This document shows, in pieces, positions 1-64,000 of a stretch of 64,000 nucleotides of DNA (its first letter is position 1; every line of letters begins with the position of its first letter). Both the position numbers and the translations under genes were made by a program. This DNA comes from a virus. The DNA is taken from IMG/VR virus record IMGVR_UViG_3300027878_000003, positions 2,992-66,991 of that record. The stretch is one strand, 5' to 3'. The notes under the pieces were generated by a model. The model searched no databases. It was given only the letters and a program-made list of their open reading frames with translations, and was not told the origin of the DNA.

Positions 1-3000
1 TATGCCTCAGTGATAGCCTGTTGCGCTTTGATTTGCAGGTCTGCATCAATCTTGGTGCTGGTTGCCAGCATTCGATAGCGGGCGATCGCTTCATCCGAGG
101 TGATCAGTCCCATCTGCTGCTGCTGCGCCGTAAAGTCTAAAACTTCCTGCGCCTTTAATCTGAGTTGGTCTGCCGCGCCGCTGTTTTCAGACAGCATTTT
201 CTGGACAGAAGTAGCAGCAGAACTCGCCTTACTAGCGATTTGGTCGTAAGCGCTGCCCAACTCCGCCAGATCAGGGGGCTTAATAGTGGCATTATCTTCC
301 CACGATCGCTTCAGCTCTTTTGCCTGTTCAATCAGTTGGGATTGAGCAATTTTATGAGCTTCTGTCGGAGCCTTTTGCGCTTCTAGCCCCGCAATAACGG
401 CATCGGCTTCAGCCTTACGGGCATCAATAATTTCCTTGGTTTTATCAATATCTTTTTGGATCGCAGCCACTGCGGCATCATCGCCCTTAGCACGAGCTGC
501 CGCCTGGGCATTATTCAGTTCCATTAACTTCTTCCGCTCAGCCGTGACTTCAGTCGTAGACTTCGCCATCTGAGCAAGCTTAGTCTGAGCATCTTCCATT
601 GTTTTGGTGTAGCCTTCAATCTCACCATTGAGTTGAGATTCTGCTGCACTTTGGGTGAACTGGGGCGGCTGGGAGAGGAAGTCCCAGACTGTTTTAACAC
701 CTTCACCAAACCGACCGAGCAAGTCTAGGACAGGCTGGAAAAAAGCCTTAACTGGGGCAAGCGCTTGCCCCATCGCATTGCCCAATCCCTCGATCCCTTG
801 GATTAGATTGCCAATGACTGGCATACTTTTCAACCCATTCCACACAGATGAAAGCGCCGAACCAAACTGCTCTGCCGCAGTTCTCACCCAGATGAAAGGA
901 TTGATGAGCGAAGCGATTGTTTTAGCAACGAAGTTCAAGGAATTTCGCAGAAATTCCATAAACCCACCAATCATTCCCTGTTCTTTTTTAATTTCTCCTA
1001 ATCGTTCCTCAGCACGGTCTTTACCCGTGTCGATCGCTGATGCCTTTTGCTGCGATGCCAGCAGTAAATTAAGTTTGTCTGTAGCTTCCTGGGTTGCTGC
1101 TGCAAAGTCCTGTGAACTCTTGGTAGAAGCGTCCATCAGTGTGGTGTAGGTGCCTACAGCTTGGGTGACCGCAAAGATCGCTCCCACCATCAGAATCATC
1201 GGACCAATATCAGCCATGATGGTTTTGAACGAACCGACCAGATTGGCTTTAAGAGCAGTTCCTGCCGCGATCGCCCCAGTCTTAACAGAGCCAAGTCCAT
1301 CCACCATGCCGCTCCAGCTCATGCTTTTAGCGCTGGTTTTGAGCGCTTCAAAGCTGCCAACGGTCTTAGTTTTAATCGTGTCCCCCAGATCGGAGAAACG
1401 TTGCCCGACCGTAGGGGGTGGACCCATATTGGCAAGCTCAACATCCATGTCAGCTAGTTTCTTCACATGGGTTTGGCGCGACTCGACCATTTCATCCATG
1501 TCTGCCTGAATCGCTTGCTTTTGCGCCTCTAGGTCGAAATCTGAATCGCTTGAAAGGAATGGATTGCCTCTATCTGGCTCCGGCTCCAATCGTGCCTTTG
1601 CCTCCATTTCAGCCAATGTTTTAATTTGAGCCTGCCGTTCAGCAACCATCTCATCTAGCTCAACCTGAGCTGCCTTCTGCTGCTCTATCAGCTCATGAAC
1701 ATTGGAATCTGAGGCTGGGGACGGGTCTGACATCGACTCATCGAAGGCAACTGCAACCTGATCTGACAGAGATTGAATTTGTTGCTTACGTTCAAGGATT
1801 GCTGCTTGGTAGGCTCCAGACTGCTCTGCAAGGTTGCTTTTAAGGTCCGCCGTCCGTTGCTTTTCCTGTCGCTTCTCATCTCGGTCGTCAATTTGCTGAC
1901 TCAGTTGCTCAATTTGAGCAGTTCGTTGCTCGATCGCCTGGTCGTATAGTTCAGCTTGATCTGCCAAATGAGATCTCAAAGCTGCCGCTGCTTTAGGCAG
2001 CTCTTTCTGGTAAGACTTCGCCTCCATTTCAGACAATGTTTGAAATTGAGCCTGTCGTTCAGCAACTATCTCATCTAGCTCAACTTGAGCTGCCTTCTGC
2101 TGCTCTATCAGCTCATGAAGATTGGAATCTGAAGCTGGGGACGGGTCTGACATCGACTCATCGAAGGCAACTGCAACCTGATCTGACAGAGATTGAATTT
2201 GTTGCTTGCGTTCAAGGATTGCCGCTTCGTAGGCTTCAGACTGTTCTTCAAGGCTTTTTCTAAGTACCTCTGTCTGCCTCTTCTCTCCCATATCAACCAT
2301 ATCAAGAAACGACGAGAAGGTTACTGATGTTGACTTAATCCCCTCGGAAAACGAACTGACCCCGGCTGTCGCGGTTGCCCAAAAACTAGCGATCGCTGCG
2401 GTTGCAGTTCCAGCAAAAGCCTGAGCCATTGCCAAGACTTGAGGAATTAGCCCAGCTTTAATCGCTACTCCTAGTCCAGCTAAGACACCCGTTGCCACCA
2501 CAAAAGGGTTAGTCAGGAATGTCCAGATGGCAGCGCCAACATTCTGAAGGATTTTCCCCATCTCCTCCAAGGTTCTCATGAAGTTTTTGTTATTCAGGAT
2601 GAACTTATCTAGAACAAAAAACAATGCAAAGATAGAGGCTCCTATCAAGCCAAAGGCGAGCATTTGTTTTCTTGTTGCTAATGCGACTTGTTTAGAAACC
2701 TCTGCAAATTTTTCATTAAAGAAAGTAGCGTTTTTTATGTTCTCAATATAGGGTTTTACAGAGTCCGACGCATCTCTCATGCCTTGAGCCAAAGGCTTGA
2801 AGATGCCGCCCATAAAATTAGAATTTTCAACCACGTCCGCGAGGCTATTGATGCTGCCGTGAGTTTTTTTAGCAAATTCCACAACCGCCTCTCCAGCAGG
2901 GGCAAAGTTCTTGCTGAAGGCAACAGTCTGCATCGCCACGCCAGCGATCTTAGGAAGAAATTGTTGAATCAGAGGAGCCAAACTGCCAAATCTTCTTTCC

Positions 3001-4871
3001 AGAAGTCTGGCAATACCCGGAATCATCTCCATGTTTTTTCCCAATGACAGGAAAGCCGCAGCGCCAGGACCAATCTGCTTGGACAAAGAGAAGAATCCCT
3101 TAACCAAATTGGCGGTTCTGCCTTGCATCAGGAACAAAACTTCTCCCACCCCTGGCAGGATTTTCAACACCGAACCAAAGCCGTAGCTCATCCCAGAGAT
3201 TGCAGCTTGCAGGACTTTTGCCTGAATTGCAAGCTTGAAGAGCGGTCCTCCCATGACGGAGACATGTTTGATGATTTGACCCAAGACGTTAATCGCTGAC
3301 TGAAGGATAGGCAGCAAGCCTTGAATCGAATCAGCTATCTGTGTGACAAGGCTGGCAATTGAATCAACCAGGTAAGTCGGAACTTGGCTGAGAATAGGAA
3401 TTATGGCTTGATACACAGCCATGAACGCAGCCAGCATAGATTCTCCGGCTGTGAAAAGCGTTTGAACAATCTTTGAGATCTCATCAGACAACACCTGCAT
3501 GTTCTCTTTGAGATAGTTATAGAAATTGTTGAGATGCGCGACGATCGGTTCTAGCAAAGGCTCTCCAGCTTTGCGCCCAATCTCATCAAAAATTTCCTGA
3601 ATGTTTGAGGTCACACCAGAAATAGTTTGCGCTGCCAGGGCGTTACCTGCTTTGAACGCCTCCATCCTTTTTGTTAGCTGTGCGAACGTCGTTCCGCTTG
3701 CCTTCCAGCTCGTCACCATCGCGTTGGTAATGCCCAGCGATTTTGCCAGGACGCTGTTCATGTCGATTGTGCCGGACGCAATACTGGTAATTTCCTGTCT
3801 CGCCTGATTTAAAGGCAAATTCATCGTTCCCATCGTCGCAGCGAACGAAAGAGTTAAGTCACTGGCTTGGGATAAAGAAATACCAATTTGAGATGCCTGT
3901 CCTGCAACAATCTGGAACGTATCAACGAGCTGTCCGCTGGTGACTCCTACCAACTCCAAAGAACCTTTTCTAATCCGGGCGATCGCGTCATTAACCGAAC
4001 CGCTTAAGGCTTGAATTGCGGTGGTCGGATCTTTAATCTGCTGCCCTTCCAGGAAGATTTTATTAGTTGACACCAGGCTGGACTGAGTAGCCAGCAATTG
4101 CTCTCGCAGCCTCACGTTCTGCCCGATCAGCATATCAAAGGGACCGCCCAAGACTGCGCCCTTTAGCGTCTCAAAGACAGACGACAAAACAGTGAATCGA
4201 CCGAGCGTATTGTTAATAGAGTCTACGACTCCAGTGGTGGCATTTTGGATGTCGCTGAAAATACTCAAAGGCTCACCTATGCCTGCAAGTCCTCCAGCAA
4301 GGTTGCCTACAGAGCCAACCGCATTACCAATTACTGCAACCTTCCCAGACTTGGCGATCGCTTTTTCAACAAATCCGTCAAAGGCATCTAGAGAAGAAGA
4401 CAATTGCGTCTTAAATGAGGCTGTCAATCCTTCTCCCAACACCTGTCCAAGACCTGAGCCGATCTTTGCCGACTTGCCCTCTAGTCCTACGAATGTTTCT
4501 AACGCAGGGGTCAGTGCTTTCGCTGTGTTTTTTAGCCCTTCGCTTAAAGACGTTGTGGCATACAGGGCATCATTTGCATTATTTTCGATCGCTGTGAATA
4601 ATGCGACCCCAGCATCAGATCTCACCAAGCCTTGAACGAAGTCAATAGCCTGAGCAATGTTATTAATTCTGCCAAGAACAGCATCTAGCGTTGAGGTTGT
4701 AGATTTAGAGATAGAGGCAGAGAAATCAGAGAATGACTTTGACAAGTCAGAAACTTTATCGCCTAAATCTTGGACAAGCTTTTCAGCATTTTTGAAGACA
4801 TCAGCAGATTTGTCGGTTGCCTTGATAATAATATTGACGGAGCTTTCGGCGTTTCCAGGACTGGAGTACAT
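1..4871 (-). CDS. Tape-measure-like protein, >1600 aa, runs off the window end
   Basis: ATG at 4871 overlaps the upstream TAA (TAATG). Frame spot-checked near 3800-3990 and at the window edge, not read in full. Ala/Gly/Ile-rich helical sequence (LVGVTSGQLVDTFQIV..QARQEITSI..LAKSLGIT). Absent from the ORF track, consistent with no stop in the window. Confidence 0.75.
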   Translation of the reverse strand, partial: MYSSPGNAESSVNIIIKATDKSADVFKNAEKLVQDLGDKVSDLSKSFSDFSASISKSTTSTLDAVLGRINNIAQAIDFVQGLVRSDAGVALFTAIENNANDALYATTSLSEGLKNTAKALTPALETFVGLEGKSAKIGSGLGQVLGEGLTASFKTQLSSSLDAFDGFVEKAIAKSGKVAVIGNAVGSVGNLAGGLAGIGEPLSIFSDIQNATTGVVDSINNTLGRFTVLSSVFETLKGAVLGGPFDMLIGQNVRLREQLLATQSSLVSTNKIFLEGQQIKDPTTAIQALSGSVNDAIARIRKGSLELVGVTSGQLVDTFQIVAGQASQIGISLSQASDLTLSFAATMGTMNLPLNQARQEITSIASGTIDMNSVLAKSLGITNAMVTSWKASGTTFAQLTKRMEAFKAGNALAAQTISGVTSNIQEIFDEIGRKAGEPLLEPIVAHLNNFYNYLKENMQVLSDEISKIVQTLFTAGESMLAAFMAVYQAIIPILSQVPTYLVDSIASLVTQIADSIQGLLPILQSAINVLGQIIKHVSVMGGPLFKLAIQAKVLQAAISGMSYGFGSVLKILPGVGEVLFLMQGRTANLVKGFFSLSKQIGPGAAAFLSLGKNMEMIPGIARLLERRFGSLAPLIQQFLPKIAGVAMQTVAFSKNFAPAGEAVVEFAKKTHGSINSLADVVENSNFMGGIFKPLAQGMRDASDSVKPYIENIKNATFFNEKFAEVSKQVALATRKQMLAFGLIGASIFALFFVLDKFILNNKNFMRTLEEMGKILQNVGAAIWTFLTNPFVVATGVLAGLGVAIKAGLIPQVLAMAQAFAGTATAAIASFWATATAGVSSFSEGIKSTSVTFSSFLDMVDMGEKRQTEVLRKSLEEQSEAYEAAILERKQQIQSLSDQVAVAFDESMSDPSPASDSNLHELIEQQKAAQVELDEIVAERQAQFQTLSEMEAKSYQKELPKAAAALRSHLADQAELYDQAIEQRTAQIEQLSQQIDDRDEKRQEKQRTADLKSNLAEQSGAYQAAILERKQQIQSLSDQVAVAFDESMSDPSPASDSNVHELIEQQKAAQVELDEMVAERQAQIKTLAEMEAKARLEPEPDRGNPFLSSDSDFDLEAQKQAIQADMDEMVESRQTHVKKLADMDVELANMGPPPTVGQRFSDLGDTIKTKTVGSFEALKTSAKSMSWSGMVDGLGSVKTGAIAAGTALKANLVGSFKTIMADIGPMILMVGAIFAVTQAVGTYTTLMDASTKSSQDFAAATQEATDKLNLLLASQQKASAIDTGKDRAEERLGEIKKEQGMIGGFMEFLRNSLNFVAKTIASLINPFIWVRTAAEQFGSALSSVWNGLKSMPVIGNLIQGIEGLGNAMGQALAPVKAFFQPVLDLLGRFGEGVKTVWDFLSQPPQFTQSAAESQLNGEIEGYTKTMEDAQTKLAQMAKSTTEVTAERKKLMELNNAQAAARAKGDDAAVAAIQKDIDKTKEIIDARKAEADAVIAGLEAQKAPTEAHKIAQSQLIEQAKELKRSWEDNATIKPPDLAELGSAYDQIASKASSAATSVQKMLSENSGAADQLRLKAQEVLDFTAQQQQMGLITSDEAIARYRMLATSTKIDADLQIKAQQAITEA
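1600..2262. repeat. Two near-identical ~240-bp direct repeats, 420 bp apart, inside the tape-measure gene
   Basis: 1600-1842 aligns with 2020-2262; the offset is a multiple of 3. Confidence 0.9.
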
Positions 4872-6802
4872 TACTGATCTCCTTCAGGATTCTTCTTCTT
4901 ACGAGCCTTTTTAGGTTTGACTTCTGGCTCTGCCCAAGGATCGTCGTCGTCTGTAGCTGGGTCGGGGTTTTTCGGTTCCGCCGCTTTGCGAGCTTTTCTA
5001 GGTGGAGCGGTGTATAGCCCAGTTGGCTCCGGCTTAGGTTTTGAGGCTCTTGGAGTGGTTGCTTTTGGTTTAGCCTTTGAGGCTGTCAATCTAGGCTCAT
5101 AATTCTCTTCCTCTTCCTCTGGCTCCACGACAGGCTTAGCCCTAGATCGAGTTGCTTTGGGCTTTGGCTCCGCTGCGGATTCCTGTTTCTTGGTTTTGCG
5201 CCCCAACAGACTGGAGTCGTAATACCCAAACGATTCCCGAATATGCCGCCGTGCTTCAGGGTCACTGAGATAATCCTCAACCTCTCCCCCCTTGACCGTA
5301 GAAATCCACTTGGGGCGATACTTAGGAAGAATTGAGAAGGGATCTTTGGAAGACGTAATGGTTGAGATATTCTGATTCATTCTCTTAGTCGTCCGAGTCT
5401 TACCCTTCTCGTCCACTCCGGGCTTTGTGATGCCAAAATCGGGGGTGCCCATCATGACGACGTTAATGCGAGAAGAAATATCGCTGCCTTTAATGCCGCT
5501 TCCATCTGGAGGTCGCATCCGCTCCAGAATTTCCAGGGCTTCATTCGTCACGTTGCCGCCCGCTCCGTGAGCCAGGATGTTGAGAGGTTTGTCCTTATAG
5601 GCAGAGCCATGAGCATATAGCTGAGCCGCCAAATCAACAGCAGCCTGGTTTCTACCTTTTTTGGTATTACTTAAATACTTTCCGAACTGACCTTTAACAT
5701 GATCAAGTAGGTATCTTGGGTTGTAATTCCCGGCTGCATCCCGCTTCTGATGTGGCGATAGCGGTACATCAAAATCAGCACTCTTCAAGGGAATAACGTG
5801 ATTATGTTGTGTCAGCCAATCTTCTTCACTATCGTCTTCTAGCGGGGCTAAGTGGCTTTTAATATCTGCCCATTTAGCGACTGGAGCTTGAGAGAATCCA
5901 TCCACCGTGAACATGATGTTATCTTTTTCAACCTCTTCAACAGGAAGTCTTCTCGCCTGCTGAACTGCCATCCGAGCTGACTCTTGAAAGCCATCTCGAT
6001 ACCTGTCTTGACCTTTCCTGTATTCGGAAACTCCCTGGTTGATCAAGAATGCTCCAACGGTTAAAGCCGCGATTTGCGGAGTTGCACCGCCCAGCATTCG
6101 GGTGATCTTCTGGAGCTGCCCCCAGGTCGTCAGTGGGTTGCCAGGGATTGTGGCACTGGCGCTGCCTAGATAAGCATCCCGCTCTCGTCTGGCGCTTTGC
6201 TGTTTGTCCAGCGTCTTTCTCAAGCGATTCTGACTTTCAGGATCTTTCTCTACAGCCTGCAAGGTACTCACCAACTCAGCCTTGCTCATGTGATTGGCGC
6301 GATAGACACCCCGCTGCCGAGCCTCCTCCTGCAACTGTCGAATTGTCTTTTGGTCACGAGATTGTGCAGCTCCTTTAATCGCAGCCATTTGACCGGGGGT
6401 GGCAAATTCATCGCCTTCTAGCTCACAGGTATCGCCTGGTTCAATGCACGCATCGCCACAGCTCACACCCTTGACGCACTTATCAGCCTTGTCAGTCCTC
6501 GTTTCAGATGGGGCTAACGGCAGAATAGCGATTCGCGCCGACAGCTCCTCATCTAGATCCCCCAGCATTTTTTTAGCAATCTCAGGAGTAACGAGCTTGT
6601 AAGAAAGCTTGTTCTTGTTCCAGTTCAGTTCAAAGACAAGGCAGTCAGACCTCTGAAGGAAGATGCCTTTCAAGCCACTTTCGCCCTGCGGATAGAACCG
6701 AACAATCCGCACACCACTCCCCGCCACCCCCTCTAGAACGCTGGTGAGCATTTTGCGGAGCCGAAGGTCGGAGCTGGCACTGACAGGAGCGGCAGTAGGC
6801 AT
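4871..6802 (-). CDS. Multidomain putative virion cargo: shared N-domain, RTD+Cys4 motif, Rho-N/HeH-like, hydrophobic helix, degenerate alpha/beta hydrolase, basic tail
   Basis: RTDKADKCVKGVSCGDACIEPGDTC; KTIRQLQEEAR..MSKAELVSTL; LNILAHGAGG..VVMMGTP..DPF. Confidence 0.75.
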   Translation of the reverse strand: MPTAAPVSASSDLRLRKMLTSVLEGVAGSGVRIVRFYPQGESGLKGIFLQRSDCLVFELNWNKNKLSYKLVTPEIAKKMLGDLDEELSARIAILPLAPSETRTDKADKCVKGVSCGDACIEPGDTCELEGDEFATPGQMAAIKGAAQSRDQKTIRQLQEEARQRGVYRANHMSKAELVSTLQAVEKDPESQNRLRKTLDKQQSARRERDAYLGSASATIPGNPLTTWGQLQKITRMLGGATPQIAALTVGAFLINQGVSEYRKGQDRYRDGFQESARMAVQQARRLPVEEVEKDNIMFTVDGFSQAPVAKWADIKSHLAPLEDDSEEDWLTQHNHVIPLKSADFDVPLSPHQKRDAAGNYNPRYLLDHVKGQFGKYLSNTKKGRNQAAVDLAAQLYAHGSAYKDKPLNILAHGAGGNVTNEALEILERMRPPDGSGIKGSDISSRINVVMMGTPDFGITKPGVDEKGKTRTTKRMNQNISTITSSKDPFSILPKYRPKWISTVKGGEVEDYLSDPEARRHIRESFGYYDSSLLGRKTKKQESAAEPKPKATRSRAKPVVEPEEEEENYEPRLTASKAKPKATTPRASKPKPEPTGLYTAPPRKARKAAEPKNPDPATDDDDPWAEPEVKPKKARKKKNPEGDQ

Positions 6803-6827
6803 AGGGACTAAGGGATAGACTTTTGCC

Positions 6828-6837
6828 TAGAGTTCCC
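6828..6837 (-). promoter_or_regulatory. Putative late-promoter motif GGGAACTCTA
   Basis: About 25 nt upstream of the 6802 start; related motif precedes five other structural/packaging genes. Confidence 0.55.
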
Positions 6838-6883
6838 GATCGCCTAAGAGTGGGCACGGAGCCAGACCCCTACAACCCAAGAG

Positions 6884-6919
6884 TTTTAATCTGCTGGCGT
6901 ATACGCCAGCAGATTAAAA
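6884..6919. promoter_or_regulatory. Perfect 36-bp palindrome with parS-like core TGCTGGCGTATACGCCAGCA
   Basis: ttttaatctgctggcgta|tacgccagcagattaaaa; core recurs five more times in the window. Confidence 0.7.
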
Positions 6920-7612
6920 AGCGCCAGCACCAAGGCTTGCCACCATAATCCCCGCATTCTCGTAAAACCCCCCCCGCTGCTCGATCGCATAACCACCCAG
7001 CAACAGCGCCAGCCATACCTTCACCAATGGCATCCCCAACTGCTGCTGCAACTCCAGCAGTGACAACGAATCATGTCCCAAAAACACTGCCCCGATCGCC
7101 CCCAACCACTGCGATACATCTTCATCGTGGGACACCCCGATCGCCAGATCAAACGCCTCCGCCTCACTCAGCTCAGGATGTTGCTCCAGGCGTTGATCTA
7201 ACTCTGCCAAAAGTGCAGCTTTGTCCAACAGACCCACTACCGTACCTGTTGGAGTAGCGCGAGGTTGGCGATCGCTCGGATATTGCACTGGCTCTGGATC
7301 TTCAAACAGATCGCCCAGATGTAGAGACTGCGATTGGACAAACAAATCGCTCTCTTCCTCCAGATTGACCAAAGGCTCTTGGGGATTATGCTGCTGCTCC
7401 CAGCCAGCCATCAGCAGTTCAGCTTTAGCCGCGTACACCTCCGAAATTTGCCGCAGCGATTCTCCGGCAATCTCCAACTGCGCCTGCACCGAGCGATCGC
7501 GGATCTCCCCCTCCAGCGCATCACACAGATGTTGCATGTCCGCCGTTTGAGGATATTGAATTGCCGCTTCTAGCGATTGAAACAAGTCCAGCTCTAGCTG
7601 TTGCAGCTCCAT
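6914..7612 (-). CDS. Hypothetical cyanobacterial plasmid-type protein with possible C-terminal wHTH
   Basis: Start MELQQ overlaps the upstream stop; C-terminal LSLLELQQQLGMPLVKVWLALLLGG. Confidence 0.7.
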   Translation of the reverse strand: MELQQLELDLFQSLEAAIQYPQTADMQHLCDALEGEIRDRSVQAQLEIAGESLRQISEVYAAKAELLMAGWEQQHNPQEPLVNLEEESDLFVQSQSLHLGDLFEDPEPVQYPSDRQPRATPTGTVVGLLDKAALLAELDQRLEQHPELSEAEAFDLAIGVSHDEDVSQWLGAIGAVFLGHDSLSLLELQQQLGMPLVKVWLALLLGGYAIEQRGGFYENAGIMVASLGAGAF

Positions 7613-8121
7613 CAATTCTCCCCTGGATGCAGAGGGCAAGGGCGAATGGGGCACAGGATCGGCTTCAGCTCAACAGCATCCCGAAAACGCTCAACCTTAA
7701 CGCCCGCGCTGTTAGAGAATCCATCCAGGATGCGAACCAACAGAGTCCTAATCTGCAACTCCGACAGTCCCAACGTATGGACAGGCTCAATCATTGCCTT
7801 GCGCTTGCCATCTAGCCACAGTTCCGCACTCAACGCATGGAGCGGTGAATCTTTCGTCTCACGATACCAATGAACCACAGCCGCAGAACCAGACGGCACC
7901 TCAACTTTCAGCAGCTCAACCCGACTCCCAGATCTTCCATTACCCCGACGCTTCAGCCGTCGCTTCTCGTTGAGAACACCACGACGACGGTAGTGCGAGC
8001 GGCGATCGTAGCACCGCGCTGGGTTCCAGCAGTTGTCCTTCTCTTTCCCGTGGGCTAATTGAGCATCGATGCTTGATAGCTTGGAGCAAAGGCGGCACTT
8101 CTCGTTGATCTGTTGTGGCAT
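7612..8121 (-). CDS. Cys-rich hypothetical protein
   Basis: CRLC..CW...CYDRRSHY and C-terminal CPIRPCPLH; likely start MPQQ at 8121. Confidence 0.7.
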   Translation of the reverse strand: MPQQINEKCRLCSKLSSIDAQLAHGKEKDNCWNPARCYDRRSHYRRRGVLNEKRRLKRRGNGRSGSRVELLKVEVPSGSAAVVHWYRETKDSPLHALSAELWLDGKRKAMIEPVHTLGLSELQIRTLLVRILDGFSNSAGVKVERFRDAVELKPILCPIRPCPLHPGEN

Positions 8122-8234
8122 GGGTTCCTGGCTTCCAGACGGCTTATTATACCTGATGTAGTCCGGGATTAGTCCTAGTAAAGATAATAGATATTTATTT
8201 GCACTACAGGGCAGTTTTCTGATAAGGTACAGAC

Positions 8235-8918
8235 GTGCCAAATGCCTTTTTTGGACACTCGATCGCAGATAGCTTTGATTTCTGTACACCAATCAATCGG
8301 GAGAATATGAGACAGAACGATTACATTCAGGTTGGGTCTGGGTTGACCATTGCCAAGACATCAGTTGCGGCAGTTGGACCTCCCGTGTATCACGGGCTTT
8401 ACGATAGGGCAGTGTATGTAGTCTATTTACATTCAGGGAAAGAGTTCGAGATATTCGAGACACCCGAGATATCCGAGACATCAGAGACTAGCCATTCGAC
8501 CCCAAACCCAATCCCCGCAATGCCTCGTGTGGATTTCCTTTTCCAGCTCTACGATGTCATCGTAGACAAGGAGCAAACCAGGATGCTCTGGAAGTATTTC
8601 CGGGCGGCAGACATGGAGTCCGAAACTGAGGCGATTCCAGTGGAAGATCAGGTGGCAGCGCAAGAAGTTGTAGGGAGCACGGACGCTAAGCAGCAATTTG
8701 AGAGAAGCCTCGTCGAAGCAGAAGATCACATCAATATTTATAAGGATGGCGACCAGTGGTGTGCCTTACATGGCGTAAATCTTCAGGAGGGGACGGCGGG
8801 CTTTGGCGACACACCTGGCAAAGCGTTGCAACCTGTGAGTGAGGCACTGACATCAGCCTTCTTGGAATTTCGAGCCGCAGCGGAGAGGTTAGGTAATTCA
8901 GCAGAGGAGAAGTCATGA
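8235..8918 (+). CDS. Hypothetical phage protein
   Basis: 227-aa ORF, ATGA overlap with next gene; true start may be later. Confidence 0.6.
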   Translation: MPNAFFGHSIADSFDFCTPINRENMRQNDYIQVGSGLTIAKTSVAAVGPPVYHGLYDRAVYVVYLHSGKEFEIFETPEISETSETSHSTPNPIPAMPRVDFLFQLYDVIVDKEQTRMLWKYFRAADMESETEAIPVEDQVAAQEVVGSTDAKQQFERSLVEAEDHINIYKDGDQWCALHGVNLQEGTAGFGDTPGKALQPVSEALTSAFLEFRAAAERLGNSAEEKS

Positions 8919-9271
8919 GATCATTATTTGCTGCTGGCTACACAGAGCACAAGGCTCCTGATAACGAGCTGTGGATGGAGCTAGATCTCCAGATCTTAAC
9001 CCCAGTTAAGCTCTACTCCATGAAGCGGACTGTGCGTATGCCACTCTTAGAGTGGAAGGCTTTAGATTTAACGGAAGAATGGCTGTCCAACTGGGGCGTA
9101 AGATACGACCCAGGGGCAGAGGCGATCGCAAAACGTTCCGCGGACTTTGACAGGGTTCGAGTAAACGAGGGTATGTCTGAAGCGGTACAAGTCGTTGAGG
9201 ACAGGAAGGTTTCTTGGGATTCTCTGACATCAATGGCTATTAGAGATATCGCCAGCGCAATCCGCAAATAA
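8915..9271 (+). CDS. Hypothetical protein
   Basis: 118-aa ORF coupled to the upstream gene. Confidence 0.6.
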   Translation: MRSLFAAGYTEHKAPDNELWMELDLQILTPVKLYSMKRTVRMPLLEWKALDLTEEWLSNWGVRYDPGAEAIAKRSADFDRVRVNEGMSEAVQVVEDRKVSWDSLTSMAIRDIASAIRK

Positions 9272-9286
9272 ATTCCCTTTTAACCT

Positions 9287-10294
9287 ATGTCCCATCCATC
9301 ACCCCTCCCCACTATCAAAGTCGTCGGGCTACCATCCCCCACGATCGCCCGTCGTCAACGTCCACAGCAGACCGTTGACCTGCGTTGGCTCAAGGTCGAG
9401 GAATTCCTAAACTCTAGTTCCTTGTCTGTCAACTCGCGCAAGGTCTACTTTCGGGAGCTGACAAGGTTTGCCGAATGGCTACCGCTGAACTGGAGTGAGA
9501 TCAAGAGTCGCCATATTGCCAGCTACAAGCTCTTCCTTAAAGAAGAAGTTCAGACTCGCTCTGGCACCCCTCTCTCTCAAAGCAGCATCAACTGCGCGAT
9601 CGCCTCCGTCAAATCATTCTTTTCCTGGCTGATGCAGTCCTACCCCGAACTGGTCACCCATGACCCATGCCTCGGCGTGCGGTTCGAGAAGATCCCCCTT
9701 CCTCCAGCTCAGAATCTAAACGCGCAACAGGTCGAACAAGTCTGGGGTGTTCTCCCCCAGCTCGGTGAAACTCAGTTGCGCGATACTGCGCTGATTCACA
9801 TTCTCTTTCACGGTCTACGGGCTGGAGAAGTCGTGTCGCTGAACCTAGCAGCTTTTGACCAGAACATCTTGTTCCTGGCAGACACCAAGAACAATGAGCC
9901 ACGGTTGGTGCCTCTACTCAAGGCGGCGGCGGCGGCAATTCAAGCCTACCTGAACAGCCGGGAAGAGTTGGGTGAAGAAATGACTGGCGATCGCCCTCTA
10001 CTCCTATCCCACCACCATGGGCATCGTAGCGAGCGGTTGACCTACTTTGGGCTGAGTTATGCGATCGGGAAGATTGGGGACTTGGCGGGAGTGCCCGACC
10101 TGCATCCGCACCAGTTCCGGCATACCTATGCCACAGAGCTGTTGCTGAAGGGAGTTGATCCGACTCATGCCAGAAGATTGACGGGACATAGGAGCGATCA
10201 GTCGTTCAGGCGGTACACCCTGGCTGGAGAACAGCAGGCTGCAATGGATGCCTTTTACCGTGCCTACGAACCAGAGCGAGTTCATAGCGACTAA
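9287..10294 (+). CDS. Tyrosine recombinase (XerC/D-like)
   Basis: GLRAGE, TKN, HPHQFRHTYAT, LTGH, RRY catalytic motifs. Confidence 0.95.
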   Translation: MSHPSPLPTIKVVGLPSPTIARRQRPQQTVDLRWLKVEEFLNSSSLSVNSRKVYFRELTRFAEWLPLNWSEIKSRHIASYKLFLKEEVQTRSGTPLSQSSINCAIASVKSFFSWLMQSYPELVTHDPCLGVRFEKIPLPPAQNLNAQQVEQVWGVLPQLGETQLRDTALIHILFHGLRAGEVVSLNLAAFDQNILFLADTKNNEPRLVPLLKAAAAAIQAYLNSREELGEEMTGDRPLLLSHHHGHRSERLTYFGLSYAIGKIGDLAGVPDLHPHQFRHTYATELLLKGVDPTHARRLTGHRSDQSFRRYTLAGEQQAAMDAFYRAYEPERVHSD

Positions 10295-10388
10295 GGCTCC
10301 AAACAGCCGCTATTCCCCCGCTCTGCCCGACAGAACCCCCAAGCTCATCGGGCAGGGCATCAAATTTTGCCACTCTAATGCCGTGCTC

Positions 10389-10414
10389 AGGATGCCCAAT
10401 TTCCTGGGCATCCT
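10389..10414. other. Inverted repeat (10-bp arms, 6-bp spacer): candidate recombination site or terminator
   Basis: aggatgccca-atttcc-tgggcatcct downstream of the recombinase. Confidence 0.4.
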
Positions 10415-10442
10415 TAAAAAGCTTTATTAGAACCCCACTCCC

Positions 10443-11261
10443 ATGTCACAAAAACTATCCGAAATCCAAATCACGATCAAAGGGCAGACGTTTACCTGTC
10501 CCAGGCTATCAAACGAAAACTCCCTGTATTTTGGTTCGTTGCTCATGAACAGGGACGAGCTGCGGGTCTTTATCGAGGAAGAACAGCCTGAGCTTGCGAT
10601 GGATATGATGCAAGCGCGTTTGATTGAATCCAGCGAACAAATGTCCAAATTGTTCGCTCAGAAGGATCTTTCATCAGAAGCGATCGCAGAGCAAATCAAC
10701 AATGAACAAGTTCATGCGATCGTTCAGCGGTTTATCGTCCGCGTCAACCAAAACCAGGTGCCAGGGGATTACATTCCAAACGTTCGGTATCAAGTTGCAA
10801 AGAGACTTATAGAAGTCTTTCCCCAATTTGAATCAAATGGGTGGGTGACTGCCACATCCATCAACATGGACCTTGAAGACTTAATCACAGCACTCGCCAT
10901 TCCCCTCTTTGGCACCATGTCATCCGCAGCAGAGAAAGCAGCAGAGACTCAGCCAGAAGCCAAGAAGCCAAAGTCTGAAAAGCCGAAGGGCTTCAAAGCC
11001 GAAGTGCAGAAAGCTACCAAGGGGTCAGAAGCGCAAGGCAGTGACCCTAACGTCGGAGACAAAGAAGAGCGTTTTGACGAACTTCTGGCAAGCCGGAACG
11101 AACTGCAAGCGCGGTTCGATAGCCTGCAAGCCCAGCTTGCAGGCAGCGCAGCGATCGACGTTACCGTGGTCGAAGACGATGCCCGCAAGGGACGAATTCT
11201 CAACCTTGAGAAGGAGCTTGAGGCATTGAAAGCCTCAGCCGAAACGTCTAAGATTAGCTAG
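10443..11261 (+). CDS. Hypothetical protein with C-terminal coiled coil
   Basis: 272-aa ORF. Confidence 0.7.
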   Translation: MSQKLSEIQITIKGQTFTCPRLSNENSLYFGSLLMNRDELRVFIEEEQPELAMDMMQARLIESSEQMSKLFAQKDLSSEAIAEQINNEQVHAIVQRFIVRVNQNQVPGDYIPNVRYQVAKRLIEVFPQFESNGWVTATSINMDLEDLITALAIPLFGTMSSAAEKAAETQPEAKKPKSEKPKGFKAEVQKATKGSEAQGSDPNVGDKEERFDELLASRNELQARFDSLQAQLAGSAAIDVTVVEDDARKGRILNLEKELEALKASAETSKIS

Positions 11262-11485
11262 AGGTCAGAGATCTTCCGCTTGCGAGCGCGAGCACGGATA
11301 CGTCGCGGGACGGGGATGTTGCCCCCAGCTCCGGGTAGCGATCGGATAAGCTGCCGCATAACGTCCGTCATAGTTCGATTCGCATCCTTAGCAAAGCTTT
11401 TCAGCCTTTCCATCTCCTCTTCAGACACTCTGAAGTGCAGTTGTACCTCGGGTCCCATATTTGTGTACCAGTGTGGTAATATCAT
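11258..11485 (-). CDS. Ribbon-helix-helix (CopG-like) regulator
   Basis: LHFRVSEEEMERLKSFAKDANRTMTDVMRQLI; next to the origin. Confidence 0.75.
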   Translation of the reverse strand: MILPHWYTNMGPEVQLHFRVSEEEMERLKSFAKDANRTMTDVMRQLIRSLPGAGGNIPVPRRIRARARKRKISDL

Positions 11486-11646
11486 ATTAATCTAAAAAGA
11501 TCGAATAAATCGTTCTAGATAGAATATGCTGGTTTTCTGCCCTTAAATCCTTAGCTCTGAATCCTGATCTCAGGAGAGGAGTCCCCCAAAAATTGCCGTG
11601 ACTTTAAATCCCCACATCCGCACATTTACAAGCCTGCCTCCACGTA

Positions 11647-11680
11647 AAAAAGAGGCTCCGCATTTGCGTGAGCCTCTTTT
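11647..11680. terminator. Bidirectional intrinsic terminator-like hairpin
   Basis: aaaagaggctc..gagcctctttt. Confidence 0.55.
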
Positions 11681-11835
11681 ATAAGGTATTTTGCGATCCC
11701 CCCCACTCAACTGCCAAGAAGACAAAGGGGAAAGCGATTTAAGGCACTCACTATAACTCTCACGTTTCAAGGCTCTAGAAAAGCCTGATAGATGCTTAGG
11801 GCTGATGAACCCCTCAACGGATCACAACTAAATGT

Positions 11836-12202
11836 TTCAAAAAAACAAACCTAATCGGTCACTGACATGACCTTTCAGGGCTTCAAACTAAACAACTTAC
11901 TGGGTCAATTAAGACCCTTCAGAGATTCAAACTAAACAACTTACTGGGTCAATTAAGACCTTTCAGGGTTTCAAACTAAACAACTTACTGGGTCACTCAC
12001 ATGACTTTTCAGCTCATTCAAACTAAACAACTTACTGGGTCACTCACATGACTTTTCAGCTCATTCAAACTAAACAACTTACTGGGTCACTCACATGACT
12101 TTTCAGCTCATTCAAACTAAACAACTTACTGGGTCACTCACATGACTTTTCAGCTCATTCAAACTAAACAACTTACTGGGTCACTCACATGACTTTTCAG
12201 CT
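11836..12202 (+). repeat. Iteron array / probable replication origin
   Basis: Core TTCAAACTAAACAACTTACTGGGTCA at 11882, 11926, 11970, 12017, 12064, 12111, 12158 (periods 44, 44, then 47), plus a degenerate copy at ~11836; directly upstream of rep. Confidence 0.85.
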
Positions 12203-12433
12203 ATTACAGTCCATTCAGAATAGCACGATCGGATCAGTAAATTCACCGCTACAAAACAGGAATTTCCCTGGGGTAGCCGGAATCACTTACCTAGAAAAAA
12301 AGATTCCTGTAACAAACCAGGTGCGAACTGATTTGTTACAGCTCTTCAAATCTTTGTGCAATTCACCTTTAATTATCTCACAAATTAGCCCCTTCGTCAC
12401 CAGAAATCACCTTTTTCTGAGAGGAAGGAATTT

Positions 12434-14353
12434 ATGAGATTCAACTCAGTTGTGCAACGTGGGCTTTTTACCGAGATATTCCCCCATCGGTTTGACTATA
12501 TCTATGCTAATCATGTGCATCCAGGCGATCGCCCCGACTGGCAGACCGAATCGCGTCACCCCCTCAACGATCGCCTCATCGAACAAGGTGCTCTTCTATA
12601 CGGTGTCCGTTTCGGCGCACAGACTTCTTATGTCATGCTGGACATTGACGCTGGCAGTCCCTATCACCCCAGTCGCTGCAAAGAGGCAACAGCGAGGATG
12701 CTGGAATCGCTGGAACCGTTGGGGCTTGTCAGTTGTGTGACAATCAGCAGCTCTTTCAGTGGAGGATTGCACCTTTACTTCCCGTTCAGAGAGAAACAGA
12801 GTTCTTATGACATCGCGGTAGTGGTTGCCACTACCTTAGAGAACGCAGGCTTTCCTTTGAAGGGCGGGCAGGTAGAGCTTTTCCCAGACCCCAAACCCTA
12901 TACGGCTGAGGGCACCCGATCGCTATTCAACGCCCATCGGTTGCCGATGCAGGATGGATCGTTTCTCCTCGATGAGGATTTCCAGCCGACTAGCGCTTTC
13001 AAAGAAACATTCCAAGAGCGGTGGGAGTGGGCTAAGGACAGGAATACTGACGTGAAGCGATCGGTGCTCCGGCGCAGGCTAAAGCAGGTGAAGCGCTGGA
13101 GATATCACGTCTCTGGTAAGGCAGACAAATTTCTCAACGACCTCAACGCTGAGATCGAGCTGGGTTGGACTGGTCCAGGGGAAACAAATTATCTCCTCGG
13201 TCGCATCACTATGCGGTGCTTCATTTTCCACCATGTCTTAGCAGGTGGCTCACCTTTATCTGGGAAGCCTCTTGTAGATGCAATAGTGTCTATTGCTCGG
13301 GATCTACCTGGGTACAAAGAATTTTGCGGGCATCAGCACGACATTGAACATCGCGCCCAAGAGTGGGCACATTGCATTGAGGGCAGCAAGTATTTCCCCT
13401 ACGGCACTGCTAAAGGAAAATACAAACCTAAAGCCTCAGACTCAACTACTACGTCCGAAGCGTCCCCAACCTGGAATCAACAACAAACCAGTAAAGCCAG
13501 GGATCGAATTGCTAGGGCGATCGCGGTGATGCTCGATTCTGGTTCCTTGCCCAGTAGCCCCACCAGTCGATGCAAAAAGTTAGTAGCTGCCGGGATCGGT
13601 ATGGCAACCCTCTACCGACACCGGGATTTATGGCACCCCGCTCACTTTATTGAGCTGGAGCCAGATTCGTCCGAAAACCCCGTCAAATATGAGGTTGGAC
13701 AGTCAGACCGCGCTGAGGGCGCATCTGACTGTCACAGTCCTACAAGCTTATTTACAGCAACAGGCAGTAATCCTATGCCAGAACAGGCTTTCAGCGATCG
13801 TGACACCCCCCTAAGCCTGGTTTCAGGCAGTAATAGCCAGAACCCTTTACCAGATGAGTTTTCAGGCTTAAGTGCTCAGGATTGTGCTGCGGCGATGAGA
13901 GCTGCCTCTCAAGAGGCTCTGAGAATGGCTACTCAAATTAAAATTCAGTCGGTTGATCAGGCATATCTAGCCCGAATGCAGAGCTATCTGGACTCCAATG
14001 ACCCGATTCTGATGGCAGAGGCGATCGCTTGGCAGGCTGTTGCCCGAAATAGTAGTCCGGCTGAGCCTGAACCTATAGTTCCCAACGCCATCCTTGTCCC
14101 TCTACCGCCCACTCCTCCTCCTATGCCACCACCCATTACCCAGTTAGTCCAATTCGAGGTTGCCGAGACGGGCGATCTATCCCATCTCCTGATGTCAATT
14201 GACCTCCAGCAGCGATGGCTGGACTGGAGTAAGGAACGAATTGTAATGGAGATGACTTCGCAGTTCGGGAAGGCAAAGCGATCGCTGTTAACTCCCTCAG
14301 AACTGGGGCAATGGCTCGCCTATTTAATGCCGGGAGGTCAGTTCAATGCATGA
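12434..14353 (+). CDS. Plasmid replication initiator, AEP primase-polymerase-like
   Basis: YVMLDID and SGGLHLYF motifs, C-terminal HTH-like GIGMATLYRH; adjacent iterons. Confidence 0.8.
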   Translation: MRFNSVVQRGLFTEIFPHRFDYIYANHVHPGDRPDWQTESRHPLNDRLIEQGALLYGVRFGAQTSYVMLDIDAGSPYHPSRCKEATARMLESLEPLGLVSCVTISSSFSGGLHLYFPFREKQSSYDIAVVVATTLENAGFPLKGGQVELFPDPKPYTAEGTRSLFNAHRLPMQDGSFLLDEDFQPTSAFKETFQERWEWAKDRNTDVKRSVLRRRLKQVKRWRYHVSGKADKFLNDLNAEIELGWTGPGETNYLLGRITMRCFIFHHVLAGGSPLSGKPLVDAIVSIARDLPGYKEFCGHQHDIEHRAQEWAHCIEGSKYFPYGTAKGKYKPKASDSTTTSEASPTWNQQQTSKARDRIARAIAVMLDSGSLPSSPTSRCKKLVAAGIGMATLYRHRDLWHPAHFIELEPDSSENPVKYEVGQSDRAEGASDCHSPTSLFTATGSNPMPEQAFSDRDTPLSLVSGSNSQNPLPDEFSGLSAQDCAAAMRAASQEALRMATQIKIQSVDQAYLARMQSYLDSNDPILMAEAIAWQAVARNSSPAEPEPIVPNAILVPLPPTPPPMPPPITQLVQFEVAETGDLSHLLMSIDLQQRWLDWSKERIVMEMTSQFGKAKRSLLTPSELGQWLAYLMPGGQFNA

Positions 14354-15482
14354 GTTAAAGTCTGATTACAATGTCCACCCCATCCGTCCGCTCAGCAGTT
14401 TGGTTCTTTGTGGCTCTAGGGTTGACCCCTATAAGCCCGCTTCAATTGAACGGCTCAATGCTTCTTACCTCACAGAGCAAACTGCCAGAGTCGATCGGGG
14501 GCAGACATCTTCTCTCTATCCAGGGTTGAGCAATTTCAATAAGCCTAAGTTCAATGTGCCGCTGCGAGAAGCATTCTTCCTGCCCGTTGATGCTGCCAAA
14601 CAGGAACATGCCTGGGCACAACTCCAGGGGCTACATCAAGATTTGAGTGTCAGCCTGAACGCGATCGCCCTGAAGCTGCAAAGCATGGGGCGCTATGCCG
14701 AACGGCTAGAGCAGGCAGGTGACGATGCCCCCAATCCTCTGAACGCTGAAGTTGTCATTGCTGAAGATCCCCACGATATTCGGTGGGGAACTGAATGCTT
14801 GGGAGAATGGCATCCCTCAGCCATTAGCAAGGTGGCAGTTTTGCGCCATACACCCAGGAAGATAGAGCTGGCAACAGGTGGAATGAAACTTCAGTCGGGC
14901 AAGTTCTGCTGCCAGGGCAATGACTGGGAGGAATTGCAGCAGTTGCAAAGGCTGGCAGATGCCAGAGCCGATGCGATCGCCGCATTCTTCAAAGCTCCGA
15001 CCTCATGGAAGGAACCTGCACAGGAAATTGCCCTCACCGAGCAGCAAATTAAAACTGCTGCCCTGGCGCTGCCCGAAGATCGCCGTCAGCGTTTAGTCAT
15101 GGCGCTGCTGCAAAGTCTCCCACCAGACATTGATTCAATCGAATCTGCTGGCGTATGCGCCAGCAAGAACTTTACAGGATGGCTTGAGGAACAGCGAGAA
15201 GGGAAAGAAGCCTACTTCCGCTATCGCGTGGGTGGCTCGCGCAAGAGCAAGAAACTCAAGAGCAAGGCGGAGATCCTATTGGTGCAGAAGCTTAAGCATC
15301 ACCGTCACCCTTGGGAGAAAACGCTGGCAGCTCTGGGCAATTTTCTAGGCGATGCCCAGGCGACGGTAGACCGACTGCACGAGTCCGGGTTCCTAACAGC
15401 GATCGAGTCCGCAGAAATTATTTCCTTCCATGGAATGGAGAAGAAAAAAGTTGACATCCTCACCGTCCTGAAGGAGCGGTGA
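14346..15482 (+). CDS. Hypothetical protein coupled to rep
   Basis: 378-aa ORF overlapping the rep stop. Confidence 0.7.
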   Translation: MHELKSDYNVHPIRPLSSLVLCGSRVDPYKPASIERLNASYLTEQTARVDRGQTSSLYPGLSNFNKPKFNVPLREAFFLPVDAAKQEHAWAQLQGLHQDLSVSLNAIALKLQSMGRYAERLEQAGDDAPNPLNAEVVIAEDPHDIRWGTECLGEWHPSAISKVAVLRHTPRKIELATGGMKLQSGKFCCQGNDWEELQQLQRLADARADAIAAFFKAPTSWKEPAQEIALTEQQIKTAALALPEDRRQRLVMALLQSLPPDIDSIESAGVCASKNFTGWLEEQREGKEAYFRYRVGGSRKSKKLKSKAEILLVQKLKHHRHPWEKTLAALGNFLGDAQATVDRLHESGFLTAIESAEIISFHGMEKKKVDILTVLKER

Positions 15483-15865
15483 TTCCAAGAATCACTTCTT
15501 GGGTTTTCTGCTTCATAGCAACTGCCTCGACCCTCTAGGAGTTTTGGTCTTATGTTCGCTCCACAGACTAACCCCGCAAGCCCTGCGGTTTTTCAACAAA
15601 CAGTCAAAAACTGGTTTGATTTGTGTCTTTCAAGGATGTTGCCATTGCCTCTCAAGCTTTTCCCGGTCTACCAACTTTTCTGCGCCGCCGTCTGCGGGTG
15701 CAAACGAACTTTGGTGTTAGGCTCTATGTCTCCGTTGTCGCGGGTGGGTCAGCAACCACAACCATTATACCACATACGTTTGGAGGTTTTCGCGGCATTG
15801 AGCCGCTCAACCTCCGCTCCTATCCATCCCCGCCCTAGAACGGCAGGGTTTCTCGGAGAATCTCG

Positions 15866-16372
15866 ATGAAGCCGCAGTTATCCATGATCTGGACCAGTAA
15901 GCTGCCGATTACGTCGGATGGCAGTTCATACCTTGAGATTGTTCCAGTCACGGGCAATCAAGGAAACTTCATACTGAACTTAGGAGGCGATCGCAGAGAA
16001 GACGATCGCTATTTCCCCCGCTATTTCTGGGACAGAACAGACGCTCAGAGGGAGGCTGAGGCGTATCTGATTAGGCAGGCTATTGATGTGCGTGGCAAGT
16101 CTTTTGGTCAAAGCCCTCGCGCCATCATTCAGTTTGGAGAATCTTTAAACGAAATCGTCGGGGATTATTGCACTGCCACCATTCAGCCCATTCTGCTTTT
16201 TGGCGGGCAGCGCTGCGCTGTGGGCAACTATGCAGCAATAGTGCATGTCCATGAGGGGAAGGAAGATGTGTTCGTTGCTGACGATTTAGATTTACTCCCA
16301 CGCCTATATTTTGAGTTGGCGATCGCCATGACGGAAACCTGGAGCTGGATGAGAGCGAGAGAGCAGGTTTAG
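15866..16372 (+). CDS. Hypothetical protein
   Basis: 168-aa ORF with GGAG RBS. Confidence 0.6.
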   Translation: MKPQLSMIWTSKLPITSDGSSYLEIVPVTGNQGNFILNLGGDRREDDRYFPRYFWDRTDAQREAEAYLIRQAIDVRGKSFGQSPRAIIQFGESLNEIVGDYCTATIQPILLFGGQRCAVGNYAAIVHVHEGKEDVFVADDLDLLPRLYFELAIAMTETWSWMRAREQV

Positions 16373-16389
16373 CAATTAAGAGGTTAATT

Positions 16390-16758
16390 ATGTTGCCTGA
16401 AAAAATCAATGAATGGGTTTTACTAATCATGTCTAAACGGATTCGAGTCCCCGTCATCCAAGTTCCCAACTTCTTGATAACCGATGACTGCGACCCTGTA
16501 GACCTTGAAGAAGACCATCCAGCTAATCCCTTATCCCCTCACTACAGATTGGAGGCTAGGCTGTCTTGGCTGGAAGAGCAACATCCAGACCATCCCTTGA
16601 ACCGCCGCGAAAGACATACCGATCGCCCCGTAGTCTGTGATGGATGTCGCAATTATTATGGTCTGTCGCATGGCGGAAACAGATTAATATGCGGGATGCA
16701 TCCGTATGGTGTTGCTGGAGAAATTTGTAGTGATTGGGGATGCAAAGATGCAGAGTAG
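16390..16758 (+). CDS. Small Cys/His metal-binding protein
   Basis: CDGCRNYYG..LICGMHPYG..CSDW. Confidence 0.65.
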   Translation: MLPEKINEWVLLIMSKRIRVPVIQVPNFLITDDCDPVDLEEDHPANPLSPHYRLEARLSWLEEQHPDHPLNRRERHTDRPVVCDGCRNYYGLSHGGNRLICGMHPYGVAGEICSDWGCKDAE

Positions 16759-18436
16759 TTCCATCCAGACAACAGAGTTCCTGATTCCAGGGGGAGTTCC
16801 CTCTGAGTGGTTCGATACGCTAACAACGGTGTGGAATCAATCGTTGTTTTATCTGTTCTGGTTGCAGCATTGGAAGCGGGGAAATAAGGCTCAATCCTTC
16901 GAGCTTTCCCCAGAAATCTACGAAGCTGTTGAAAGTGAATTCTGGGGTATCCGTCTAGGCTACGACCTGATTCCCCCAGTCGAGGTCAAGATTCGCAAAC
17001 AAGGCGATGACTGGGTTCATTGCTGCGACATCGCCCGCACTGTGCGCCTGGACAGAACAAAATCCTGGGATTCGTCCAACACAGAGGAGCGGGCGTGCTG
17101 CCCGATTTACTGCCCTAGAAGTGTTGTTCCCGCCCACGCCCAACCCGTGGGACAAAAGCAATTCTGGATGGAGACTCCACCCATTTCTAATTACAGCGCG
17201 ATCGACCTACGTAAACCGTTCGCAGCAAAGCGTTGCGACTGGATTAAAGAAGCGACAATCCCCTCTGTGTACATCAATGACTTTATTAGTTTGGTCGTGA
17301 TGCCTGCCTGGGAGTCCTATCAAAAGGGCAAGCGAGGGAAGCCCAGATTCAAGGGCAAATCCAACCCAGTCACGACGATCGCCTGTGAATCATTCCGGGC
17401 ACAGTGCCACTCCAAAGGAGACGATCGCCTCAAACTGCCTGGAGCGATCGCCCATGTGCCAGGGTTAGAGCGGCGGTTACTGACCCCGATCGCTCGGTTG
17501 ATCAAGCAAATGAAAGCGAACCCCAGCCAGTTTCCGGCGCTGGAGAAGAAAGTAGAAAAGCTACGGACAGAGGCGCTTCGCAAAGTCGCCAAAGCAGAGA
17601 ATCTGGTCATTAAAGATTTGAGCGCAGAAGCGTTGGCAGCACTGAAGCAACGGATCAACGAAGACGAGATTAAAAATAAGGCGATCGAATATTTTGAGAA
17701 GCCTGGGAGCTTCAGAATTCTCCGCAGAGACGGTGCAGCGTATCTGCAAATCACAGCAGAAATGCCCGTCAAGGTTACCCCTACAAGCAAGATTGTCGTG
17801 GTGGACACGGGCATCAACTATCTTGTAGTCGGCTCTAATGGGATGGTTGTAAAGCACCCGAACTTTTCCAAAGAAGAAGTACGACTTAAAAGTCTGCAAA
17901 GAGTCCTGGCGGAGAAGAAGCCAGGTAGCCTCAACTTTGAAAGAAACAGAGCAAAACTTAAAAAAGTCGAGGGGCGGATCAGGCGCTCCAAGCGCAAGCG
18001 TCAAACCTACGTTGCGGCGTGGCTCGCAGACGTGAATAGAGAAATTAGAGTAAAGCTGCTCAAGATCCCAGAGGCGATCGCCACACCCAACCCTATCCCC
18101 GACAAAGAGGGCGAGAGATATATTCCCAACGGCGCTGGGGATGCTGCTATTGTCAATCGCCTTACTCTTGATGCGGCTCTGGGGCAATTCGTTAATTTGG
18201 TAGAGCAGCAGGCAGCTAAAAAGAACCGCACCTTTACCAAAATCGACATTGAGCCAGAAGCCAATGTTGAAGACATGGAGCAACAGATTCAGACCGCAGA
18301 GACTACGACTGAAAGTAACGGTCAAGCGATCGCCCGTGAACCAGACAGGAAGAAGAAACCAAAGTCTACTGGTACGCCAGGGACAACAGCCGTAGCTAAG
18401 AAGCGGAACCGTAAGAGAGAAGAGGCGATCGGTTAA
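16748..18436 (+). CDS. Enlarged, predicted nuclease-dead TnpB/Cas12f-like protein
   Basis: VWNQSL, GKPRFKG, RuvC-I VVVDTGI, LKSLQRVL..KKPGS.N, YIPNGA..NRLTLDAALGQF. RuvC-II Glu position reads K; zinc finger and RuvC-III absent. Confidence 0.75.
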   Translation: MQSSSIQTTEFLIPGGVPSEWFDTLTTVWNQSLFYLFWLQHWKRGNKAQSFELSPEIYEAVESEFWGIRLGYDLIPPVEVKIRKQGDDWVHCCDIARTVRLDRTKSWDSSNTEERACCPIYCPRSVVPAHAQPVGQKQFWMETPPISNYSAIDLRKPFAAKRCDWIKEATIPSVYINDFISLVVMPAWESYQKGKRGKPRFKGKSNPVTTIACESFRAQCHSKGDDRLKLPGAIAHVPGLERRLLTPIARLIKQMKANPSQFPALEKKVEKLRTEALRKVAKAENLVIKDLSAEALAALKQRINEDEIKNKAIEYFEKPGSFRILRRDGAAYLQITAEMPVKVTPTSKIVVVDTGINYLVVGSNGMVVKHPNFSKEEVRLKSLQRVLAEKKPGSLNFERNRAKLKKVEGRIRRSKRKRQTYVAAWLADVNREIRVKLLKIPEAIATPNPIPDKEGERYIPNGAGDAAIVNRLTLDAALGQFVNLVEQQAAKKNRTFTKIDIEPEANVEDMEQQIQTAETTTESNGQAIAREPDRKKKPKSTGTPGTTAVAKKRNRKREEAIG

Positions 18437-18855
18437 CCCACCAACACCATCATTCCACTTTCATCTAAGGTGAATGGCAAGTTGCAAGCCGCCGCTAGTT
18501 GCCGCAGGGTGCCTGTGGTTTCAGCATCGGGGTGGGCGATCGCCACCATTGCGTTCCACAAGTAAATAATGTTGGGCAAAACCGCTTCATTTGCGCCCAC
18601 TTGCCCCATGAGAACCACGAAAACACTACTGATGGCAGCGGTTTGGGAATTAAAGCCAATCACGGGTAAAGAGGCGATCGTTCCCACTGCCTGAAACGTT
18701 GCCCAATCACGAACAGGCGGTGGGGATGGGTTTAAATAATCCACCACCCTCGGATCATCGTCAGCCACCTCAAACCACAATTCAGCCTCAGCACTCGGAG
18801 GGGCGATCGAAGCGTAGCCGATGGTTTTGCCGTTTTCTTGCCTGATGTACACCAC
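18433..18855 (-). CDS. Tail-fiber-associated/chaperone-like protein
   Basis: EVADDDPRVVDYLNP; follows fiber-like genes. Confidence 0.55.
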   Translation of the reverse strand: MVYIRQENGKTIGYASIAPPSAEAELWFEVADDDPRVVDYLNPSPPPVRDWATFQAVGTIASLPVIGFNSQTAAISSVFVVLMGQVGANEAVLPNIIYLWNAMVAIAHPDAETTGTLRQLAAACNLPFTLDESGMMVLVG

Positions 18856-19598
18856 TAAGAAGCTCCCCTAGGATGATAAAAACCGCGAACAACGATATTA
18901 CTAACGGCACTTGCAACAGTGACATAATGCTTGATCTGCCCCGCTCCATTAGTGGGAATTTCAAAAGATGCGGCTGTGTTGATGGTCGTAATAAATATAT
19001 CGGCATTGACACTAGGCGACGAAGCGAAGACGAAAGTAGAAGTGGTATCCAGGAAAAAACGTCCGATCGCCCTCACAACAAGCCCTGCTGGAACTGCAAG
19101 TGTTACCAAGTTGGTTGTTATTGTTGGCGTAACGCCATTAAACGATACGACTGGATCAACCCAATCAAAGCGATCGCCCGTCTGTACAAAGTTGCGAATA
19201 TTGCTAGATCCATCCGTCATGATTGACCCGATGATCCGCCCAACCCAACCGCTCGGAATATTGGCACCTGACACAGACAAATCAAAACCCGCATCTACCG
19301 CGCCTGTTGTTGTATTGCGAATAACGAATACGTGCCAAGTTTGGTTAGCCGCGATTGTTCCCGCGAATCTTCCGCCTGCGTTGCTTCCCGCAGCCCAGAC
19401 AGAAACAGGTGTTAAAAATTTGGGTAGGGAGCTACCCAACACCGCGATCGCTCGGCTCCCAGATCCAGCGATTACAGCCCGACCCGATGCAATAGTAATT
19501 AGAGAGCCAACACCCAAAGTCAGAGTCATTCCTTCCGGCGATCCGATTGGCGCACTGAGAGCTACAGCGTTAACAGCGTTATTTCTGGCAATTGGCAT
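18855..19598 (-). CDS. Tail fiber/receptor-binding-like protein
   Basis: WHVFVI..GFD..RIIGSIMTDGSSNIRNFVQTGD, a beta-rich fiber-type pattern. Confidence 0.65.
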   Translation of the reverse strand: MPIARNNAVNAVALSAPIGSPEGMTLTLGVGSLITIASGRAVIAGSGSRAIAVLGSSLPKFLTPVSVWAAGSNAGGRFAGTIAANQTWHVFVIRNTTTGAVDAGFDLSVSGANIPSGWVGRIIGSIMTDGSSNIRNFVQTGDRFDWVDPVVSFNGVTPTITTNLVTLAVPAGLVVRAIGRFFLDTTSTFVFASSPSVNADIFITTINTAASFEIPTNGAGQIKHYVTVASAVSNIVVRGFYHPRGAS

Positions 19599-19603
19599 AA
19601 TTA

Positions 19604-20686
19604 TTAAACGTTGATATCAAGGTTTCCAACAGAGCTTTGAACGACCCAAGTGGTATTCGCAACAACACAAACTAACGTGATGCAATCCCGCGCATGGGAT
19701 GAAGCAAGATATCCTGTAACCCCGGTAATTGAAACCTGATCGCCAAAGTGAACAAGTTGATTCGCATTCTGAGAAATACGCCATCCACCTGCACCTAGAC
19801 CGACGATTTGAATCTGTGTCCCCTGTGTGGCGACGGCTGGTAAAGTCAGGTCGCAAAGACCAGCAGCTCTATTGGCGATACAAATACCGGAAACTAGAGC
19901 ACCTGTAGTACCCGTGAATTCAGTGATGGTCGCGTCGGGTGAGGGAGTGGCGTATGAACCATCTCCTCGAAGGAAGTTTGTGGCGTTGGCACCCGCACCT
20001 AAACGCGCTGGAGCCATAATTCCAGTCTGAATATCACCAGCATCGATCGCCGTATCACCAATCGAAACCCAGTTTGAGTTGGTGGATATGGGTAGAGCCT
20101 GAAGAATATAGGTGATACCTGAATCTAGCTCTTTGGCGTATGCCCCGACAATCTTACCTGTTAATGCCAACCGAGCAGCTTGATTGGCAACCAAATCAAA
20201 ACTACTAATTTGCAGAGATGGGATAATCGCAGGATCGAGCTTGCCACCAACCTGCACCAAGGCGACATCGCCAGCAGCAATACCTGTGTTGAGTACAGCA
20301 GCCGTACCCAGACCAAACAGCGTCCGACCTTGCGCGCCCGTTAGCTCTTCTACCGTCCCCGTGTCAGCCGTAACCCGACCGAGAAACCGCGCTGTAGTGA
20401 TGTTTTGAATCTTGGCATAGGTAACCGCTTGATTGGCGATCACCGGATTAGGATAGTTACTACCTGCTAGATCACCACTGACGATCGCTCCACTAGGAGT
20501 ATTAGTCGCAGTCCAGCCCGGAACACCCCCCGCAACAGCAAAATAAGTTCCGTTAGCGCCGATAGCCAAACGGGTCAGAATGCCGCCCACTAAATAATAA
20601 ATATCACCATCGGTATCGCTACCCAGAGCAACTTTAGTCCCGGCTGTAATGGTTTTATTTGATTGGTTTTGCTTAACGATCGCCAT
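19604..20686 (-). CDS. Tail fiber-like protein
   Basis: GDLAGSNYPNP, AVTYAKIQN, LGLGTAA-like and FLRGDGSY fiber motifs. Confidence 0.7.
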   Translation of the reverse strand: MAIVKQNQSNKTITAGTKVALGSDTDGDIYYLVGGILTRLAIGANGTYFAVAGGVPGWTATNTPSGAIVSGDLAGSNYPNPVIANQAVTYAKIQNITTARFLGRVTADTGTVEELTGAQGRTLFGLGTAAVLNTGIAAGDVALVQVGGKLDPAIIPSLQISSFDLVANQAARLALTGKIVGAYAKELDSGITYILQALPISTNSNWVSIGDTAIDAGDIQTGIMAPARLGAGANATNFLRGDGSYATPSPDATITEFTGTTGALVSGICIANRAAGLCDLTLPAVATQGTQIQIVGLGAGGWRISQNANQLVHFGDQVSITGVTGYLASSHARDCITLVCVVANTTWVVQSSVGNLDINV

Positions 20687-20699
20687 TTTTCCTCACCGC

Positions 20700-21131
20700 T
20701 CAATAGTTGGCATTAACATCAAAATTGCCCTGAGAATTAATCACCTTCCACCTGGTATTAGCTTCAAGGCAGACTAATTCGAGAACGTCCGAAGGATCGG
20801 TGCTAGAGATACCGCCAGTCACACCTAGAGCGGTTTCAAGGTCGCCAAAGACAATGGATTGCCCCGCTGCTTGCGATAGGCTCCAATTAGCAGAACCTGC
20901 CGCCGAAAGCATAATCCGATCGCCTACAGCGCTGGTTTCTGGTAAGACCACACTCTCTAGGGAATTAGAGTTAATCACCGTGAACCGCTTCGCCATCAAA
21001 ACATTGCTAACGACTAGATCAGCATTCGTTTTGAAGACAATCGGAAACCCAGCGCCGATAGCAGCAATGAAGTCTGCTTCTGGAACTAGAATCTCCTTGC
21101 CTTCTACAACTCGAATGATGAAACTAGGCAT
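20700..21131 (-). CDS. Structural protein paralogous to the C-terminus of the 19604-20686 fiber
   Basis: LPETSAVGD..W.LSQ..GQ.I.FGD..D..ELVC..NTRW versus LPAVATQG..WRISQ..HFGD..D.ITLVC..NTTW. Confidence 0.65.
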   Translation of the reverse strand: MPSFIIRVVEGKEILVPEADFIAAIGAGFPIVFKTNADLVVSNVLMAKRFTVINSNSLESVVLPETSAVGDRIMLSAAGSANWSLSQAAGQSIVFGDLETALGVTGGISSTDPSDVLELVCLEANTRWKVINSQGNFDVNANY

Positions 21132-21567
21132 ACAACCAGGGATTCCCCATCTCTATGTTGATTTTTGTCTGATTCATCACGGTCGCAAAAGGCATCAGAA
21201 ATCCAATTGCGGGAGGAACTGATGTAAGCTGCCCTGCCTCTCCTAAAAACAGAAGATCCAAGCCCAGCCCCCAGTTCCAGACGGGGTTGGAGAAAATGCC
21301 TTGCCGCTGAATGCGGGGTGAGCGTCCTGATACCGTCGATTCCTCTAGAATTCCCAAGACGCTATAGGCGTGTTCGATAATTCGATGGTCGGCGTACACT
21401 AGCTCCTCGCCAGCCAGTGCCACAACCCGCCCAACATCCAGCCCCTCTGGGGCTAAAAGCCCTGGTGGAGTCTCCCCGCCAATCTCTCCCCGGCTAACGC
21501 GACGAACGACGATCGCTGGAGGTGGAGAGACGAAATCAATTTCCATAAATCTGGGTGACCCCAACAT
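21124..21567 (-). CDS. Structural protein paralogous to the C-terminus of 21536-22423
   Basis: Shared VVAL..LVYAD..HAY.V.G..WNW..LG..GQLT pattern. Confidence 0.65.
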   Translation of the reverse strand: MLGSPRFMEIDFVSPPPAIVVRRVSRGEIGGETPPGLLAPEGLDVGRVVALAGEELVYADHRIIEHAYSVLGILEESTVSGRSPRIQRQGIFSNPVWNWGLGLDLLFLGEAGQLTSVPPAIGFLMPFATVMNQTKINIEMGNPWLYA

Positions 21568-22423
21568 TAAATTGAATCCGATCGCTCAGTAATGCTGCAC
21601 CCACAGGCAATAAGAACGCTACCAATGGTGGCTCTGGAGCTGTTTGGGTAAGCTGCCCTTGAGCACCCAGGTAAATCGGTTGTCCAGCAATCCAATTCCA
21701 GGATGAGTCAGAGACGATGCCCTCTTGTAAGGCTTGAGCCTCCATGCCAGCGGCGATCGGCTCTAGAACTAAGCCCACTACGGCGTAGGCATGGGCAATG
21801 TTGCTGCTATCGGCATAGACCAGCAGGTCATTGATCAGCGCCACCACTCGCAGCGCCGCTAAATTGTTCCCCGATACTAGAGGCGGAGCGTAGAACAAGT
21901 CTTCTTCGTCAACAAAAACAGAAGCAGCCGGATCAAACGGAGTCATCAGGGTCGAAGTCACTGTGAAATCTTCTATCTCTACTTCAAAACTGGGTGAAAC
22001 CGAGATCTTGTAGACCAAGAGCCAATCGTTATTCTCGGTTTCCACCACAATAATGCTGCCGCTGGCCTCAATCTCTCGAAAGTCTGCCCCCAGGCACTCA
22101 GGCTGAATCCGCAGACGGGCAATCATCCCCATCAGCAAGGTTTCAGCATCCTTTTTGGGCAAATCCTCATATTCGTAGACCGCATCAAATCGGAACATGA
22201 TTGTGAACGATAATCGCATCGTGCCGATTACCGGAGTCTCGCCGCCCAGTCCAGGGAATGAACCCTTAGTGCTAATGTCGTTGGTCGTCGGCTCCTCACG
22301 GGCGATCGACGGCGGTACATTCGGATCTTCTGTATTCCTGGGAAAGTTTAGCCCCCATTCATCAATCCTCAGATTCCGCTCTAGATACGATCGCAGTGCC
22401 ATGCGAACAGTTTTTGGATTCAT
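21536..22423 (-). CDS. Tail terminator-like protein fused to a decoration-like domain
   Basis: Position after head-tail genes; C-domain paralogous to the next gene. Confidence 0.45.
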   Translation of the reverse strand: MNPKTVRMALRSYLERNLRIDEWGLNFPRNTEDPNVPPSIAREEPTTNDISTKGSFPGLGGETPVIGTMRLSFTIMFRFDAVYEYEDLPKKDAETLLMGMIARLRIQPECLGADFREIEASGSIIVVETENNDWLLVYKISVSPSFEVEIEDFTVTSTLMTPFDPAASVFVDEEDLFYAPPLVSGNNLAALRVVALINDLLVYADSSNIAHAYAVVGLVLEPIAAGMEAQALQEGIVSDSSWNWIAGQPIYLGAQGQLTQTAPEPPLVAFLLPVGAALLSDRIQFNVGVTQIYGN

Positions 22424-22428
22424 GATGA

Positions 22429-23133
22429 TTACAAAGTTTTCAGGAACCCCAGCCCCAAATTGCAGTGAAGCAGCTTTGGCTTAGCTTTAGCTGACATCCA
22501 TTGGACGTATCGAAGGATATCTTTCGGGTCAAACGGGCAGATACAGCCTGCGCTGCCCGGAGAATAGCTGGCATTATTATCAAGATGAATGCCAAAGTCG
22601 CCGCGACTATTCACCTTAGACTTACCGATCGCATCAATACTGCTCCAGTAGCGTCCAAGCGCATCGCCCCAAGACGCTGAACCCTGAGTCGTCGAATCCT
22701 CGACTGCACCCAGTTGATAAATTCCTTCCGGCAAGCAGCGCAAAGAACCTGAATAGTCTTTACTGGGATGCACAAAATCTTCGCGCTGAGTGAAGCCAGC
22801 GCCGGAGAGCGCGGCAATCTGATCAACACAGCGATCGCCATTCATCAGCGCGAGCCGGAATATTCTAAACCCAGAGGCATGGTACTTCCCAGTCCAATTT
22901 AGCTCTAGGCGAATCTCGCCTGAAGCAGGATTGACAGCCGGAGCTGCGACAGGAGCAGAGGGAGTCACCTCAAGCATGGCGGGATCAGCTCGAAAGATCA
23001 GTCCAAATTGCTCGCGTTGCTCATCTGTTAGCGACCGATCTAGCCAATTGACTGCTTCAACCTGCTGAGGTAATCCTTTCCAATAGCGGATGACATTAGC
23101 TAATTTGATATCGGCACTAACTACGTTAACCAT
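22429..23133 (-). CDS. L,D-transpeptidase (YkuD)-like cell-wall enzyme, probable lysin
   Basis: LPEGIY..FGIHLD..PGSAGCI (H-x..-S-x-G-C motif). Confidence 0.7.
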   Translation of the reverse strand: MVNVVSADIKLANVIRYWKGLPQQVEAVNWLDRSLTDEQREQFGLIFRADPAMLEVTPSAPVAAPAVNPASGEIRLELNWTGKYHASGFRIFRLALMNGDRCVDQIAALSGAGFTQREDFVHPSKDYSGSLRCLPEGIYQLGAVEDSTTQGSASWGDALGRYWSSIDAIGKSKVNSRGDFGIHLDNNASYSPGSAGCICPFDPKDILRYVQWMSAKAKPKLLHCNLGLGFLKTL

Positions 23134-23578
23134 CGCTTAAAGCCTCGTTTGCATCTTGAACAACAATGATGGGAGCTGGAGAAAATGGAGGGGGAAAGGT
23201 AGTCTGCTGAGGCTCTGGCTGGCTGATAGCGGCTTCAAGCTGCAACTCTGGCTGCAAATCTGCCTGGTCTGGACCTGGCATCCAATTAGGGGTATAAACA
23301 CCACCCGCGCCCACTCGTCCTGCGATCGTTTGACCTGTGGCATAAACTCCGACCATGGCGCAGATCGTTCGCAGTGAGTTAGCTATCTCAGCCAGCTCGC
23401 TTTTATGAGCGGGATACTTGTTCCCAAAATGGTCTGCCAATGGTGTTGATGCGGTTGATAAAATCGAAACAAGGAATCCCAACAGCGCCCAACGAATGGT
23501 GTTGGATTGGATTAAAGACTTAGGCTGGGTTGAGCTTGCGTCGGTATCAGCGATTGTTTCTCGTGAATATCTGGGCAT
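23126..23578 (-). CDS. Holin-like membrane protein
   Basis: Two hydrophobic segments; directly upstream of the lysin. Confidence 0.5.
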   Translation of the reverse strand: MPRYSRETIADTDASSTQPKSLIQSNTIRWALLGFLVSILSTASTPLADHFGNKYPAHKSELAEIANSLRTICAMVGVYATGQTIAGRVGAGGVYTPNWMPGPDQADLQPELQLEAAISQPEPQQTTFPPPFSPAPIIVVQDANEALSDG

Positions 23579-23595
23579 TGGAAGGAAGACTCCTA

Positions 23596-24030
23596 TTAGC
23601 GGTGGTCAGGCTTACGCCGAAGAACTAATTTCCAGCAAAGCGTGTCTTGAGTAATCGAAATAAAGTCACACTCAATTCCTGAAAGAATCTGAGTTCCGTC
23701 TGGCGATAGCACGCCATCAACGAAGTAGCTCAGCCCTGTATCAACTAGATCGTTGCGGGCATAAACACAGCTCACTCCACTCACCTGAAAGTCATCCATC
23801 TCCAACGTGATGTTGGCAGCTTGGAATGCACCCGCTAACCTGGGACCGACAAAATCGATCGCCGGAGTCGGCGTAATCTCAACAAAACTTGTCGCAACCT
23901 GAGTTTGCCCAGGCAGCTTGACCCGCCTGCGAATCACTAATGCTCTAATGGTCGGAACGCCAAAATCCTGGGCGAGCACCGCTGTTAGATCTCGGACTCC
24001 CTGCATTTGCTCAATGAATGAGAACGTCAT
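23596..24030 (-). CDS. Head closure/head-tail adaptor-like protein
   Basis: Size and synteny. Confidence 0.5.
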   Translation of the reverse strand: MTFSFIEQMQGVRDLTAVLAQDFGVPTIRALVIRRRVKLPGQTQVATSFVEITPTPAIDFVGPRLAGAFQAANITLEMDDFQVSGVSCVYARNDLVDTGLSYFVDGVLSPDGTQILSGIECDFISITQDTLCWKLVLRRKPDHR

Positions 24031-24359
24031 ATCACAAACCCAGTTGTGCTAGTGAGGCGATCGCGCAACTGGGTAAATTCCTGTCCGTAGACGGTTTTCT
24101 CCAGGTGGGTGCCTGTCAAGAATGCATTGCCTGATTGTCCCCTAGCAATCGCCGTCGTTGCCCCAGCCATCTGAGCCATCTGCCCCCACTCCAGCTCCAG
24201 TAGGTGCTGCGTGTAGAGAAAAATGCCTTCATCTCGATCGTCGCCCCATACCAGCTCTGGACACTCCCTAGCGCCCTTGTCGATCGCCCTTTGAATCGCC
24301 AAAGGTGCAACCTTGGAGTATTTAGGGTACATCGCAATCAACGTTTCAGGAGTTAGCAT
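24027..24359 (-). CDS. Head-tail connector (DUF4054-like)
   Basis: YPKY..WG..LYTQHLL..TVYGQEFTQLR. Confidence 0.75.
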   Translation of the reverse strand: MLTPETLIAMYPKYSKVAPLAIQRAIDKGARECPELVWGDDRDEGIFLYTQHLLELEWGQMAQMAGATTAIARGQSGNAFLTGTHLEKTVYGQEFTQLRDRLTSTTGFVI

Positions 24360-24518
24360 CAGACTTCAGTCTTAGTCGTTTTACTTGCTTTAGCGGTAGC
24401 CAGACCTTGATCACCGCTTCCAATTCCTTGATTTTTGTTTCTAAAACCTGAACTCGGGCTTCAAGAGGATCTACCTCTTGAGCCTCTGCCACCAATCGTT
24501 CTGCGTTTGGTAAAACCA

Positions 24519-25091
24519 TTACTGTCCTTGCGTTTGAATCATTGCTTCAATATCTGCAACCCGCACTTGGCAAGCTTCGACAATGCCATCCCGGTCATCC
24601 CGGTTCAGCGATCGCCCTAGCCAATCTGCATCGGTCGATTGCTCAATAATCTGGAAGGCATCATCCAAGGAGTAGTCCAGCGTAGTGTTGGTTGCCTTTG
24701 TACCCGCATGAACTTTGGGATAGACCACTTGGATCGCCCCGGCTCTAAGCTGCTTGGCGAAGTGGGGGTTAGTTTGCATGAGCGCAAACGCCTCCAGTGA
24801 AAAGCTGTTAGAGGAGCCTGGAGCAATGAAGTTTCCATTCACCTCAACTCCATGCCCACCCTCACCCTGGACAATAGAAGGAAAGCGCACAGGACCCAAA
24901 CGCTTAATGCCTTTAATCAACACTTCCTTTTCAGGGGCAGCGATGATCACCACAAAGCCTTCTGGCTTGGGAACATCGATCGCCGTGCTGGTGATTGGGG
25001 TAGAGCCGACTGGTGAAGTTATAACGGGAATATCTATAGCGGGAATATCTTTTGTTGCCATGTGTTTGGGGAGGGGTGGGAGTCTGGGCAC
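24519..25091 (-). CDS. Hypothetical head-module protein
   Basis: Between capsid and connector genes. Confidence 0.6.
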   Translation of the reverse strand: MPRLPPLPKHMATKDIPAIDIPVITSPVGSTPITSTAIDVPKPEGFVVIIAAPEKEVLIKGIKRLGPVRFPSIVQGEGGHGVEVNGNFIAPGSSNSFSLEAFALMQTNPHFAKQLRAGAIQVVYPKVHAGTKATNTTLDYSLDDAFQIIEQSTDADWLGRSLNRDDRDGIVEACQVRVADIEAMIQTQGQ

Positions 25092-25117
25092 AACGTTGCG
25101 CCCAGGTGGTTAATGAA

Positions 25118-26059
25118 CTAGATGCCGCCAACAAGGTGGATCGACATCGGACGACGGCAGGAGATGCCAGCGTACTTAAACTTAGCGGGGCGTTCGTAGC
25201 CCATGCCTTTGCGCTGTAGGTCTTTCCAGGTCATGGGGTACATGATCTTGGCTTTGACCTTTGCAGGTTTGCGGCAGTAGAAGATAGCGATGTCAGTGCC
25301 ATCAACGCCAGCGCCAGCAAGTTCGTTCAATGGCTCTACATTTTTGATGTAAGGGCTGTTCTCTAGGAACTGCTTGAGGATTGACCAGCCTATGTTGCCC
25401 CCAATGCCGTTGCTATCTTTCGTAGTCGTCAAATAGTTGTATTGGCGAACAGGTAGCAGTAAGGTGTCAGGCTTCTCGATTTGCTGAGTCGCTTCCACGA
25501 TCGCGGTCGAGCCGTCGTTGAGAATTGCTAGGCAAGTCTCGGCGGGGGTGCCTGCCATCAAACGGGCAGGGCTGAAGGAGTACATCGCATAGGGGTTGTT
25601 GACGAAACCCGTCATACCCAAGGAGCGATCGCCAAAGGCAATCAGTTCGTTGAGCTGTTGGTGAGCTGCCTCAGCAACGCCCTGAACGTCTTCCGCTTCA
25701 ATCGAAATATCGCCAGCGTGCAAGGATGCGGCAATATCGTCATCGCTCAAGAAGTAGCCACCAATCCAGGAATAGATCCGTTGGGTGAACTCTTCAGAGA
25801 GCAGGTTAATCATGGGAATGTCAGTGGCATAAGTCCGCATTAAGCGGAAAGCGCCAACTTTGGTAATCCGACGATAGGTGGTTGTTAGCGCCCACTCTTT
25901 GTTCTGGATATCCAAGGGGACAATGCGACCATCGGCAAAGGGAAGATCCGCCAGGTCTTCCCGGTCAATGTTAGATTCAATGTCTTCAAGCTGCCGCTGA
26001 AACGCACCGATCGATGCTGCATCTAAGCGGATTTGGTCTTCTTCTAAGCCTGCGGGCAT
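25118..26059 (-). CDS. Major capsid protein (DUF2184/linocin-like HK97 fold)
   Basis: RQLEDIE, IAFGD..GMTGFVNNP, EKPDTLLLP, SILKQFLENSP, ELAGAG. Confidence 0.88.
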   Translation of the reverse strand: MPAGLEEDQIRLDAASIGAFQRQLEDIESNIDREDLADLPFADGRIVPLDIQNKEWALTTTYRRITKVGAFRLMRTYATDIPMINLLSEEFTQRIYSWIGGYFLSDDDIAASLHAGDISIEAEDVQGVAEAAHQQLNELIAFGDRSLGMTGFVNNPYAMYSFSPARLMAGTPAETCLAILNDGSTAIVEATQQIEKPDTLLLPVRQYNYLTTTKDSNGIGGNIGWSILKQFLENSPYIKNVEPLNELAGAGVDGTDIAIFYCRKPAKVKAKIMYPMTWKDLQRKGMGYERPAKFKYAGISCRRPMSIHLVGGI

Positions 26060-26110
26060 GGTCGTATCTCCGATAAATAATGAGTGGATGAGTGAAAGTC
26101 GAAACTGCGC

Positions 26111-26929
26111 TTAACCCAGCGCCACCAAAGCAATCCGGTCCCCGTTGGGATCAACCTCGACATTGCTGGCGAAGACTGCACCAGGGAGAGCCGTAACAGC
26201 AGTGCCCGCAGAGATTGAAGCAGCGCCTTCAGTGCCCGCATCAACGCATTGAAAGACGGCAGTGTCTGCAATGTTGGTTGTGCCAGTGGGTCCTGAGTAG
26301 CGAGTCCAAATGCCTTCCAGCGCTAGGGTGCGAGTCACGACATCCATAACTTCCAACGGCTGAATTCCCGAAACCGCAGTAGGACCAATCCCAACTTTCT
26401 CGGAGGCGTGAGTCGCCATGACAACGCCAATTCCAGCAACGGTGCTTCGGGTGATCCGACCTGCCGCAATCTCGTTGCTTCCCCGGACTATCGTGTTATC
26501 AATCGCAATGATTGAGCCGAAAGGAATCAGAGTTGAGATTGAAGCCGTTACAGTCTTCGTGGGTGACAGGTTCGTTCCTGTGATCACCATTGCCACACCC
26601 AAGAGCTTCCGCTCCAATACAATCCTGCGTAGCAGCGCGTTCAGAGTGACGTTCACAGAATCGTAAATTTCGCTTTGGCGAATTGCCGACAACAGACCAG
26701 CTTCTAGCTCTGTCTGTGTTGGCGTTCCGTCAGTGGTGAAAGAAACAGTTCGACCGTCTACAACTAAGGTGTAGGTTGTACTGGCAACTGGACTAGCGGG
26801 AATGGGCACTTCCCAAACTTCCGCCTTCGCATCCGCAGTGTTCTCTACAGAACGAACTCGGGGTAAGCCGATACCGGATGGCATTCCGGCATAGGCGATT
26901 GAAAATTTTCTACGATAAGTTCTTTGCAC
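26111..26929 (-). CDS. Capsid cement/decoration-like protein
   Basis: Between protease and capsid; AYAGM..IPFG..GVVMAT pattern. Confidence 0.6.
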   Translation of the reverse strand: MQRTYRRKFSIAYAGMPSGIGLPRVRSVENTADAKAEVWEVPIPASPVASTTYTLVVDGRTVSFTTDGTPTQTELEAGLLSAIRQSEIYDSVNVTLNALLRRIVLERKLLGVAMVITGTNLSPTKTVTASISTLIPFGSIIAIDNTIVRGSNEIAAGRITRSTVAGIGVVMATHASEKVGIGPTAVSGIQPLEVMDVVTRTLALEGIWTRYSGPTGTTNIADTAVFQCVDAGTEGAASISAGTAVTALPGAVFASNVEVDPNGDRIALVALG

Positions 26930-26987
26930 AGCGATCGCCTCCTAGCGTCTAACTGAAAAATCAAAATCAAAATCAAATAAAGCTGAA

Positions 26988-28361
26988 CTACCTGCCCTTG
27001 CTCATCGCTAGAGGCGCTTTGCAGTTATCCATGCGCTTTTGGTCGCGCTCGGATGCCTCTTCCTTCTTGCTAGAACCCTTGCCTTTGCCGCTCTTGGGTT
27101 CGGTTGAGTTCACCGCGCCCTCTAGCATGTCAGCGTGGAATTTGCTCACGGCATCCGTGCGCGTCTTCCCAGTGCTGGCAGCTCGGTAAAGCCCCGGCAC
27201 TTCGTCATCGGCAATGTCTTCGCCAGGATGAAGGGCAGTCACTAGCGATCGCTTGATTTCCATGGGGCTAGAGCCAGAGTCGAAGCGAACTTCAACGTTG
27301 ATTCCCTGTTCCTTCAGACCTGCAATTACCTGGTAGGCATTGTTCAACGCATCTACGCGAATCGCGGCTTCTTTAGAAACCCGTTCTTCTATTGCTGCTT
27401 CGTCAACACCGCTATCGGTGCGAGCTTCAGAGAGTTCAGCGATCGTGTCCTTAGCCTCTTCAAGCTGGACTTCAAAGCCGTAAGCAATGCCTGCTTGCCG
27501 ATCCTTTTCTTCAGTCATGGCATCCAGGCGCTCAACCAGCCCTTCAACCTGATCAGCAGCGTCAAAGCGTGCAGACGCTTCTGCGTCTAGAGAATCCATT
27601 CGTTCTTTCTGAGCCGTCAGTTTCTGGGAAACGACTCCAGCTAATGCTTCTGGGCATTCATAGCTGGCTCCGTCAATGGTGATTGTTGCCATAGGTCTAC
27701 CTGGTTCTTTGCCTGTGTCTGAGAGTGGGTCAACTGAATCGTTGTGTTCAGTGTTCACAAATTGAGAAATCCATTTACATTCGTCTGCGTCCGCGTCTAA
27801 ACCCGTGTCCATCTGCATCCCCACGTCAAGAACATCGCCGCTGTCCATCCGCAATCTGGTGCCCACGCCAGCGCGAGGATTGTCGGTCAAAGCAATGTGG
27901 TTGTAGCGAATATTGGTTTGGCGGTGAGTGTAGGACGTGCCGTCGTACTCGCCCGCTTCTTCAGCGCAGTCGCAGCGATAGCCCGCAGAGAGATAGCGTT
28001 TCCTGCCAGCCTTAATTGTCTCAACTGCATCCTCTCGCTGGATGGCAAATACAACTTCAATTAAGCCGCCGTCGAGCACATCAACGCGGTGACCGCTGAT
28101 CCCAACAGCGTCACTGCCCCAACTCCTGGGGCTAACCAGCGATCGGGGATGTTCCAAGCACACAGGCTTGGTGCCTAATGTTTTGAGGCTATCGGTTCTG
28201 AGTACATCTTCGGGATGTCGCAGCTCATACTGCATGGAGCCGTCAGAATTTTGATAGGGGAACACGCCACAGCGAGTGGGCACCCCCTTTACAGTGAGGA
28301 ATCCTTCTTCTGATTCCTCCACTTGATTGACAATACCAATGTCGTATCTAAGAACTTCCAT
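26988..28361 (-). CDS. Prohead protease/scaffold (DUF2213-like)
   Basis: EGFL..TRCGVFPY..ELRHPEDV..EHP..LSAGY..QTNIRYNHIAL..PRAG, then a coiled-coil scaffold. Confidence 0.88.
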   Translation of the reverse strand: MEVLRYDIGIVNQVEESEEGFLTVKGVPTRCGVFPYQNSDGSMQYELRHPEDVLRTDSLKTLGTKPVCLEHPRSLVSPRSWGSDAVGISGHRVDVLDGGLIEVVFAIQREDAVETIKAGRKRYLSAGYRCDCAEEAGEYDGTSYTHRQTNIRYNHIALTDNPRAGVGTRLRMDSGDVLDVGMQMDTGLDADADECKWISQFVNTEHNDSVDPLSDTGKEPGRPMATITIDGASYECPEALAGVVSQKLTAQKERMDSLDAEASARFDAADQVEGLVERLDAMTEEKDRQAGIAYGFEVQLEEAKDTIAELSEARTDSGVDEAAIEERVSKEAAIRVDALNNAYQVIAGLKEQGINVEVRFDSGSSPMEIKRSLVTALHPGEDIADDEVPGLYRAASTGKTRTDAVSKFHADMLEGAVNSTEPKSGKGKGSSKKEEASERDQKRMDNCKAPLAMSKGR

Positions 28362-28384
28362 GAGCGATCGCTTAAGGTTGCTCT

Positions 28385-28394
28385 TAGATTTCCC
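28385..28394 (-). promoter_or_regulatory. Putative late-promoter motif GGGAAATCTA
   Basis: About 24 nt upstream of the DUF2213 start. Confidence 0.5.
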
Positions 28395-28430
28395 GATTCA
28401 GGTTGGGCGTTTGCGTTTGAGAATAGGCAT

Positions 28431-28466
28431 AAAAAAGCGCTCAAGGGTAATTAAGCCCTGAGCGCT
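28431..28466 (-). terminator. Intrinsic terminator after the giant gene
   Basis: Minus strand AGCGCTCAGGG..CCCTTGAGCGCT followed by a T6 tract. Confidence 0.7.
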
Positions 28467-28496
28467 ACGAAATAAACAACTTGCCTCCAACTTACC

Positions 28497-31400
28497 CTAT
28501 TCAGTACGTTTTTGACCCAGGAATGCTTTGTCTAATGGATGCTCTTGGGATACACGGGCAACCGCTTCATCTATCTCCTTCTGCATGGCTCGGTTGAGCA
28601 TTGTCATTGCTTGGTCAGCTTTTTTTACCAACAAGTCGGAATGACCGCCCTTACTCCGAACCTCGGCATGAAACACTCTCAGAAGTCGCTGATGATTCTC
28701 CTGACTTTTAGCCTTAATCTCATCAACAGCGATCGCCAGTGACTTCTCTCGATTACCCTGAGCAATCAAAGCGTGTTCCATCGCCTGCCACTTTTTCTGA
28801 GAGCCGCGAGTGGGCATCTCTCTGATTTCCTTGGCTCGTTCCTTAAAGGGTTGAGACAGTCCAGATAACTCTTCGCTATATCGATCTTGAGCCAGCTTGC
28901 CGACAGCCTTTGTTACTCGTTGCTCCAAATTAGCGGGAGTCACAACTGATAGATCTAGTCCGCGACGAACAGAGGTAGCGAACGCCACACCCTCTTTGGA
29001 ATTTGAAGCTAAAGCCCCTTTGACCGTCGAGCCAGCAGCCATTTTGTCACGCTCCGCTTGAATCTGTTCCTGTGTGCTCTTCACAGCTTCTTGTCGTTGG
29101 ACTTCAATTCGCTGCAACGCATTACGCTCGATAACCGAAGCCGCTTCTCCCGTTCTCCGGGCTACCTCCTCTTCACCCTTCACCTTTAGATCATTAGCTT
29201 TTGCCTCAAAGTCCTTCTCCATCTGAGCAGTGCGACTTTTGTAGGTAGTCATGAACTCTTTTTTAATCTCTTTCCTAGTGGCAGCGATCGCTTTTGCTTG
29301 CCCCTGTTCCATATCTACGATGCGTTTTTTCGCCTCTTCGTGGTCAGACTCTAGCTGCTTTAACTTAGCAGCCTGCTCTGGGTTTGATTCGCCAGAGAGA
29401 ATATCCTTTTTCTGCGTCTCAAATTCATCAGATAGTTTCTGAGTTGTTTCCGCTGTTGCGGTATCTACAGCTTTTTTGGTTTTAGCCTCTTCCTCTTTGC
29501 GAATCCGCGACTCCTGTCTGGTCAACTCTTCTTCGCTTTCGGCTTTCGCTTTCGCTGTAGTGGCGGAGATCTTGTTGTCAGCCCACCACTTGCCAGCCAA
29601 GGCTCCACCGACTCCGGCGACTCCAATGGCTCCACCAATTCCGATCGCTGCGGCAATAGCTCCCCCAGAGGATGACTGACGCTTAATAGTCTCTGCGATC
29701 GCCCCGTTCAGGCGTTGATTCCCAGGCGTTGAACCGGAATCATCGCCGTCATCCTTTTTGGGGCGATTAGGATCAAGTTTTCTCAGGTAGCGTCCACCCT
29801 TGACTCGCCTGTCGTTGACCCAGGTGTGACCTGGAGGAGCACCGTCTGTAGAGTCAACTCTCTTGTTAAGGCGATCGACTTTTGATTTCAACTTTCTCAG
29901 GTATTTTCCACCTTTCACCCGTGCATCAAGAACCCAGACATGTCCAGCAGGGGCAGCGTCTTTAGAATCGGTTCTGTTCGCCTTGTCATGAGCATTTTTG
30001 GCTAATAGTGCAGTAGCTCCCAACACCCCGACAGAGAACAACCCAGCCCCTACGGCTACCCTGCGTCGTCGCCGTGATTCTTCCGCTGGAGTTTCGCCAT
30101 ACTCATCCTCCCACTCCGCCTCTTCTTGTTTTTGAAGTTCACGCCCTTTTGCCGCATTCCACGATTTATCGCCTTTGCCCTGCACCCCACCATTAGACTT
30201 TCTCAAGTATTTCCCACCTTTCACCCGTGAGTCATGAACCCAGACATATCCAGCCGGGGCAGCGTCTTTAGAGTCAACTCTTTTTGACTTTACCTCTATG
30301 GTTTCACCCTTTACTGCTTCATCGTGCTCCAAGTTCACTGAAGCCTTAGCAGCAGCATTTGGAGGGGTTTGAGGCGATCGCGCCTTTGACCTGATCTCTT
30401 TGTCCGCATCTATTTTGCCAGCAAGAATGGCTCTAGCTCCCACTGCCGCACCAAGCACCCCACCAGTAACGATACCGCCCCCAATCAAGCCCGCCACTTT
30501 CAGCGCCGTTCCGCCTCGCTTCTTCCGCAAATAACGCCCACCTTCAACCCTGCTATCTTTAACCCAGACATGTCCAGCCGGGGCACTGTCTTTAGAATCA
30601 ACCCGTTTTGACTTTACATCTATGGTCTTATCCTTTGAGTTGCTGTCATTCTCCAAGTTCACCCTACTGGTAGCCTCAGTAGCAGCCTTTGGGCGGGTTC
30701 CAGACGATCGCGCTGACGGAGGCTTCTTGGACGTTTCTTCCTCTGAGGGGTCATTCTTGGCGGCTGAAGCCGCATCATGTTGCTTCTGAAACTCTTTTTT
30801 AGACTCGCTCCGTAGATGATTAGAAATCAAAATTCCCTTTGCCGCACCGCCGATAACCGCCGCACTGCCGATAACCGCCGCACCTGCAACAATTGCTTTG
30901 CTGTGTGACTTCTTCCGCAAATAACGCCCACCTTCAACCCTACTGTCTTGAACCCAGGTAAATCCTGGGGGCGCTCCATCAGCGGCATCTGTTCTAAGAT
31001 TTATGGCTCCAGCAATAAAGGCATCTGGGCGGTCTGCCAATACTAGATCCAAAATCATCTGCGCCTGCGCTTCGCCAGAATCCTTTCGCTCCGTCTTCAT
31101 CGGCTTATCCATTGACTCAGGTGTGGGCAATTCAGGCGACTTTGACGCTAGGGTCGTCATTAGAACCATCAAATAGTTTTTATACATCCCTACCCGGATC
31201 GAATCGGCTAACGACGGATATAAGACGGCAAATTCTTCAGCCAGAGCGCCGTAATCTTCGGGCGATCGCAGTTCCTGGGTAGCTGGGTCAATCGTTGCAT
31301 TGAACGCTTCAGATCGAGAAACCGAATCACTAACGCGATCGGCAGAATCGACTCGATCTTTAGGCTTGGGAGGATTTTTCTTTAGATGTTCTACAGCCTG

Positions 31401-34400
31401 GGCAGCAGTCATCCGATCTTTTGCATAGACCTGGTAGTCAGAATGTCTGATGCGGAAAGGACCGACCCGAACAATTCGATCTTTCTCTTTTGAATCGTCT
31501 GCTTTTGCATTAGTATCGACCTTAAATCTCAGCCCAGTGTCAATGACTGCCTTTGAGATTGTCTGTGTAAACGCAGTAACCTTATCTCTTTGAGTGGAGT
31601 AATCTTTGCCCTCGACAATGCCTCTTGCTACGGACTCGCAGTTGGAGTCGAAACCCTGATAGGTAAAAGGAGTTCCAATGAGAGATTTTGCCCTAGCTAC
31701 AACTTCTTCTCCGCTCATTTTGATAGTGCCATCTCTTTTATGCATCTCGCTGGGCGGCACTTTCCTGTAAGCCGTCGCGTTCTTGTTAGCGTCTTTTGTC
31801 AATGGCTGCATCACAATCGTTGGAATTTTGTCGCTAATCTTTGGAGAACCCGTCGCGTGAACCAGCATGTGCTCCCCTGTCTCTGGATCTTTGCCAACAT
31901 AAACCCCGTAGTGTTGGCGGGTTCCCCATCCTGGAGCAGTAAAAGTCTTGGTGATTAAATCTCCGGGTTCAAGCTTGTCATATTCAGCCAGCGTGTTTGC
32001 GTCAGGAATACCATCATTAGGGGGAATTTGAGATCGATCAATCTCTACCTGACTGCGCTTCAGATCAACTGCAATTCCGGCAACTCCAGCTCCGGCGATC
32101 GCCAATGTAGTTACGCCTGCTAATGTGCCAATAGTCCGAAGGTTTTTCCTCTTAGCTTCTTGATTTATCAGGACTGACGGATCAAGATCTGAGCTTTCCA
32201 CCTGTTTTACGGGTTCCTTCTGCTCCTTAATCATTTCCGGGGCAGGATCGGCGGCGACGTTCCCGACATCACCCTTCAACCGCTGGCGAATTGTGGCTGT
32301 CGCTGCCTTTGCTTTTGGATCTGTAATTTTGATTCGGCAAGTCTTACCTTCTGCAATGCAAGCATCACCGCAAGCCTTGCCCTTGACACACTGGTCACCT
32401 TTGTCAGTCCGAGTTGATGCCACAACCGTTCTAAAGCCCATAACAAAAGCATCATTTCTAACATCCTCAGACTCGTTAAACTCTAGAACGTCATCACTTC
32501 CAATCGAGTAATCATAGGATTGAGAGCTAGTGACAAATTTCCCAACGATCGCATCATTCTTCCCTAGCGCAAAGGATGCAACGTTGACAGGACTACGAAT
32601 CCCTTCCTCTAGAATGGCAGCGATCGCTTTACGTATTGCTGATTGAGGGGCAGCGGCAGCGCTATCGGCGGCATCGGTTCTAGGCTGTTCTTTTTTAGCC
32701 GTGGTTGACGCTTCTCCCTCGACAGGTCCGCCCGACATGGCTGACAAGAGCACCATCAAATATTTTTTGTACATCTCCTTGCGAACTAATGGAGCCGAGC
32801 CAGGGAACTTCTTGGCTATTTGCTCAACTAGATCAGAGAATTCTTCAGGCGATCGCAGTCCCTCAGTTTTGGGGTCAATTACAGCATCCCAACTCGCGCT
32901 CAGCAAGTCGTCATTGGATGGCTTCGCTACGTCAGCCGCATCCTTTCTTTCCTTGGAATCAGCCTTAGCAGAAGTCTCCATTTTTTTGAGAGCTTCTACC
33001 ATCTCTTGAGCAGTCATCGCTTTTTTGTTTTTTCTATCTTCCTTATAGCCACTCCAATGCAGGCGTTTGTTACCAATCTTGACGATGGTACGCTTGTCAT
33101 TCTGCTTGTCAGTGCCATCATCAAGCCCAAACTTAAGAGCAGTATCAGTGAAGATCTCCGATGCTGTTCTGGTAAAGTTTGTGATGTGTTTGCCTTGAAC
33201 ATCATAGGCTTCACCCTCAACCATGCCCCGAGCGAAAACTTCGCAGCTTGAGGTGAATCCTTTGTAAGTAAAAGGTTTGTCAACCATTGCCAAAGACCGT
33301 TTGACAATTTCTTCTCTAGAATAAATCTTGCCCTTGCCCTTCAATTCTTCTTCTGGCACCTTCGCATAGTCGCTATGCCCCTTTTCCGCCTCTTTGGTTA
33401 GCGGGTTAATTTGCACATCAACTCGGCTCTTGTCATCCTTGCCAAAGTTAGTCTCAACCATCATGTGTTCACCCGTCTTCGGGTCTTTACCCATATAGAC
33501 TGAGTAGTGCTCAACCCGAAGCCCACCGAACCCTTTACCACCCCCTACACCGATAGACTTGCGGATCAGATCCCCAGGCTTAAAAGTGTCATAGGTCTTC
33601 AACGTTTCTTCGTCAGGCTTCCCATCTTCCGTTACCCGAAAGTTGTACTGTCCGTAGTCTGTACCCGCTTTTTTGACATCATTGGCAATGACACCAACGG
33701 CGGCTGTTGCCAATACTGCTGCCGTCACACCTGCACCAATGCCACCGACTGTAAGAGCCTTTGACCACTGGCTTTTGCCAATAGGAGTCTGAGGCGATTT
33801 CTCTGCTGATTGCTCATCAGCCTTGGCTGGGGTGTCGCTTGTTTTCGCCTTTACTGGAGTCTCCTTCTTTGGAGCCTCTTTAGCTGGGGCACTGGCTGGA
33901 GCAATCTTCTCTGAGGTTGGTTTAGCAGGCGTAGCGGTTGCTGTTTGTCCTCCCTCTTGTTGAATCGCCGATCGCACTTTGCCAAACTTATCGGCAAGCT
34001 CTTTGGGCATGGCAACTTTGCACTCTAGTCCTTCGGCAATGCAGGCTGCACCGCAAGCCTTACCCTTGACACAGCGATCGCCATCAAAGCGGAACGTTAC
34101 GCCTGCGCTCCGAACACCTGCGCTCCGAACGCCTGCTAGGAAGGCATCGGCTCTAACGTCTTTAGACTCGTTGTATCGAATCTCGTTTTTGGTATTAATT
34201 TCGTAGTCAAAGACTTGACCTGACGTGGAGAACCGACCCAAAATGTTGCCTTGCGGATCAGCCCTATAAGAAATGATGCGAACAGGCTCACGAATTCCCG
34301 CCTCAATCGTGACAGCAAGAGCCTTGTTGATAGCCTGCTTGGATGTAGGGGGGCGGCTCTGCCCAGCAGGTGGCTGAGTAGATTGCTGTGCGGGTTTTGC

Positions 34401-34424
34401 CGATGCCGGAGCGGTTGTCACCAT
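28497..34424 (-). CDS. 1975-aa modular polyprotein: 2x [N-domain, Cys4, hydrophobic helix, LRAT/NlpC-P60-like], 5x WVxDxRVxGGxYLRK modules, coiled coil
   Basis: PGDLI..HY(S/G)VY.G..EE(I/V)V.R...FTY.GF.S(S/N)CE twice; repeats visible in the translation; lies inside the head gene cluster. Confidence 0.85.
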   Translation of the reverse strand: MVTTAPASAKPAQQSTQPPAGQSRPPTSKQAINKALAVTIEAGIREPVRIISYRADPQGNILGRFSTSGQVFDYEINTKNEIRYNESKDVRADAFLAGVRSAGVRSAGVTFRFDGDRCVKGKACGAACIAEGLECKVAMPKELADKFGKVRSAIQQEGGQTATATPAKPTSEKIAPASAPAKEAPKKETPVKAKTSDTPAKADEQSAEKSPQTPIGKSQWSKALTVGGIGAGVTAAVLATAAVGVIANDVKKAGTDYGQYNFRVTEDGKPDEETLKTYDTFKPGDLIRKSIGVGGGKGFGGLRVEHYSVYMGKDPKTGEHMMVETNFGKDDKSRVDVQINPLTKEAEKGHSDYAKVPEEELKGKGKIYSREEIVKRSLAMVDKPFTYKGFTSSCEVFARGMVEGEAYDVQGKHITNFTRTASEIFTDTALKFGLDDGTDKQNDKRTIVKIGNKRLHWSGYKEDRKNKKAMTAQEMVEALKKMETSAKADSKERKDAADVAKPSNDDLLSASWDAVIDPKTEGLRSPEEFSDLVEQIAKKFPGSAPLVRKEMYKKYLMVLLSAMSGGPVEGEASTTAKKEQPRTDAADSAAAAPQSAIRKAIAAILEEGIRSPVNVASFALGKNDAIVGKFVTSSQSYDYSIGSDDVLEFNESEDVRNDAFVMGFRTVVASTRTDKGDQCVKGKACGDACIAEGKTCRIKITDPKAKAATATIRQRLKGDVGNVAADPAPEMIKEQKEPVKQVESSDLDPSVLINQEAKRKNLRTIGTLAGVTTLAIAGAGVAGIAVDLKRSQVEIDRSQIPPNDGIPDANTLAEYDKLEPGDLITKTFTAPGWGTRQHYGVYVGKDPETGEHMLVHATGSPKISDKIPTIVMQPLTKDANKNATAYRKVPPSEMHKRDGTIKMSGEEVVARAKSLIGTPFTYQGFDSNCESVARGIVEGKDYSTQRDKVTAFTQTISKAVIDTGLRFKVDTNAKADDSKEKDRIVRVGPFRIRHSDYQVYAKDRMTAAQAVEHLKKNPPKPKDRVDSADRVSDSVSRSEAFNATIDPATQELRSPEDYGALAEEFAVLYPSLADSIRVGMYKNYLMVLMTTLASKSPELPTPESMDKPMKTERKDSGEAQAQMILDLVLADRPDAFIAGAINLRTDAADGAPPGFTWVQDSRVEGGRYLRKKSHSKAIVAGAAVIGSAAVIGGAAKGILISNHLRSESKKEFQKQHDAASAAKNDPSEEETSKKPPSARSSGTRPKAATEATSRVNLENDSNSKDKTIDVKSKRVDSKDSAPAGHVWVKDSRVEGGRYLRKKRGGTALKVAGLIGGGIVTGGVLGAAVGARAILAGKIDADKEIRSKARSPQTPPNAAAKASVNLEHDEAVKGETIEVKSKRVDSKDAAPAGYVWVHDSRVKGGKYLRKSNGGVQGKGDKSWNAAKGRELQKQEEAEWEDEYGETPAEESRRRRRVAVGAGLFSVGVLGATALLAKNAHDKANRTDSKDAAPAGHVWVLDARVKGGKYLRKLKSKVDRLNKRVDSTDGAPPGHTWVNDRRVKGGRYLRKLDPNRPKKDDGDDSGSTPGNQRLNGAIAETIKRQSSSGGAIAAAIGIGGAIGVAGVGGALAGKWWADNKISATTAKAKAESEEELTRQESRIRKEEEAKTKKAVDTATAETTQKLSDEFETQKKDILSGESNPEQAAKLKQLESDHEEAKKRIVDMEQGQAKAIAATRKEIKKEFMTTYKSRTAQMEKDFEAKANDLKVKGEEEVARRTGEAASVIERNALQRIEVQRQEAVKSTQEQIQAERDKMAAGSTVKGALASNSKEGVAFATSVRRGLDLSVVTPANLEQRVTKAVGKLAQDRYSEELSGLSQPFKERAKEIREMPTRGSQKKWQAMEHALIAQGNREKSLAIAVDEIKAKSQENHQRLLRVFHAEVRSKGGHSDLLVKKADQAMTMLNRAMQKEIDEAVARVSQEHPLDKAFLGQKRTE

Positions 34425-34426
34425 AA

Positions 34427-34849
34427 TTAGTTCTCTAAATCCAAAACGTGGTCTTGCAAAATCTCAACGATCGCCGTCTTCAACTTGATACCTACACCCA
34501 TGAAGGGGCGGGTCTTTTGGTTCTTCTTGGCGTACTTAACATTGGTGCCCACCACCACGCGATCGTCGTCAGCCTGATAGCTAATGCTCGCTCGCATCCT
34601 GCCTGTGGACTGGAGAATCTTCAGAATCCTACTGTTCTCCTTCTTCCAGTTGATGGTGGCTTGGCTCAATGGTGCCCAGGCGATGCCGTAGGGGTCTGTT
34701 TCCGTCTCAAAGCCCTCATCAAACTGGAGCAAAGCCTCTTCCCCAATATCCACAAAAGCAGAGCGCAACCGTCCAGCTTTGGACAATTTCGCTATGAGGC
34801 TCTGCACTTCAGAGCTATCAAATTCAGCAGAGATAATCGGCTCAGTCAT
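34427..34849 (-). CDS. Phage virion morphogenesis protein (Mu gpG-like)
   Basis: FETETDPYGIAWAPLS..KILQSTGRMRASI..VGTNVKYA..RPFMG; likely start MTEP. Confidence 0.85.
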   Translation of the reverse strand: MTEPIISAEFDSSEVQSLIAKLSKAGRLRSAFVDIGEEALLQFDEGFETETDPYGIAWAPLSQATINWKKENSRILKILQSTGRMRASISYQADDDRVVVGTNVKYAKKNQKTRPFMGVGIKLKTAIVEILQDHVLDLEN

Positions 34850-34949
34850 GGGCACAGCGAGAAATCTTCTCCCTAGAATGCCCAGACCAGTAGCGTCGGT
34901 AGAATTATGCCAATTCTCTCCGAATGGCCACATAAACGCGATCGCCCCT

Positions 34950-35177
34950 CTAGTTCTGTTTAACCACATAGCCACTGCCCATGCGATCGAGTGAAATAAT
35001 GTTCCCAACATTCCCACAGGATTTCAAGGCGTACTCTTCTACCGTTCCGCCGTAGGTTGCTTTACGAGCAGCGTATTCCACGATAAATTCTGGGGCTTCT
35101 CCAGCGGTAATGAGATCGCCCTCAACGGTGAAAGAATTGGTAACTTTGTGGTTTTCTAGAACGTTAAATGTCGTCAT
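34950..35177 (-). CDS. Small protein, candidate immunity gene for the MuF toxin
   Basis: 75 aa, GGAG RBS, starts about 10 nt after the MuF stop. Confidence 0.5.
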   Translation of the reverse strand: MTTFNVLENHKVTNSFTVEGDLITAGEAPEFIVEYAARKATYGGTVEEYALKSCGNVGNIISLDRMGSGYVVKQN

Positions 35178-35186
35178 TTTTCTCCG

Positions 35187-36869
35187 TCAGTCCGTCAGTG
35201 GCTTGAGTAACTTAATCAGATTCAGGCTTTTTTCATGATTGTATTTAATATTGCGCTCGTTGATGGTCTGTCTGTCCTGCATGTCAGCCTGAATCTTAGA
35301 TGACTTGTCAAAGCCTCCAGAAGAAGCGGCATTGGCGTGGAGCTTTAGTCGATTGGAGATCGACTCTGGGCTATTCTCTTGAGTCAGCTTTTCCAAGGAA
35401 GAAACCAAAACTTTTAAGTTCTTGGTTCTACCCATTATTAAAGCCTGCATCTCTGCTTCACCGCAGTCACGGAGGGCAAAGTCTATTTCCGCAGCAGTTG
35501 CGTCCTTAAACGCAAACCCATGATCAATGCCGTGATATCCCTTCTTTGGATCGTAAAATAGGTTCCCTGAATGGCGATCGGAATTCCCCGTAAAGATATC
35601 CAAAGCCATAATTTTTGCTAGGTCTGGGTGTTGTAAGGCTCGCCCAAAAGAATCCCTGTTTTGCGTTGGCGTACCCCCCAAGGAGAGGGACATTCTAGCG
35701 TTAGCCCCTTGATGAATTTTATTGCACTGAATCCCTGGAACCAGCTCATGAAGCGAAGCTCCCCTTCCTTTCAAATGGATTAGATTGGGCGCTTGTGGGA
35801 CGATACGAACTTGGTTGACCTTAGCTCCAATTGATGTCCCCATCTCAGCTACCAGCACTTCAGCCGCAGTCTGGTGGGGGGAACCAACCTTAAATACCCT
35901 TCGCTTCTGATGTTGATCCTCCACATAGAACGATTTGTTGACTCCATTTGAATGGCGAGGATCATTAACCTTAGACATCCCAGACATCTCTTGCTTAGAC
36001 ACAAATGGCGATATCTTCTCAGGAGTCTTGGCATTCTTTTGACGGCGATAGTAGCCGCCATTTTCAACGGATCTGTCATCCACCCAGATCCGGCGATCGT
36101 CCGATCGCTCTGAGTCTTGCCGATCGCCCCCCATCAGCCCCTTATCCTTCATATCCTTCCTAACTTCCTCAGCCAGCTCTGGGGAAAGCCTGCTGATTCC
36201 TTGCTCTAAAACCTCTTGCCGTTCTGATTCAGGCGTTGTGCCAGGGGCGCGACGGAATCCTTTCTGTGCCACCGTACTTGGGTCAGGCGGCATCCCCACC
36301 GACAAACCTCTTGCCGCAAGATGGCGATCGCCAATACTAAATGCACGGCATTTGCAGCCATATCCGCAAGGTGGGTAAGCCATCTCCCAGAACGGATCAT
36401 CAGCTCGAAATACTTGATTGTGCAGCTCCAAGTGATGCATTCGAGGACTAGGGGAATCGCCATGCTTCCACATCCAATAGGGACGCTTGCTCAGAACGTC
36501 TGGGTCACGCATTTGTATCAGTCTGCCTGCACCGTAACTCCGGCGTATAGGCGTTTCAAAAATGATTCTCATCCGCCAGTCTGAGGGTCCGGCTGGTAAT
36601 GGTTCAGGAGTCCAGCCCCGCCGCCGCACCAATCGTTTGAACTGCTTATTGAACGTCTCAAAGGAATACCCTTCCGCGATCGCCTGTTCAATCAACCATC
36701 GCATTGACTCTAATAAGTCAGCGCGAGTTAACCCCGCGATCGTGTAGGCAAAGTCATGCTGCGATGCATCAAACTGCTTCCAGTTCTCTGTAGGGACAGA
36801 CAGCTTTTTGCGAAAATACTCAAGGGCTTCCTTGGGCAGCAGCTTTAGATAGTCAGGGGTGGGAGGCAT
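35187..36869 (-). CDS. MuF head protein with C-terminal HipA/PI3-4K-like kinase
   Basis: MuF: AYTIAGL..RPYW..PRMHH..FW..YPPCGYGCKC. Kinase: VFK, AAEVL, DIFTGNSDRHSGN, IDHG. Confidence 0.88.
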   Translation of the reverse strand: MPPTPDYLKLLPKEALEYFRKKLSVPTENWKQFDASQHDFAYTIAGLTRADLLESMRWLIEQAIAEGYSFETFNKQFKRLVRRRGWTPEPLPAGPSDWRMRIIFETPIRRSYGAGRLIQMRDPDVLSKRPYWMWKHGDSPSPRMHHLELHNQVFRADDPFWEMAYPPCGYGCKCRAFSIGDRHLAARGLSVGMPPDPSTVAQKGFRRAPGTTPESERQEVLEQGISRLSPELAEEVRKDMKDKGLMGGDRQDSERSDDRRIWVDDRSVENGGYYRRQKNAKTPEKISPFVSKQEMSGMSKVNDPRHSNGVNKSFYVEDQHQKRRVFKVGSPHQTAAEVLVAEMGTSIGAKVNQVRIVPQAPNLIHLKGRGASLHELVPGIQCNKIHQGANARMSLSLGGTPTQNRDSFGRALQHPDLAKIMALDIFTGNSDRHSGNLFYDPKKGYHGIDHGFAFKDATAAEIDFALRDCGEAEMQALIMGRTKNLKVLVSSLEKLTQENSPESISNRLKLHANAASSGGFDKSSKIQADMQDRQTINERNIKYNHEKSLNLIKLLKPLTD

Positions 36870-36898
36870 GGCAAACTATTTTCCTTACGATTCCCGCA

Positions 36899-37561
36899 TC
36901 ATGGATCTTTGGCATCGGCTGGACGCTTAAACTTAATTCCCAGCGCCTCTTGATAGGCATCAGAGTTTTCTTCCTTCCATGCCGCAAAGTCTCCCGCCAG
37001 GTTCTCAGTCTGTCGCTCCTCTGGGTCACGGCGAAGTTCATTAACGTGTGCCTGGAATCGGTCTAATGATTCGGCATCCAACGTGTCTAAAATCTTAAAT
37101 GCTTCGGTCACGGTAAAAGCCACCGACAGCGAAGCCAAAACATCCATCTCTGGATTACCGCAGGATGGCACCATGCGATCGAGCGAGTCATCCGTCTGCT
37201 GCCAATTAGGTACAGGCAACGGCTCAAACTGTAGCAACTCGACTAACTGACAACACTTATATTGCTCTCCCTCAATCTGAAATAGAAACAACCGTTCAAG
37301 CTGTTCTATATCGCTGCGTATGGGTTCCAGGTCAAAGCCTTTTTGTCCTGGAATTTCATAGCGCGTCATCAGATTGGCGATCGCCTGGAACACAGACCAA
37401 GTGCCCTGGTCTGCCACCATTTTGCTAGTCTGCTGTTCTGCTGCTATCCATCGTTCCTGCAAAATCTGAAGCAAGGCTTCCAGTGCCCCCAAAGAGGAAC
37501 GAGAAACCTTGCCGATTAACGCAATTTGACCATCTAAATAGTCAACCCGCAGATATTTCAT
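36899..37561 (-). CDS. Possible tail assembly chaperone
   Basis: Downstream of the tail-tube-like gene; synteny only. Confidence 0.4.
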   Translation of the reverse strand: MKYLRVDYLDGQIALIGKVSRSSLGALEALLQILQERWIAAEQQTSKMVADQGTWSVFQAIANLMTRYEIPGQKGFDLEPIRSDIEQLERLFLFQIEGEQYKCCQLVELLQFEPLPVPNWQQTDDSLDRMVPSCGNPEMDVLASLSVAFTVTEAFKILDTLDAESLDRFQAHVNELRRDPEERQTENLAGDFAAWKEENSDAYQEALGIKFKRPADAKDP

Positions 37562-37779
37562 TGCCTAATCTGAATCCAGAACTTAACATAGGCATCAGGA
37601 TTATCTGCTGCCACACCAAACGCGACACCGACTAGATCCTCAACGGGCACATCACCTTCGCTGGCAATCTGCACTACGCAACCCGGAATTACAAAATTAC
37701 GAGTGTATTGAGTTTTGGTTTCAGCGATCGCCTCGGGTTTAGCTAATCGTCTGGGGTTTTGTCTCTTTGGAGTTGCCAT
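37558..37779 (-). CDS. Hypothetical protein
   Basis: 73-aa ORF overlapping the next start. Confidence 0.55.
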   Translation of the reverse strand: MATPKRQNPRRLAKPEAIAETKTQYTRNFVIPGCVVQIASEGDVPVEDLVGVAFGVAADNPDAYVKFWIQIRQ

Positions 37780-37815
37780 GTTGAGGGAGGTTAGTACAGT
37801 TCTAGTTCAATTCAC

Positions 37816-38616
37816 CTAAACGCACTTACGTCGTTGAGCTTGACCCTTGTAGATGACCTTGTAAGGTAGGCAGTCAGAGCCATCATCTTGAACCCGGAAG
37901 GACAGAGACATCTTGGCATCGGCTGTGTTGATTTCTCCCTCATCCAATTTCACCGAGACGCTGGGGAATTCCCATTGCAGCAAGGTGCGATCGGTCATGA
38001 TTGTCAGCATTGTCAAACTGAAGCTGCTGAAGTCTTCTTCTGTGAGGACGATCGCACTAGCCAGTTGATGTGGGAAGGAGTAAGCAACGTAGGTGTTGAT
38101 CAGGTTGGTTGACCACTTCTGCGCGTTGTTTGCGCCCTGAGCATAGGAGAAAGGAATAGCGGCATCAAAGGAGCCAAAGGGCTGACGAGTTAAGTTGCTG
38201 GTCAAGTCATTGGAAAGCAGTGCTGTTGCTAATGAGTTGGTTTGGTCAGCAGGCATTCCGAACCCTTCATAGCCTGCCTGAGCCGGGGCGTATTCGCCCT
38301 TAGTAATGAGTAGACCATTGCTGACGACCTTAGTGTCAACATTGGCTTCTGACTGAAACTCCAAACCTAACTGCATCCCAATCAATTGCAGGCTGGTCTG
38401 GTTCCAATCTAATTTCACTTCAGGCTTACGAGCTTGGGTATAGGTGTCTAAAACCACCATCTCGCCTAAGCGAGAGTTACCTTCAATGACGATGACTTCT
38501 TGCCCAGGAGAGAACACTCCGCCCGATGCCGTGGGTAACACCAATAGGCTACCGCTAGGGGATTTCAGAACTGCGTCTGTCATCCCTTTGATTGTCTTGT
38601 ATAACTGTTTTGCCAT
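37816..38616 (-). CDS. Major tail (tube)-like protein
   Basis: Beta-rich 266 aa ending WEFPSVSV..GEI..MSLSFRV. Confidence 0.55.
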   Translation of the reverse strand: MAKQLYKTIKGMTDAVLKSPSGSLLVLPTASGGVFSPGQEVIVIEGNSRLGEMVVLDTYTQARKPEVKLDWNQTSLQLIGMQLGLEFQSEANVDTKVVSNGLLITKGEYAPAQAGYEGFGMPADQTNSLATALLSNDLTSNLTRQPFGSFDAAIPFSYAQGANNAQKWSTNLINTYVAYSFPHQLASAIVLTEEDFSSFSLTMLTIMTDRTLLQWEFPSVSVKLDEGEINTADAKMSLSFRVQDDGSDCLPYKVIYKGQAQRRKCV

Positions 38617-38680
38617 GAATCTATCCTGCTAATACAAAGAATGTGGAATTGAAACAATCAAATAACCCAGCGATCGCTCG

Positions 38681-39268
38681 TTAGGCGCGGGGGATTCTTG
38701 CCGCTGTCAGCACCTGGTCAAAGTTGATAGCAAACGACATGGCTTGACCTGCAACGAGGGTGTTGCTATCAGCCACTACGTTGTCTTTGCCAGAACCATC
38801 AGCGTTATTAGCCTTAGAGCCATCAAATCCGTGAAGTTGAATCGAAACATTGACGACGCTGCTAGACGACGGCATGGTATGCGTTATGACCAACTCATAA
38901 AGCGCTAGGTCAATCAAGGGAGGCGTAACGGTCAATGCCGCAGAACCACTAGCACTAGCATTGGCACTGACTGTTGCGGCATGAGGCGTAACGGTCAAAT
39001 TAATTGCTGTGATGGTGCCAGTGACTTGGGTGCTGGCGATCGCATCACCTAGCCGTAGCCTGGTTAGATCCGCAGCCGTGATTTGATTGGAGGCGTTAAC
39101 CGCCGTCACCGTCAGGGCAAATGGAGCCGGGGTAAGGTTTTCACGAGCCACGCGGAAGCGTAGGGTGTTGTCTGTGTCATTTTCAATAGCAGGCTCAGCA
39201 ATCAACGCCACGGGCAAAGCCTGAGCGGTTTGTTGCAGAGATCGTGATCCAGTCAGGTTTACGGGCAT
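38681..39268 (-). CDS. Putative structural protein
   Basis: Likely start MPVNL at 39268, preceded by GGGAATTCTG (39293-39302); Thr/Ala/Val-rich. Confidence 0.6.
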   Translation of the reverse strand: MPVNLTGSRSLQQTAQALPVALIAEPAIENDTDNTLRFRVARENLTPAPFALTVTAVNASNQITAADLTRLRLGDAIASTQVTGTITAINLTVTPHAATVSANASASGSAALTVTPPLIDLALYELVITHTMPSSSSVVNVSIQLHGFDGSKANNADGSGKDNVVADSNTLVAGQAMSFAINFDQVLTAARIPRA

Positions 39269-39559
39269 AGTGGATTCTGAGATACTTTCCTTCAGAATTC
39301 CCAAGCCCGTCGATTCATTTGAATTAGCTAAGAAGTGGGAAGCCTCACACCATAATCTTTGATTTGGTGTGAGATGAAAGCGTGTGAGTGAGGGTGCGTT
39401 GCCTGACCAATGCGAAGCGAGGGAAGGCAACAGTGACCGAGCGAACAGTTATCTTCTGGGCTATAATAGAACGACAGCAACACTTCAACTGTTGCCTAGC
39501 AGGTTGATTTTCTTCCAGTGAAATGTCTGATAAGCCTCTGATTTGCGACATTGCGATCT

Positions 39560-39733
39560 CAAACAAGCGTCTCCGTTGCATCGCTCACGAATAGAATGAA
39601 AAACATTTGAATATTCAAAGTGGCGTTGGGCATCGCGTCACTATAAAATGCTCCAGTCCGGTTCATCGTAGAACGACTTTCCGGTGGGAGAAGCCTACTC
39701 TGTATGCGAAGCATCAGTGTAGGAGTATGTCAC
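39560..39733 (+). mobile_element. IS200/IS605-family right-end remnant (orphan omega-RNA/MITE-like); left boundary uncertain
   Basis: AGAAGCCTACTCTGTATGCGAAGCATCAGTGTAGGAGTATGTCAC end hairpin, preceded by a tnpB-tail-like trace (aatattcaaagtggcgttgggcat, NI..GVGH). Confidence 0.55.
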
Positions 39734-39790
39734 CTTGATTTGTGCGACATTAATCTGGAACTGCGACATTAATCTGCGAACCTGCGATCG

Positions 39791-40465
39791 CTAGACAATG
39801 TACTGGGAGCGTTCAGCCCAATAGCCGTTGTAAGCAGTCTCGATCACTAAGCACCAAAACTCGTCAGTTTCTTCCATCAGCCAATGCCCATGGATCTGCA
39901 TTGTAAAGAAGGAAGCCAAGGCATTGTTGGCATAGATAGAGCAAGCATCAGCTTGCGCTTCTGACTCCATCTTCTTTATCTCCGCCTCCTTCTTACGTCC
40001 CAGGCGAAGGAATGTTCCGCCCCAGGTTCTTTGAGACGGATGGCTCAAGTCAACCTGAATACAAAACACCAGATGGCAAGGGCTAGTCGTACTATGACGT
40101 TTCTGCACCCACGCCCAAAACTGATGGGTGTTCGCTTTCTCCACTCGGAGCGCTGCCAGTGCGCCTGGAGTTTTCCGCAGATGCTCCGATCTAAGGACAA
40201 CTCGGTAGAGAGGGTCTTTGGGCAAAACACCGAAAAACTCGGACGTGATGCACCCACTAATCTTCCCCACGAAGGGGAACCTTCGATCGGCACAAAGCGC
40301 CTGGTATTGTTGTGGGTGCGAGGGCGAGGGCGATCGCCGGGGAAGCCGCTTGATTGTGGGTTTGACTTCATTAGCATATAGAAAAAGAAATTCAGCAATC
40401 TTACTTGCCAAGTAGTTTGAGAGAGGCATTGATTTTGTCCGTGGGACTAACGCGAATAATGGCAA
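39791..40465 (-). CDS. Hypothetical protein
   Basis: 224-aa ORF; start uncertain. Confidence 0.5.
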   Translation of the reverse strand: MPLFALVPRTKSMPLSNYLASKIAEFLFLYANEVKPTIKRLPRRSPSPSHPQQYQALCADRRFPFVGKISGCITSEFFGVLPKDPLYRVVLRSEHLRKTPGALAALRVEKANTHQFWAWVQKRHSTTSPCHLVFCIQVDLSHPSQRTWGGTFLRLGRKKEAEIKKMESEAQADACSIYANNALASFFTMQIHGHWLMEETDEFWCLVIETAYNGYWAERSQYIV

Positions 40466-40685
40466 TGCCCCCTGCCGCCGTCGAAATCCATTGCAATGCT
40501 TGAAATGGCGTAAAGCTATCTTGAGCGGACTGTCGTGCTGCTGGAATCAACACCAGCAAAAGAACAGAAATTTGCAAGACAATTTCTATGGGAGCAATCC
40601 GAACTCCAAACAAATAAACCCCATCAGAAGCACGGTTGGGACAAGAGGCAGGACAAATTGGATCGGATTTCGGCTCGTTTTCCAT
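40401..40685 (-). CDS. Small two-TM membrane protein
   Basis: Two hydrophobic segments. Confidence 0.55.
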   Translation of the reverse strand: MENEPKSDPICPASCPNRASDGVYLFGVRIAPIEIVLQISVLLLVLIPAARQSAQDSFTPFQALQWISTAAGGIAIIRVSPTDKINASLKLLGK

Positions 40686-40777
40686 GCATCAATATTTCCC
40701 AGAGCGATCGCCCCATTTGCAAATTCCTGATTTCTGCCAATCAGGGAACTCTACAAGAGAAATCATTGGCAAGGACT

Positions 40778-42769
40778 ATGACTGAAGAGTTTGGGGTGAT
40801 GCGTACAGACGGAGTGATAGAAAACCTGTCTACTGGGATGGGTGATCCAGCTTTTGACAAATCAGCGAATTACCAAGTCGTTCGGAACGATCGCCTCACC
40901 AAACTCGATCTAGAGAACTTGTTTGAGGGCGCTTGGATACCCCAGGTCTGCGTCACAGCCTACCCCAAGGAAGCCGTTCGCAAGTGGCTAGAAATCAAGA
41001 TGGGCGGCAAAACCTCAGACCGCACCAAAATCTCTGAGTTTGATAAGTACCAACAGAAGATTGGTGTTGCCGCCGCCTTTTCTAAGGCTGACACCTGGGC
41101 GCGGCTCTATGGCGGTGCGGCGATCATCATCATTGCTGAAGATGGACAACCTTTCGATCGCCCCTTAAAAATCTCTACTCTAAAAAGCATTCGCGGGCTA
41201 AAGGTTCTAGACCGCCATCGCATCCGCCCCGTGATTGAATACAGTCTGATGGTGGAAGACCCAGAGTTCTATGAACTCATCCTGCCAGGGCAGATTGACG
41301 ACAAGTTCAGGAAGATGTTAGGGCAGGAAGCTGGCACAGGCACCCGCGTCCACAAGAGTCGGGTTATTCGGTTTGATGGGGTAGAGATGCCGCCTGACAT
41401 CATGCTCAGAAATGAGGGCTGGGGCACCTCCATTCTCAACCTGCTGTTTGATACATTTTCTCGATTTGAAGGCACCGATGCCAGTGTCACAACGCTGGTA
41501 CAGGAATCCAGCCTCTTCGTCTATAAGATGAAGAACTTATCAGAAATGCTGGCAAAGGCAGATGAGAAGTCATTAGCTCAACTGCGGAACCGCCTCGCCG
41601 CATTCCGATCCTCAAAGAGCAACTTCAAAATGCTCGTTGCCGACGCAGAAAAAGAAGATGTCTCGATCGTCACGCGCAATTTTGCCGGACTGCCAGACAT
41701 CATGGACAGGCAACTCATCCGCATCGTCGGGGCGGCTCGCATCACCATGTCGGTGTTGTTTGGACAAGGACCCTCTGGGCTGGCAGCTCAGGGAGCTGGC
41801 GACACAGAAGCTAAAGTTTGGTCAAAGTTGGTGCAGCAACATCAGGTCGATGCCTACCAGGGCAAACTGCGATCGCCCGATGACGGTGGACTCTTTGACC
41901 TAATCTGGCAAGCCAAAGATAGCCCCACCAAAGGCAAGCTGCCAGAGGATTGGAGCTTTGATTGGATATCCCTGATTGAGGAAACCGAGGAAGAGCGAAT
42001 CGCCAAACGCCTCAGTCAGAGCCAGGTCGATCGCGCCTACTTTGATATGAAGGTAGTCTTGCCAGAAGAGATCAGGTCATCCCGATTTGAGGGAGCTGAA
42101 TACTCCACAGAGACAGTTCTAGATGCCAAGGCTTGGGCGAAGTCGCAAGAAGATCCGTTTGCTGAGCTGGGCGGTGAGGGGGGCGGTGAGGGGGGTGATC
42201 CCAATGCAGACCCCAATGCAGACCCCTACGCAGATCTAAATGAAGACCCCAATGCCACCGGAGAGGAAGATCCTTTTGCCGCACTATCAGAAGAAGAAGC
42301 CCCACTGGAAGAAGCCCCACCGGAAGAGGAGAAACGAACTGACTCTGGCGATCGCCTTGAACAAACCGATTGCGATTGCGACAAGGAGTCAAAATCCAAG
42401 AAGAAGAAGGCAGTCAAGGGTAGACCGCTAGAAGATGTGGAGCAAGATATCGATCGAGAAGAGACTGCTGGCGTATACGCCAGCAGTCGAAAAGATGCCA
42501 AGGATGGCAAGGCTGATCCGGTTGACCTACTTGTCGATCGCTCAATGGAGAGCGCTTCAGGTCATGTCGTCGGCTGGGTTGACCAGATCTACGATTGGTT
42601 GGAAGGGCATAGAACCGATGGTATGAGCCTGGAAGAGGTGGCTAATCGGTTGCCGGGATTATATGGGCAGCTAGACTCAGACGGGTTTGTGCAAAGCCTG
42701 GAAACTGGAATGCAGTTTGGTGATTTGATTGGTCGGGGAGAGGTCTTAACAGAGATCGAAGAGGATTAG
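40778..42769 (+). CDS. Portal protein (DUF1073-like) with acidic linker and extra C-terminal domain
   Basis: NLSTGMG..DKS, WARLYGGAAI, RVHKSRVIRFDG, GWGTS, LFGQGPSGL. Start MTEE preceded by an RBS and GGGAACTCTA (40744-40753). Confidence 0.88.
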   Translation: MTEEFGVMRTDGVIENLSTGMGDPAFDKSANYQVVRNDRLTKLDLENLFEGAWIPQVCVTAYPKEAVRKWLEIKMGGKTSDRTKISEFDKYQQKIGVAAAFSKADTWARLYGGAAIIIIAEDGQPFDRPLKISTLKSIRGLKVLDRHRIRPVIEYSLMVEDPEFYELILPGQIDDKFRKMLGQEAGTGTRVHKSRVIRFDGVEMPPDIMLRNEGWGTSILNLLFDTFSRFEGTDASVTTLVQESSLFVYKMKNLSEMLAKADEKSLAQLRNRLAAFRSSKSNFKMLVADAEKEDVSIVTRNFAGLPDIMDRQLIRIVGAARITMSVLFGQGPSGLAAQGAGDTEAKVWSKLVQQHQVDAYQGKLRSPDDGGLFDLIWQAKDSPTKGKLPEDWSFDWISLIEETEEERIAKRLSQSQVDRAYFDMKVVLPEEIRSSRFEGAEYSTETVLDAKAWAKSQEDPFAELGGEGGGEGGDPNADPNADPYADLNEDPNATGEEDPFAALSEEEAPLEEAPPEEEKRTDSGDRLEQTDCDCDKESKSKKKKAVKGRPLEDVEQDIDREETAGVYASSRKDAKDGKADPVDLLVDRSMESASGHVVGWVDQIYDWLEGHRTDGMSLEEVANRLPGLYGQLDSDGFVQSLETGMQFGDLIGRGEVLTEIEED

Positions 42770-42914
42770 CGATCGATTGAAAGTTTGCTCTTTACCCAAG
42801 GCACGAACCAAAGCCAGAAAAAAGACGCGACCACGAATCCCCAGATAGCGCCCCTAATGTAGGGGTAGACCATGATAGAGCGATCGCCGTAGATATCCCA
42901 ATCGGTAAAGAGTG

Positions 42915-43220
42915 TCATTGGCTGCGGCTATAGTAGAGGCGTTCAGTGAACTGTTCAGCGGCAATGATTTCCAAGAGGTAAGGCATGAGGCTTTTCTTGG
43001 TTAACACATCCACGTCGTTGGGCATCCAATGGTTGTAGCAAAGCATCTTATCTTCGTTCTCTAGAGGTTGTAGTCTCCCAACGCGCACGGGGTAATTGAC
43101 GCGATCGATGAGTGCCAGCCTGCCGCAGGGGGAGACTCCCCGAATGTATGTTGCAAAGTCGCTGACACCTGAATAATCTAGCCAAACTACGCGATCGCCT
43201 AACTCCATAGCCATAGTCAC
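42915..43220 (-). CDS. Hypothetical protein
   Basis: 101-aa ORF. Confidence 0.5.
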   Translation of the reverse strand: MTMAMELGDRVVWLDYSGVSDFATYIRGVSPCGRLALIDRVNYPVRVGRLQPLENEDKMLCYNHWMPNDVDVLTKKSLMPYLLEIIAAEQFTERLYYSRSQ

Positions 43221-43244
43221 CTCTACCTCTTCCCCTATTATCTA

Positions 43245-43880
43245 TTAGTCAACGCGGCTAGACCGCTCTACGAGTAGCGATTGGTCACTTTCGACGACGC
43301 TAAAATCTAATCCCATGCCGCCGCGAATATAACAGTAAGCTGCCGCGATAATGGCATCTCTAATACTGGTGTATGAATATGCCTCATCTTCTGACGAGAA
43401 GCAGAGGTCATATTGCCCGTCAACCGCTTCTTTGGTGGCTTTCAGGAAGCGATCGCTTCCTGAGCCAACGTTTCGCTCTACGCGGTAAACAGCGTACTCT
43501 GGAGCGATCGGGCGGCGAGGGAAGAATGCTATGGTCACCTTGTCCAGATGCGGCTCACTCTCGATATTAAATTCGTCCAGATGCGGCTCACTCTCGATAT
43601 TAAATTCCGAACTTTGGGGCATCATCGCTTGCCAAGCCCGCCGAATCCCAGCGCTGGTCATGTAGATGTGATTTTGGAGAAGCCACAGAACAGATAGCGC
43701 CCCCAACAAATAACTAATGAACACCAACAGAACGACCATGGTGTTCAGCATTATCCCGACGATCTGGATTAATGCCCAAGAGAATAAAATCATGGTGATT
43801 GTCAAAGCCCAAAGCCCGATCGTGTTGAGCCACTGACGTATCTCCTTCCTGTCCATCCTATCCATAGTTTTATTCCTCAT
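43245..43880 (-). CDS. Membrane protein with 33-bp internal duplication
   Basis: Two TM segments; EFNIESEPHLD twice. Confidence 0.6.
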   Translation of the reverse strand: MRNKTMDRMDRKEIRQWLNTIGLWALTITMILFSWALIQIVGIMLNTMVVLLVFISYLLGALSVLWLLQNHIYMTSAGIRRAWQAMMPQSSEFNIESEPHLDEFNIESEPHLDKVTIAFFPRRPIAPEYAVYRVERNVGSGSDRFLKATKEAVDGQYDLCFSSEDEAYSYTSIRDAIIAAAYCYIRGGMGLDFSVVESDQSLLVERSSRVD

Positions 43881-45259
43881 TACCCCTCAAACGTCTCCAT
43901 ACTCAGCTTTCCCTTTAAGAATCCCCAAGCCCAGATAGCTGGATAGACGTAATAGTTAGCGTCCAGCCATCCTTCTAGATGCAGATGAGGACCAGTGCCC
44001 CCATCCCCTGTTGTCGCAAAGCGATCGCCCACCGCATATTCACCAGGCTGACAATCCTGGAGATGCATCAACGCAAAGGATGCACGAGGGTTAGACTTCA
44101 GCGTAAAAACGGCGTACTTCCCCGCTCGCCCATAGTCGTTGGCACAAGCAACCGTTGCCGCAATGGGCGCAACCAGAGGTGTGCCCACGGGCGTACCAAT
44201 ATCAAACCCCTTGTGAGCGCGGCAAGGGGGCAGTGTTGGCTTTCCAGGATTACAGCCCGCGATCGCCAGTCCTGTTTCAGGGTTGCTTGTCCTAATTCTC
44301 AAAACATCAGTAACGGGGAAGCCCGCGATCGTATCCCCAACATGCATCGGCTGTAGGAGTGCAGCCGGAATTTTGGCTGATAGTTGTGGACTTGCAGCAT
44401 TACTTTGCAGCCCCAGAGCTGAGGCTGAGCCAGGGATGATCTGAGCCTGCTGTTGCTCTAACAGAACCAGGTAACGATGCCAGGTTCTGTCCAAGCTGAT
44501 CGCTTCCTGTCCACCGAAATCGGCTCCAATGCTAGAGCCATCCTCCTTGGGGAAAGATGCCCATTCAATTGCTGCTGCCCAGACAGCTTGATTAAACTCC
44601 CCTCGGTCGATCGCAATCAACCCAACCTGGGTAACTGAAACGGATTTCATCAAATGCTTATAGCCACCGACAAGCGCAAAGTTAGCAGTGGCTACCAAAT
44701 CTTGATTCAACGGTGCCGCCTCGCCGATCGCCTTCTTTGTGTTTGGGTCTTGGGTGTACAGCTTCCCACCTGCTGCCACCAGGCGAGCGATCACCGAGTC
44801 CCAGGTTGTCGGCAGAAATTGGTACGCTCCAAATGCCGAAGTCTTTGTCGTTCGCCCAATGCAATCATCCGCAAACTTGCCCGTTGCAATCCAAAAGCAT
44901 TGATCTGGGAATGTAACGAAATCACCTTTGTAGACGTTATGCCCATACCAAACCCGATAAGGGGAAACGCCTAACGAATTAGGATTTGTCCCCTCGTTTT
45001 GCTGGATTAACAAGAGCATTGCCCGCATTGCGATCGTGCGAGCAGCCGCAGGGTATTTAACAAGATAGGGCTTCGCTTTATCGTCAGTTGGCGCAGGCGC
45101 AGAGGCAGGCGCGGCAGCATACGCAGCCTCCAGAGCTGTTCGATCGCCCAACCATTGCCCAATCGCTGCTGTTTCTCTATATCGATCGCACCCAAACATA
45201 AGGGCACATGCACATACAGCGATCGCCATGAGGACAAATCGCCACCAATTATTCTTCAT
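43880..45259 (-). CDS. Exported lysozyme-like + M23 peptidase fusion
   Basis: Signal/lipobox-like N-terminus; EGT..Y..YG..AFGAYQFL..TW; HKGFD..HL..TGPHLH. Confidence 0.85.
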   Translation of the reverse strand: MKNNWWRFVLMAIAVCACALMFGCDRYRETAAIGQWLGDRTALEAAYAAAPASAPAPTDDKAKPYLVKYPAAARTIAMRAMLLLIQQNEGTNPNSLGVSPYRVWYGHNVYKGDFVTFPDQCFWIATGKFADDCIGRTTKTSAFGAYQFLPTTWDSVIARLVAAGGKLYTQDPNTKKAIGEAAPLNQDLVATANFALVGGYKHLMKSVSVTQVGLIAIDRGEFNQAVWAAAIEWASFPKEDGSSIGADFGGQEAISLDRTWHRYLVLLEQQQAQIIPGSASALGLQSNAASPQLSAKIPAALLQPMHVGDTIAGFPVTDVLRIRTSNPETGLAIAGCNPGKPTLPPCRAHKGFDIGTPVGTPLVAPIAATVACANDYGRAGKYAVFTLKSNPRASFALMHLQDCQPGEYAVGDRFATTGDGGTGPHLHLEGWLDANYYVYPAIWAWGFLKGKLSMETFEG

Positions 45260-47477
45260 GCTTGGGACCCCACACGCTAAAGGCTCCCTCGTAATGGGCG
45301 ATCGCCTCCAGCAGTTGAGGTTTTAGCCTTTGAGACGAACCCCTATACTGGTCACCAAAGACGCGAATCCCCAGCTCTGTCTCCGTTAGCTTCTTGATAG
45401 ATCCACCGTTTATCTCCTGAATTTTGTCTTTACGAACCTGAATAACTTTGTCGTAGATGCTCTCAAATTCAGGATCTACAGGGGCGATCGCTTCTGTGGG
45501 CGGCGGAGAGACGCTACGGCTTCTGGGAACAGGTTTGACCAGTGTGGCTGGAGCAACTGCTGGAAATGCTGCTGTTCTTTGGTTTGAGAATTGAGGGTTG
45601 GGGAGACTACCAAATAAATTGTCGATTGGAGCGCCTTCCCGACTCATCAGTTGTTCATGAACCTGATTGATGGTTCGCATCGGTCTTTCGCCGTAAGACT
45701 GCATCACTTGCTGACTCAGTGAGTCAATGAGCCAGTGTGGTGTAAACAAAATTTGAACCCGCATAGGTTCAGGATTGTCAGGGGTAATGATGTAGGAATC
45801 GCCCATTTCGCCTAGTTCAGTGCCAATTTTATGGGTCTTGCCTAGCGCCATCTCGGATGTAGATTCGCCCATAACTTTTAAGCAAACGCGATACCCGAAC
45901 TGCTCTCTCGTAGCAGAGTCATAAGGACCATAGCTATCAGCACTAGGGCGCTGCGTGCAGCCGAACAGATGCACGCCAAACTTACGCAACTCTTGAGAGA
46001 TTTGCCGCAGCCATTGTGTAAATTGCTTTTTCCGACCGCCAAACAAATCTTTAGTGCCGGAGGCTTCATCCAGTAAGACAACAATGTGTTCCAGTATCGG
46101 TAAGTAGGGGCGCGGCTTCCCCTTCCGAGAACTTGCCGATGACTGTCTCCATTTTTGGAACTCAGCAGAATGTCGCCAGCGATCGAAATCAGGATCGACC
46201 GCCTTGTTGTAGGCATCGATCGTCAGACTTTTGATCACTGCGCCAGAATTCATCTGTTGATCGCGCCAGGACAAATAATCCTCATAGGCAACGCGATTAT
46301 AGCTATCTAGATCGTTTGACCGAGCCACCAAAAATAAATCTTCCCGACGCTTGCATTCAATCTGCAAAAGCCCTGGAGTCGAATGAGGTTTGCTGTCGGA
46401 ACTATCCCCTTCTTCAATGTCTTCAACAAAACGTAGAACAGTAGAGATATCGGCACTTTTCGATAGCACTCCCAGGTCTTTCCAAAACCAAGGCAGGAAA
46501 GATTCTAGATGTTGTGCATTGACTTGCTGGATATCAATAATTACAAATTTGACGAACCAGGGCGATCGATGGCGAACAATCATGCCAACGACCAACGTGT
46601 TAATAAATGCCGTCTTACCTCCACCTGTCATGCCTGCTAATGACAGGTGACAGCCAGTAGGTTTGGAAAAATCGAATTCAACAGTTTCTCCTTCAGTATT
46701 AATTCCAATCCATGCGGTTAGAGGAGAGCCTGGGATTGGCTCAGACCCTTGCTTGATTAACGAGTCAAGTAAAACTGGCTCCCATGTAGGATTGGGAACT
46801 TCAATAGCGATATATCCCTCTCGTGGCACGATCGCCACCTTGCGATTGCCGCCAGACAGCCCCAGAACTTTGAAGTGTTCTGCTAGATCTTCAAAGCCCT
46901 TAGCCCCCCGAAAAATCGTAGTGCCGTTTACGTCAACCTGCTGCATTTTATAAACGGAGACACGAGGATTTCCCGTGGCAATGCCGACACAGCAAAATTT
47001 GTCAGGGCTAATGCCACGGCAGCGGCTTATGGCTTCAGCAAAGACATCACCACGTTCCTGTGGTGTTTTTGCCGCCAGCATCTTTGCCTGAAGGCTAATT
47101 GTTTTAACAATGGGAGCCGCCGAAGTAGAGGGCGTTTGGGTATTGGGAGTTTGAAGAACTGGGGTTTGGGGAGTCTTGGCTTGAGGAGCTTGAGAACCAA
47201 TCCAATGGTGATATTCGGGATTCTGAAGGTTCACCTCAACCTCTGTTATCGCCCTATCAATGGCAGTAGCCAGCACGTTCTTAGGAAAGTGCTGCGGATA
47301 TCCCTCTGATTGCAGCTTTTTAATGAATTGGGCGATCGCTTCTTTCTCACTTGTAGTCTGCTTTCTTGCCGTCAGAAAATGATCCGTCAACTCGGAGTGA
47401 AGGACAGCTAAAGCTGCTGACTCAACAGCGGGCGGCGGAGTAGGCATAGGACGGAAGCGACGGAATAAAGACAGCAT
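45249..47477 (-). CDS. FtsK/SpoIIIE-family DNA translocase
   Basis: IAIEVPN, HLSLAGMTGGGKT, VVLLDE, RKFGVHL..TQRP. Confidence 0.9.
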   Translation of the reverse strand: MLSLFRRFRPMPTPPPAVESAALAVLHSELTDHFLTARKQTTSEKEAIAQFIKKLQSEGYPQHFPKNVLATAIDRAITEVEVNLQNPEYHHWIGSQAPQAKTPQTPVLQTPNTQTPSTSAAPIVKTISLQAKMLAAKTPQERGDVFAEAISRCRGISPDKFCCVGIATGNPRVSVYKMQQVDVNGTTIFRGAKGFEDLAEHFKVLGLSGGNRKVAIVPREGYIAIEVPNPTWEPVLLDSLIKQGSEPIPGSPLTAWIGINTEGETVEFDFSKPTGCHLSLAGMTGGGKTAFINTLVVGMIVRHRSPWFVKFVIIDIQQVNAQHLESFLPWFWKDLGVLSKSADISTVLRFVEDIEEGDSSDSKPHSTPGLLQIECKRREDLFLVARSNDLDSYNRVAYEDYLSWRDQQMNSGAVIKSLTIDAYNKAVDPDFDRWRHSAEFQKWRQSSASSRKGKPRPYLPILEHIVVLLDEASGTKDLFGGRKKQFTQWLRQISQELRKFGVHLFGCTQRPSADSYGPYDSATREQFGYRVCLKVMGESTSEMALGKTHKIGTELGEMGDSYIITPDNPEPMRVQILFTPHWLIDSLSQQVMQSYGERPMRTINQVHEQLMSREGAPIDNLFGSLPNPQFSNQRTAAFPAVAPATLVKPVPRSRSVSPPPTEAIAPVDPEFESIYDKVIQVRKDKIQEINGGSIKKLTETELGIRVFGDQYRGSSQRLKPQLLEAIAHYEGAFSVWGPKHEE

Positions 47478-47488
47478 TGAACTGAGAA

Positions 47489-47902
47489 TTAGGGCTTTTT
47501 AGATAGGGAATGCAGCCACATGGCGATGTCCCAATAGAGCAAGCCGCCAGAAGCGGCGAAAAATATTTGAATCGCCATGCGTTTAAGCCAGGGCTTGCGC
47601 TTGAATTGGGCAAACAAAATCAACGCGATCGCCACCAGAAAAAGTGCGTTCAACACCGATCGCTCAATGTAAGGAGCACTAGGAAATGCCCCCCGAATCC
47701 ATGCGATGAAGAACATGGAGGGAACCGCACCAACCACAACAAATCCAAGGCTAAATAATGATTCTGATCTTTCTGGCGATCGCTCTTGCTCTTGCTCTGT
47801 CTCAAACTCGTTCTGAGGTATTGTTCTCCAGGCTGAGGAGGACGTGGGTATCGCTGGCTGGCTAGTCATCGGAAATAATCTCCAAAGGAAGTTGGATGGC
47901 AT
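47489..47902 (-). CDS. Three-TM membrane protein
   Basis: Hydrophobic segments; upstream of FtsK. Confidence 0.65.
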   Translation of the reverse strand: MPSNFLWRLFPMTSQPAIPTSSSAWRTIPQNEFETEQEQERSPERSESLFSLGFVVVGAVPSMFFIAWIRGAFPSAPYIERSVLNALFLVAIALILFAQFKRKPWLKRMAIQIFFAASGGLLYWDIAMWLHSLSKKP

Positions 47903-47970
47903 ACAGAACCCCGTATGCCAGAGGGAATGGTAGGAGGAGGAGGAGGATAGCGTTAATTTGTTTTCTTCTT

Positions 47971-48040
47971 CGTTAGTTTTTTCGTTAGTTTTTTCGTTAG
48001 TTTTTTCGTTAGTTTTTTCGGTAGTTTTTTCGGTAGTTTT
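47971..48040. repeat. 12-bp tandem repeat CG(T/G)TAGTTTTTT x6
   Basis: Read directly from the sequence. Confidence 0.9.
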
Positions 48041-48176
48041 GGCAAGACACCCAATTACTGGGCGGCGATCGCTTTATGCAGGGGACGAGTATTTAGCTAC
48101 ATCCAACTTGTCCGCATCGGGAAGAACCTAATCTTGGAAGTTTTAACCCCTAAGCCTTGCGCCTTGTGAACTGAAA

Positions 48177-48800
48177 CTATGGATCAACGGGAGCAACGGG
48201 AGCTGCTAACTCTCCTAAGCTGTCGTTGATGGATGCGGGCGGTGAAGCCTGCACCTTTGGAGATGCAGATGGTGAAGAGCCAGTTGTTTTTCCCTGTGGA
48301 GTCACAAAAGATGAAAATACACCTCGAAGCGACGACGGCGGTGGCAGGAAACTAATGGCGATCGCCAACAAGCTGCAAAACGACAAAAACTTAAATAATC
48401 CACCCCAAGAAGTCCTCCTTTTAGATATTGGGGGGGGCTGAAAGCCTGAAGCCATCTGAATAGATCGAGGGATAGCAATAGGATCAGGGGATACGGATGG
48501 AACTGGATGTGAGGTAACAGGGCTAGAAACACTAGCCACGGTCACGGCACTTGGCAGTAGCGCCTGGGAAGTCATCTCTATCTGAGCTTTGAACAAAAGC
48601 CCAAAAGCAAAAGGAGACGACGGATCAGAAATTAGCCCTAGCAGTTGGGGAGAAACTACATGCTGAGGAATCTGCTGATTTTGCTGAGCAATGGCGATCG
48701 CCTGCTGTTGACTTAGGGCGATCGCAGCATAGAGCCGCATCGCTGCCTGGGCTTCCCCCAGTGCCAGGTTGGTGTCTGCAATGTCTCTGTAATTAGGCAT
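48177..48800 (-). CDS. Membrane-anchored Pro/Ser-rich protein
   Basis: 207-aa ORF with one TM segment. Confidence 0.6.
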   Translation of the reverse strand: MPNYRDIADTNLALGEAQAAMRLYAAIALSQQQAIAIAQQNQQIPQHVVSPQLLGLISDPSSPFAFGLLFKAQIEMTSQALLPSAVTVASVSSPVTSHPVPSVSPDPIAIPRSIQMASGFQPPPISKRRTSWGGLFKFLSFCSLLAIAISFLPPPSSLRGVFSSFVTPQGKTTGSSPSASPKVQASPPASINDSLGELAAPVAPVDP

Positions 48801-48817
48801 GGCGTGAATAACAGAAT

Positions 48818-48900
48818 GAAAAGCACTTTAGAAAAGCACTTTTCTAAAGTGCTTTAGAGATGAAAAAGTGATTTGGAAAAGCACTTTTCAAAAGTGCTTT
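48818..48900. repeat. Cluster of six AAAGCACTTT-like boxes in direct and inverted orientation
   Basis: Read directly; intergenic. Confidence 0.8.
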
Positions 48901-48923
48901 ATCCGACTGTCTGCACCAAAGAA

Positions 48924-49568
48924 CTAGCGGTGCTGCTGGACTGAGGCATACCGATCGCCACCCCAAGCATCGTCATCACTACCGTCACTATCAAAACTCC
49001 CAACAATAGAAAGTCCTTCACCTGCTCCCGAAAAGATGTTGGGTGGGATTGTCGGGAGTTCTGGGTCGGGGGACTTGGATTGATTACCGCGATCGAGCGG
49101 TAGGACATTCGAGAACGGGCGTGGCATGGCTGGAGTTGCTGAACGGTGATTTTCATGAGTCTGTGATGGTGGTATTTCGGGGGTCTGTTCTGGCTCTGGA
49201 GCAATTTCGGCAGGGGCGATCGCTGGTATGTCTCTAGGGAATCCCGCGATCGCCCGTCTGTTGTAAACCTCAGATATGACATCTTCTAAAAAGGCGGATG
49301 CTGTTGAGTCAACAGCATCCTGATAGTCAGGAGCATTCAATCTCCATGCCGTTGATTGCCGTTTCCCTCGCCCGTACTTGGTTTCGATCGCCAAACCTGC
49401 ACCTGTCGCAGTGCCTACAACTATTGCCAGCGGATAGATCGCTGGTGGAAGCCGCTTAGGGCTAACCAACAGGGTGAAAAGTCCGCCAGCAATAGCCAGC
49501 GTCACACCTACCATCCCTCCCAGGAAGGCTTGACGACAAATGTTGATATCGGACGGGGGATAGTTCAT
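48924..49568 (-). CDS. Two-TM membrane protein
   Basis: Likely start MNYP, coupled to the upstream stop. Confidence 0.6.
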   Translation of the reverse strand: MNYPPSDINICRQAFLGGMVGVTLAIAGGLFTLLVSPKRLPPAIYPLAIVVGTATGAGLAIETKYGRGKRQSTAWRLNAPDYQDAVDSTASAFLEDVISEVYNRRAIAGFPRDIPAIAPAEIAPEPEQTPEIPPSQTHENHRSATPAMPRPFSNVLPLDRGNQSKSPDPELPTIPPNIFSGAGEGLSIVGSFDSDGSDDDAWGGDRYASVQQHR

Positions 49569-50272
49569 GTCACGTTCAGGGGGGGTTGTTGTAACTCTGG
49601 TGACTCTTGAAGTTGGGGCACTGAGGCTGCTGGGGCGATCGCCAGTTGTGTAGGCGCTGATGCCAGCTCTTGGAAATACTCTGGTGGTATTTCCACTTGA
49701 CTGAACACGAGCTGCTGGCAAGCATTTTCGCCTCCCAGGCAGTTTTCCCATGATAAAAAAGAGGACATCTGCTCTTCTACAGGAAGAGCTGCCCTTAGCG
49801 CGTTAAGCAGCGCTAATTCCTGATTGTTTCGAGGTTCAAGTGCTCCACTTAGGAGCTGAGGCAGCAGCTCTCTGCCACTTTGGAAAGCCAGCCTACTTTG
49901 AACTTCAAAAAGTAGTCCATTGGATTGCGATCGCGCCAGGTTTTGAAGCAAAGACTCCATTGTCTGGCTGGCTGTCAAATCAGCCCCAATCGTATGAGTG
50001 TCCGCCCTCACGGTCTGCTGGGGAACTTCATCCGCAGGGGCGTTTGGGGTAGGGGCTTGCGTTTCCTGGTAAGAGGCGATCGCCCTAGCAATCGAGGTTG
50101 TTTTCAAGTCCTTCATGATCCGCTTGATGACGGTGCAGAGTTGCTGCAACTCATTCATGGAGGCGTGGGCGATCGCCGCACCAATTTGCTGCACGTCAGC
50201 AGGCAAAAGCCCTGTAGTGTTAGCGATCGATTGATTGGTGAGCGGTGCGGTCTTGGATGTGTTATTGGGCAT
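49565..50272 (-). CDS. Hypothetical protein
   Basis: 235-aa ORF, coupled. Confidence 0.6.
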   Translation of the reverse strand: MPNNTSKTAPLTNQSIANTTGLLPADVQQIGAAIAHASMNELQQLCTVIKRIMKDLKTTSIARAIASYQETQAPTPNAPADEVPQQTVRADTHTIGADLTASQTMESLLQNLARSQSNGLLFEVQSRLAFQSGRELLPQLLSGALEPRNNQELALLNALRAALPVEEQMSSFLSWENCLGGENACQQLVFSQVEIPPEYFQELASAPTQLAIAPAASVPQLQESPELQQPPLNVT

Positions 50273-50640
50273 TAGAGTAGATCCTTTGCATTGATGGAGT
50301 AGATTCCCAGAAGCTCTAGGTGGGTATAGAAACTCTCAGTATCAACAGACTGATTAGTCCGTTGATACTGGGCTTTCAACCTGTTAAAGCTGACGTAACT
50401 GAAGTTCTTTCCAGGACGGGAACAGAACCTAACTCGGCAGTAAAGCTCGATAAAGTCTTCCTCATAGAGAATCTGCCCCTCAAAAAAACCCATAGCTTTT
50501 CGATGCTGGTTTTTTGTTGGTCGGGAGATGCCAAGCCTAGTTGCCGCATCTTCCCAAGTCATGGGGAAAACATTGGCATTAACAGCAACGGCAACGGCTG
50601 TCCTACTGGGCGCATCACAGACTTGGGTGATTGTTCTCAT
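50272..50640 (-). CDS. HTH-like hypothetical protein
   Basis: MTWEDAATRLGISRPT. Confidence 0.6.
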   Translation of the reverse strand: MRTITQVCDAPSRTAVAVAVNANVFPMTWEDAATRLGISRPTKNQHRKAMGFFEGQILYEEDFIELYCRVRFCSRPGKNFSYVSFNRLKAQYQRTNQSVDTESFYTHLELLGIYSINAKDLL

Positions 50641-50895
50641 GGAGTTGAACTTTATCCCTTACGTTCCTTTACGAAGCCTTACGACCCTTACAGTGCAAGA
50701 GTTGTAAGCGATCGTTAGGGCATGTCAGCAGTATAAGCATAGAGAATGAGAAGAGTCAATGCCTTATTTAGTGTCTTAGTAAAAGACATTGGAGAAGACA
50801 CGTCCTAAGACGTTGCATATCACGAATTTTTAAGATAGGTTTGAAGGCGATCCAGTTCTGCGGCAAAATAGACGCATTAAAAAGAAATAAAACGC

Positions 50896-51402
50896 ATGAC
50901 TAACCGCAAGCCAACGACCGCAGATGAGTTGAAAGCCGATATCGAGAGCCATCCCGATCGCGGCACAATAGATGGTGTGGACGTTGTGCGGTTTGACCAA
51001 GATGAGATTAGGGGAAAAATCCCCAAGGAGCTGCACCGAGAACTTCTAATTTGGGCTGGATTGAACGGCAAGACCAAGGCTCAGGCGATCGAGTATGCAA
51101 TTACCTTTATGCTCAACGACGAAGGGCATCAAGCCTTAGTCGAAAGGCGGCTCAGGGAAAAAGCCGAGTTATTTAAAACCAGTCCAACCGAAATTCGCAA
51201 TGCAATTCTGGGATACTTCAAACGTATTGCGCGTCAAAGTCGGGCAAAGCTGACAGGTGTAGAGCTAGACGAACCAACAGACGATCGCCTAGATGCAGCG
51301 ATCGGTCAGGTTTTAGTTGTAGATTCGATGCCAATCGAGACTAAGAACTTAGGACTTAAAGACGATGGCAGAAGCACTAAACGAGAAAGGAAAGAACCAT
51401 GA
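50896..51402 (+). CDS. Putative RHH-type regulator divergent from the FtsK operon
   Basis: IRGKIPKELHRELL..KTKAQAIEYAI. Confidence 0.55.
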   Translation: MTNRKPTTADELKADIESHPDRGTIDGVDVVRFDQDEIRGKIPKELHRELLIWAGLNGKTKAQAIEYAITFMLNDEGHQALVERRLREKAELFKTSPTEIRNAILGYFKRIARQSRAKLTGVELDEPTDDRLDAAIGQVLVVDSMPIETKNLGLKDDGRSTKRERKEP

Positions 51403-51581
51403 GTAAGCCCCATATCGCGCCCGCCCTCCAAACTTACGTAACAATCCTAGAACAGGCGATCGCCCAGATAGTGGCATGTCACAAAGTCGTTAAAGCAGAT
51501 GGCGGCTACCCGCCAACGCCCGAAGCTGATGATTTAGATGAGGCGATCGCTGCCGCCAACGAGCTGTTGGAACATAATTGA
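51399..51581 (+). CDS. Hypothetical protein
   Basis: ATGA-coupled 60-aa ORF. Confidence 0.55.
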   Translation: MSKPHIAPALQTYVTILEQAIAQIVACHKVVKADGGYPPTPEADDLDEAIAAANELLEHN

Positions 51582-51602
51582 GAAATTCAGAGGCGAGGCG
51601 AT

Positions 51603-52028
51603 ATGATTACAACCGCTCCCCTTTCTGCCGAGGAGAAGCAAGTTCAGGAAAGACTTGGGTTGCTAGGCATCCCCTTGCCCTTTCCAGAGCCAGTGCCGGA
51701 GGGGGTTAGATGTGTTAATGTCTACGCCATTGCACGGGCTTGGCGGATTCAGAAGAATCAGTTTCATGGGTTGTTCGTGCTGGGTGATGTTTCGATTAAA
51801 GACGATGGGCAGCTCTGGTATCACGTCAGCTTCTCGCGTAGCAAAGCCATTCCTAACTACGGGGACTGCATGTTTGTTAAACGTACATTTTTCGGAGCCG
51901 ATCGCTGGGCAATTCAGATCTTTCCTGAAGACATCAACCACGTTAACCAGCATCCAAAATGCCTGCACCTTTGGCATTGCTTGGAGGGAAAGCCGTTTCC
52001 CGAATTTAGCAAGAACGGCATGATCTGA
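51603..52028 (+). CDS. Phage-type hypothetical protein
   Basis: HVSFSR..P.Y..K..FFG..Q.FP..VN.HP.CLHLW pattern. Confidence 0.7.
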   Translation: MITTAPLSAEEKQVQERLGLLGIPLPFPEPVPEGVRCVNVYAIARAWRIQKNQFHGLFVLGDVSIKDDGQLWYHVSFSRSKAIPNYGDCMFVKRTFFGADRWAIQIFPEDINHVNQHPKCLHLWHCLEGKPFPEFSKNGMI

Positions 52029-52748
52029 TTAGTTACTGCGATCGCCAGCAATGATGCTAGTATCTCAGTGCAAAGCCTAAGACGACGAGGCTTGTATCTT
52101 CATTGCTCAAACTGCTCTGGCTCCCTCTGGTCAGAGCTTTGTTTTGTCTACCGATCGCCCCATTCCAACCAGCTATGTTAACCAAATTTAGCCAGTGCTA
52201 TGACCGCAATAGAGAGATCCTTGTAGGCGCTGCGGAATGGGAGAAGGATTTAATTGTGATTGAAGCTCCCACCCAGGCGCGAATAATCAAGTGTCGCGGC
52301 AGTGGAGAAGATGTTGAATGGTTAGTGGAAGTTGGAATTAGCGATCGCCCTGGAGATGTGGCGTTCCAGTGGCTTAAACCAAAGCACATTTAATCCGATC
52401 GCCCCACTACAATAGGAGGGTAGATGAACTTTCCAACAGAAGTGATCCAGAAGACATTGCGACGGTCTTCTTTTTTGTGCCCATGTGGTAATATTCTTCT
52501 GTCGGTAGCCTCGGTTGCCGAACCTGGCATGTGCTGTGCCTTGTAAGTCCCTAACAGGGATAGGAGGAAACTCCACACTGGCGGAAAGTTGAAAAGCGAC
52601 TGCCAGCGATCGACCTAATAGCGGGAAATCTGACACGGTTGTACAGTGCGTCTGTACAAAGGACATATCCGCAGAACCTTGAAAATTTATCAATTAACTT
52701 CATCCCTTGGCTGTGGAAGTTGCTGGGGGATGGTGATGGGACACGGAG

Positions 52749-54085
52749 TTGACACTCCCCGGCGTGAACGCACGGGGATTCTTTAATCTAAGACATGACT
52801 TGCTCATGCAGGATTGCTCCAACTTGAGTAGAGATCTCATCTCCTAAAGCGTTACTTGCATCTAGTGCAAAGGTTCCGATATGCCCTACCGTACCCAATC
52901 CCCGACTGAGGATGTTTCTAGCTGCGTTGTGATCTCTATCTAGCACACAGCCGCACTTACAGATATGCGTTCTGGTACTCAAAGACTTCTTCACAATCTC
53001 ACCACAGCTAGAGCATTCTTGGCTTGTGTATTGAGGATTCACAGCAATCGTGATCCGCCCAAACACCTTCCCAAAATATTCAATCCAGACTCGGAATTGA
53101 AACCAAGATGCATCGTTAATCGACTTAGCTAGACAATGATTCTTCACCATATTTTTGATTCTCAAATCTTCGTAGGCGACTACATCGTTAGATGTGATTA
53201 CGCACCGTGCAAGTTTGATTGCATGGTCTTTACGCTGCCTACTTATTTTGAGATGGCGCTTACCTAGAATCCGTCTGGCTTTTCGTCTGTTGATTGATCC
53301 TTTAACCTTGCGAGAAACGCGGCGCTGTGACCGTTTGAGAACGATTTCACCTTTACGGAGAAACTTAGGATTCTCAATCATCACACCATCAGAATCGGTG
53401 TAATACTCTTTCAAGCCCACATCCAACCCAACGGCATTTCCCGATGGCTCCAACACCTCTAAGCGATTCACATCAACGCAAAACTGAACGTAGACACCAT
53501 CTGCACGTCTAACCAGTCTGACCCGTTTGATTTGGTCAGGCTGATAGAAACCTAGATCGCGTGTTCCTTTCAGCTTTAATCGCCCAATGTTCTTTTTATC
53601 GGTGAACGTGATGGATTTACGATCATCTGCCAGCTTCCATCCCGTCGTTTTGTATTCGACAGAACGGCAGTCTTTTTGGAACTGCGGAAACCCTTTTTTA
53701 CCGGGGATACCTTTTTTGCAGTTCTCAAAAAACCGCGAAATAGCAGACCATGCTCTTTCGGCGCTAGATTGCCTAGCTTGGGAGTTGAGTTCATTAGCAA
53801 ACGGAAATTCTTTAGCCAGAACCGCGCAATATTTATTGAGGTCGTACTTGTTCACTTTTGGATTGTCGATCCAAAACCGAAGCGCTTTATTGCGAACGAA
53901 TTGAGCAGTACGAATTGATTCATCTACTGCGCTGAACTGGCTTGATTTCCCGTATGTTTTGAACTCTAGAACTAGCATTGCTTCAACTCGTTTTGATATT
54001 CTTATACTAACATACTCAGCACAAGAATGGTGAATACCAAGAGAAAGCCGTCCTTAAAGGACGGGGTTTTCAACCCAAATTTTCG
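52749..54085 (-). mobile_element. IS200/IS605-family (tnpB-only, IS1341-like) element
   Basis: Minus-strand left end TTAT|CGAAAATTTGGGTTGAAAACCCCGTCCTTTAAGGACGG; right end GAATCCCCGTGCGTTCACGCCGGGGAGTGTCAA. Confidence 0.85.
52788..53978 (-). CDS. tnpB: TnpB RNA-guided endonuclease, intact
   Basis: GLDVG, AYEDL, TSQECSSCG..CKCG..DRDHNAARNI. Confidence 0.95.
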   Translation of the reverse strand: MLVLEFKTYGKSSQFSAVDESIRTAQFVRNKALRFWIDNPKVNKYDLNKYCAVLAKEFPFANELNSQARQSSAERAWSAISRFFENCKKGIPGKKGFPQFQKDCRSVEYKTTGWKLADDRKSITFTDKKNIGRLKLKGTRDLGFYQPDQIKRVRLVRRADGVYVQFCVDVNRLEVLEPSGNAVGLDVGLKEYYTDSDGVMIENPKFLRKGEIVLKRSQRRVSRKVKGSINRRKARRILGKRHLKISRQRKDHAIKLARCVITSNDVVAYEDLRIKNMVKNHCLAKSINDASWFQFRVWIEYFGKVFGRITIAVNPQYTSQECSSCGEIVKKSLSTRTHICKCGCVLDRDHNAARNILSRGLGTVGHIGTFALDASNALGDEISTQVGAILHEQVMS

Positions 54086-54099
54086 ATAAGACAGGAATT

Positions 54100-55310
54100 G
54101 CGAGGGCACAAATAACAGGCTTAAAAGCGATCGGCATACGACTCAAGATAATCTACGGCACATAAATGCTGACGATTGGCACCGATCATGGCAGAAGAAT
54201 CGGCACTCTGGAGTGACAAGATCGGCATGTGAAGTTGTAGCTTTGACTGGCGATCGCACGCGGAATGGAAGAATAGGCACTCCGAAGACAGTATCCACGA
54301 TCGCACAGCAGGTCAATTTTGTCGGCACTGCGATCGCACTGGAGAGATGACTGAAGTCGGCACACAATCAGGATGTTGGAGGCTTCGGCACTACATTTGA
54401 GGGGGCGATCGACACAAGAATATGATCTGCACCTAGAGAAATAGATAGCGATAGCACTAGGAGCAACCGAAGGCACATTTGATATGTTGCCATGGCGATT
54501 GCACGATGAATACTCTTGATCTGCCGTTCAAAATTGGCACAAGTTGGGGTCAATACATCGGCACCTTACAGGCTAAAGATCCCGCACAAAAAATATGCTC
54601 TGCACAGGATATGGGCGCGATCGCACGATTAAAACCCTGCGTTTGGCATTGGCGATCGGCACTACATCGGCACTGATAGCATTTCTTTGTCTTGGCTTTT
54701 CGGCACTCCGCGATCGCACCTGTAAAAGTTAAATACCCCACGCCTGCTTGAGCTTAAGCTTGTACAGCGTCTCTCTTTCCATCATGTGTTTAAAGAGATT
54801 AACGAGAGATTTCTTGGTTTTAGCCTCGCTCCAATCTTTCGTTTGAAGCTCTACCGATTTGAGTTGAAACTGCTGCTCAATCGAGAGGGTGACAGTGATT
54901 TGGTCGCTCATGACAGAACCTATTGCGTTCGGCGTATTGTACCCAGGCTAGGCGATCGCACAGCGGGGGAAATTGGTTGGCACAGCGGGGAAAGTTTGGT
55001 TGGCACAGCGGGGAAAGTTTGGTTGGCACAGCGGGGAAAGTTTGGTTGGCACATCAGGGAAAATTGGTTGGCACTAATCTGATTTGAACAAAGGGCGATT
55101 CGGATAGTTGGCACAATGAACTCTGCAAGCGATCGCACTATGTAAATGAGCATTGGCACGGAGACAGGACTCGCTCGGCATAACGTAGGTTTAGGGAAAT
55201 CGGCACACCGTAGGCGATCGCACTTCTGTTTGGCATGAGATTGGTTAGCGATCGGCACTAATTGTACTATTTTGGGTTGGCACAAATATTTGATTTGATT
55301 GGCAAAGTGC
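54100..55310 (+). repeat. Dispersed strand-biased GCAC array, including a 23-bp tandem repeat at ~54955-55075
   Basis: Roughly 45 (G/C)GCAC-like words by eye, mostly 21-25 or 11-13 bp apart. Confidence 0.75.
54729..54911 (-). CDS. nblA: Phycobilisome degradation adaptor NblA
   Basis: LSIEQQFQL..E.Q...S......LV.L...MM.RE..YK..LK..WGI matches the NblA pattern. Confidence 0.85.
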   Translation of the reverse strand: MSDQITVTLSIEQQFQLKSVELQTKDWSEAKTKKSLVNLFKHMMERETLYKLKLKQAWGI

Positions 55311-55319
55311 AGAGTTTTT

Positions 55320-57026
55320 TTAGGCATTCGCCATCCAATCAAAGTCAGACTGCTCAATGCGAGGAGCAAAGGCATACATCAAGGCATCAAAGAAGTCAGG
55401 AGAAGAAATGCCTCGCGTCTCCATCTCTGGCTTGCTCTCAATAATGATCTGCCCAATGTCGTTGAATCTATAGAGCGGCTGGCTCAGTTGCCCAATCAAA
55501 TCAGCATGGTTAGGGATAGAGATCAACTCTGCGATCGGGTGTTCATGAAGACGATTGACGTATTCAAAGGTGCGTTCAAACCGCATTCGCACATTCCAGC
55601 ACACCTCAGCTCTAAAGTTCTTGAAAACATCTTCTGCTTGGCGATCGAAACTAGGGTAAAACCGCTTGCTAGTACCCCCACCCCCCGCAATCCCCTGGAG
55701 TTCAAAGGGCAGATTGTCCATACTTCTCAATGTGCCGCCCGTACCTGCACCAACGCCCATACGGTCATAGTTGAGGTATCCAACCTTGAGGTCTTCGCAG
55801 ATGTGCAGTGCTTTGTATGCCGTTTGGGTGGTGTTTCCTAGCCTCCACTCATGAATCCACTCGTCTTTAATGACGACACCATGCCGCATGATCAGAACGT
55901 TCCGATCGCCCCCTTCGTCCGAGATATCTAGACCTGCAACGCGATCGCCAAAGCATGGCAGCTTTAGCCCGACCGCCGCCATTACCCACTCGTTGGGGAT
56001 GCACACACCCTCTTGGGATGCCGCATAGTCAATGTCAATCTCCTGAGCCAGGATGATTTTGTCAAGGGTTGCCTTACGCTTCTCGTACCAGGGATACTTC
56101 GCCCCCACGGGGGAATCGCGCCCATTGCCCTGTTTGACGATGATGCCTTCAGGGCTTTTGAGTTCCCAGTAGTTCTTTCTAGGGTCATCCTTCCAGTGGC
56201 TCTGGAATACAGGGTACTGCCCTGAGAACCGCTTCTTGTAGAACGGGTTGCCAATGCCGTTGGGTGTGGAGACATAGATCCGCACCTCGGAGTTCTCTGA
56301 TACCGCCGCATCCACAATGTTGGGGTGGGCAATGAAGGCAAACTCATCTAGGAAGTACAGCCGCGATCGCCCCCCTCGCCCCATGTTGTCTCCGGCTTCC
56401 CCGGTGACGGATGAGCCGTTGCTGCGGTTGATTAACTTACCCTTGTTGTCATCGTATTTTGGTGGTCGCATCCATCCGGGCAAGTTGCGGAGAACGATGC
56501 GGATCTTCTCAAATAGACAGTCGGGGTTGCCCAGCTCGTCAACCAACATGGACTTGCGCGAACCAAAGGTAATCTTGACCCCTGGCACGAACACGAGCTG
56601 GTGTGCAGCAAAGCCGCAACAGAGGAAACTTAAGCCTGCATCTCTGGACTTTTCGACTACGCCCGATTCTTTACCCTTAACTCGATCTTGCAGCCATTGC
56701 AGGAATGCCGCCTGGATATCGAAGAGGTCAAACGGGATGGTGGAGGGCGATCGCCGGGGGTCATAGCTCCAGCCCCAGTTGTTGAAGAAATGCACAGGGT
56801 CTTTGCACCGTTGCATCTCCTCTTTGCGAAACTCCATGTCGGTGATGGCGCGGTTGAAGAGTTCCATCCGTCTGGCGATCGCCGCTACGAGCTTGGGTTC
56901 AGCGTCGGGTTCCTGGCAGGCTTCCCATGCCAACTGCACCCCAATGGGAATGGCAGTAGCTTTAGGTCTAGACTCTGCCCGTTCCCTGGCTTCCTCTAAT
57001 TTCTTGCCAAGGGTTGCAATGCCCAT
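55320..57026 (-). CDS. terL: Terminase large subunit
   Basis: VEKSRDAGLS, YFLDEFAF, VSTPNG, GLDISDEGGD, SPDFFDAL. Confidence 0.93.
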   Translation of the reverse strand: MGIATLGKKLEEARERAESRPKATAIPIGVQLAWEACQEPDAEPKLVAAIARRMELFNRAITDMEFRKEEMQRCKDPVHFFNNWGWSYDPRRSPSTIPFDLFDIQAAFLQWLQDRVKGKESGVVEKSRDAGLSFLCCGFAAHQLVFVPGVKITFGSRKSMLVDELGNPDCLFEKIRIVLRNLPGWMRPPKYDDNKGKLINRSNGSSVTGEAGDNMGRGGRSRLYFLDEFAFIAHPNIVDAAVSENSEVRIYVSTPNGIGNPFYKKRFSGQYPVFQSHWKDDPRKNYWELKSPEGIIVKQGNGRDSPVGAKYPWYEKRKATLDKIILAQEIDIDYAASQEGVCIPNEWVMAAVGLKLPCFGDRVAGLDISDEGGDRNVLIMRHGVVIKDEWIHEWRLGNTTQTAYKALHICEDLKVGYLNYDRMGVGAGTGGTLRSMDNLPFELQGIAGGGGTSKRFYPSFDRQAEDVFKNFRAEVCWNVRMRFERTFEYVNRLHEHPIAELISIPNHADLIGQLSQPLYRFNDIGQIIIESKPEMETRGISSPDFFDALMYAFAPRIEQSDFDWMANA

Positions 57027-57697
57027 TAGGTCTGCGCCTCGGGTAGTTCATCGGGAGTCAGGGCTGCGAACGCCGCCTGCATCTGGTCAATCATGGTTTG
57101 ATAGCTGCTGCCCGCTGACTCTAGGAGGCTATCGGGTAGCATGTCGGCTTCGACCAAAGTCTCGATCGCCCGTAATACTTTGTCCTGTTGGGTTTCCTGA
57201 TCCGTGGCAGAGCGAGATAACTTGTCGGCTAGTTCGAGGTAGGAGATGGCATCACGGGATGTCCACTTGGCAGGGGCGAAGATGATGGTCTTGCCGTCTT
57301 CAGACTCGGTGACCTTTTGGATTAAGGGGTAGTCCAACATCTCTCTGGCTCGCTCAATTAGGGTCAAGGAGAGATCCCAAGACTTGTCCCTAATCTCGGC
57401 ACGACGGCGATCGCCATCACGTTGCTTCTTCACCCAGCGCTTCTCAGACTGCTGTTGCGATCGCCCGTCCCAGGCTTCGGCTCTGGCTGTCCAGCTCCAG
57501 GTCTTTTGGGTCTTGCGCCAGTTGGGAGGGGTTGATCCGGTCTTAGGCTGTCCTCTTCGGGCACGGTCAGAGTTGTAGGCAGCTAGAAGCGATCGCCCGG
57601 AACCCAACAGCTTGAATAGGGTAAATCGGTCGTACCAATCGTTGGGTTCGTCGGGTTGCCGTTCCCAAATATCAGTGTTGGAGTCATTGCCTGTCAC
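57026..57697 (-). CDS. Terminase small subunit-like protein
   Basis: WERQPDE..F..LGSGRSL..W..RAEAWD; coupled to terL; GGGAACTCTA upstream (57738-57747). Confidence 0.7.
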   Translation of the reverse strand: MTGNDSNTDIWERQPDEPNDWYDRFTLFKLLGSGRSLLAAYNSDRARRGQPKTGSTPPNWRKTQKTWSWTARAEAWDGRSQQQSEKRWVKKQRDGDRRRAEIRDKSWDLSLTLIERAREMLDYPLIQKVTESEDGKTIIFAPAKWTSRDAISYLELADKLSRSATDQETQQDKVLRAIETLVEADMLPDSLLESAGSSYQTMIDQMQAAFAALTPDELPEAQT

Positions 57698-58089
57698 TCA
57701 TCAGACCAATAGGGGTTTCCTGTCATATCAGTGGTTCTAGAGTTCCCTGGCATGATTGCTAGGGTTCAGATGATGCCCTGTCAGTCTGTAGCGGCTGATT
57801 GAGGACTGTTTGGGGACTGTTTGAGGTCTGATTCAGTCTTGAGGGCGACCAGGGGGGCGATCGAACCTTTAGGGCTGGAAGGTTCAGGGAATAAGGGATA
57901 GAGGGTAGAGTGACTGTATGGAGGAAGTCTGAGGCTGGACCAGTTTGGACTGGGGTTGGACTTAGACTTTCTCCAAGGACACATAGAGCTTTGGGGGGAA
58001 ACCCCCTTCTTTGCTGCTGGTCTATACGCCAGCCGATTATCTTCGTCGTTGAGACGGGAAAGATAGATTACAAATATTTGGAGAAAGAC

Positions 58090-58476
58090 ATGGTAAGACC
58101 CAAGAAGGCTGTTGCGAAGCCAGAAGTTCCGATCGCATCGACCGTCGATGACTCTGATCTCAGTGAGCCGATCGTGGAGGAAAAGGCAGAGACGATATGC
58201 ATTCAGGTTGCCGAACTCTCCGACTGGATGGCTTGGCGAAAGCTAGAGGAGTTACCTATGTCTGTGAACATAGAGAGGCGCAAGCAAAGTTGGGCTAATC
58301 CAGAAATCGTCTCTGTGACCTGCATTGAAACTTCAACGCTAACAGGCGACAAAGTGACTCGCATTTCAGCCACATCCAACGGCACCGAAGAGTTGACTTT
58401 TCTATTGTCGAAGCGGGTTGACGCAATTCTGATGGGCGATCGGGCTTTGGTTCGCACAGAGGGAGATTATTGTTGA
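58090..58476 (+). CDS. Hypothetical protein
   Basis: Likely start MVRPK after GGAG. Confidence 0.55.
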   Translation: MVRPKKAVAKPEVPIASTVDDSDLSEPIVEEKAETICIQVAELSDWMAWRKLEELPMSVNIERRKQSWANPEIVSVTCIETSTLTGDKVTRISATSNGTEELTFLLSKRVDAILMGDRALVRTEGDYC

Positions 58477-58700
58477 ACGAATCCAAGCCTCAAAAATACT
58501 ATCTCTGCGATTATCAGCACAAAGGCAATCGCTGGTGTATTGAAATTCCAGCAGAATCATTGGAAGATGCAAAAGCCCGACTAGAAAGACTGGCTTACGG
58601 TAGGGTCGTAGGAGAAATTGAAGCCACTCTAAGAGTTCCTGTCCTATGGGTGCAGATCTGGTCATGGCTCAAAAGGCGGCTTCAACTACCTCAGATCTGA
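58470..58700 (+). CDS. Small hypothetical protein
   Basis: Y...W.IEIPAESLEDAKARL. Confidence 0.6.
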   Translation: MLNESKPQKYYLCDYQHKGNRWCIEIPAESLEDAKARLERLAYGRVVGEIEATLRVPVLWVQIWSWLKRRLQLPQI

Positions 58701-58753
58701 GGTAGTTGAAGCAATTCTGATAGGCGATCGCGCCTTAGTTCGAGCAGAGCAGG

Positions 58754-59464
58754 GTGAATATGGGCAGTTCGTATCAGGATGCAGATGAGCGGGGACAGCG
58801 GAAGATGGCGATCGCTCGTGCCATTGAAGAAGGAGCGGTGCAGCCGATTCCTCAGAATGGCTATCGGCTAGTGGTGGCTGATCCGCCTTGGACATACAAT
58901 CTCAGAGAGCTTGACCGATCGCATCGAGGACGAACCAACTACCCGACGATGACGGACGACGATATCTTGAGCCTGATCAACGGGGTGGCATCAGAAGATG
59001 CTTATTTCTTGCTCTGGGTCACCAACAATCACATGGAGCTGGGGCTTGAATGTCTGGCGAACTGGGGATTTAAGCTGCGATCGATTCACACCTGGGTTAA
59101 GACCACCAAGCAGCTAGGAGCGAACAAGCTGCATATTGGCTTAGGACACTACGGGCGGAGCTGCACCGAGCATTTCTTGGTCGGCAGTCGGGGGAAGGTA
59201 AAGGCTTGGAGCACTATGGGACTGACCAATATTCCCAATGTAATTTTTGCGCCAAGGAGAGAGCACAGCCGCAAGCCGGAAGAATTCTTCGTCACGGCGG
59301 ATCGATTACGGCTGGCACTAGGAGGAGAGGCGATCGAACTATTTGCGCGGCAGCAGCGACCGGGATGGGATTGCTGGGGCGCTGAGGTTGAGACTTCTTT
59401 GGGGAAAGTGCAGCATAATCACAAGAAAGCGATCGCTATTCTTGATCGAAGCCTGCTGCTGTAG
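58754..59464 (+). CDS. MT-A70-family adenine methyltransferase
   Basis: VVADPPW, LLWVTN, WGF, WVK, R..TEH, REHSRKP, IELFAR..RPGW..WG. Confidence 0.92.
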   Translation: MNMGSSYQDADERGQRKMAIARAIEEGAVQPIPQNGYRLVVADPPWTYNLRELDRSHRGRTNYPTMTDDDILSLINGVASEDAYFLLWVTNNHMELGLECLANWGFKLRSIHTWVKTTKQLGANKLHIGLGHYGRSCTEHFLVGSRGKVKAWSTMGLTNIPNVIFAPRREHSRKPEEFFVTADRLRLALGGEAIELFARQQRPGWDCWGAEVETSLGKVQHNHKKAIAILDRSLLL

Positions 59465-59482
59465 AAAGGGAGAGACGGAACT

Positions 59483-59803
59483 ATGACTGATTCAAATAAC
59501 AGCGTTATCGCTAGGGGTCTGAGCTTCGAGGGTATGGAGGAGATGGAATCTCAAATAAAGCCTGAGATCACACCAGCGCAATTCTGTTCCATGTTGCGTG
59601 TAGCGATGGATATAGGCTTAATTCGCTGCTGTGCGCCCTACTGGGTTGACGAGGAAAAGAAATATCTAGTGAAAAATAATGGCAGCGGCAGCGTATTTAT
59701 CATGAGCCGGGAAGCCGCTAGTTTTTATCTGCTGGGCATCCTCGAATCGCGGGGCGTTGACGGGTACTCTTTGCCTTTGATGCCAATATTTCGCGTGCTC
59801 TAG
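59483..59803 (+). CDS. Hypothetical protein
   Basis: 106-aa ORF. Confidence 0.55.
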   Translation: MTDSNNSVIARGLSFEGMEEMESQIKPEITPAQFCSMLRVAMDIGLIRCCAPYWVDEEKKYLVKNNGSGSVFIMSREAASFYLLGILESRGVDGYSLPLMPIFRVL

Positions 59804-60267
59804 GGCAAAGGCTGGGAGTGCCAGCCTTCAATAATTGAATGATCAGCCCCAATGAAGACGGGCAAGCAGGGCGCACCGTCTTCATCAAATGGCGATCGCT
59901 GCCAGCGGTTCCAAACTGCCTCGTGAGGTGGAAAATCAAGATGCTCTTTAGGAACGCGACCGTCAATGCAGAAGAGGATATCAGCATCTTCAACGCTAGA
60001 GAACCAGGCAGAGCCAAAGTTGCAAGCGCCTGTCCAGGTGAGCTGTTTCCGCATGACGAGGATTTCCCGGTCATCGTCATGGTCCGCCAGCTTGGTCAAG
60101 TGAAACCAATAGTCGCGGGGCGATCGCTGCGCTTTGGCATTCCAACTTCGGGGATGACCAGTTTTGGGCAACTGATAAAGGTAGGCTTCAGGCATGGGTC
60201 TAAGCTGCATGGGGCAAAGCTTCTCCAGCCGGATCAAATAGGTGTCCTTGTCCCCAGAGGGAAACAT
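59800..60267 (-). CDS. Hypothetical protein
   Basis: 155-aa ORF; true start probably later. Confidence 0.45.
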   Translation of the reverse strand: MFPSGDKDTYLIRLEKLCPMQLRPMPEAYLYQLPKTGHPRSWNAKAQRSPRDYWFHLTKLADHDDDREILVMRKQLTWTGACNFGSAWFSSVEDADILFCIDGRVPKEHLDFPPHEAVWNRWQRSPFDEDGAPCLPVFIGADHSIIEGWHSQPLP

Positions 60268-61075
60268 CTGCTTGAATTGCTAGAGCTGTGATAATTCTAG
60301 ATTGAGCTTCTGTCTCAATCCACTCCGCAACGATCTTTAATCCTCTACGACCTGCCAAGCTGAGGATGTCCAGGGCGATCGACTGGTAGGCTGGCTCTGC
60401 AATCCGTCGCATGATTGAGCCGTCAATCTTGATCCAGTCCAAGGGCAGGCAGAGCTGATGCAAGCCTGACTGACCTTGGGCAAAGTCGTCCAAAGCAATT
60501 TCGCACCCTAGCTCTGCCAGTCCACCTAGAGTCTGACAGGCTTGATTGAGATCGAACTCTTGATGCTCGGTGACTTCAAAGACGAGCTGATCCGAGGTAG
60601 CACCCGTCAGTATCAAGGTCTTTTCGACAAACGAGGGGAGTTGAGGGTCGGAGACGGATGCTGCTGAAAGATTGATAAAAACTTTTTGATTGGGATTGCC
60701 GCTAATGGCTTCCAAGGCATCCTTGACCACCCATTGATCTAGGTTCTTGCTGAGTTCTTCGCTAGGGAAAATATAAGGCAAAAAAGCCCCTGGAAATAGA
60801 ACTTCACCATCCAATACGTATCGAATTAAGAGTTCAGTCAGTGTCTTTTGCTCATGCACCTCGCCTGCGTTGTGAAGCGGCTGAATCGCTTCCTCGCAAA
60901 GGAAAAGGTAGTCTTTGCCCACAGAAGAAAATGCATCAAGCATTCGATATTTCCACTCCTCTTTTTTCCGAAACGCCTCTGCTGCGTCTACCAGGGTCTG
61001 GCGCAAGGAGTCGTCTTGAATCAAATCAAAAATATCAATCTCCAGACCAGCTCCCAGCATTTCAACTAACCACAA
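60200..61075 (-). CDS. Stand-alone EAL-domain c-di-GMP phosphodiesterase
   Basis: QP, ELLIR, FINLS, FEVTE, IALDDF, IKIDGS, IVAEWIET, QG. Confidence 0.9.
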   Translation of the reverse strand: MWLVEMLGAGLEIDIFDLIQDDSLRQTLVDAAEAFRKKEEWKYRMLDAFSSVGKDYLFLCEEAIQPLHNAGEVHEQKTLTELLIRYVLDGEVLFPGAFLPYIFPSEELSKNLDQWVVKDALEAISGNPNQKVFINLSAASVSDPQLPSFVEKTLILTGATSDQLVFEVTEHQEFDLNQACQTLGGLAELGCEIALDDFAQGQSGLHQLCLPLDWIKIDGSIMRRIAEPAYQSIALDILSLAGRRGLKIVAEWIETEAQSRIITALAIQADVSLWGQGHLFDPAGEALPHAA

Positions 61076-61129
61076 AGATCAATCAATTATTCCCGAAGCG
61101 AGCGCGGCTGAATTGAAAATATCCCTCTA

Positions 61130-61155
61130 AAGGAAGAGGCGATCGCCTCTTCCTT
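61130..61155. other. Perfect 26-bp palindrome centred on HIP1
   Basis: aaggaagaggcga|tcgcctcttcctt, just after the recombinase stop. Confidence 0.6.
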
Positions 61156-61160
61156 CTGAC

Positions 61161-62177
61161 CTATATCGGCAAAAAGCGGCAGGATGAGTCTGAAGGCTTG
61201 GCATGGAGATAGCGGCTGGTGGTGGCAACATTGGCGTGACCCAACGTGGCTTGCACCAAATGAATGGGGGCTTGGTGGTCCATCGCGTGACTCCCATGGG
61301 CGTGTCGCAGCCAATGGGGGGAAACTTTTGAGAGTAATGCTGCTATGCCAGACGCTTCCGAGATCCGCAGCACTTCTGTAGTGGTTAGCTTTCTTGCTGG
61401 TACATGCGCCAGCAGTTTTCCCTGAACCTTTATCCTATGGGATAAGAGATCCCACTCCTCTTCTGCATCTATAGAGAACTGGTCCAATGCGGCTCGGATA
61501 GCCGCAGCTTTAACAATTCGCAGCACTTGCGCCCGACCGAGATGCTTGCCTGTCTTGCTGGGAAAGACGGGGTGATCCGGGTCAGAGAGCCGCAGACCTC
61601 TTAGTTTCTCGATCGCCTGACAGATGGTGGAGTTATTCAATAGGACGCGCCTGGTCTTGCCGCCCTTGCCAAAGATGGAGACTTGCAGCTCGTCGCCGCG
61701 CACCATGAAGTCTTTCCAACACAGCCCGCAGATTTCGCTGACTCGCATTCCCGTGGCGTAGAGCAAGAGGAGCAAGGTGCGGCTTTGAAAGTTTGGCTCT
61801 AGACGAATCAGGGTGGCGACTTCTAATTCTGTCAGGATGCGTTCTGTCAGGGTGTCTTTGGAGCCGGGGACAATCAGAGCAACGCCGACGTTAAACGGTA
61901 GAGCACCGATGCGGTGACCGTAGCTGAAGAGAGATTTGACCACCGTTAGAATCAAACGCTGGCTAGAAGGTTGCAGGGGTGATCCGGCTAGATGGTTGGC
62001 AAAGTTCTGCAAGTCCTCTAGGGCGATCGCATTGAGGGACTTATTGGTGAAGCTCAGGAATTGCAGGGCATAGCGGCTATAGCTATCAATGGTTTCCGGG
62101 GACTTGCCGTGGAGCCACATCGTTATAAGCTTGTTCTCGGCTTGGGCGAGTTCATCAAGTCGTGCCAAGCTGTTCAT
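61161..62177 (-). CDS. Tyrosine recombinase (XerC/D-like)
   Basis: TGMRVSE, GKGGKTR, SPHWLRH, LGHANVATTSRY. Confidence 0.95.
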   Translation of the reverse strand: MNSLARLDELAQAENKLITMWLHGKSPETIDSYSRYALQFLSFTNKSLNAIALEDLQNFANHLAGSPLQPSSQRLILTVVKSLFSYGHRIGALPFNVGVALIVPGSKDTLTERILTELEVATLIRLEPNFQSRTLLLLLYATGMRVSEICGLCWKDFMVRGDELQVSIFGKGGKTRRVLLNNSTICQAIEKLRGLRLSDPDHPVFPSKTGKHLGRAQVLRIVKAAAIRAALDQFSIDAEEEWDLLSHRIKVQGKLLAHVPARKLTTTEVLRISEASGIAALLSKVSPHWLRHAHGSHAMDHQAPIHLVQATLGHANVATTSRYLHAKPSDSSCRFLPI

Positions 62178-62253
62178 TACGCTTAAGCCAGTGGAGAATT
62201 GGGAGGGGAGAGACAGACCTCCCTCGCATGTCTCTCCCCTGGCTTAAGGTTCC

Positions 62254-62685
62254 CTAACGGACTATTTGGAACACGAGCATGGCGATCGCCATGCCGAACG
62301 AAAGGATGTAGAAGTCTCGCTGGTAGTGGGTTTCCAGCTCCGAAGTGAGCACATCAACGATCGCCTGATGGGTGGCAGCAGCTTCTTCCCAAGTTGCGCT
62401 GAGCCATTGTGTCTCGTCCATCCGCCCGCCAAAGACTTCCGTCTGGAACAGCTTGGGTGTTTCGCTCAGACCGATGTTGACCCCCGAAAAGATGGTAGAA
62501 ACAAACGATTGCCCTACTGTTGTTTGCTCAACTTTGCGAGCAGAAAAGTCGTCATAGAGGCGAACGAATTCCCCAATGTCATTGCTGGGGATGGGTGTGT
62601 GTTGATCTAAGACGTAGTAGAGCGGGATCTTTCGGTCTTGCCATTGCTCTGCCTTGAGCCACGCTTTGGAACGATCTTGTAACAT
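62254..62685 (-). CDS. Hypothetical phage protein
   Basis: VSTIFSG..LFQTEVFGG..TWEEA..H. Confidence 0.65.
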   Translation of the reverse strand: MLQDRSKAWLKAEQWQDRKIPLYYVLDQHTPIPSNDIGEFVRLYDDFSARKVEQTTVGQSFVSTIFSGVNIGLSETPKLFQTEVFGGRMDETQWLSATWEEAAATHQAIVDVLTSELETHYQRDFYILSFGMAIAMLVFQIVR

Positions 62686-62908
62686 GATTTCAAAAAAAGG
62701 GGACAGAAATGTATTACCAGTTTAGAGGCAGTCGGAGTGATGCGGCGATCGCCCGGACGTTGGAGAGAGAGCAGTCTGTGGCGGCGCAAAAGAAGAGGCG
62801 CGACTTTGCTTTACCGTACCGCAAAGACCAGTATTTCTGCCTGCACGTTCCGGTTCACCTGCTGATCATTGAAAAACTAAAAGAAGGGGCGATCGCCAAG
62901 GATTGACC

Positions 62909-62938
62909 AACGATCCATTACTGGAATAATGGATCGTT
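62909..62938. terminator. Hairpin between convergent ORFs
   Basis: aacgatccatta..taatggatcgtt. Confidence 0.5.
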
Positions 62939-63366
62939 CATCCAAAACACAACGAATTAGATAGGGTTTCAGCCGCTGGGAACAGGCGGAAATAGTCGGG
63001 GTCTGCGCGGGCTAGATCCGCCAACATGATGATCTGGGCTTGCTGCTTTGGGGAGAGCTTGGAGCAAATGTGTCGCTTGACGATGAGCGGCAACTTATTG
63101 GAAGAGATGACGGCAACGATCGCCATCGGCATGGAGCCGCGATCCGCAGCATCTTTGTGAAGTTGCAAGCACTCCGCTTGATGCTCTACGCCATAAGCGC
63201 CCCGGCATAGTTCACGCAGTAAAGGATAGGCTTCGCTCAAGGCAATACCATAGGGGCGATCGTCATGCAGCTCTGACTTCTTGCCGCAGGTTCGCAAACC
63301 TGCACCGCCGCGAATGCTGTTGATCATGGTCCAGGGGTCAACGTCAGCGAATTGGATGGCAGTCAT
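62938..63366 (-). CDS. Hypothetical protein
   Basis: Likely start MTAIQ. Confidence 0.5.
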   Translation of the reverse strand: MTAIQFADVDPWTMINSIRGGAGLRTCGKKSELHDDRPYGIALSEAYPLLRELCRGAYGVEHQAECLQLHKDAADRGSMPMAIVAVISSNKLPLIVKRHICSKLSPKQQAQIIMLADLARADPDYFRLFPAAETLSNSLCFG

Positions 63367-63399
63367 GGGAAGGCTAGAGGTGCAGAGTTCCGAATTAGA

Positions 63400-64000
63400 A
63401 TGCCCCCACCTCCAGCTCAAGACCCCAAACCCGGACAGCTTCACATCAAGTATGTGCGGTTAGACTTTGCTCGCCGTTGGGACGACAATCACAAAATTCA
63501 TGACCTGGAGAAGATTGCCCGCTCGATCGTCCGTCGAGGGTTTCGCAATGCACCGATTTGGGACGGACAGCTCAACAACGGAGTCGGAGGGATTGCTGGA
63601 GGGAATGGCTCGATCGAAGCCCTGGAGCTTCTATTTAATCGTAAGGCATCACTGCCTAAGTTCATTGAGTGCGACCCAGACGACAACTGGTGGGTGCCCA
63701 TACAGTTTGGGGGGGATTCAGAATCCTTGGCTGAGGCAGAAGCGTTTGCCCTGGACTTAAATAACTTGACGCTGGCAGGGTTCTCCGCTGAGGAGCGATC
63801 GCGGGTTTGGGATGGTAAGAAGTATCTGGCGATCGTCCAGAAGCTGGAGGCGAGCAATCACCTGCCAGAGTCGGTAGACAAGAATGATGTGCAGCGACTG
63901 TTGGCAATGGCAAAGAATGGAGGGAATACTGCTGGCGCATACGCCAGCAATGAAGAGATGGACTTGGCGAAGAGAATGCTTGCTGGTACAAACGCCAGCA
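63400..64000 (+). CDS. ParB/Srx-like N-terminal domain protein, partial
   Basis: Hand translation, open to the window end: MPPPP..WDDNHKIHDLEKIARSIVRRGFRNAPIWD..GIAGGNGSIEAL. Confidence 0.65.
   Translation, partial: MPPPPAQDPKPGQLHIKYVRLDFARRWDDNHKIHDLEKIARSIVRRGFRNAPIWDGQLNNGVGGIAGGNGSIEALELLFNRKASLPKFIECDPDDNWWVPIQFGGDSESLAEAEAFALDLNNLTLAGFSAEERSRVWDGKKYLAIVQKLEASNHLPESVDKNDVQRLLAMAKNGGNTAGAYASNEEMDLAKRMLAGTNAS

Follow-up and report, generated by a model that had tools for sequence, protein, structure and literature searches.

A phage-borne, nuclease-dead TnpB/Cas12-like protein belongs to a cyanobacterial family whose relatives lie beside CRISPR arrays with host-matching spacers

What does a TnpB-like protein without a working nuclease site do in a phage, and from where would it obtain a guide RNA? 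This question is raised by one gene in a stretch of 64,000 nt (hereafter the window), taken from a phage record of 66,991 nt that is 91% complete. In a sequence-only reading, the gene was regarded as a nuclease-dead TnpB derivative, domesticated independently and using a trans guide or no guide. The gene and its parts are listed below, together with a canonical TnpB gene of the same phage that served as an internal nuclease-type comparator.

16748..18436, plus strand: focal gene, encoding a 562-aa nuclease-dead, TNB-less TnpB/Cas12-like protein
17462..17701, plus strand: four-helix insertion of 80 aa (codons 239-318), between WED strands in the predicted structure
17801..17803, plus strand: codon of the RuvC-I Asp that is kept, D352 (VVVDTGIN)
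18053..18058, plus strand: codons of K436-L437, in the place of the RuvC-II Glu-Asp of nuclease-type relatives
18263..18433, plus strand: low-complexity tail, acidic then basic (codons 506-562), standing for the zinc finger and RuvC-III
52788..53978, minus strand: canonical TnpB of 396 aa (OrfB_IS605, 82.3 bits; TNB, 72 bits)

An alternative upstream ATG exists at 16706, but the N-termini of family members favor the Met at 16748 as the start, which gives 562 aa. Pfam OrfB_IS605 scored 29.5 bits against the focal protein (residues 338-440), below the cut-off of 30.5, and 33.3 bits on the gene in a six-frame scan. PHROG 506, labeled "transposase," matched the protein at 3.8e-23 over profile positions 134-316 of 403, with the final 87 profile positions missing. 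The predicted model (pLDDT 71.4) was aligned to ISDra2 TnpB (8exa) with a VIA-align Z of 18.1 and an rmsd of 3.2 Å over 308 residues, spanning residues 4-514 of the model and 2-365 of the chain. Thus, 8exa and PHROG 506 both place the protein within the WED-REC-RuvC fold, and the TnpB skeleton that had been noticed in the letters is confirmed by structure prediction. The active site is another matter. When the focal protein and the canonical TnpB of this phage are compared by BLASTP, AYEDL of the latter aligns with RVKLL of the former, which puts K436 at the RuvC-II Glu and L437 at the Asp. The RuvC-III region is absent, and only D352 is left of the D-E-D triad. PF07282 (TNB/zinc ribbon) had no match in the protein in the Pfam scan, and there is neither a Cys nor a CxxC downstream of RuvC-II. 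The C-terminal tail is Lys/Arg-rich, has low confidence in the model and ends in RNRKREEAIG, and these last 10 codons (18404-18433) are kept in most of the family. The sequence-only reading was therefore right in all of these points, namely the retained Asp, the degenerate RuvC-II, the basic tail in place of zinc finger and RuvC-III, and the nuclease-dead state that motifs and fold bear out. It had also described a helical insertion, which is present, although the size of about 90 aa given there was slightly high. The equivalent of this 80-aa insertion has 11-15 residues in eight of the nine nuclease-type relatives and 65 in the remaining one (P0143), and the insertion is specific to the dead family. 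It probably corresponds in place to the insertion by which larger Cas12 proteins contact the PAM.

A decaying pseudogene of an IS-borne TnpB was considered and ruled out, since the ORF is intact across its 562 codons and dN/dS within the family is 0.15 (L001/L002 pair) and 0.11 (L003/pREB1 pair). The purifying selection that had been named as a check is thus found, and the homologues, which are full-length and 37-82% identical to the focal protein (82% for P0003), are not intact IS-borne TnpBs of which this would be a failing copy. The gene is single copy in the phage, and one copy is found in each of the three host genomes with homologues. Neither TnpA nor IS ends accompany the focal gene, and none of its neighbor genes recurs at any homologue locus, in agreement with the earlier impression that IS ends are missing. 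Among the 21 runs listed, none with RNA contained the gene.

The surroundings of the gene in the phage are as follows.

11869..14353, plus strand: replication module, with which the plus-strand block opens
11869..12251: eight iterons of 44-47 nt, in the replication module
12434..14353: ORF of 639 aa, matching PrimPol weakly, in the replication module
15866..16758, plus strand: two ORFs of 168 and 122 aa, upstream of the focal gene and co-oriented with it
18433..18855, minus strand: convergent 140-aa ORF, the last of a tail-fiber-like block, without family match

The focal TAA (18434-18436, plus strand) and the stop of the 140-aa ORF (minus strand) overlap in GGTTAACC. Here the earlier description of a stop overlapping a convergent tail gene holds for the overlap; the label "tail" has as its sole basis a 1-nt start/stop overlap with the upstream tail-fiber-like genes. 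As had also been stated, there is no adjacent guide locus and no 3′ room for one. The 168-aa and 122-aa ORFs have no family match and stand beside no homologue. A k-mer array detector found no CRISPR array in the 66,991-nt record, a repeat scan of the whole window gave none either, the record has no repeat-like unit at any place, and Rfam at gathering thresholds had no match in the window. The sole intergenic block near the gene (15483-15865) was rejected as a non-coding RNA (fold z-score of -0.39) and is an inserted repeat element; conserved non-coding elements are absent on both sides of the gene.

The family to which the focal protein belongs is small and cyanobacterial, and its genes are found on plasmids, prophages and phages. 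A CxxC after RuvC-II is found in none of the 31 aligned family members, the RuvC-I Asp in 12 and the RuvC-II Glu in 6, whereas all nine nuclease-type relatives have each of the three. Similarly, Pfam TNB matches none of 20 family representatives but 27 of 30 more distant matches. The carriers include a plasmid (pREB1; ParAB genes also lie beside L003), a protelomerase element (L001) and phages (L008 and the window). Strains of Acaryochloris marina, which can be cultivated, also have members of the family. A scan of IMG/VR with the family alignment gave 79 pattern stretches and no relative, and among 401 sampled cyanobacterial genomes, including G001, only one besides G001 was hit at 1e-25, by a nuclease-type relative.

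All four homologue loci that were retrieved from genomes and metagenomes (L001, L002, L003 and L008) have a CRISPR array downstream, which starts 55-155 nt past the stop codon. The array has 11-12 repeats in L001, 6 in L002, 2 in L003 and 5 in L008, with spacers of 32-35 nt, and the 140-aa ORF of the phage stands where these relatives have their array. The effector is thus beside an array in four of six family loci, and the orphans are the window copy and the pREB1 plasmid copy, in which the region 3′ of the gene is replaced by IS-like DNA. The Pfam scan of neighbors revealed no cas genes at the four array loci. The array repeats are absent elsewhere in the three host genomes, and they differ strongly from subclade to subclade. 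In the search for an anti-repeat or tracrRNA, shuffled repeats gave duplex energies at least as good in three of the four loci, and exact complements were no longer than expected by chance in L001-L003; L008 has a 9-nt repeat complement, equalled in 15 of 300 shuffles. A blastn-short complement scan missed the arrays even in control loci.

These arrays bear directly on the independent domestication that the sequence-only reading had proposed, in which an IS-borne TnpB would have been taken over in this phage alone, in the manner of TldR, without ever being linked to an array and with its guide elsewhere or none. The focal locus, lacking both an array and room for a 3′ guide, would suit such an origin, as would a protein that is dead yet intact, and dead TnpBs carried by phages have a precedent in TldR (bioRxiv 10.64898/2026.09.22.753285). 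However, the focal gene is nested in a clade with 100% SH-aLRT, of which the three sampled subclades bear arrays; in the tree, the loci with arrays are spread over three separate subclades, and these lie on either side of the focal protein. The insertion, the tail motif and the loss of the zinc finger are common to the focal protein and the array-bearing members. Among the closest nuclease-type relatives is the type V-U2 effector of cyanophage CL131, which has an array, and the focal gene has no conserved non-coding element at its sides. The suggestion that homologues might share a flanking non-coding RNA likewise failed beside the focal gene, and what relatives have in that place, in four loci of four, is a CRISPR array. 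Independent domestication is therefore clearly unlikely. Because of the nesting and the V-U2 sister group, the focal lineage appears to have been CRISPR-associated before the phage copy lost or displaced its array.

The spacers indicate what these arrays may be aimed at. In all three host genomes tested, host chromosomal genes are matched, by 10 spacers in total at 88-100% identity. Six of the 11 spacers of L001 match other contigs of its own genome (94-100% over 33-37 nt; E of 4e-11 to 7e-8), as do three of the five inter-repeat spacers of L002 and the sole inter-repeat spacer of L003. The stretch past the last repeat of L002 also matches its own genome (88% over 50 nt) and is probably no spacer. 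These hosts of L001-L003 are metagenome-assembled genomes, and the link from element to target contig relies on binning. Among the genes and sites matched are a PAS/GAF histidine kinase, a GGDEF-EAL regulator, exbB (by an L003-type spacer), two sites in PKS genes, both on one contig, and a position that precedes a phycobilisome rod-linker gene by 28 nt; one locus is matched by two L002 spacers about 430 nt apart. A 5′ AAG lies directly beside all six L001 protospacers and two of the three L002 protospacers, the third having AAC. Thus, in these relatives, AAG is found at eight of nine protospacers of the L001/L002 clade. The single L003 protospacer has ATG as its 5′ flank and the opposite strand sense. 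No matches were found for L001 spacers in the phage and plasmid collections, for the L008 array in the phage collection or for the L003 array in the plasmid collection, and by the last result the A. marina plasmids searched do not carry the array at another place. Between all spacers and the window phage or the other loci, only chance 11-17-mers were shared. A 16-nt match that the blastn-short scan gave within the window (18255-18270 against 38336-38351, E of 0.004) was also judged to be chance, and it is without an AAG flank.

From these features, we consider it somewhat probable that the family consists of RNA-guided DNA-binding roadblocks, a natural CRISPRi by which mobile elements act on host genes, with the window copy as an orphan. 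The array just 3′ of the effector gene would be transcribed in the direction of the gene, and a crRNA made of the 3′ part of the repeat followed by a 32-35-nt spacer would load the dead effector. The effector would then recognize a 5′ PAM (AAG in the L001/L002 clade) and form an R-loop. A roadblock is proposed because the effector cannot cut: on an uncut target it would stay bound in the path of RNA polymerase. Because the spacers match host chromosomal genes, the element may silence chosen host genes, several at once. In this respect, the TldR-like role of RNA-guided repressor that the earlier reading brought up is the best reading. That the effectors load RNA, bind DNA and repress genes is inferred, as is whatever the phage copy may do. 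The phage effector may obtain crRNAs from the unassembled ~9% of its genome, from the array of a co-resident element or from the host; alternatively, its guides may have been lost recently. A bolder form, in which this is an undescribed nuclease-dead type V-like CRISPRi for host takeover, its arrays programmed against a phycobilisome linker, c-di-GMP and two-component signaling genes, polyketide clusters and ExbB, with array-less effectors loaded in trans from a guide pool shared between elements, is offered only tentatively.

Guide-directed binding may also serve something other than repression, such as tethering of an episome for segregation or a CAST-like integration or recombination. Family genes do have neighbors that act in replication (the Rep-iteron block of the window), partition (ParA-ParB of L003) or telomere resolution (ResT/TelK of L001), dead TnpBs with tyrosine recombinases are on record (PMC10691335), and the extreme C-terminal peptide is conserved. 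On the other hand, no partner gene is conserved across the family loci, Tn7-like genes are absent from them in the Pfam scan of neighbors, and the targets are mostly within genes or antisense to them and share no attachment-like site. Such a role is very improbable.

Under the roadblock reading, the array-less phage copy has to be accounted for. The degenerate L003/L008 repeat pattern, allowing up to 3 mismatches, has no match in the phage; nhmmer with both repeat families gave a best E of 0.075 there, and a leader-like motif, GTGCTTGCA, occurs 8 times in the phage against 20 expected. In run X2, a 98-99% identical copy of the focal gene has a different 3′ flank from the stop codon onward, and X3 unitigs also break at the focal stop codon. 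Together, the flank switch and the breaks indicate a recent recombination joint. They would agree with a recently orphaned passenger, whose array was removed by recombination at the stop codon with the tail-fiber block and which, guideless and functionless, will decay; in the pREB1 copy, too, the sequence past the gene is gone and IS-like DNA has taken its place. Against decay, the ORF is intact over 562 codons, and P0003 is a full-length homologue of 82% identity. Moreover, the pREB1 orphan and array-bearing L003 have a dN/dS of 0.11, so that orphan copies appear to stay constrained. The passenger is thus rather unlikely. The phage effector might also be a decoy or hijacker that captures the crRNAs of a resident plasmid or prophage system, either like an anti-CRISPR or to reuse the guides. 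Several kinds of element in cyanobacteria carry the family, and co-residence is plausible because it is found on a plasmid, a protelomerase element and phages; an anti-CRISPR role has been suggested for a partly inactivated Cas9 variant carried by a phage (PMC12669027). Since repeats differ strongly between subclades, however, cross-loading would need a close relative, and we regard the hijacker as highly doubtful.

How does the family compare with known systems? TldRs comprise fliC-, csrA- and oppF-associated clades of TnpB-like nuclease-dead repressors (bioRxiv 10.1101/2023.11.30.569447; 10.64898/2026.09.22.753285). As described there, they are, like the dead family, TnpB-derived, nuclease-dead and in part phage-borne, and the dead family is likewise a dead TnpB derivative under selection. 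It would also share with TldR the RNA guidance to host genes, the 5′ motif and repression by steric block. In contrast, a TldR is described with one guide RNA adjoining its gene and a short guide, of 9 nt in the oppF clade (bioRxiv 10.64898/2026.09.22.753285), whereas dead-family relatives have, in place of a single adjacent short guide RNA, repeat-spacer arrays whose spacers, of 32-35 nt, have several targets. The dead-family hosts are cyanobacteria, of which that preprint makes no mention. No TldR chain was among the structure matches listed; TldR was compared by description, and the two may still be related.

Cas12m (V-M) and Cas12c (V-C) are described as non-cutting DNA-binding type V effectors (PMC11013384, PMC11656645, PMC12669027). 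According to these sources, they are array-associated, without adaptation genes and often on plasmids or prophages, as in the dead family, and silence by binding instead of cutting, as is proposed here. However, the focal model aligns only moderately to Cas12m2 (8hhm, Z of 10.2, against 18.1 for TnpB), V-M spacers are said to target plasmids and phages, whereas the matched spacers of the dead family hit host chromosomal genes, and the dead family has lost the entire zinc-finger/RuvC-III region. Cyanophage vB_AphaS-CL131 is reported to carry the V-U2 effector gp061 with a 10-spacer array and no other cas genes, for which its authors suggested a regulatory role (PMC6293099). This cyanophage-borne TnpB-like gene with an array downstream belongs to the nuclease-type sister group of the dead family. 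Unlike the focal protein, gp061 (466 aa) keeps TNB (58.2 bits) and, as eight of nine nuclease-type relatives, is without the 80-aa insertion; the two are only 26% identical, over residues 320-499. Cas12k (V-K CAST) is also cyanobacterial, RuvC-inactive and array-associated, and truncated repeat-spacer units past the L008 array resemble those described for V-K (bioRxiv 10.1101/2021.02.06.429022). However, no dead-family locus has TnsB, TnsC or TniQ genes, Cas12k aligns to the focal model with a Z of 9.8 and an rmsd of 4.7-4.8 Å, and no Cas12k chain matched in a PDB profile search with the focal protein. Thus, among named type V subtypes, V-U2 gp061 is a distinct sister, and Cas12m and Cas12k reach a Z of only about 10. 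ISDra2-type TnpB is the best structural match, over the whole WED-REC-RuvC core, but the focal protein, single copy, lacks its catalytic triad, zinc finger, IS ends and TnpA, and adds the 80-aa insertion and the basic tail.

RNA-guided regulators derived from dead TnpB or Cas12 are known from a few clades, namely TldR, Cas12m, Cas12c and dCas12f-sigma. If the roadblock reading is true, the dead family adds to them multi-spacer arrays of cyanobacterial mobile elements, directed against host genes with a clear PAM, and would provide direct genomic evidence that the CRISPR arrays of such elements rewire host physiology instead of fighting other elements. With a dead effector, self-matching spacers are cost-free and could accumulate neutrally; if they are such neutral by-products, the finding shrinks to another inactivated V-U-like variant. 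In the literature searched, neither the dead family nor cyanobacterial arrays of a dead Cas12 aimed at host genes were described; the supplementary lists of PMC10691335 and PMC12669027 lay outside this search, and the family may already be included, unnamed, in V-U6-45 or a similar list. The family would also supply a compact effector (about 500-560 aa) that has a defined 5′-AAG PAM and testable native targets, including the photosynthetic antenna linker gene. The phage copy indicates that such effectors circulate without arrays, by which a supply of guides in trans becomes a testable question. Outside the dead family, the nuclease-type relative at L017 (genome G207) has an array about 800 nt away, with a repeat that we take to be class-1-like.

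The 562-aa product of the gene at 16748–18436 (+ strand), the focal protein, retains the skeleton of TnpB that had been recognized from its sequence. A structure model predicted from 13 homologues (pLDDT 71.4) matches ISDra2 TnpB with a Z score of 18.1 and an rmsd of 3.2 Å over 308 residues, and TnpB is aligned through residue 365, roughly the start of its zinc-finger domain. Cas12f, dCas12f, Cas12p, TranC, Cas12m and Cas12k are lower structural matches (Z 9–13), which completes the comparison with TnpB and Cas12f that the sequence-only reading had proposed. Residues 338–440 reach 29.5 bits with Pfam OrfB_IS605 (cut-off 30.5), and the PHROG 506 "transposase" profile matches at 3.8e-23, stopping at profile position 316 of 403. 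The active site was compared with that of a second protein of the same phage:

52788–53978, − strand: canonical TnpB of 396 aa, TNB domain intact

The RuvC-I Asp is kept as D352. The AYEDL of the canonical TnpB aligns with RVKLL, so that the RuvC-II Glu is replaced by K436. The region C-terminal to RuvC-II contains no Cys, and no TNB domain was found with Pfam. Residues 239–318 form four helices in the model, where 8 of 9 nuclease-type relatives have 11–15 residues. The stop codons of the focal ORF and the convergent ORF overlap within GGTTAACC. Thus, the retained Asp, the altered RuvC-II, the lost zinc finger, the helical insertion and the overlapping stops noted by the sequence-only reading all hold.

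These losses are shared by a family. A word-indexed search gave 13 proteins including the window's own (identity 37–82%, coverage 93–100%), and 41 representatives passed E ≤ 1e-30 in an exhaustive profile search. When 31 full-length members were aligned with 9 nuclease-type relatives, 12 members had the RuvC-I Asp, six the RuvC-II Glu and none a CxxC after RuvC-II, whereas all nine relatives have each of them. Pfam TNB is absent from all 20 family representatives examined but present in 27 of 30 more distant matches. A C-terminal RNRKRExAIG-like peptide is conserved in most members, down to 30% overall identity. Members are annotated at source as "hypothetical protein" or "transposase". It was suggested earlier that purifying selection should be sought, and it is seen: dN/dS is 0.15 between L001 and L002 and 0.11 between L003 and the relative on pREB1, an Acaryochloris marina plasmid (L001–L003 are homologue loci in host genomes). 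The gene is single-copy in each of the three host genomes. A decaying IS-borne copy is ruled out by the conserved dead family, the dN/dS values and the single copies.

In the genome and metagenome collections, a repeat-spacer array begins 55–155 nt past the stop codon in 4/4 homologue loci, the fourth being the phage-borne L008.

L001 array: 11–12 repeats of 29 nt, period 62–63
L002 array: 6 repeats, belonging to the L001 repeat family
L003 array: 2 repeats of 36–38 nt, spaced 70 nt; the contig ends 290 nt further on
L008 array: 5 repeats of 36 nt, period 71
L008, 5336–5430: 3–4 truncated units after the 5-repeat array, each the repeat's final 9 nt plus 21–25 nt
L001, 7533–9587, − strand: ResT/TelK-type protelomerase (153.9 bits), divergent from the family gene, on a Thermosynechococcaceae MAG contig

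The arrays belong with the family gene, because the L001, L002 and L003 repeats occur nowhere else in their three host genomes; the focal protein very probably belongs, as a dead member, to this array-linked family. The pREB1 relative has IS-like DNA immediately 3′ of its stop codon and no array. No cas genes were found among the neighbors of the four loci, and no tracrRNA was found for their arrays. The neighbors include PIN and SNF2 genes besides the protelomerase (L001), a sigma factor (L002), ParA-ParB (L003) and phage tail lysozyme/M23 genes (L008), none of them common to the window and the homologue loci. The protelomerase suggests a linear element with hairpin telomeres, either plasmid or prophage, in a cyanobacterium. 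The repeats fold as hairpins of −12.1 (L001) and −10 kcal/mol (L008), values that 9 of 200 shuffles equal in each case. Synonymous divergence drops in the last 110 codons of family genes (0.58 to 0.31 and 1.92 to 0.48), a hint that an RNA element could lie within the 3′ end of the ORF.

The spacers point at host genes. The L001 array has six matches elsewhere in its own genome, on four contigs of 44–159 kb (33–37 nt, identity 94–100%, E 4e-11 to 7e-8). Own-genome matches were also found for three of the five inter-repeat spacers of L002 (2–4 mismatches) and for the sole one of L003 (1 mismatch); a 50-nt stretch past the last L002 repeat matches its genome at 88% and is not counted as a spacer.

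L001 target: within a PAS/GAF histidine-kinase ORF
L001 target: within a receiver-GAF-GGDEF-EAL ORF
L001 target: intergenic, between two polyketide-synthase genes
L001 target: within another KS-AT ORF, 21 kb from the polyketide-synthase site on the same contig
L001 target: 28 nt upstream of a phycobilisome rod-linker gene
L001 target: an ORF without known identity
L002 targets, spacers 1 and 5: a single small ORF and the sequence ~100 nt upstream of that ORF
L003 target: exbB

The triplet 5′ of the protospacer, in the gene's direction, is AAG in 6/6 L001 and 2/3 L002 cases, AAC in the remaining L002 case and ATG for L003. The predicted crRNA is antisense to the gene in seven of eight gene- or operon-internal cases. 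The phage collection gave no match to the L001 or L008 arrays, nor the plasmid collection to that of L001. As the main caveat, host-derived spacers could be neutral, because a dead effector carries no self-targeting cost; the loci that are hit twice and the strand bias speak mildly against this. As judged from these sequences, the family probably serves to repress host genes under RNA guidance: an array-derived crRNA would guide the protein to DNA by PAM-dependent binding, the bound dead protein would block transcription, and the system, carried by mobile elements, would be aimed at host genes.

The proposed mode of action resembles those of TldR, Cas12m and Cas12c; TldR has a single short guide, an architecture that the family does not share. 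The L008 short units are reminiscent of the truncated repeat-spacer units reported for type V-K. The focal protein departs from TnpB in its catalytic triad, zinc finger and IS context, and both sequence and structure set the family apart from V-U2, V-M and V-K. Published surveys report that TnpB gave rise to Cas12 independently ~50 times, and they include several inactivated V-U variants (PMC10691335; PMC12669027). A full-text literature search returned no account of the family, nor of dead Cas12 arrays that target the host in cyanobacteria; it covered article text rather than the member lists of the surveys, which may already list the family without describing it.

A quick maximum-likelihood tree from a limited search, with SH-aLRT supports and rooted at the midpoint, divides the array-bearing loci among three separate subclades within the 31-row clade (support 100). 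The focal protein, its 82%-identical homologue P0003 and L008 are among the members of an 18-row subclade. The nuclease-type sister group takes in the type V-U2 effector of cyanophage CL131, which retains the TNB domain and is followed by an array of 11 repeats. Parsimony places the array association of the lineage before the origin of the phage copy. Separately, five nuclease-type relatives (P0043, P0047, P0050, P0063 and P0143) have QLxLW or QLDLF-like extreme C-termini, which presumably resemble beta-sliding-clamp binding motifs.

The 66,991-nt phage record itself contains no CRISPR array and no sequence like either repeat family. Two features lie at or near the focal gene:

18432–18436: stop-codon joint; a contig of metagenome run X2 follows 18093–18432, then 167 nt unlike the window
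15450–15864: 415-nt intergenic inserted repeat element, the sole sizeable non-coding block near the gene

Contigs of X2, which carry a 98–99%-identical gene, depart from the window right at the stop codon, and a unitig of run X3 begins at 18436. This exact divergence points to a recent recombination joint at the position of the relatives' arrays, and together with the lack of an array it makes the focal gene an orphan effector. Its crRNA may be encoded in the 9% of the genome that is missing from the assembly, or on another element; alternatively, the copy may be newly guide-less. That the orphan is active in repressing host genes in this guided way is a tentative suggestion. The 15450–15864 block was rejected as a guide locus and behaves as a widespread inserted element. 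Its depth is 300–3660 against ~5 in the flanks in 4/4 metagenome runs, and one contig fuses 15449 straight to 15865. Single-copy in the phage, it occurs in 39 of the 301 cyanobacterial genomes that were sampled (~320 nt or the first ~140 nt), is intergenic in 6/6 loci with no TnpB-like ORF within 1.5 kb, and has no Rfam family. The earlier view that the gene lacks an adjacent guide is thus upheld. A 16-nt exact inverted match between 18255–18270 and 38336–38351 (blastn-short E 0.004) lacks an AAG flank and is taken as chance.

The window spans bases 2992–66991 of the IMG/VR virus record. CheckV puts the completeness of this record at 91%, and it showed no terminal repeats. PHROG matches (tape measure, major head protein, protease, portal, large and small terminase) identify a tailed phage, and others include two tyrosine recombinases and a methyltransferase. 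The focal gene is the last of a + strand block converging head-on with − strand tail-fibre-like genes. The block opens with iterons, followed by a 639-aa ORF that matches PrimPol weakly.

11258–12251: plasmid-like replication control region; ribbon-helix-helix ORF (− strand), then eight 44–47-nt iterons, upstream of the PrimPol-like gene

The 75-aa ribbon-helix-helix ORF matches RHH_1 at 21.7 bits and a NikA-like profile at 23.6 bits, the latter below its cut-off. The phage may replicate as a phage-plasmid.

Follow-up and report, generated by a model that had tools for sequence, protein, structure and literature searches.

The 64,000-nucleotide window analysed here (positions 2,992 to 66,991 of IMG/VR virus record IMGVR_UViG_3300027878_000003) raises the question of whether its DUF2213 protein is a protease that reads a short code in the head proteins encoded around it and in a giant modular protein (Table 1). 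A preliminary description had proposed cutting at R-x-D sites in scaffold, capsid, portal, MuF and cargo proteins, and every motif that it listed is present when motif positions are checked, including 14 R-x-D in the 457-aa DUF2213 protein (RMDS, RFDA, RLDA, RTDS, RVDA, RFDS and RTDA among them), I-R11-L-D13-A at the capsid N-terminus, KRTDS at portal residues 600-604, and RTDK at residues 102-105 of the 643-aa protein, whose gene lies outside the range that the description covered. Two entries stand in part: MRTDG occupies residues 89-93 of the longest portal ORF and is N-terminal only with a start at ATG 40799 or 40778, and RQDS is found at residues 250-253 behind MuF, where the "kinase" is a sub-threshold PI3/PI4-kinase match.

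Table 1. Features of the locus, in window positions; arrows mark predicted cleavage points
Feature	Position	Strand	Basis or content
643-aa protein	4871..6802	minus	leader domain shared with 1975-aa protein, Cys motif
RTD↓K of 643-aa protein	6488-6499	minus	motif position
Major capsid protein (PF09950)	25118..26059	minus	Pfam and PHROG matches; predicted 13-residue propeptide
Capsid site I-R-L-D13↓A14	26018-26029	minus	predicted propeptide end
272-aa protein between protease and capsid genes	26111..26929	minus	phrog_33525, E 1.8e-27
DUF2213 protein, 457 aa	26988-28361	minus	protease + scaffold fusion
Scaffold half, residues 175-457	26988..27839	minus	seven R-x-D-[ASG] + KRMD↓N near C-terminus
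L-R-M-D173↓S, protease/scaffold junction, candidate self-cleavage site	27840..27854	minus	D173 invariance, low pLDDT
Protease domain, residues 1-163	27873..28361	minus	PF09979, phrog_530, model, Foldseek; candidate catalytic His71, Ser125, His155
1975-aa modular protein	28497..34424	minus	motif counts; candidate protease-processed head cargo
C-terminal part, residues 1561-1975	28497..29744	minus	hydrophobic stretch, then long helical charged region
Five repeats, residues 1144-1560	29745..30995	minus	sequence read
Module B, residues 585-1115	31080..32672	minus	element order as in module A
Module A, residues 1-584	32673..34424	minus	sequence read, BLASTP against module B
Mu G / tail-completion-like protein	34427..35017	minus	PF05069, E 3.9e-14
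MuF (residues 56-176) + PI3/PI4-kinase-like domain	35187..36869	minus	PF04233, E 1.7e-15; PF00454, 24.5 bits (cut-off 27.1)
R-Q-D252↓S, then WVDDRSVENGGYYRR, between MuF and kinase-like domain	36111-36122	minus	motif position, WV element
Portal (PF06381)	40778..42769 (longest ORF 40535-42769)	plus	Pfam match
Portal N-terminal (M)RTD↓G	40799-40813	plus	motif position
Portal KRTD↓S, C-terminal extension	42332-42346	plus	motif position
M23 peptidase-domain protein	43880-45259

The N-terminal domain of the DUF2213 protein matches PF09979 at 110.5 bits against a cut-off of 22, and phrog_530, "head maturation protease", at E 2e-55. In Foldseek, the three best matches to its AlphaFold2 model (pLDDT 88) are all chains of T4 gp21 from 5jbl (E 1.1e-4 to 1.9e-4, probability 1.00, TM 0.52-0.61), a common fold at only 12-13% sequence identity, and weaker matches (probability 0.77-0.84) are to the KSHV protease. 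All 83 sequences compared have H71, S125 and H155, as well as D173, which lies in a stretch of the model (residues 164-178) with pLDDT below 50. We take the His/Ser/His spacing to resemble the assemblin triad, and the protein would be a prohead serine protease of the T4 gp21/herpesvirus assemblin fold fused to its scaffold. Assemblin is likewise fused to scaffold, but it is a eukaryotic virus enzyme that cuts at (V/L)-x-A↓S and has only protease-scaffold chains as substrates. The R-x-D-[ASG] sites of the scaffold half fall at positions 254, 265, 278, 314, 335, 359 and 401, and these positions are conserved, with R/K swaps, in the four closest relatives.

We compared R-x-D-[ASG] counts with the expectation from each protein's composition, using 66 ORFs of the 66,991-bp contig that do not overlap. 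The motif occurs 10 times in the DUF2213 protein against 0.69 expected (Poisson p 3.6e-9), 13 times in the 1975-aa protein (2.22 expected, p 6.6e-7), which has 16 R-x-D and 18 [RK]-x-D-[ASG] in all, and five times in the portal (0.88 expected, p 2e-3), as against 12 with 12.3 expected in the other 63 ORFs pooled. Taken alone, the capsid (1 vs 0.26), the MuF protein (1 vs 0.61) and the tape-measure-like 2579-aa ORF (1 vs 1.57) are not enriched, nor is the 643-aa protein (0 vs 0.66), whose single positional site has K at P1'. Internal repeats, namely a duplicated module of ~530 aa and five repeats of ~30 aa, supply part of the 1975-aa count, so its sites are not 13 independent events; the figure is inflated by duplication, and about six ancestral sites would account for it.

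Computation shows the motif to be enriched, specific and positionally conserved across the family, just as it shows the fold. An unbiased gapped residue-pair scan of the scaffold parts of 116 homologues ranks R-x-D first (465 vs 151, z 25.5), and across 260 DUF2213 homologues the scaffold halves contain [RK]-x-D-[ASG] 1104 times against 226.1 expected (4.9x). At least four sites are present in 208 of the 260 and p falls below 0.01 in 170, while 13 carry one site at most. Seven control patterns (with E substituted for D, Q/E for R/K, the order reversed, the spacing altered or a non-small P1'), unlike the motif, stay between 0.76x and 1.27x in the same homologues. Across 80 IMG/VR viral loci with 1461 ORFs, [RK]-x-D-[ASG] is enriched only in the DUF2213 protease-scaffold (375 vs 87.3, 4.3x), the portal (110 vs 52.2, 2.1x) and the capsid (38 vs 21.2, 1.8x); TerL (12 vs 12.8), the 1201 other ORFs (318 vs 319.4, 1.0x) and MuF as a class (33 vs 29.9 in 52 proteins) show no enrichment. 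Just one of the 1201 reaches p<1e-3; this ORF of 260 aa immediately follows a DUF2213 gene of only 223 aa, and we read it as a split scaffold. Portals carry the motif in their first 60 residues in 39 of 59 cases, compared with 37 of 618 other ORFs. The code is [RK]-x-D followed by a small residue rather than R-x-D, with T1-like phages using K. Residue P1' is often D, N or T in close capsid relatives, and a basic P3 is preferred without being obligatory, because N, H or S stands there in many distant capsids.

The motif might instead serve structure or binding, for example as a helix N-cap plus salt bridge in scaffold-capsid-portal contacts, and never be cut. D-[SAG] is able to begin helices, and some conserved R-x-D are embedded in folded parts and may be structural, such as R5-x-D7 in protease strand 1 and IRFDG within the core of the portal. 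Helical scaffolds are also described as binding capsid interiors electrostatically in Pa193 gp24 and P22 (available text of PMC11042391). However, E in place of D gives 0.78x and other spacings give no enrichment, and a residue that E cannot replace at a fixed spacing is what a protease pocket would be expected to require and is stricter than a charge contact needs. The motif also lies in variable, low-confidence linkers and in front of basic portal leaders of variable length. We consider a purely structural role quite improbable, since it would further require the capsid N-termini of T1 and TLS, which directly follow the motif, to have some other origin.

Edman sequencing gave ASDMGIW as the N-terminus of the TLS capsid protein (PMC11447400), and the TLS gene encodes A-K25-N-D27↓A28-S-D-M-G-I-W, which places that N-terminus directly after K-N-D. 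The cryo-EM model of T1 gp47 spans residues 27-319 (PMC11945409), and the gene encodes V-K24-Q-D26↓A27, so that the model begins directly after K-Q-D; this start could come from disorder instead of cleavage, and the TLS Edman sequence is the only direct result. The available text of these two papers reports the capsid N-terminus and no cleavage consensus (PMC11945409, PMC11447400). In our phage, capsid A14 pairs in the phmmer alignment with A28 of the T1-type capsid chain, which lies in an AAA run one residue away from the cleavage point, and I-R-L-D↓A-A aligns with the TLS/T1 cleavage site. Read from their N-termini, 31 of 32 close capsid homologues have [RK]-x-D at the same place. Capsid cleavage after K-x-D has been shown by others in TLS, and we infer it for this phage. 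The T1, TLS and SECphi27 proteases have 11, 12 and 11 [RK]-x-D-[ASG], respectively, against 1.1-1.4 expected.

Cleavage at the motif could also be the work of something other than DUF2213, whether a host protease, the M23 peptidase-domain protein encoded nearby or spontaneous Asp-linked cleavage, and activity data for DUF2213 proteins were not found in the searchable literature. We regard this as very improbable, as the motif accompanies DUF2213 all the way from E. coli phages to elements of cyanobacterial type and reaches its highest density in the very protein that bears the gp21-like fold, an M23 gene is absent among the annotated neighbours of the T1 and TLS head modules, and spontaneous cleavage has no need of a basic P3. 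The gp21 fold, the invariant His/Ser/His, the family-wide enrichment and the two capsid N-termini make it well supported that the DUF2213 protein is a prohead protease cutting at this motif, as first suggested, with the amendment that the motif is wider, P3 being either R or K and P1' small.

Among the neighbouring proteins, the portal's C-terminal extension also holds SRKD↓A and HRTD↓G. No R-x-D occurs in the Mu G-like protein or in the 272-aa protein; 269-aa homologues of the latter hold the same position in loci L004 and L005, whereas T1 has cement/decoration genes there. A site precedes the Cys motif of the 643-aa protein, which by eye looks homologous to C-terminal modules of relatives' polyproteins.

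The remaining candidate substrate is the 1975-aa protein, for which relatives of the same architecture were found. Module A consists, in order, of a leader domain, two sites, a Cys motif, a hydrophobic segment, an NlpC/P60-like domain, a site, a helical domain and a site; a LRAT/NlpC-P60 domain lies at residues 818-940. Each of the five repeats opens with R-x-D-[SA], followed ten residues on by WVxDxRVxGGxYLRK and then by a Gly/Ala-rich hydrophobic stretch, and the C-terminal part (residues 1561-1975) has no site. In an AlphaFold2 model of residues 560-1160, seven of nine sites fall at pLDDT <50 and two inside confident domains, which is not significant in a weak model (six sequences, mean pLDDT 49, 58% of residues <50). 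The giant proteins beside the protease gene in relatives are each modestly enriched in R-x-D-[ASG] (7 vs 1.66, 6 vs 2.47, 5 vs 1.46 and 5 vs 1.31; p 0.002-0.04), and that of P0265 is not significantly so (3 vs 1.18).

It could be that scaffold, capsid and portal do carry a protease code but that the 1975-aa protein is neither substrate nor capsid cargo; its count would then reflect duplicated repeat units that happen to begin with R-x-D-[SA], and the uncut protein would act elsewhere, for example on the membrane or cell wall at lysis or entry. The placement of its sites in the duplicated module and the repeats fits this, as does the modest enrichment in relatives, and a long-tailed phage, as the tape-measure-like 2579-aa protein indicates this one to be, has no obvious need of a podovirus-type ejectosome. 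Yet three sites fall at aligned positions in modules A and B, which are only 38% identical over 541 aa by BLASTP. Across eight proteins, drawn from this phage and its relatives, [RK]-x-D lies 1-17 residues upstream of all 13 WV..GG..R[KR] elements and all 11 Cys motifs (24/24), against 22.8% of random positions with a site within 30 residues, and the site is kept although its spacing to WV (4-17 residues) and the sequence vary among relatives. The gene also has the MuF/G-like genes on one side and the protease gene on the other, here and in L004 and L005, and the MuF domain, the mark of a head-internal protein family, has the same joint element behind it. We therefore find the uncut, non-cargo reading unlikely and favour cargo on account of the conserved joint sites, the repeated joint pattern and the split and fused relatives; where the sites lie and how they are conserved lead us to infer that the protein would be packaged, cut and delivered to the host.

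Our proposal as a whole, to which we assign a probability of about 65%, is that the DUF2213 protease reads a basic-x-Asp code in head proteins and in the 1975-aa cargo. It would cut within the assembled procapsid after Asp in [RK]-x-D↓[SAG], with a basic P3, Asp at P1, a small P1' and a free P2 that is often L or F. The protease would release itself from the scaffold at LRMD173↓S, the scaffold would be broken at some eight sites into 11-83-residue peptides, the capsid protein would lose 13 residues, the portal leader and C-terminal extension would be trimmed, and MuF would be parted from the kinase-like domain. Cuts at the joints of the 1975-aa protein would yield a pair of NlpC/P60-like hydrolases with membrane anchors, small pieces that are leaders or helical, five short peptides that each join a basic hairpin to a glycine zipper, and a long C-terminal piece of helical character.

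Known systems share parts of this scheme. According to the available text, gp21-type proteases of T4, phiKZ and SPN3US process scaffold, capsid, portal and internal proteins at L/I-x-E or S/A-x-E (PMC9026906, PMC10052503). In T4, gp21 recognises a short P3-x-P1 motif whose P1 is acidic, cuts the scaffold into many peptides and removes N-terminal propeptides from capsid and internal proteins, the latter being ejected into the host (PMC9026906). Its substrates are the gp22 scaffold, gp23/gp24, IPI-III and Alt, with a capsid targeting sequence. P1 is Glu in T4 but Asp here, and P3 is L/I in T4 but basic here; T4 processing is inhibited when position 10 of the IPIII targeting sequence is Asp (PMC9026906). 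Unlike T4, this phage has protease and scaffold fused, and its candidate cargo is one giant multi-module chain instead of small separate internal proteins. The gp21-like phiKZ gp175 and SPN3US gp245 cut at S/A-x-E or A-x-E with Ser preferred at P1' and process portal, capsid and ejection proteins, with several sites per propeptide (PMC9026906, PMC10052503). These giant myoviruses differ in their separate scaffold proteins, in P1 Glu and, in the text available, in having N-terminal propeptides of 20-254 residues and not internal polyprotein joints.

The T1-like phages (Drexlerviridae) are closer, their T1 gp50 and TLS Gp33 being family members of our protease (26-31% identity in tblastn across the protease domain). 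They share capsid (PF09950) and portal families with this phage, together with the motif density of the protease-scaffold and the capsid and portal N-terminal sites, but their P3 is K and not R, and no giant motif-rich protein was found in the T1-like head modules examined. For such proteins the nearest parallel is in Iyer et al. 2017, the available text of which describes very large multi-domain polyvalent proteins linked to MuF and head genes and proposed to be packaged, injected and processed (PMC5512222). As in these, the modules here include NlpC/P60-LRAT, lipase/cutinase-like, DnaJ and kinase-like domains. Polyvalent processing is there ascribed mainly to built-in zincin-like metallopeptidase domains, and assemblin-like peptidases appear only as C-terminal domains of some polyvalent proteins (PMC5512222). 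Pfam matches to the 1975-aa protein include no metallopeptidase domain, and here the cutter would be a separate prohead protease reading a defined motif.

For the DUF2213 head-maturation family, which is also present in coliphage T1, the finding means that these enzymes most likely cut after Asp in a short basic-x-Asp motif, and for this cyanobacterial-type phage it is plausible, from the placement of the sites, that the 1975-aa protein is cut at its motif-marked joints inside the capsid.

The preliminary description had proposed that R-x-D sites form a processing code shared by the scaffold, capsid, portal, MuF and cargo proteins of this phage. Every motif that it listed is present at verified coordinates, and we counted R-x-D-[ASG] in each protein against a composition-based expectation, calculated per protein over 66 non-overlapping ORFs of the single 66,991-bp viral contig of which the window covers 64 kb. 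The enrichment is genuine in three proteins: the 457-aa DUF2213 protein (a protease-scaffold fusion), the 1975-aa protein (a modular candidate head cargo), whose site count is inflated by internal duplication, and the portal. It does not extend to the capsid protein, the MuF head protein or the 643-aa protein, and for these the argument rests on the location of a single site.

Observed and expected R-x-D-[ASG] motifs in proteins of this contig and in giant proteins of relatives
Protein	Observed	Expected	Remark
DUF2213 protein (457 aa)	10	0.69	p 3.6e-9
1975-aa protein	13	2.22	p 6.6e-7
Portal	5	0.88	p 2e-3
Capsid	1	0.26	no enrichment
MuF protein	1	0.61	no enrichment
643-aa protein	0	0.66	no enrichment
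2579-aa tape-measure-like ORF	1	1.57	no enrichment
Other 63 ORFs pooled	12	12.3	background
P0263 (1721 aa), relative	7	1.66	
P0264 (2148 aa), relative	6	2.47	
P0265 (1375 aa), relative	3	1.18	
L004 ORF (1470 aa), relative	5	1.46	directly upstream of protease gene
L005 ORF (1562 aa), relative	5	1.31	directly upstream of protease gene

The head genes on the minus strand run in the order MuF, G-like, 1975-aa, DUF2213, 272-aa and capsid, which is shared by two IMG/VR loci with DUF2213 genes (L004 and L005). The DUF2213 gene sits in this head module near the capsid gene, as is the case for prohead proteases of the gp21/assemblin fold. The closest relatives of the capsid protein are 44-81% identical, two of them labelled Leptolyngbya or Leptolyngbyaceae, and the nearest phage in a collection of 50,697 records shares about 34% identity along part of the protease protein. 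The portal gene lies on the opposite strand, several kb from the other head genes (25118-36869, minus), and the head and packaging genes (portal, head module, large terminase) are unusually scattered in order. Mobile elements appear to lie within the phage genome, where two ORFs match phrog_506, a phage 'transposase' family. Elsewhere, an M23 peptidase-domain protein of 459 aa adjoins a 742-aa FtsK/SpoIIIE-like protein.

Coordinates of the features discussed (window positions unless a contig or locus is named)
Feature	Coordinates	Strand	Remark
MuF fused to PI3/PI4-kinase-like domain	35187-36869	minus	Pfam
Kinase-like domain, DRHxGN and IDHG motifs	35187-36110	minus	about residues 300-560 of MuF protein; just below PF00454 threshold
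Mu G / tail-completion-like gene	34427-35017	minus	
1975-aa ORF	28497-34424	minus	
457-aa DUF2213 protein	26988-28361	minus	
272-aa ORF	26111-26929	minus	
Capsid gene	25118-26059	minus	PF09950
Portal	40535-42769 as longest ORF; likely ATG 40778 or 40799	plus	PF06381
Large terminase	55320-57026	minus	12 kb beyond portal
2579-aa ORF, tape-measure-like	G000 C1 (whole contig):123-7862 (window -2868..4871)	minus	phrog_1686, E 7e-7
WV element G-[HYF]-x-WVxDxxVxxGGxY[LWF]R[KR]	29745-30995 and 36050-36122	minus	also in L004, L005, P0265
Four-Cys motif CxKGxxCGxxCIxxGxxC, 1975-aa protein	34018-34071, 32335-32388		residues 118-135, 679-696
Four-Cys motif, 643-aa protein	6422-6475		residues 109-126
ORF matching phrog_506	52788-53978	minus	E 2e-94
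ORF matching phrog_506	16706-18436	plus	E 4e-23
M23 peptidase-domain and FtsK/SpoIIIE-like proteins	43880-47477	minus	E 3e-7 (M23); phrog_1358, E 7e-24
260-aa ORF beside 223-aa DUF2213 gene	L067 (IMG/VR locus):10670-11452	plus	8 sites vs 0.81 expected

The 2579-aa ORF, whose start overlaps the end of the 643-aa gene by one base, is Ala-rich, lacks Cys and has PHROG tape-measure family matches with E values of 7e-7 and 1e-5; neither Pfam nor NCBIfam gave a match. We considered it as a second cargo and dropped it because it is tape-measure-like and shows no motif enrichment, and for the same reasons it served as a negative control. Its likeness to tape measures implies that the phage has a long tail, and a very long one if the ORF is truly a tape measure.

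The motif is a property of the DUF2213 family at large. Among 116 homologues from a word-indexed search, R-x-D-[ASG] occurs 464 times against 72 expected, and a scan run blind to the motif, which ranked every gapped pair of residues in the scaffold portions of these homologues, put R-x-D first (465 vs 151, z 25.5); the same scan also raised F-D, L-D, R-F, D-G, D-S and D-A. An exhaustive search of a 1.84-billion-protein library gave 7,560 family members at E<=1e-3, coliphage T1 among them, and 144 representatives from this search were joined to the 116 homologues to make a set of 260. In the scaffold halves of this set the broadened motif [RK]-x-D-[ASG] occurs 1104 times against 226 expected (4.9x), and seven control patterns (Glu for Asp, reversed order, spacing 0 or 2, Q/E at P3, D-x-[RK], non-small P1') gave 0.76x to 1.27x. 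At least four sites are found in 208 of the 260 homologues, p<0.01 is reached in 170, and 13 have one site or none. The P3 residue is K in 52% and R in 48%, P2 favors L, A and F, and P1' is A in 25%, S in 19% and G in 11%.

A single-protein scan of viral contigs found no close relatives of the protease; an alignment-based scan yielded loci, and with the family alignment we retrieved 80 from IMG/VR and classed their 1461 ORFs by phmmer. The motif is enriched in the DUF2213 class (375 observed vs 87.3 expected, n=74, 4.3x), in portals (110 vs 52.2, n=60, 2.1x) and in capsids (38 vs 21.2, n=60, 1.8x). The large terminases gave 12 vs 12.8 (n=14, 0.94x) and all other ORFs 318 vs 319.4 (n=1201, 1.0x). 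As a class the 52 MuF proteins of these loci show no enrichment (33 vs 29.9, 1.1x), in a row that includes the 1470-aa ORF of L004 (6 vs 2.77), which was misclassed, probably since the MuF seed (residues 1-280) took in a WV element. Only one of the 1201 other ORFs reached p<1e-3, and this is a 260-aa ORF directly after a 223-aa DUF2213 gene in L067, where protease and scaffold appear to be split into separate genes.

Within the first 60 residues, [RK]-x-D-[ASG] is present in 39 of 59 portals and 18 of 60 capsids, compared with the controls of 6 of 50 MuF proteins, 0 of 14 terminases and 37 of 618 other ORFs, where every ORF was taken as the longest one, so that some N-termini in the 80-locus analysis carry extra residues. 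In the portals, [RK]-x-D-[GSA]-W comes behind a basic leader whose length varies. The form seen in distant capsids is [N/R/K/H]-[L/F]-D-A-x-E-[S/T], with a loose P3, and a post hoc pattern drawn from these same capsids fits 43 of 60 capsids vs 16 of 618 other ORFs. The idea that R and K co-vary between the scaffold sites and the capsid or portal sites of a phage was dropped, as R and K mix freely.

T1-like phages share the protease, capsid and portal families with this phage, and the proteases of T1, TLS and SECphi27 carry 11, 12 and 11 [RK]-x-D-[ASG] sites (1.1-1.4 expected), nearly all with K. In T1, besides the 11 in the protease gp50, sites are predicted in the portal gp52 (KHD before G) and in the MuF protein gp51 (KFD before A). 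The mature TLS capsid N-terminus is ASDMGIW by Edman sequencing, a result that its authors remark agrees with the T1 data of Roberts et al. 2004 (PMC11447400), and in the TLS gene ASDMGIW directly follows A-K25-N-D27. The cryo-EM model of T1 gp47 comprises residues 27 to 319 (PMC11945409), and in the gp47 gene residue 27 comes right after V-K24-Q-D26. In a phmmer search of PDB sequences, A14 of our capsid protein, which follows I-R-L-D13, pairs with A28 of the T1-type chain, an alignment that is one residue off inside an AAA run. From their N-termini as read, 31 of 32 close homologues of the capsid protein keep [RK]-x-D in this place, and the remaining one is a truncated fragment; the P1' residue varies among D, A, N, T, S and K.

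In their available text, the T1 and TLS papers state no cleavage consensus (PMC11945409, PMC11447400). Searches of openly accessible article text turned up no Asp-specific or [RK]-x-D prohead protease consensus, and one paper each on Xop411/Xp10, Rogue1 and Pam3 and one preprint each on Avs7 and phi24B did not supply a cleavage position that could be used for any DUF2213 phage. A distant DUF2213 relative, Pa193 gp24 (PDB 9b40 chain G; phmmer E 0.008 over the protease domain), was published as a 'putative scaffolding protein' of which residues 286-326 remain at the capsid vertices; the available text of that paper describes a portal without its first 93 residues and mentions no protease.

The 457-aa protein matches PF09979 over residues 16-169 (110.5 bits, cut-off 22) and phrog_530 over residues 2-444 (E 2.1e-55). 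An AlphaFold2 model of residues 1-185, made with 83 sequences, has a mean pLDDT of 88, and residues 164-178 around L-R-M-D173↓S (the arrow marks a proposed cut) are disordered in it. When this model was compared with the PDB by Foldseek, the only matches with E<1e-3 were chains A-C of 5jbl, the T4 gp21 protease (E 1.1e-4 to 1.9e-4, prob 1.00, TM 0.52-0.61); the KSHV protease was weaker (prob 0.77-0.84). H71, S125, H155 and D173 are invariant in the 83-sequence alignment, and the first three are candidate catalytic residues. On the simplest account, to which we give a probability of roughly 0.85, the DUF2213 domain would be a prohead protease of the gp21 type that reads [RK]-x-D↓small, by analogy with gp21, which reads L/I-x-E, and with the phiKZ and SPN3US enzymes, which read S/A-x-E (PMC9026906, PMC10052503).

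Modules A (residues 1-584) and B (585-1115) of the 1975-aa protein are 38% identical over 541 aa and have three sites on aligned columns. A module runs from a leader domain of about 60 residues through DVR-x-D↓AF, R-x-D↓[G/K], the Cys motif and a hydrophobic segment to an NlpC/P60-LRAT domain (PF04970, E 3e-11, in module B), R-x-D↓[A/S], a helical domain and R-x-D↓[A/S]. Between residues 1144 and 1560, R-x-D-[SA]-x-D-x-AP-x-G-x-x-WVxDxRVxGGxYLRK is repeated five times, and a Gly/Ala-rich hydrophobic stretch mostly comes next; the last 415 residues are helical and without sites. For residues 560-1160, AlphaFold2 gave a weak model (six sequences, mean pLDDT 49) that contributes little. Seven of nine sites fall in segments below 50 pLDDT; K-N-D↓A at 622 and K-R-D↓G at 896 sit in confidently modelled domains, and these are the two sites that module A does not share.

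The joints of this protein recur elsewhere. The WV element is also found after R-Q-D↓S, where MuF gives way to the kinase-like domain; it has no family match in Pfam, PHROG or NCBIfam, and it may be a hairpin that binds capsid, DNA or membrane. The Cys motif, of which relatives have a two-Cys variant CGxG[YF][IV]x5C, lies directly after cleavage-type sites and also at the extreme N-terminus of P0264, and it looks like a small metal-binding knuckle opening each module. The leader, flanked by sites and possibly an N-terminal targeting propeptide, begins the 1975-aa protein, module B and the 643-aa protein, the last of which continues in the same order with RTD↓K and the Cys motif. The kinase-like domain recurs at the C-terminus of P0265 (residues ~1200-1300 of this 1375-aa repeat protein), which makes it a shuffled module.

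Enrichment of R-x-D-[ASG] in the giant proteins of relatives is modest. Their other modules are lipase/cutinase-like, DnaJ, LRAT and kinase-like, and P0263 has, by eye only, an ADP-ribosyltransferase-like stretch. Across eight proteins, every WV element (13 of 13) and every Cys motif (11 of 11) has an [RK]-x-D 1-17 residues upstream, against a background of 22.8% for [RK]-x-D within 30 residues of random positions; since the instances share descent, the joint count of 24 of 24 is no probability.

It is textbook knowledge that the prohead protease of T4 recognizes a short motif and processes internal proteins as well as scaffold, capsid and portal, and to our knowledge P1 in the prohead protease superfamily is documented well for Glu and Ala only. 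Such processing is also established in phiKZ-like phages (PMC9026906, PMC10052503). Like the T4 IP and phiKZ ejection proteins, the 1975-aa protein carries the cleavage motif of the scaffold and capsid (13 vs 2.2). As in polyvalent proteins (Iyer et al. 2017), unrelated effector-type domains are combined in single phage polypeptides linked to head or MuF genes: the 1975-aa protein has two NlpC/P60-LRAT domains, the kinase-like domain is joined to MuF, and relatives have lipase/cutinase-like, DnaJ and LRAT domains. For polyvalent proteins, the available text describes packaging and proposes that processing is mainly the work of built-in zincin-like metallopeptidases (PMC5512222); searches of Pfam, PHROGs and NCBIfam found no peptidase family in the 1975-aa protein. 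As far as our literature search reached, the Asp-P1, basic-P3 code for the large DUF2213 family is new, and so is its apparent use as the joints of giant modular proteins with a repeated joint pattern.

We propose that the DUF2213 protease would digest its own scaffold and trim the capsid and portal, and that in this clade it would also cut the modular head protein at its joints. It is likely that the same cuts are made in the capsid, scaffold and portal of this phage. We lean slightly toward the 1975-aa protein being cut and packaged, and delivery to the host, which the preliminary description had put forward, is a tentative suggestion. Each joint would consist of a leader and a site followed by one of two elements, a Cys knuckle or a basic hairpin (WV..GG..RK) that comes with a glycine-zipper segment, so arranged that one gene would deliver at least 12 hydrolase, membrane-active and kinase-like pieces to the capsid and then the host. 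Taken whole, the scheme is one that we hold at somewhat less than even odds: DUF2213 would be an Asp-specific branch of the assemblin fold, [RK]-x-D↓small would predict mature head-protein ends, and a cyanobacterial-type clade would have built cleavable cargo polyproteins that deliver their pieces into the capsid and then the host.

A three-residue rule, whose footing is two published capsid N-termini, would let annotators predict the mature ends of capsid, portal and scaffold proteins in thousands of phages, and the prohead protease superfamily would gain a P1-Asp specificity. Laboratories work with T1-like phages and phage therapy collections include them, and the whole scheme is testable directly in coliphage T1. 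The T4 capsid targeting sequence is already used for packaging foreign proteins. If the cargo part of the scheme is true, leader plus site would be a parallel design for DUF2213-type capsids, and many effectors would be loaded by way of one cleavable chain.
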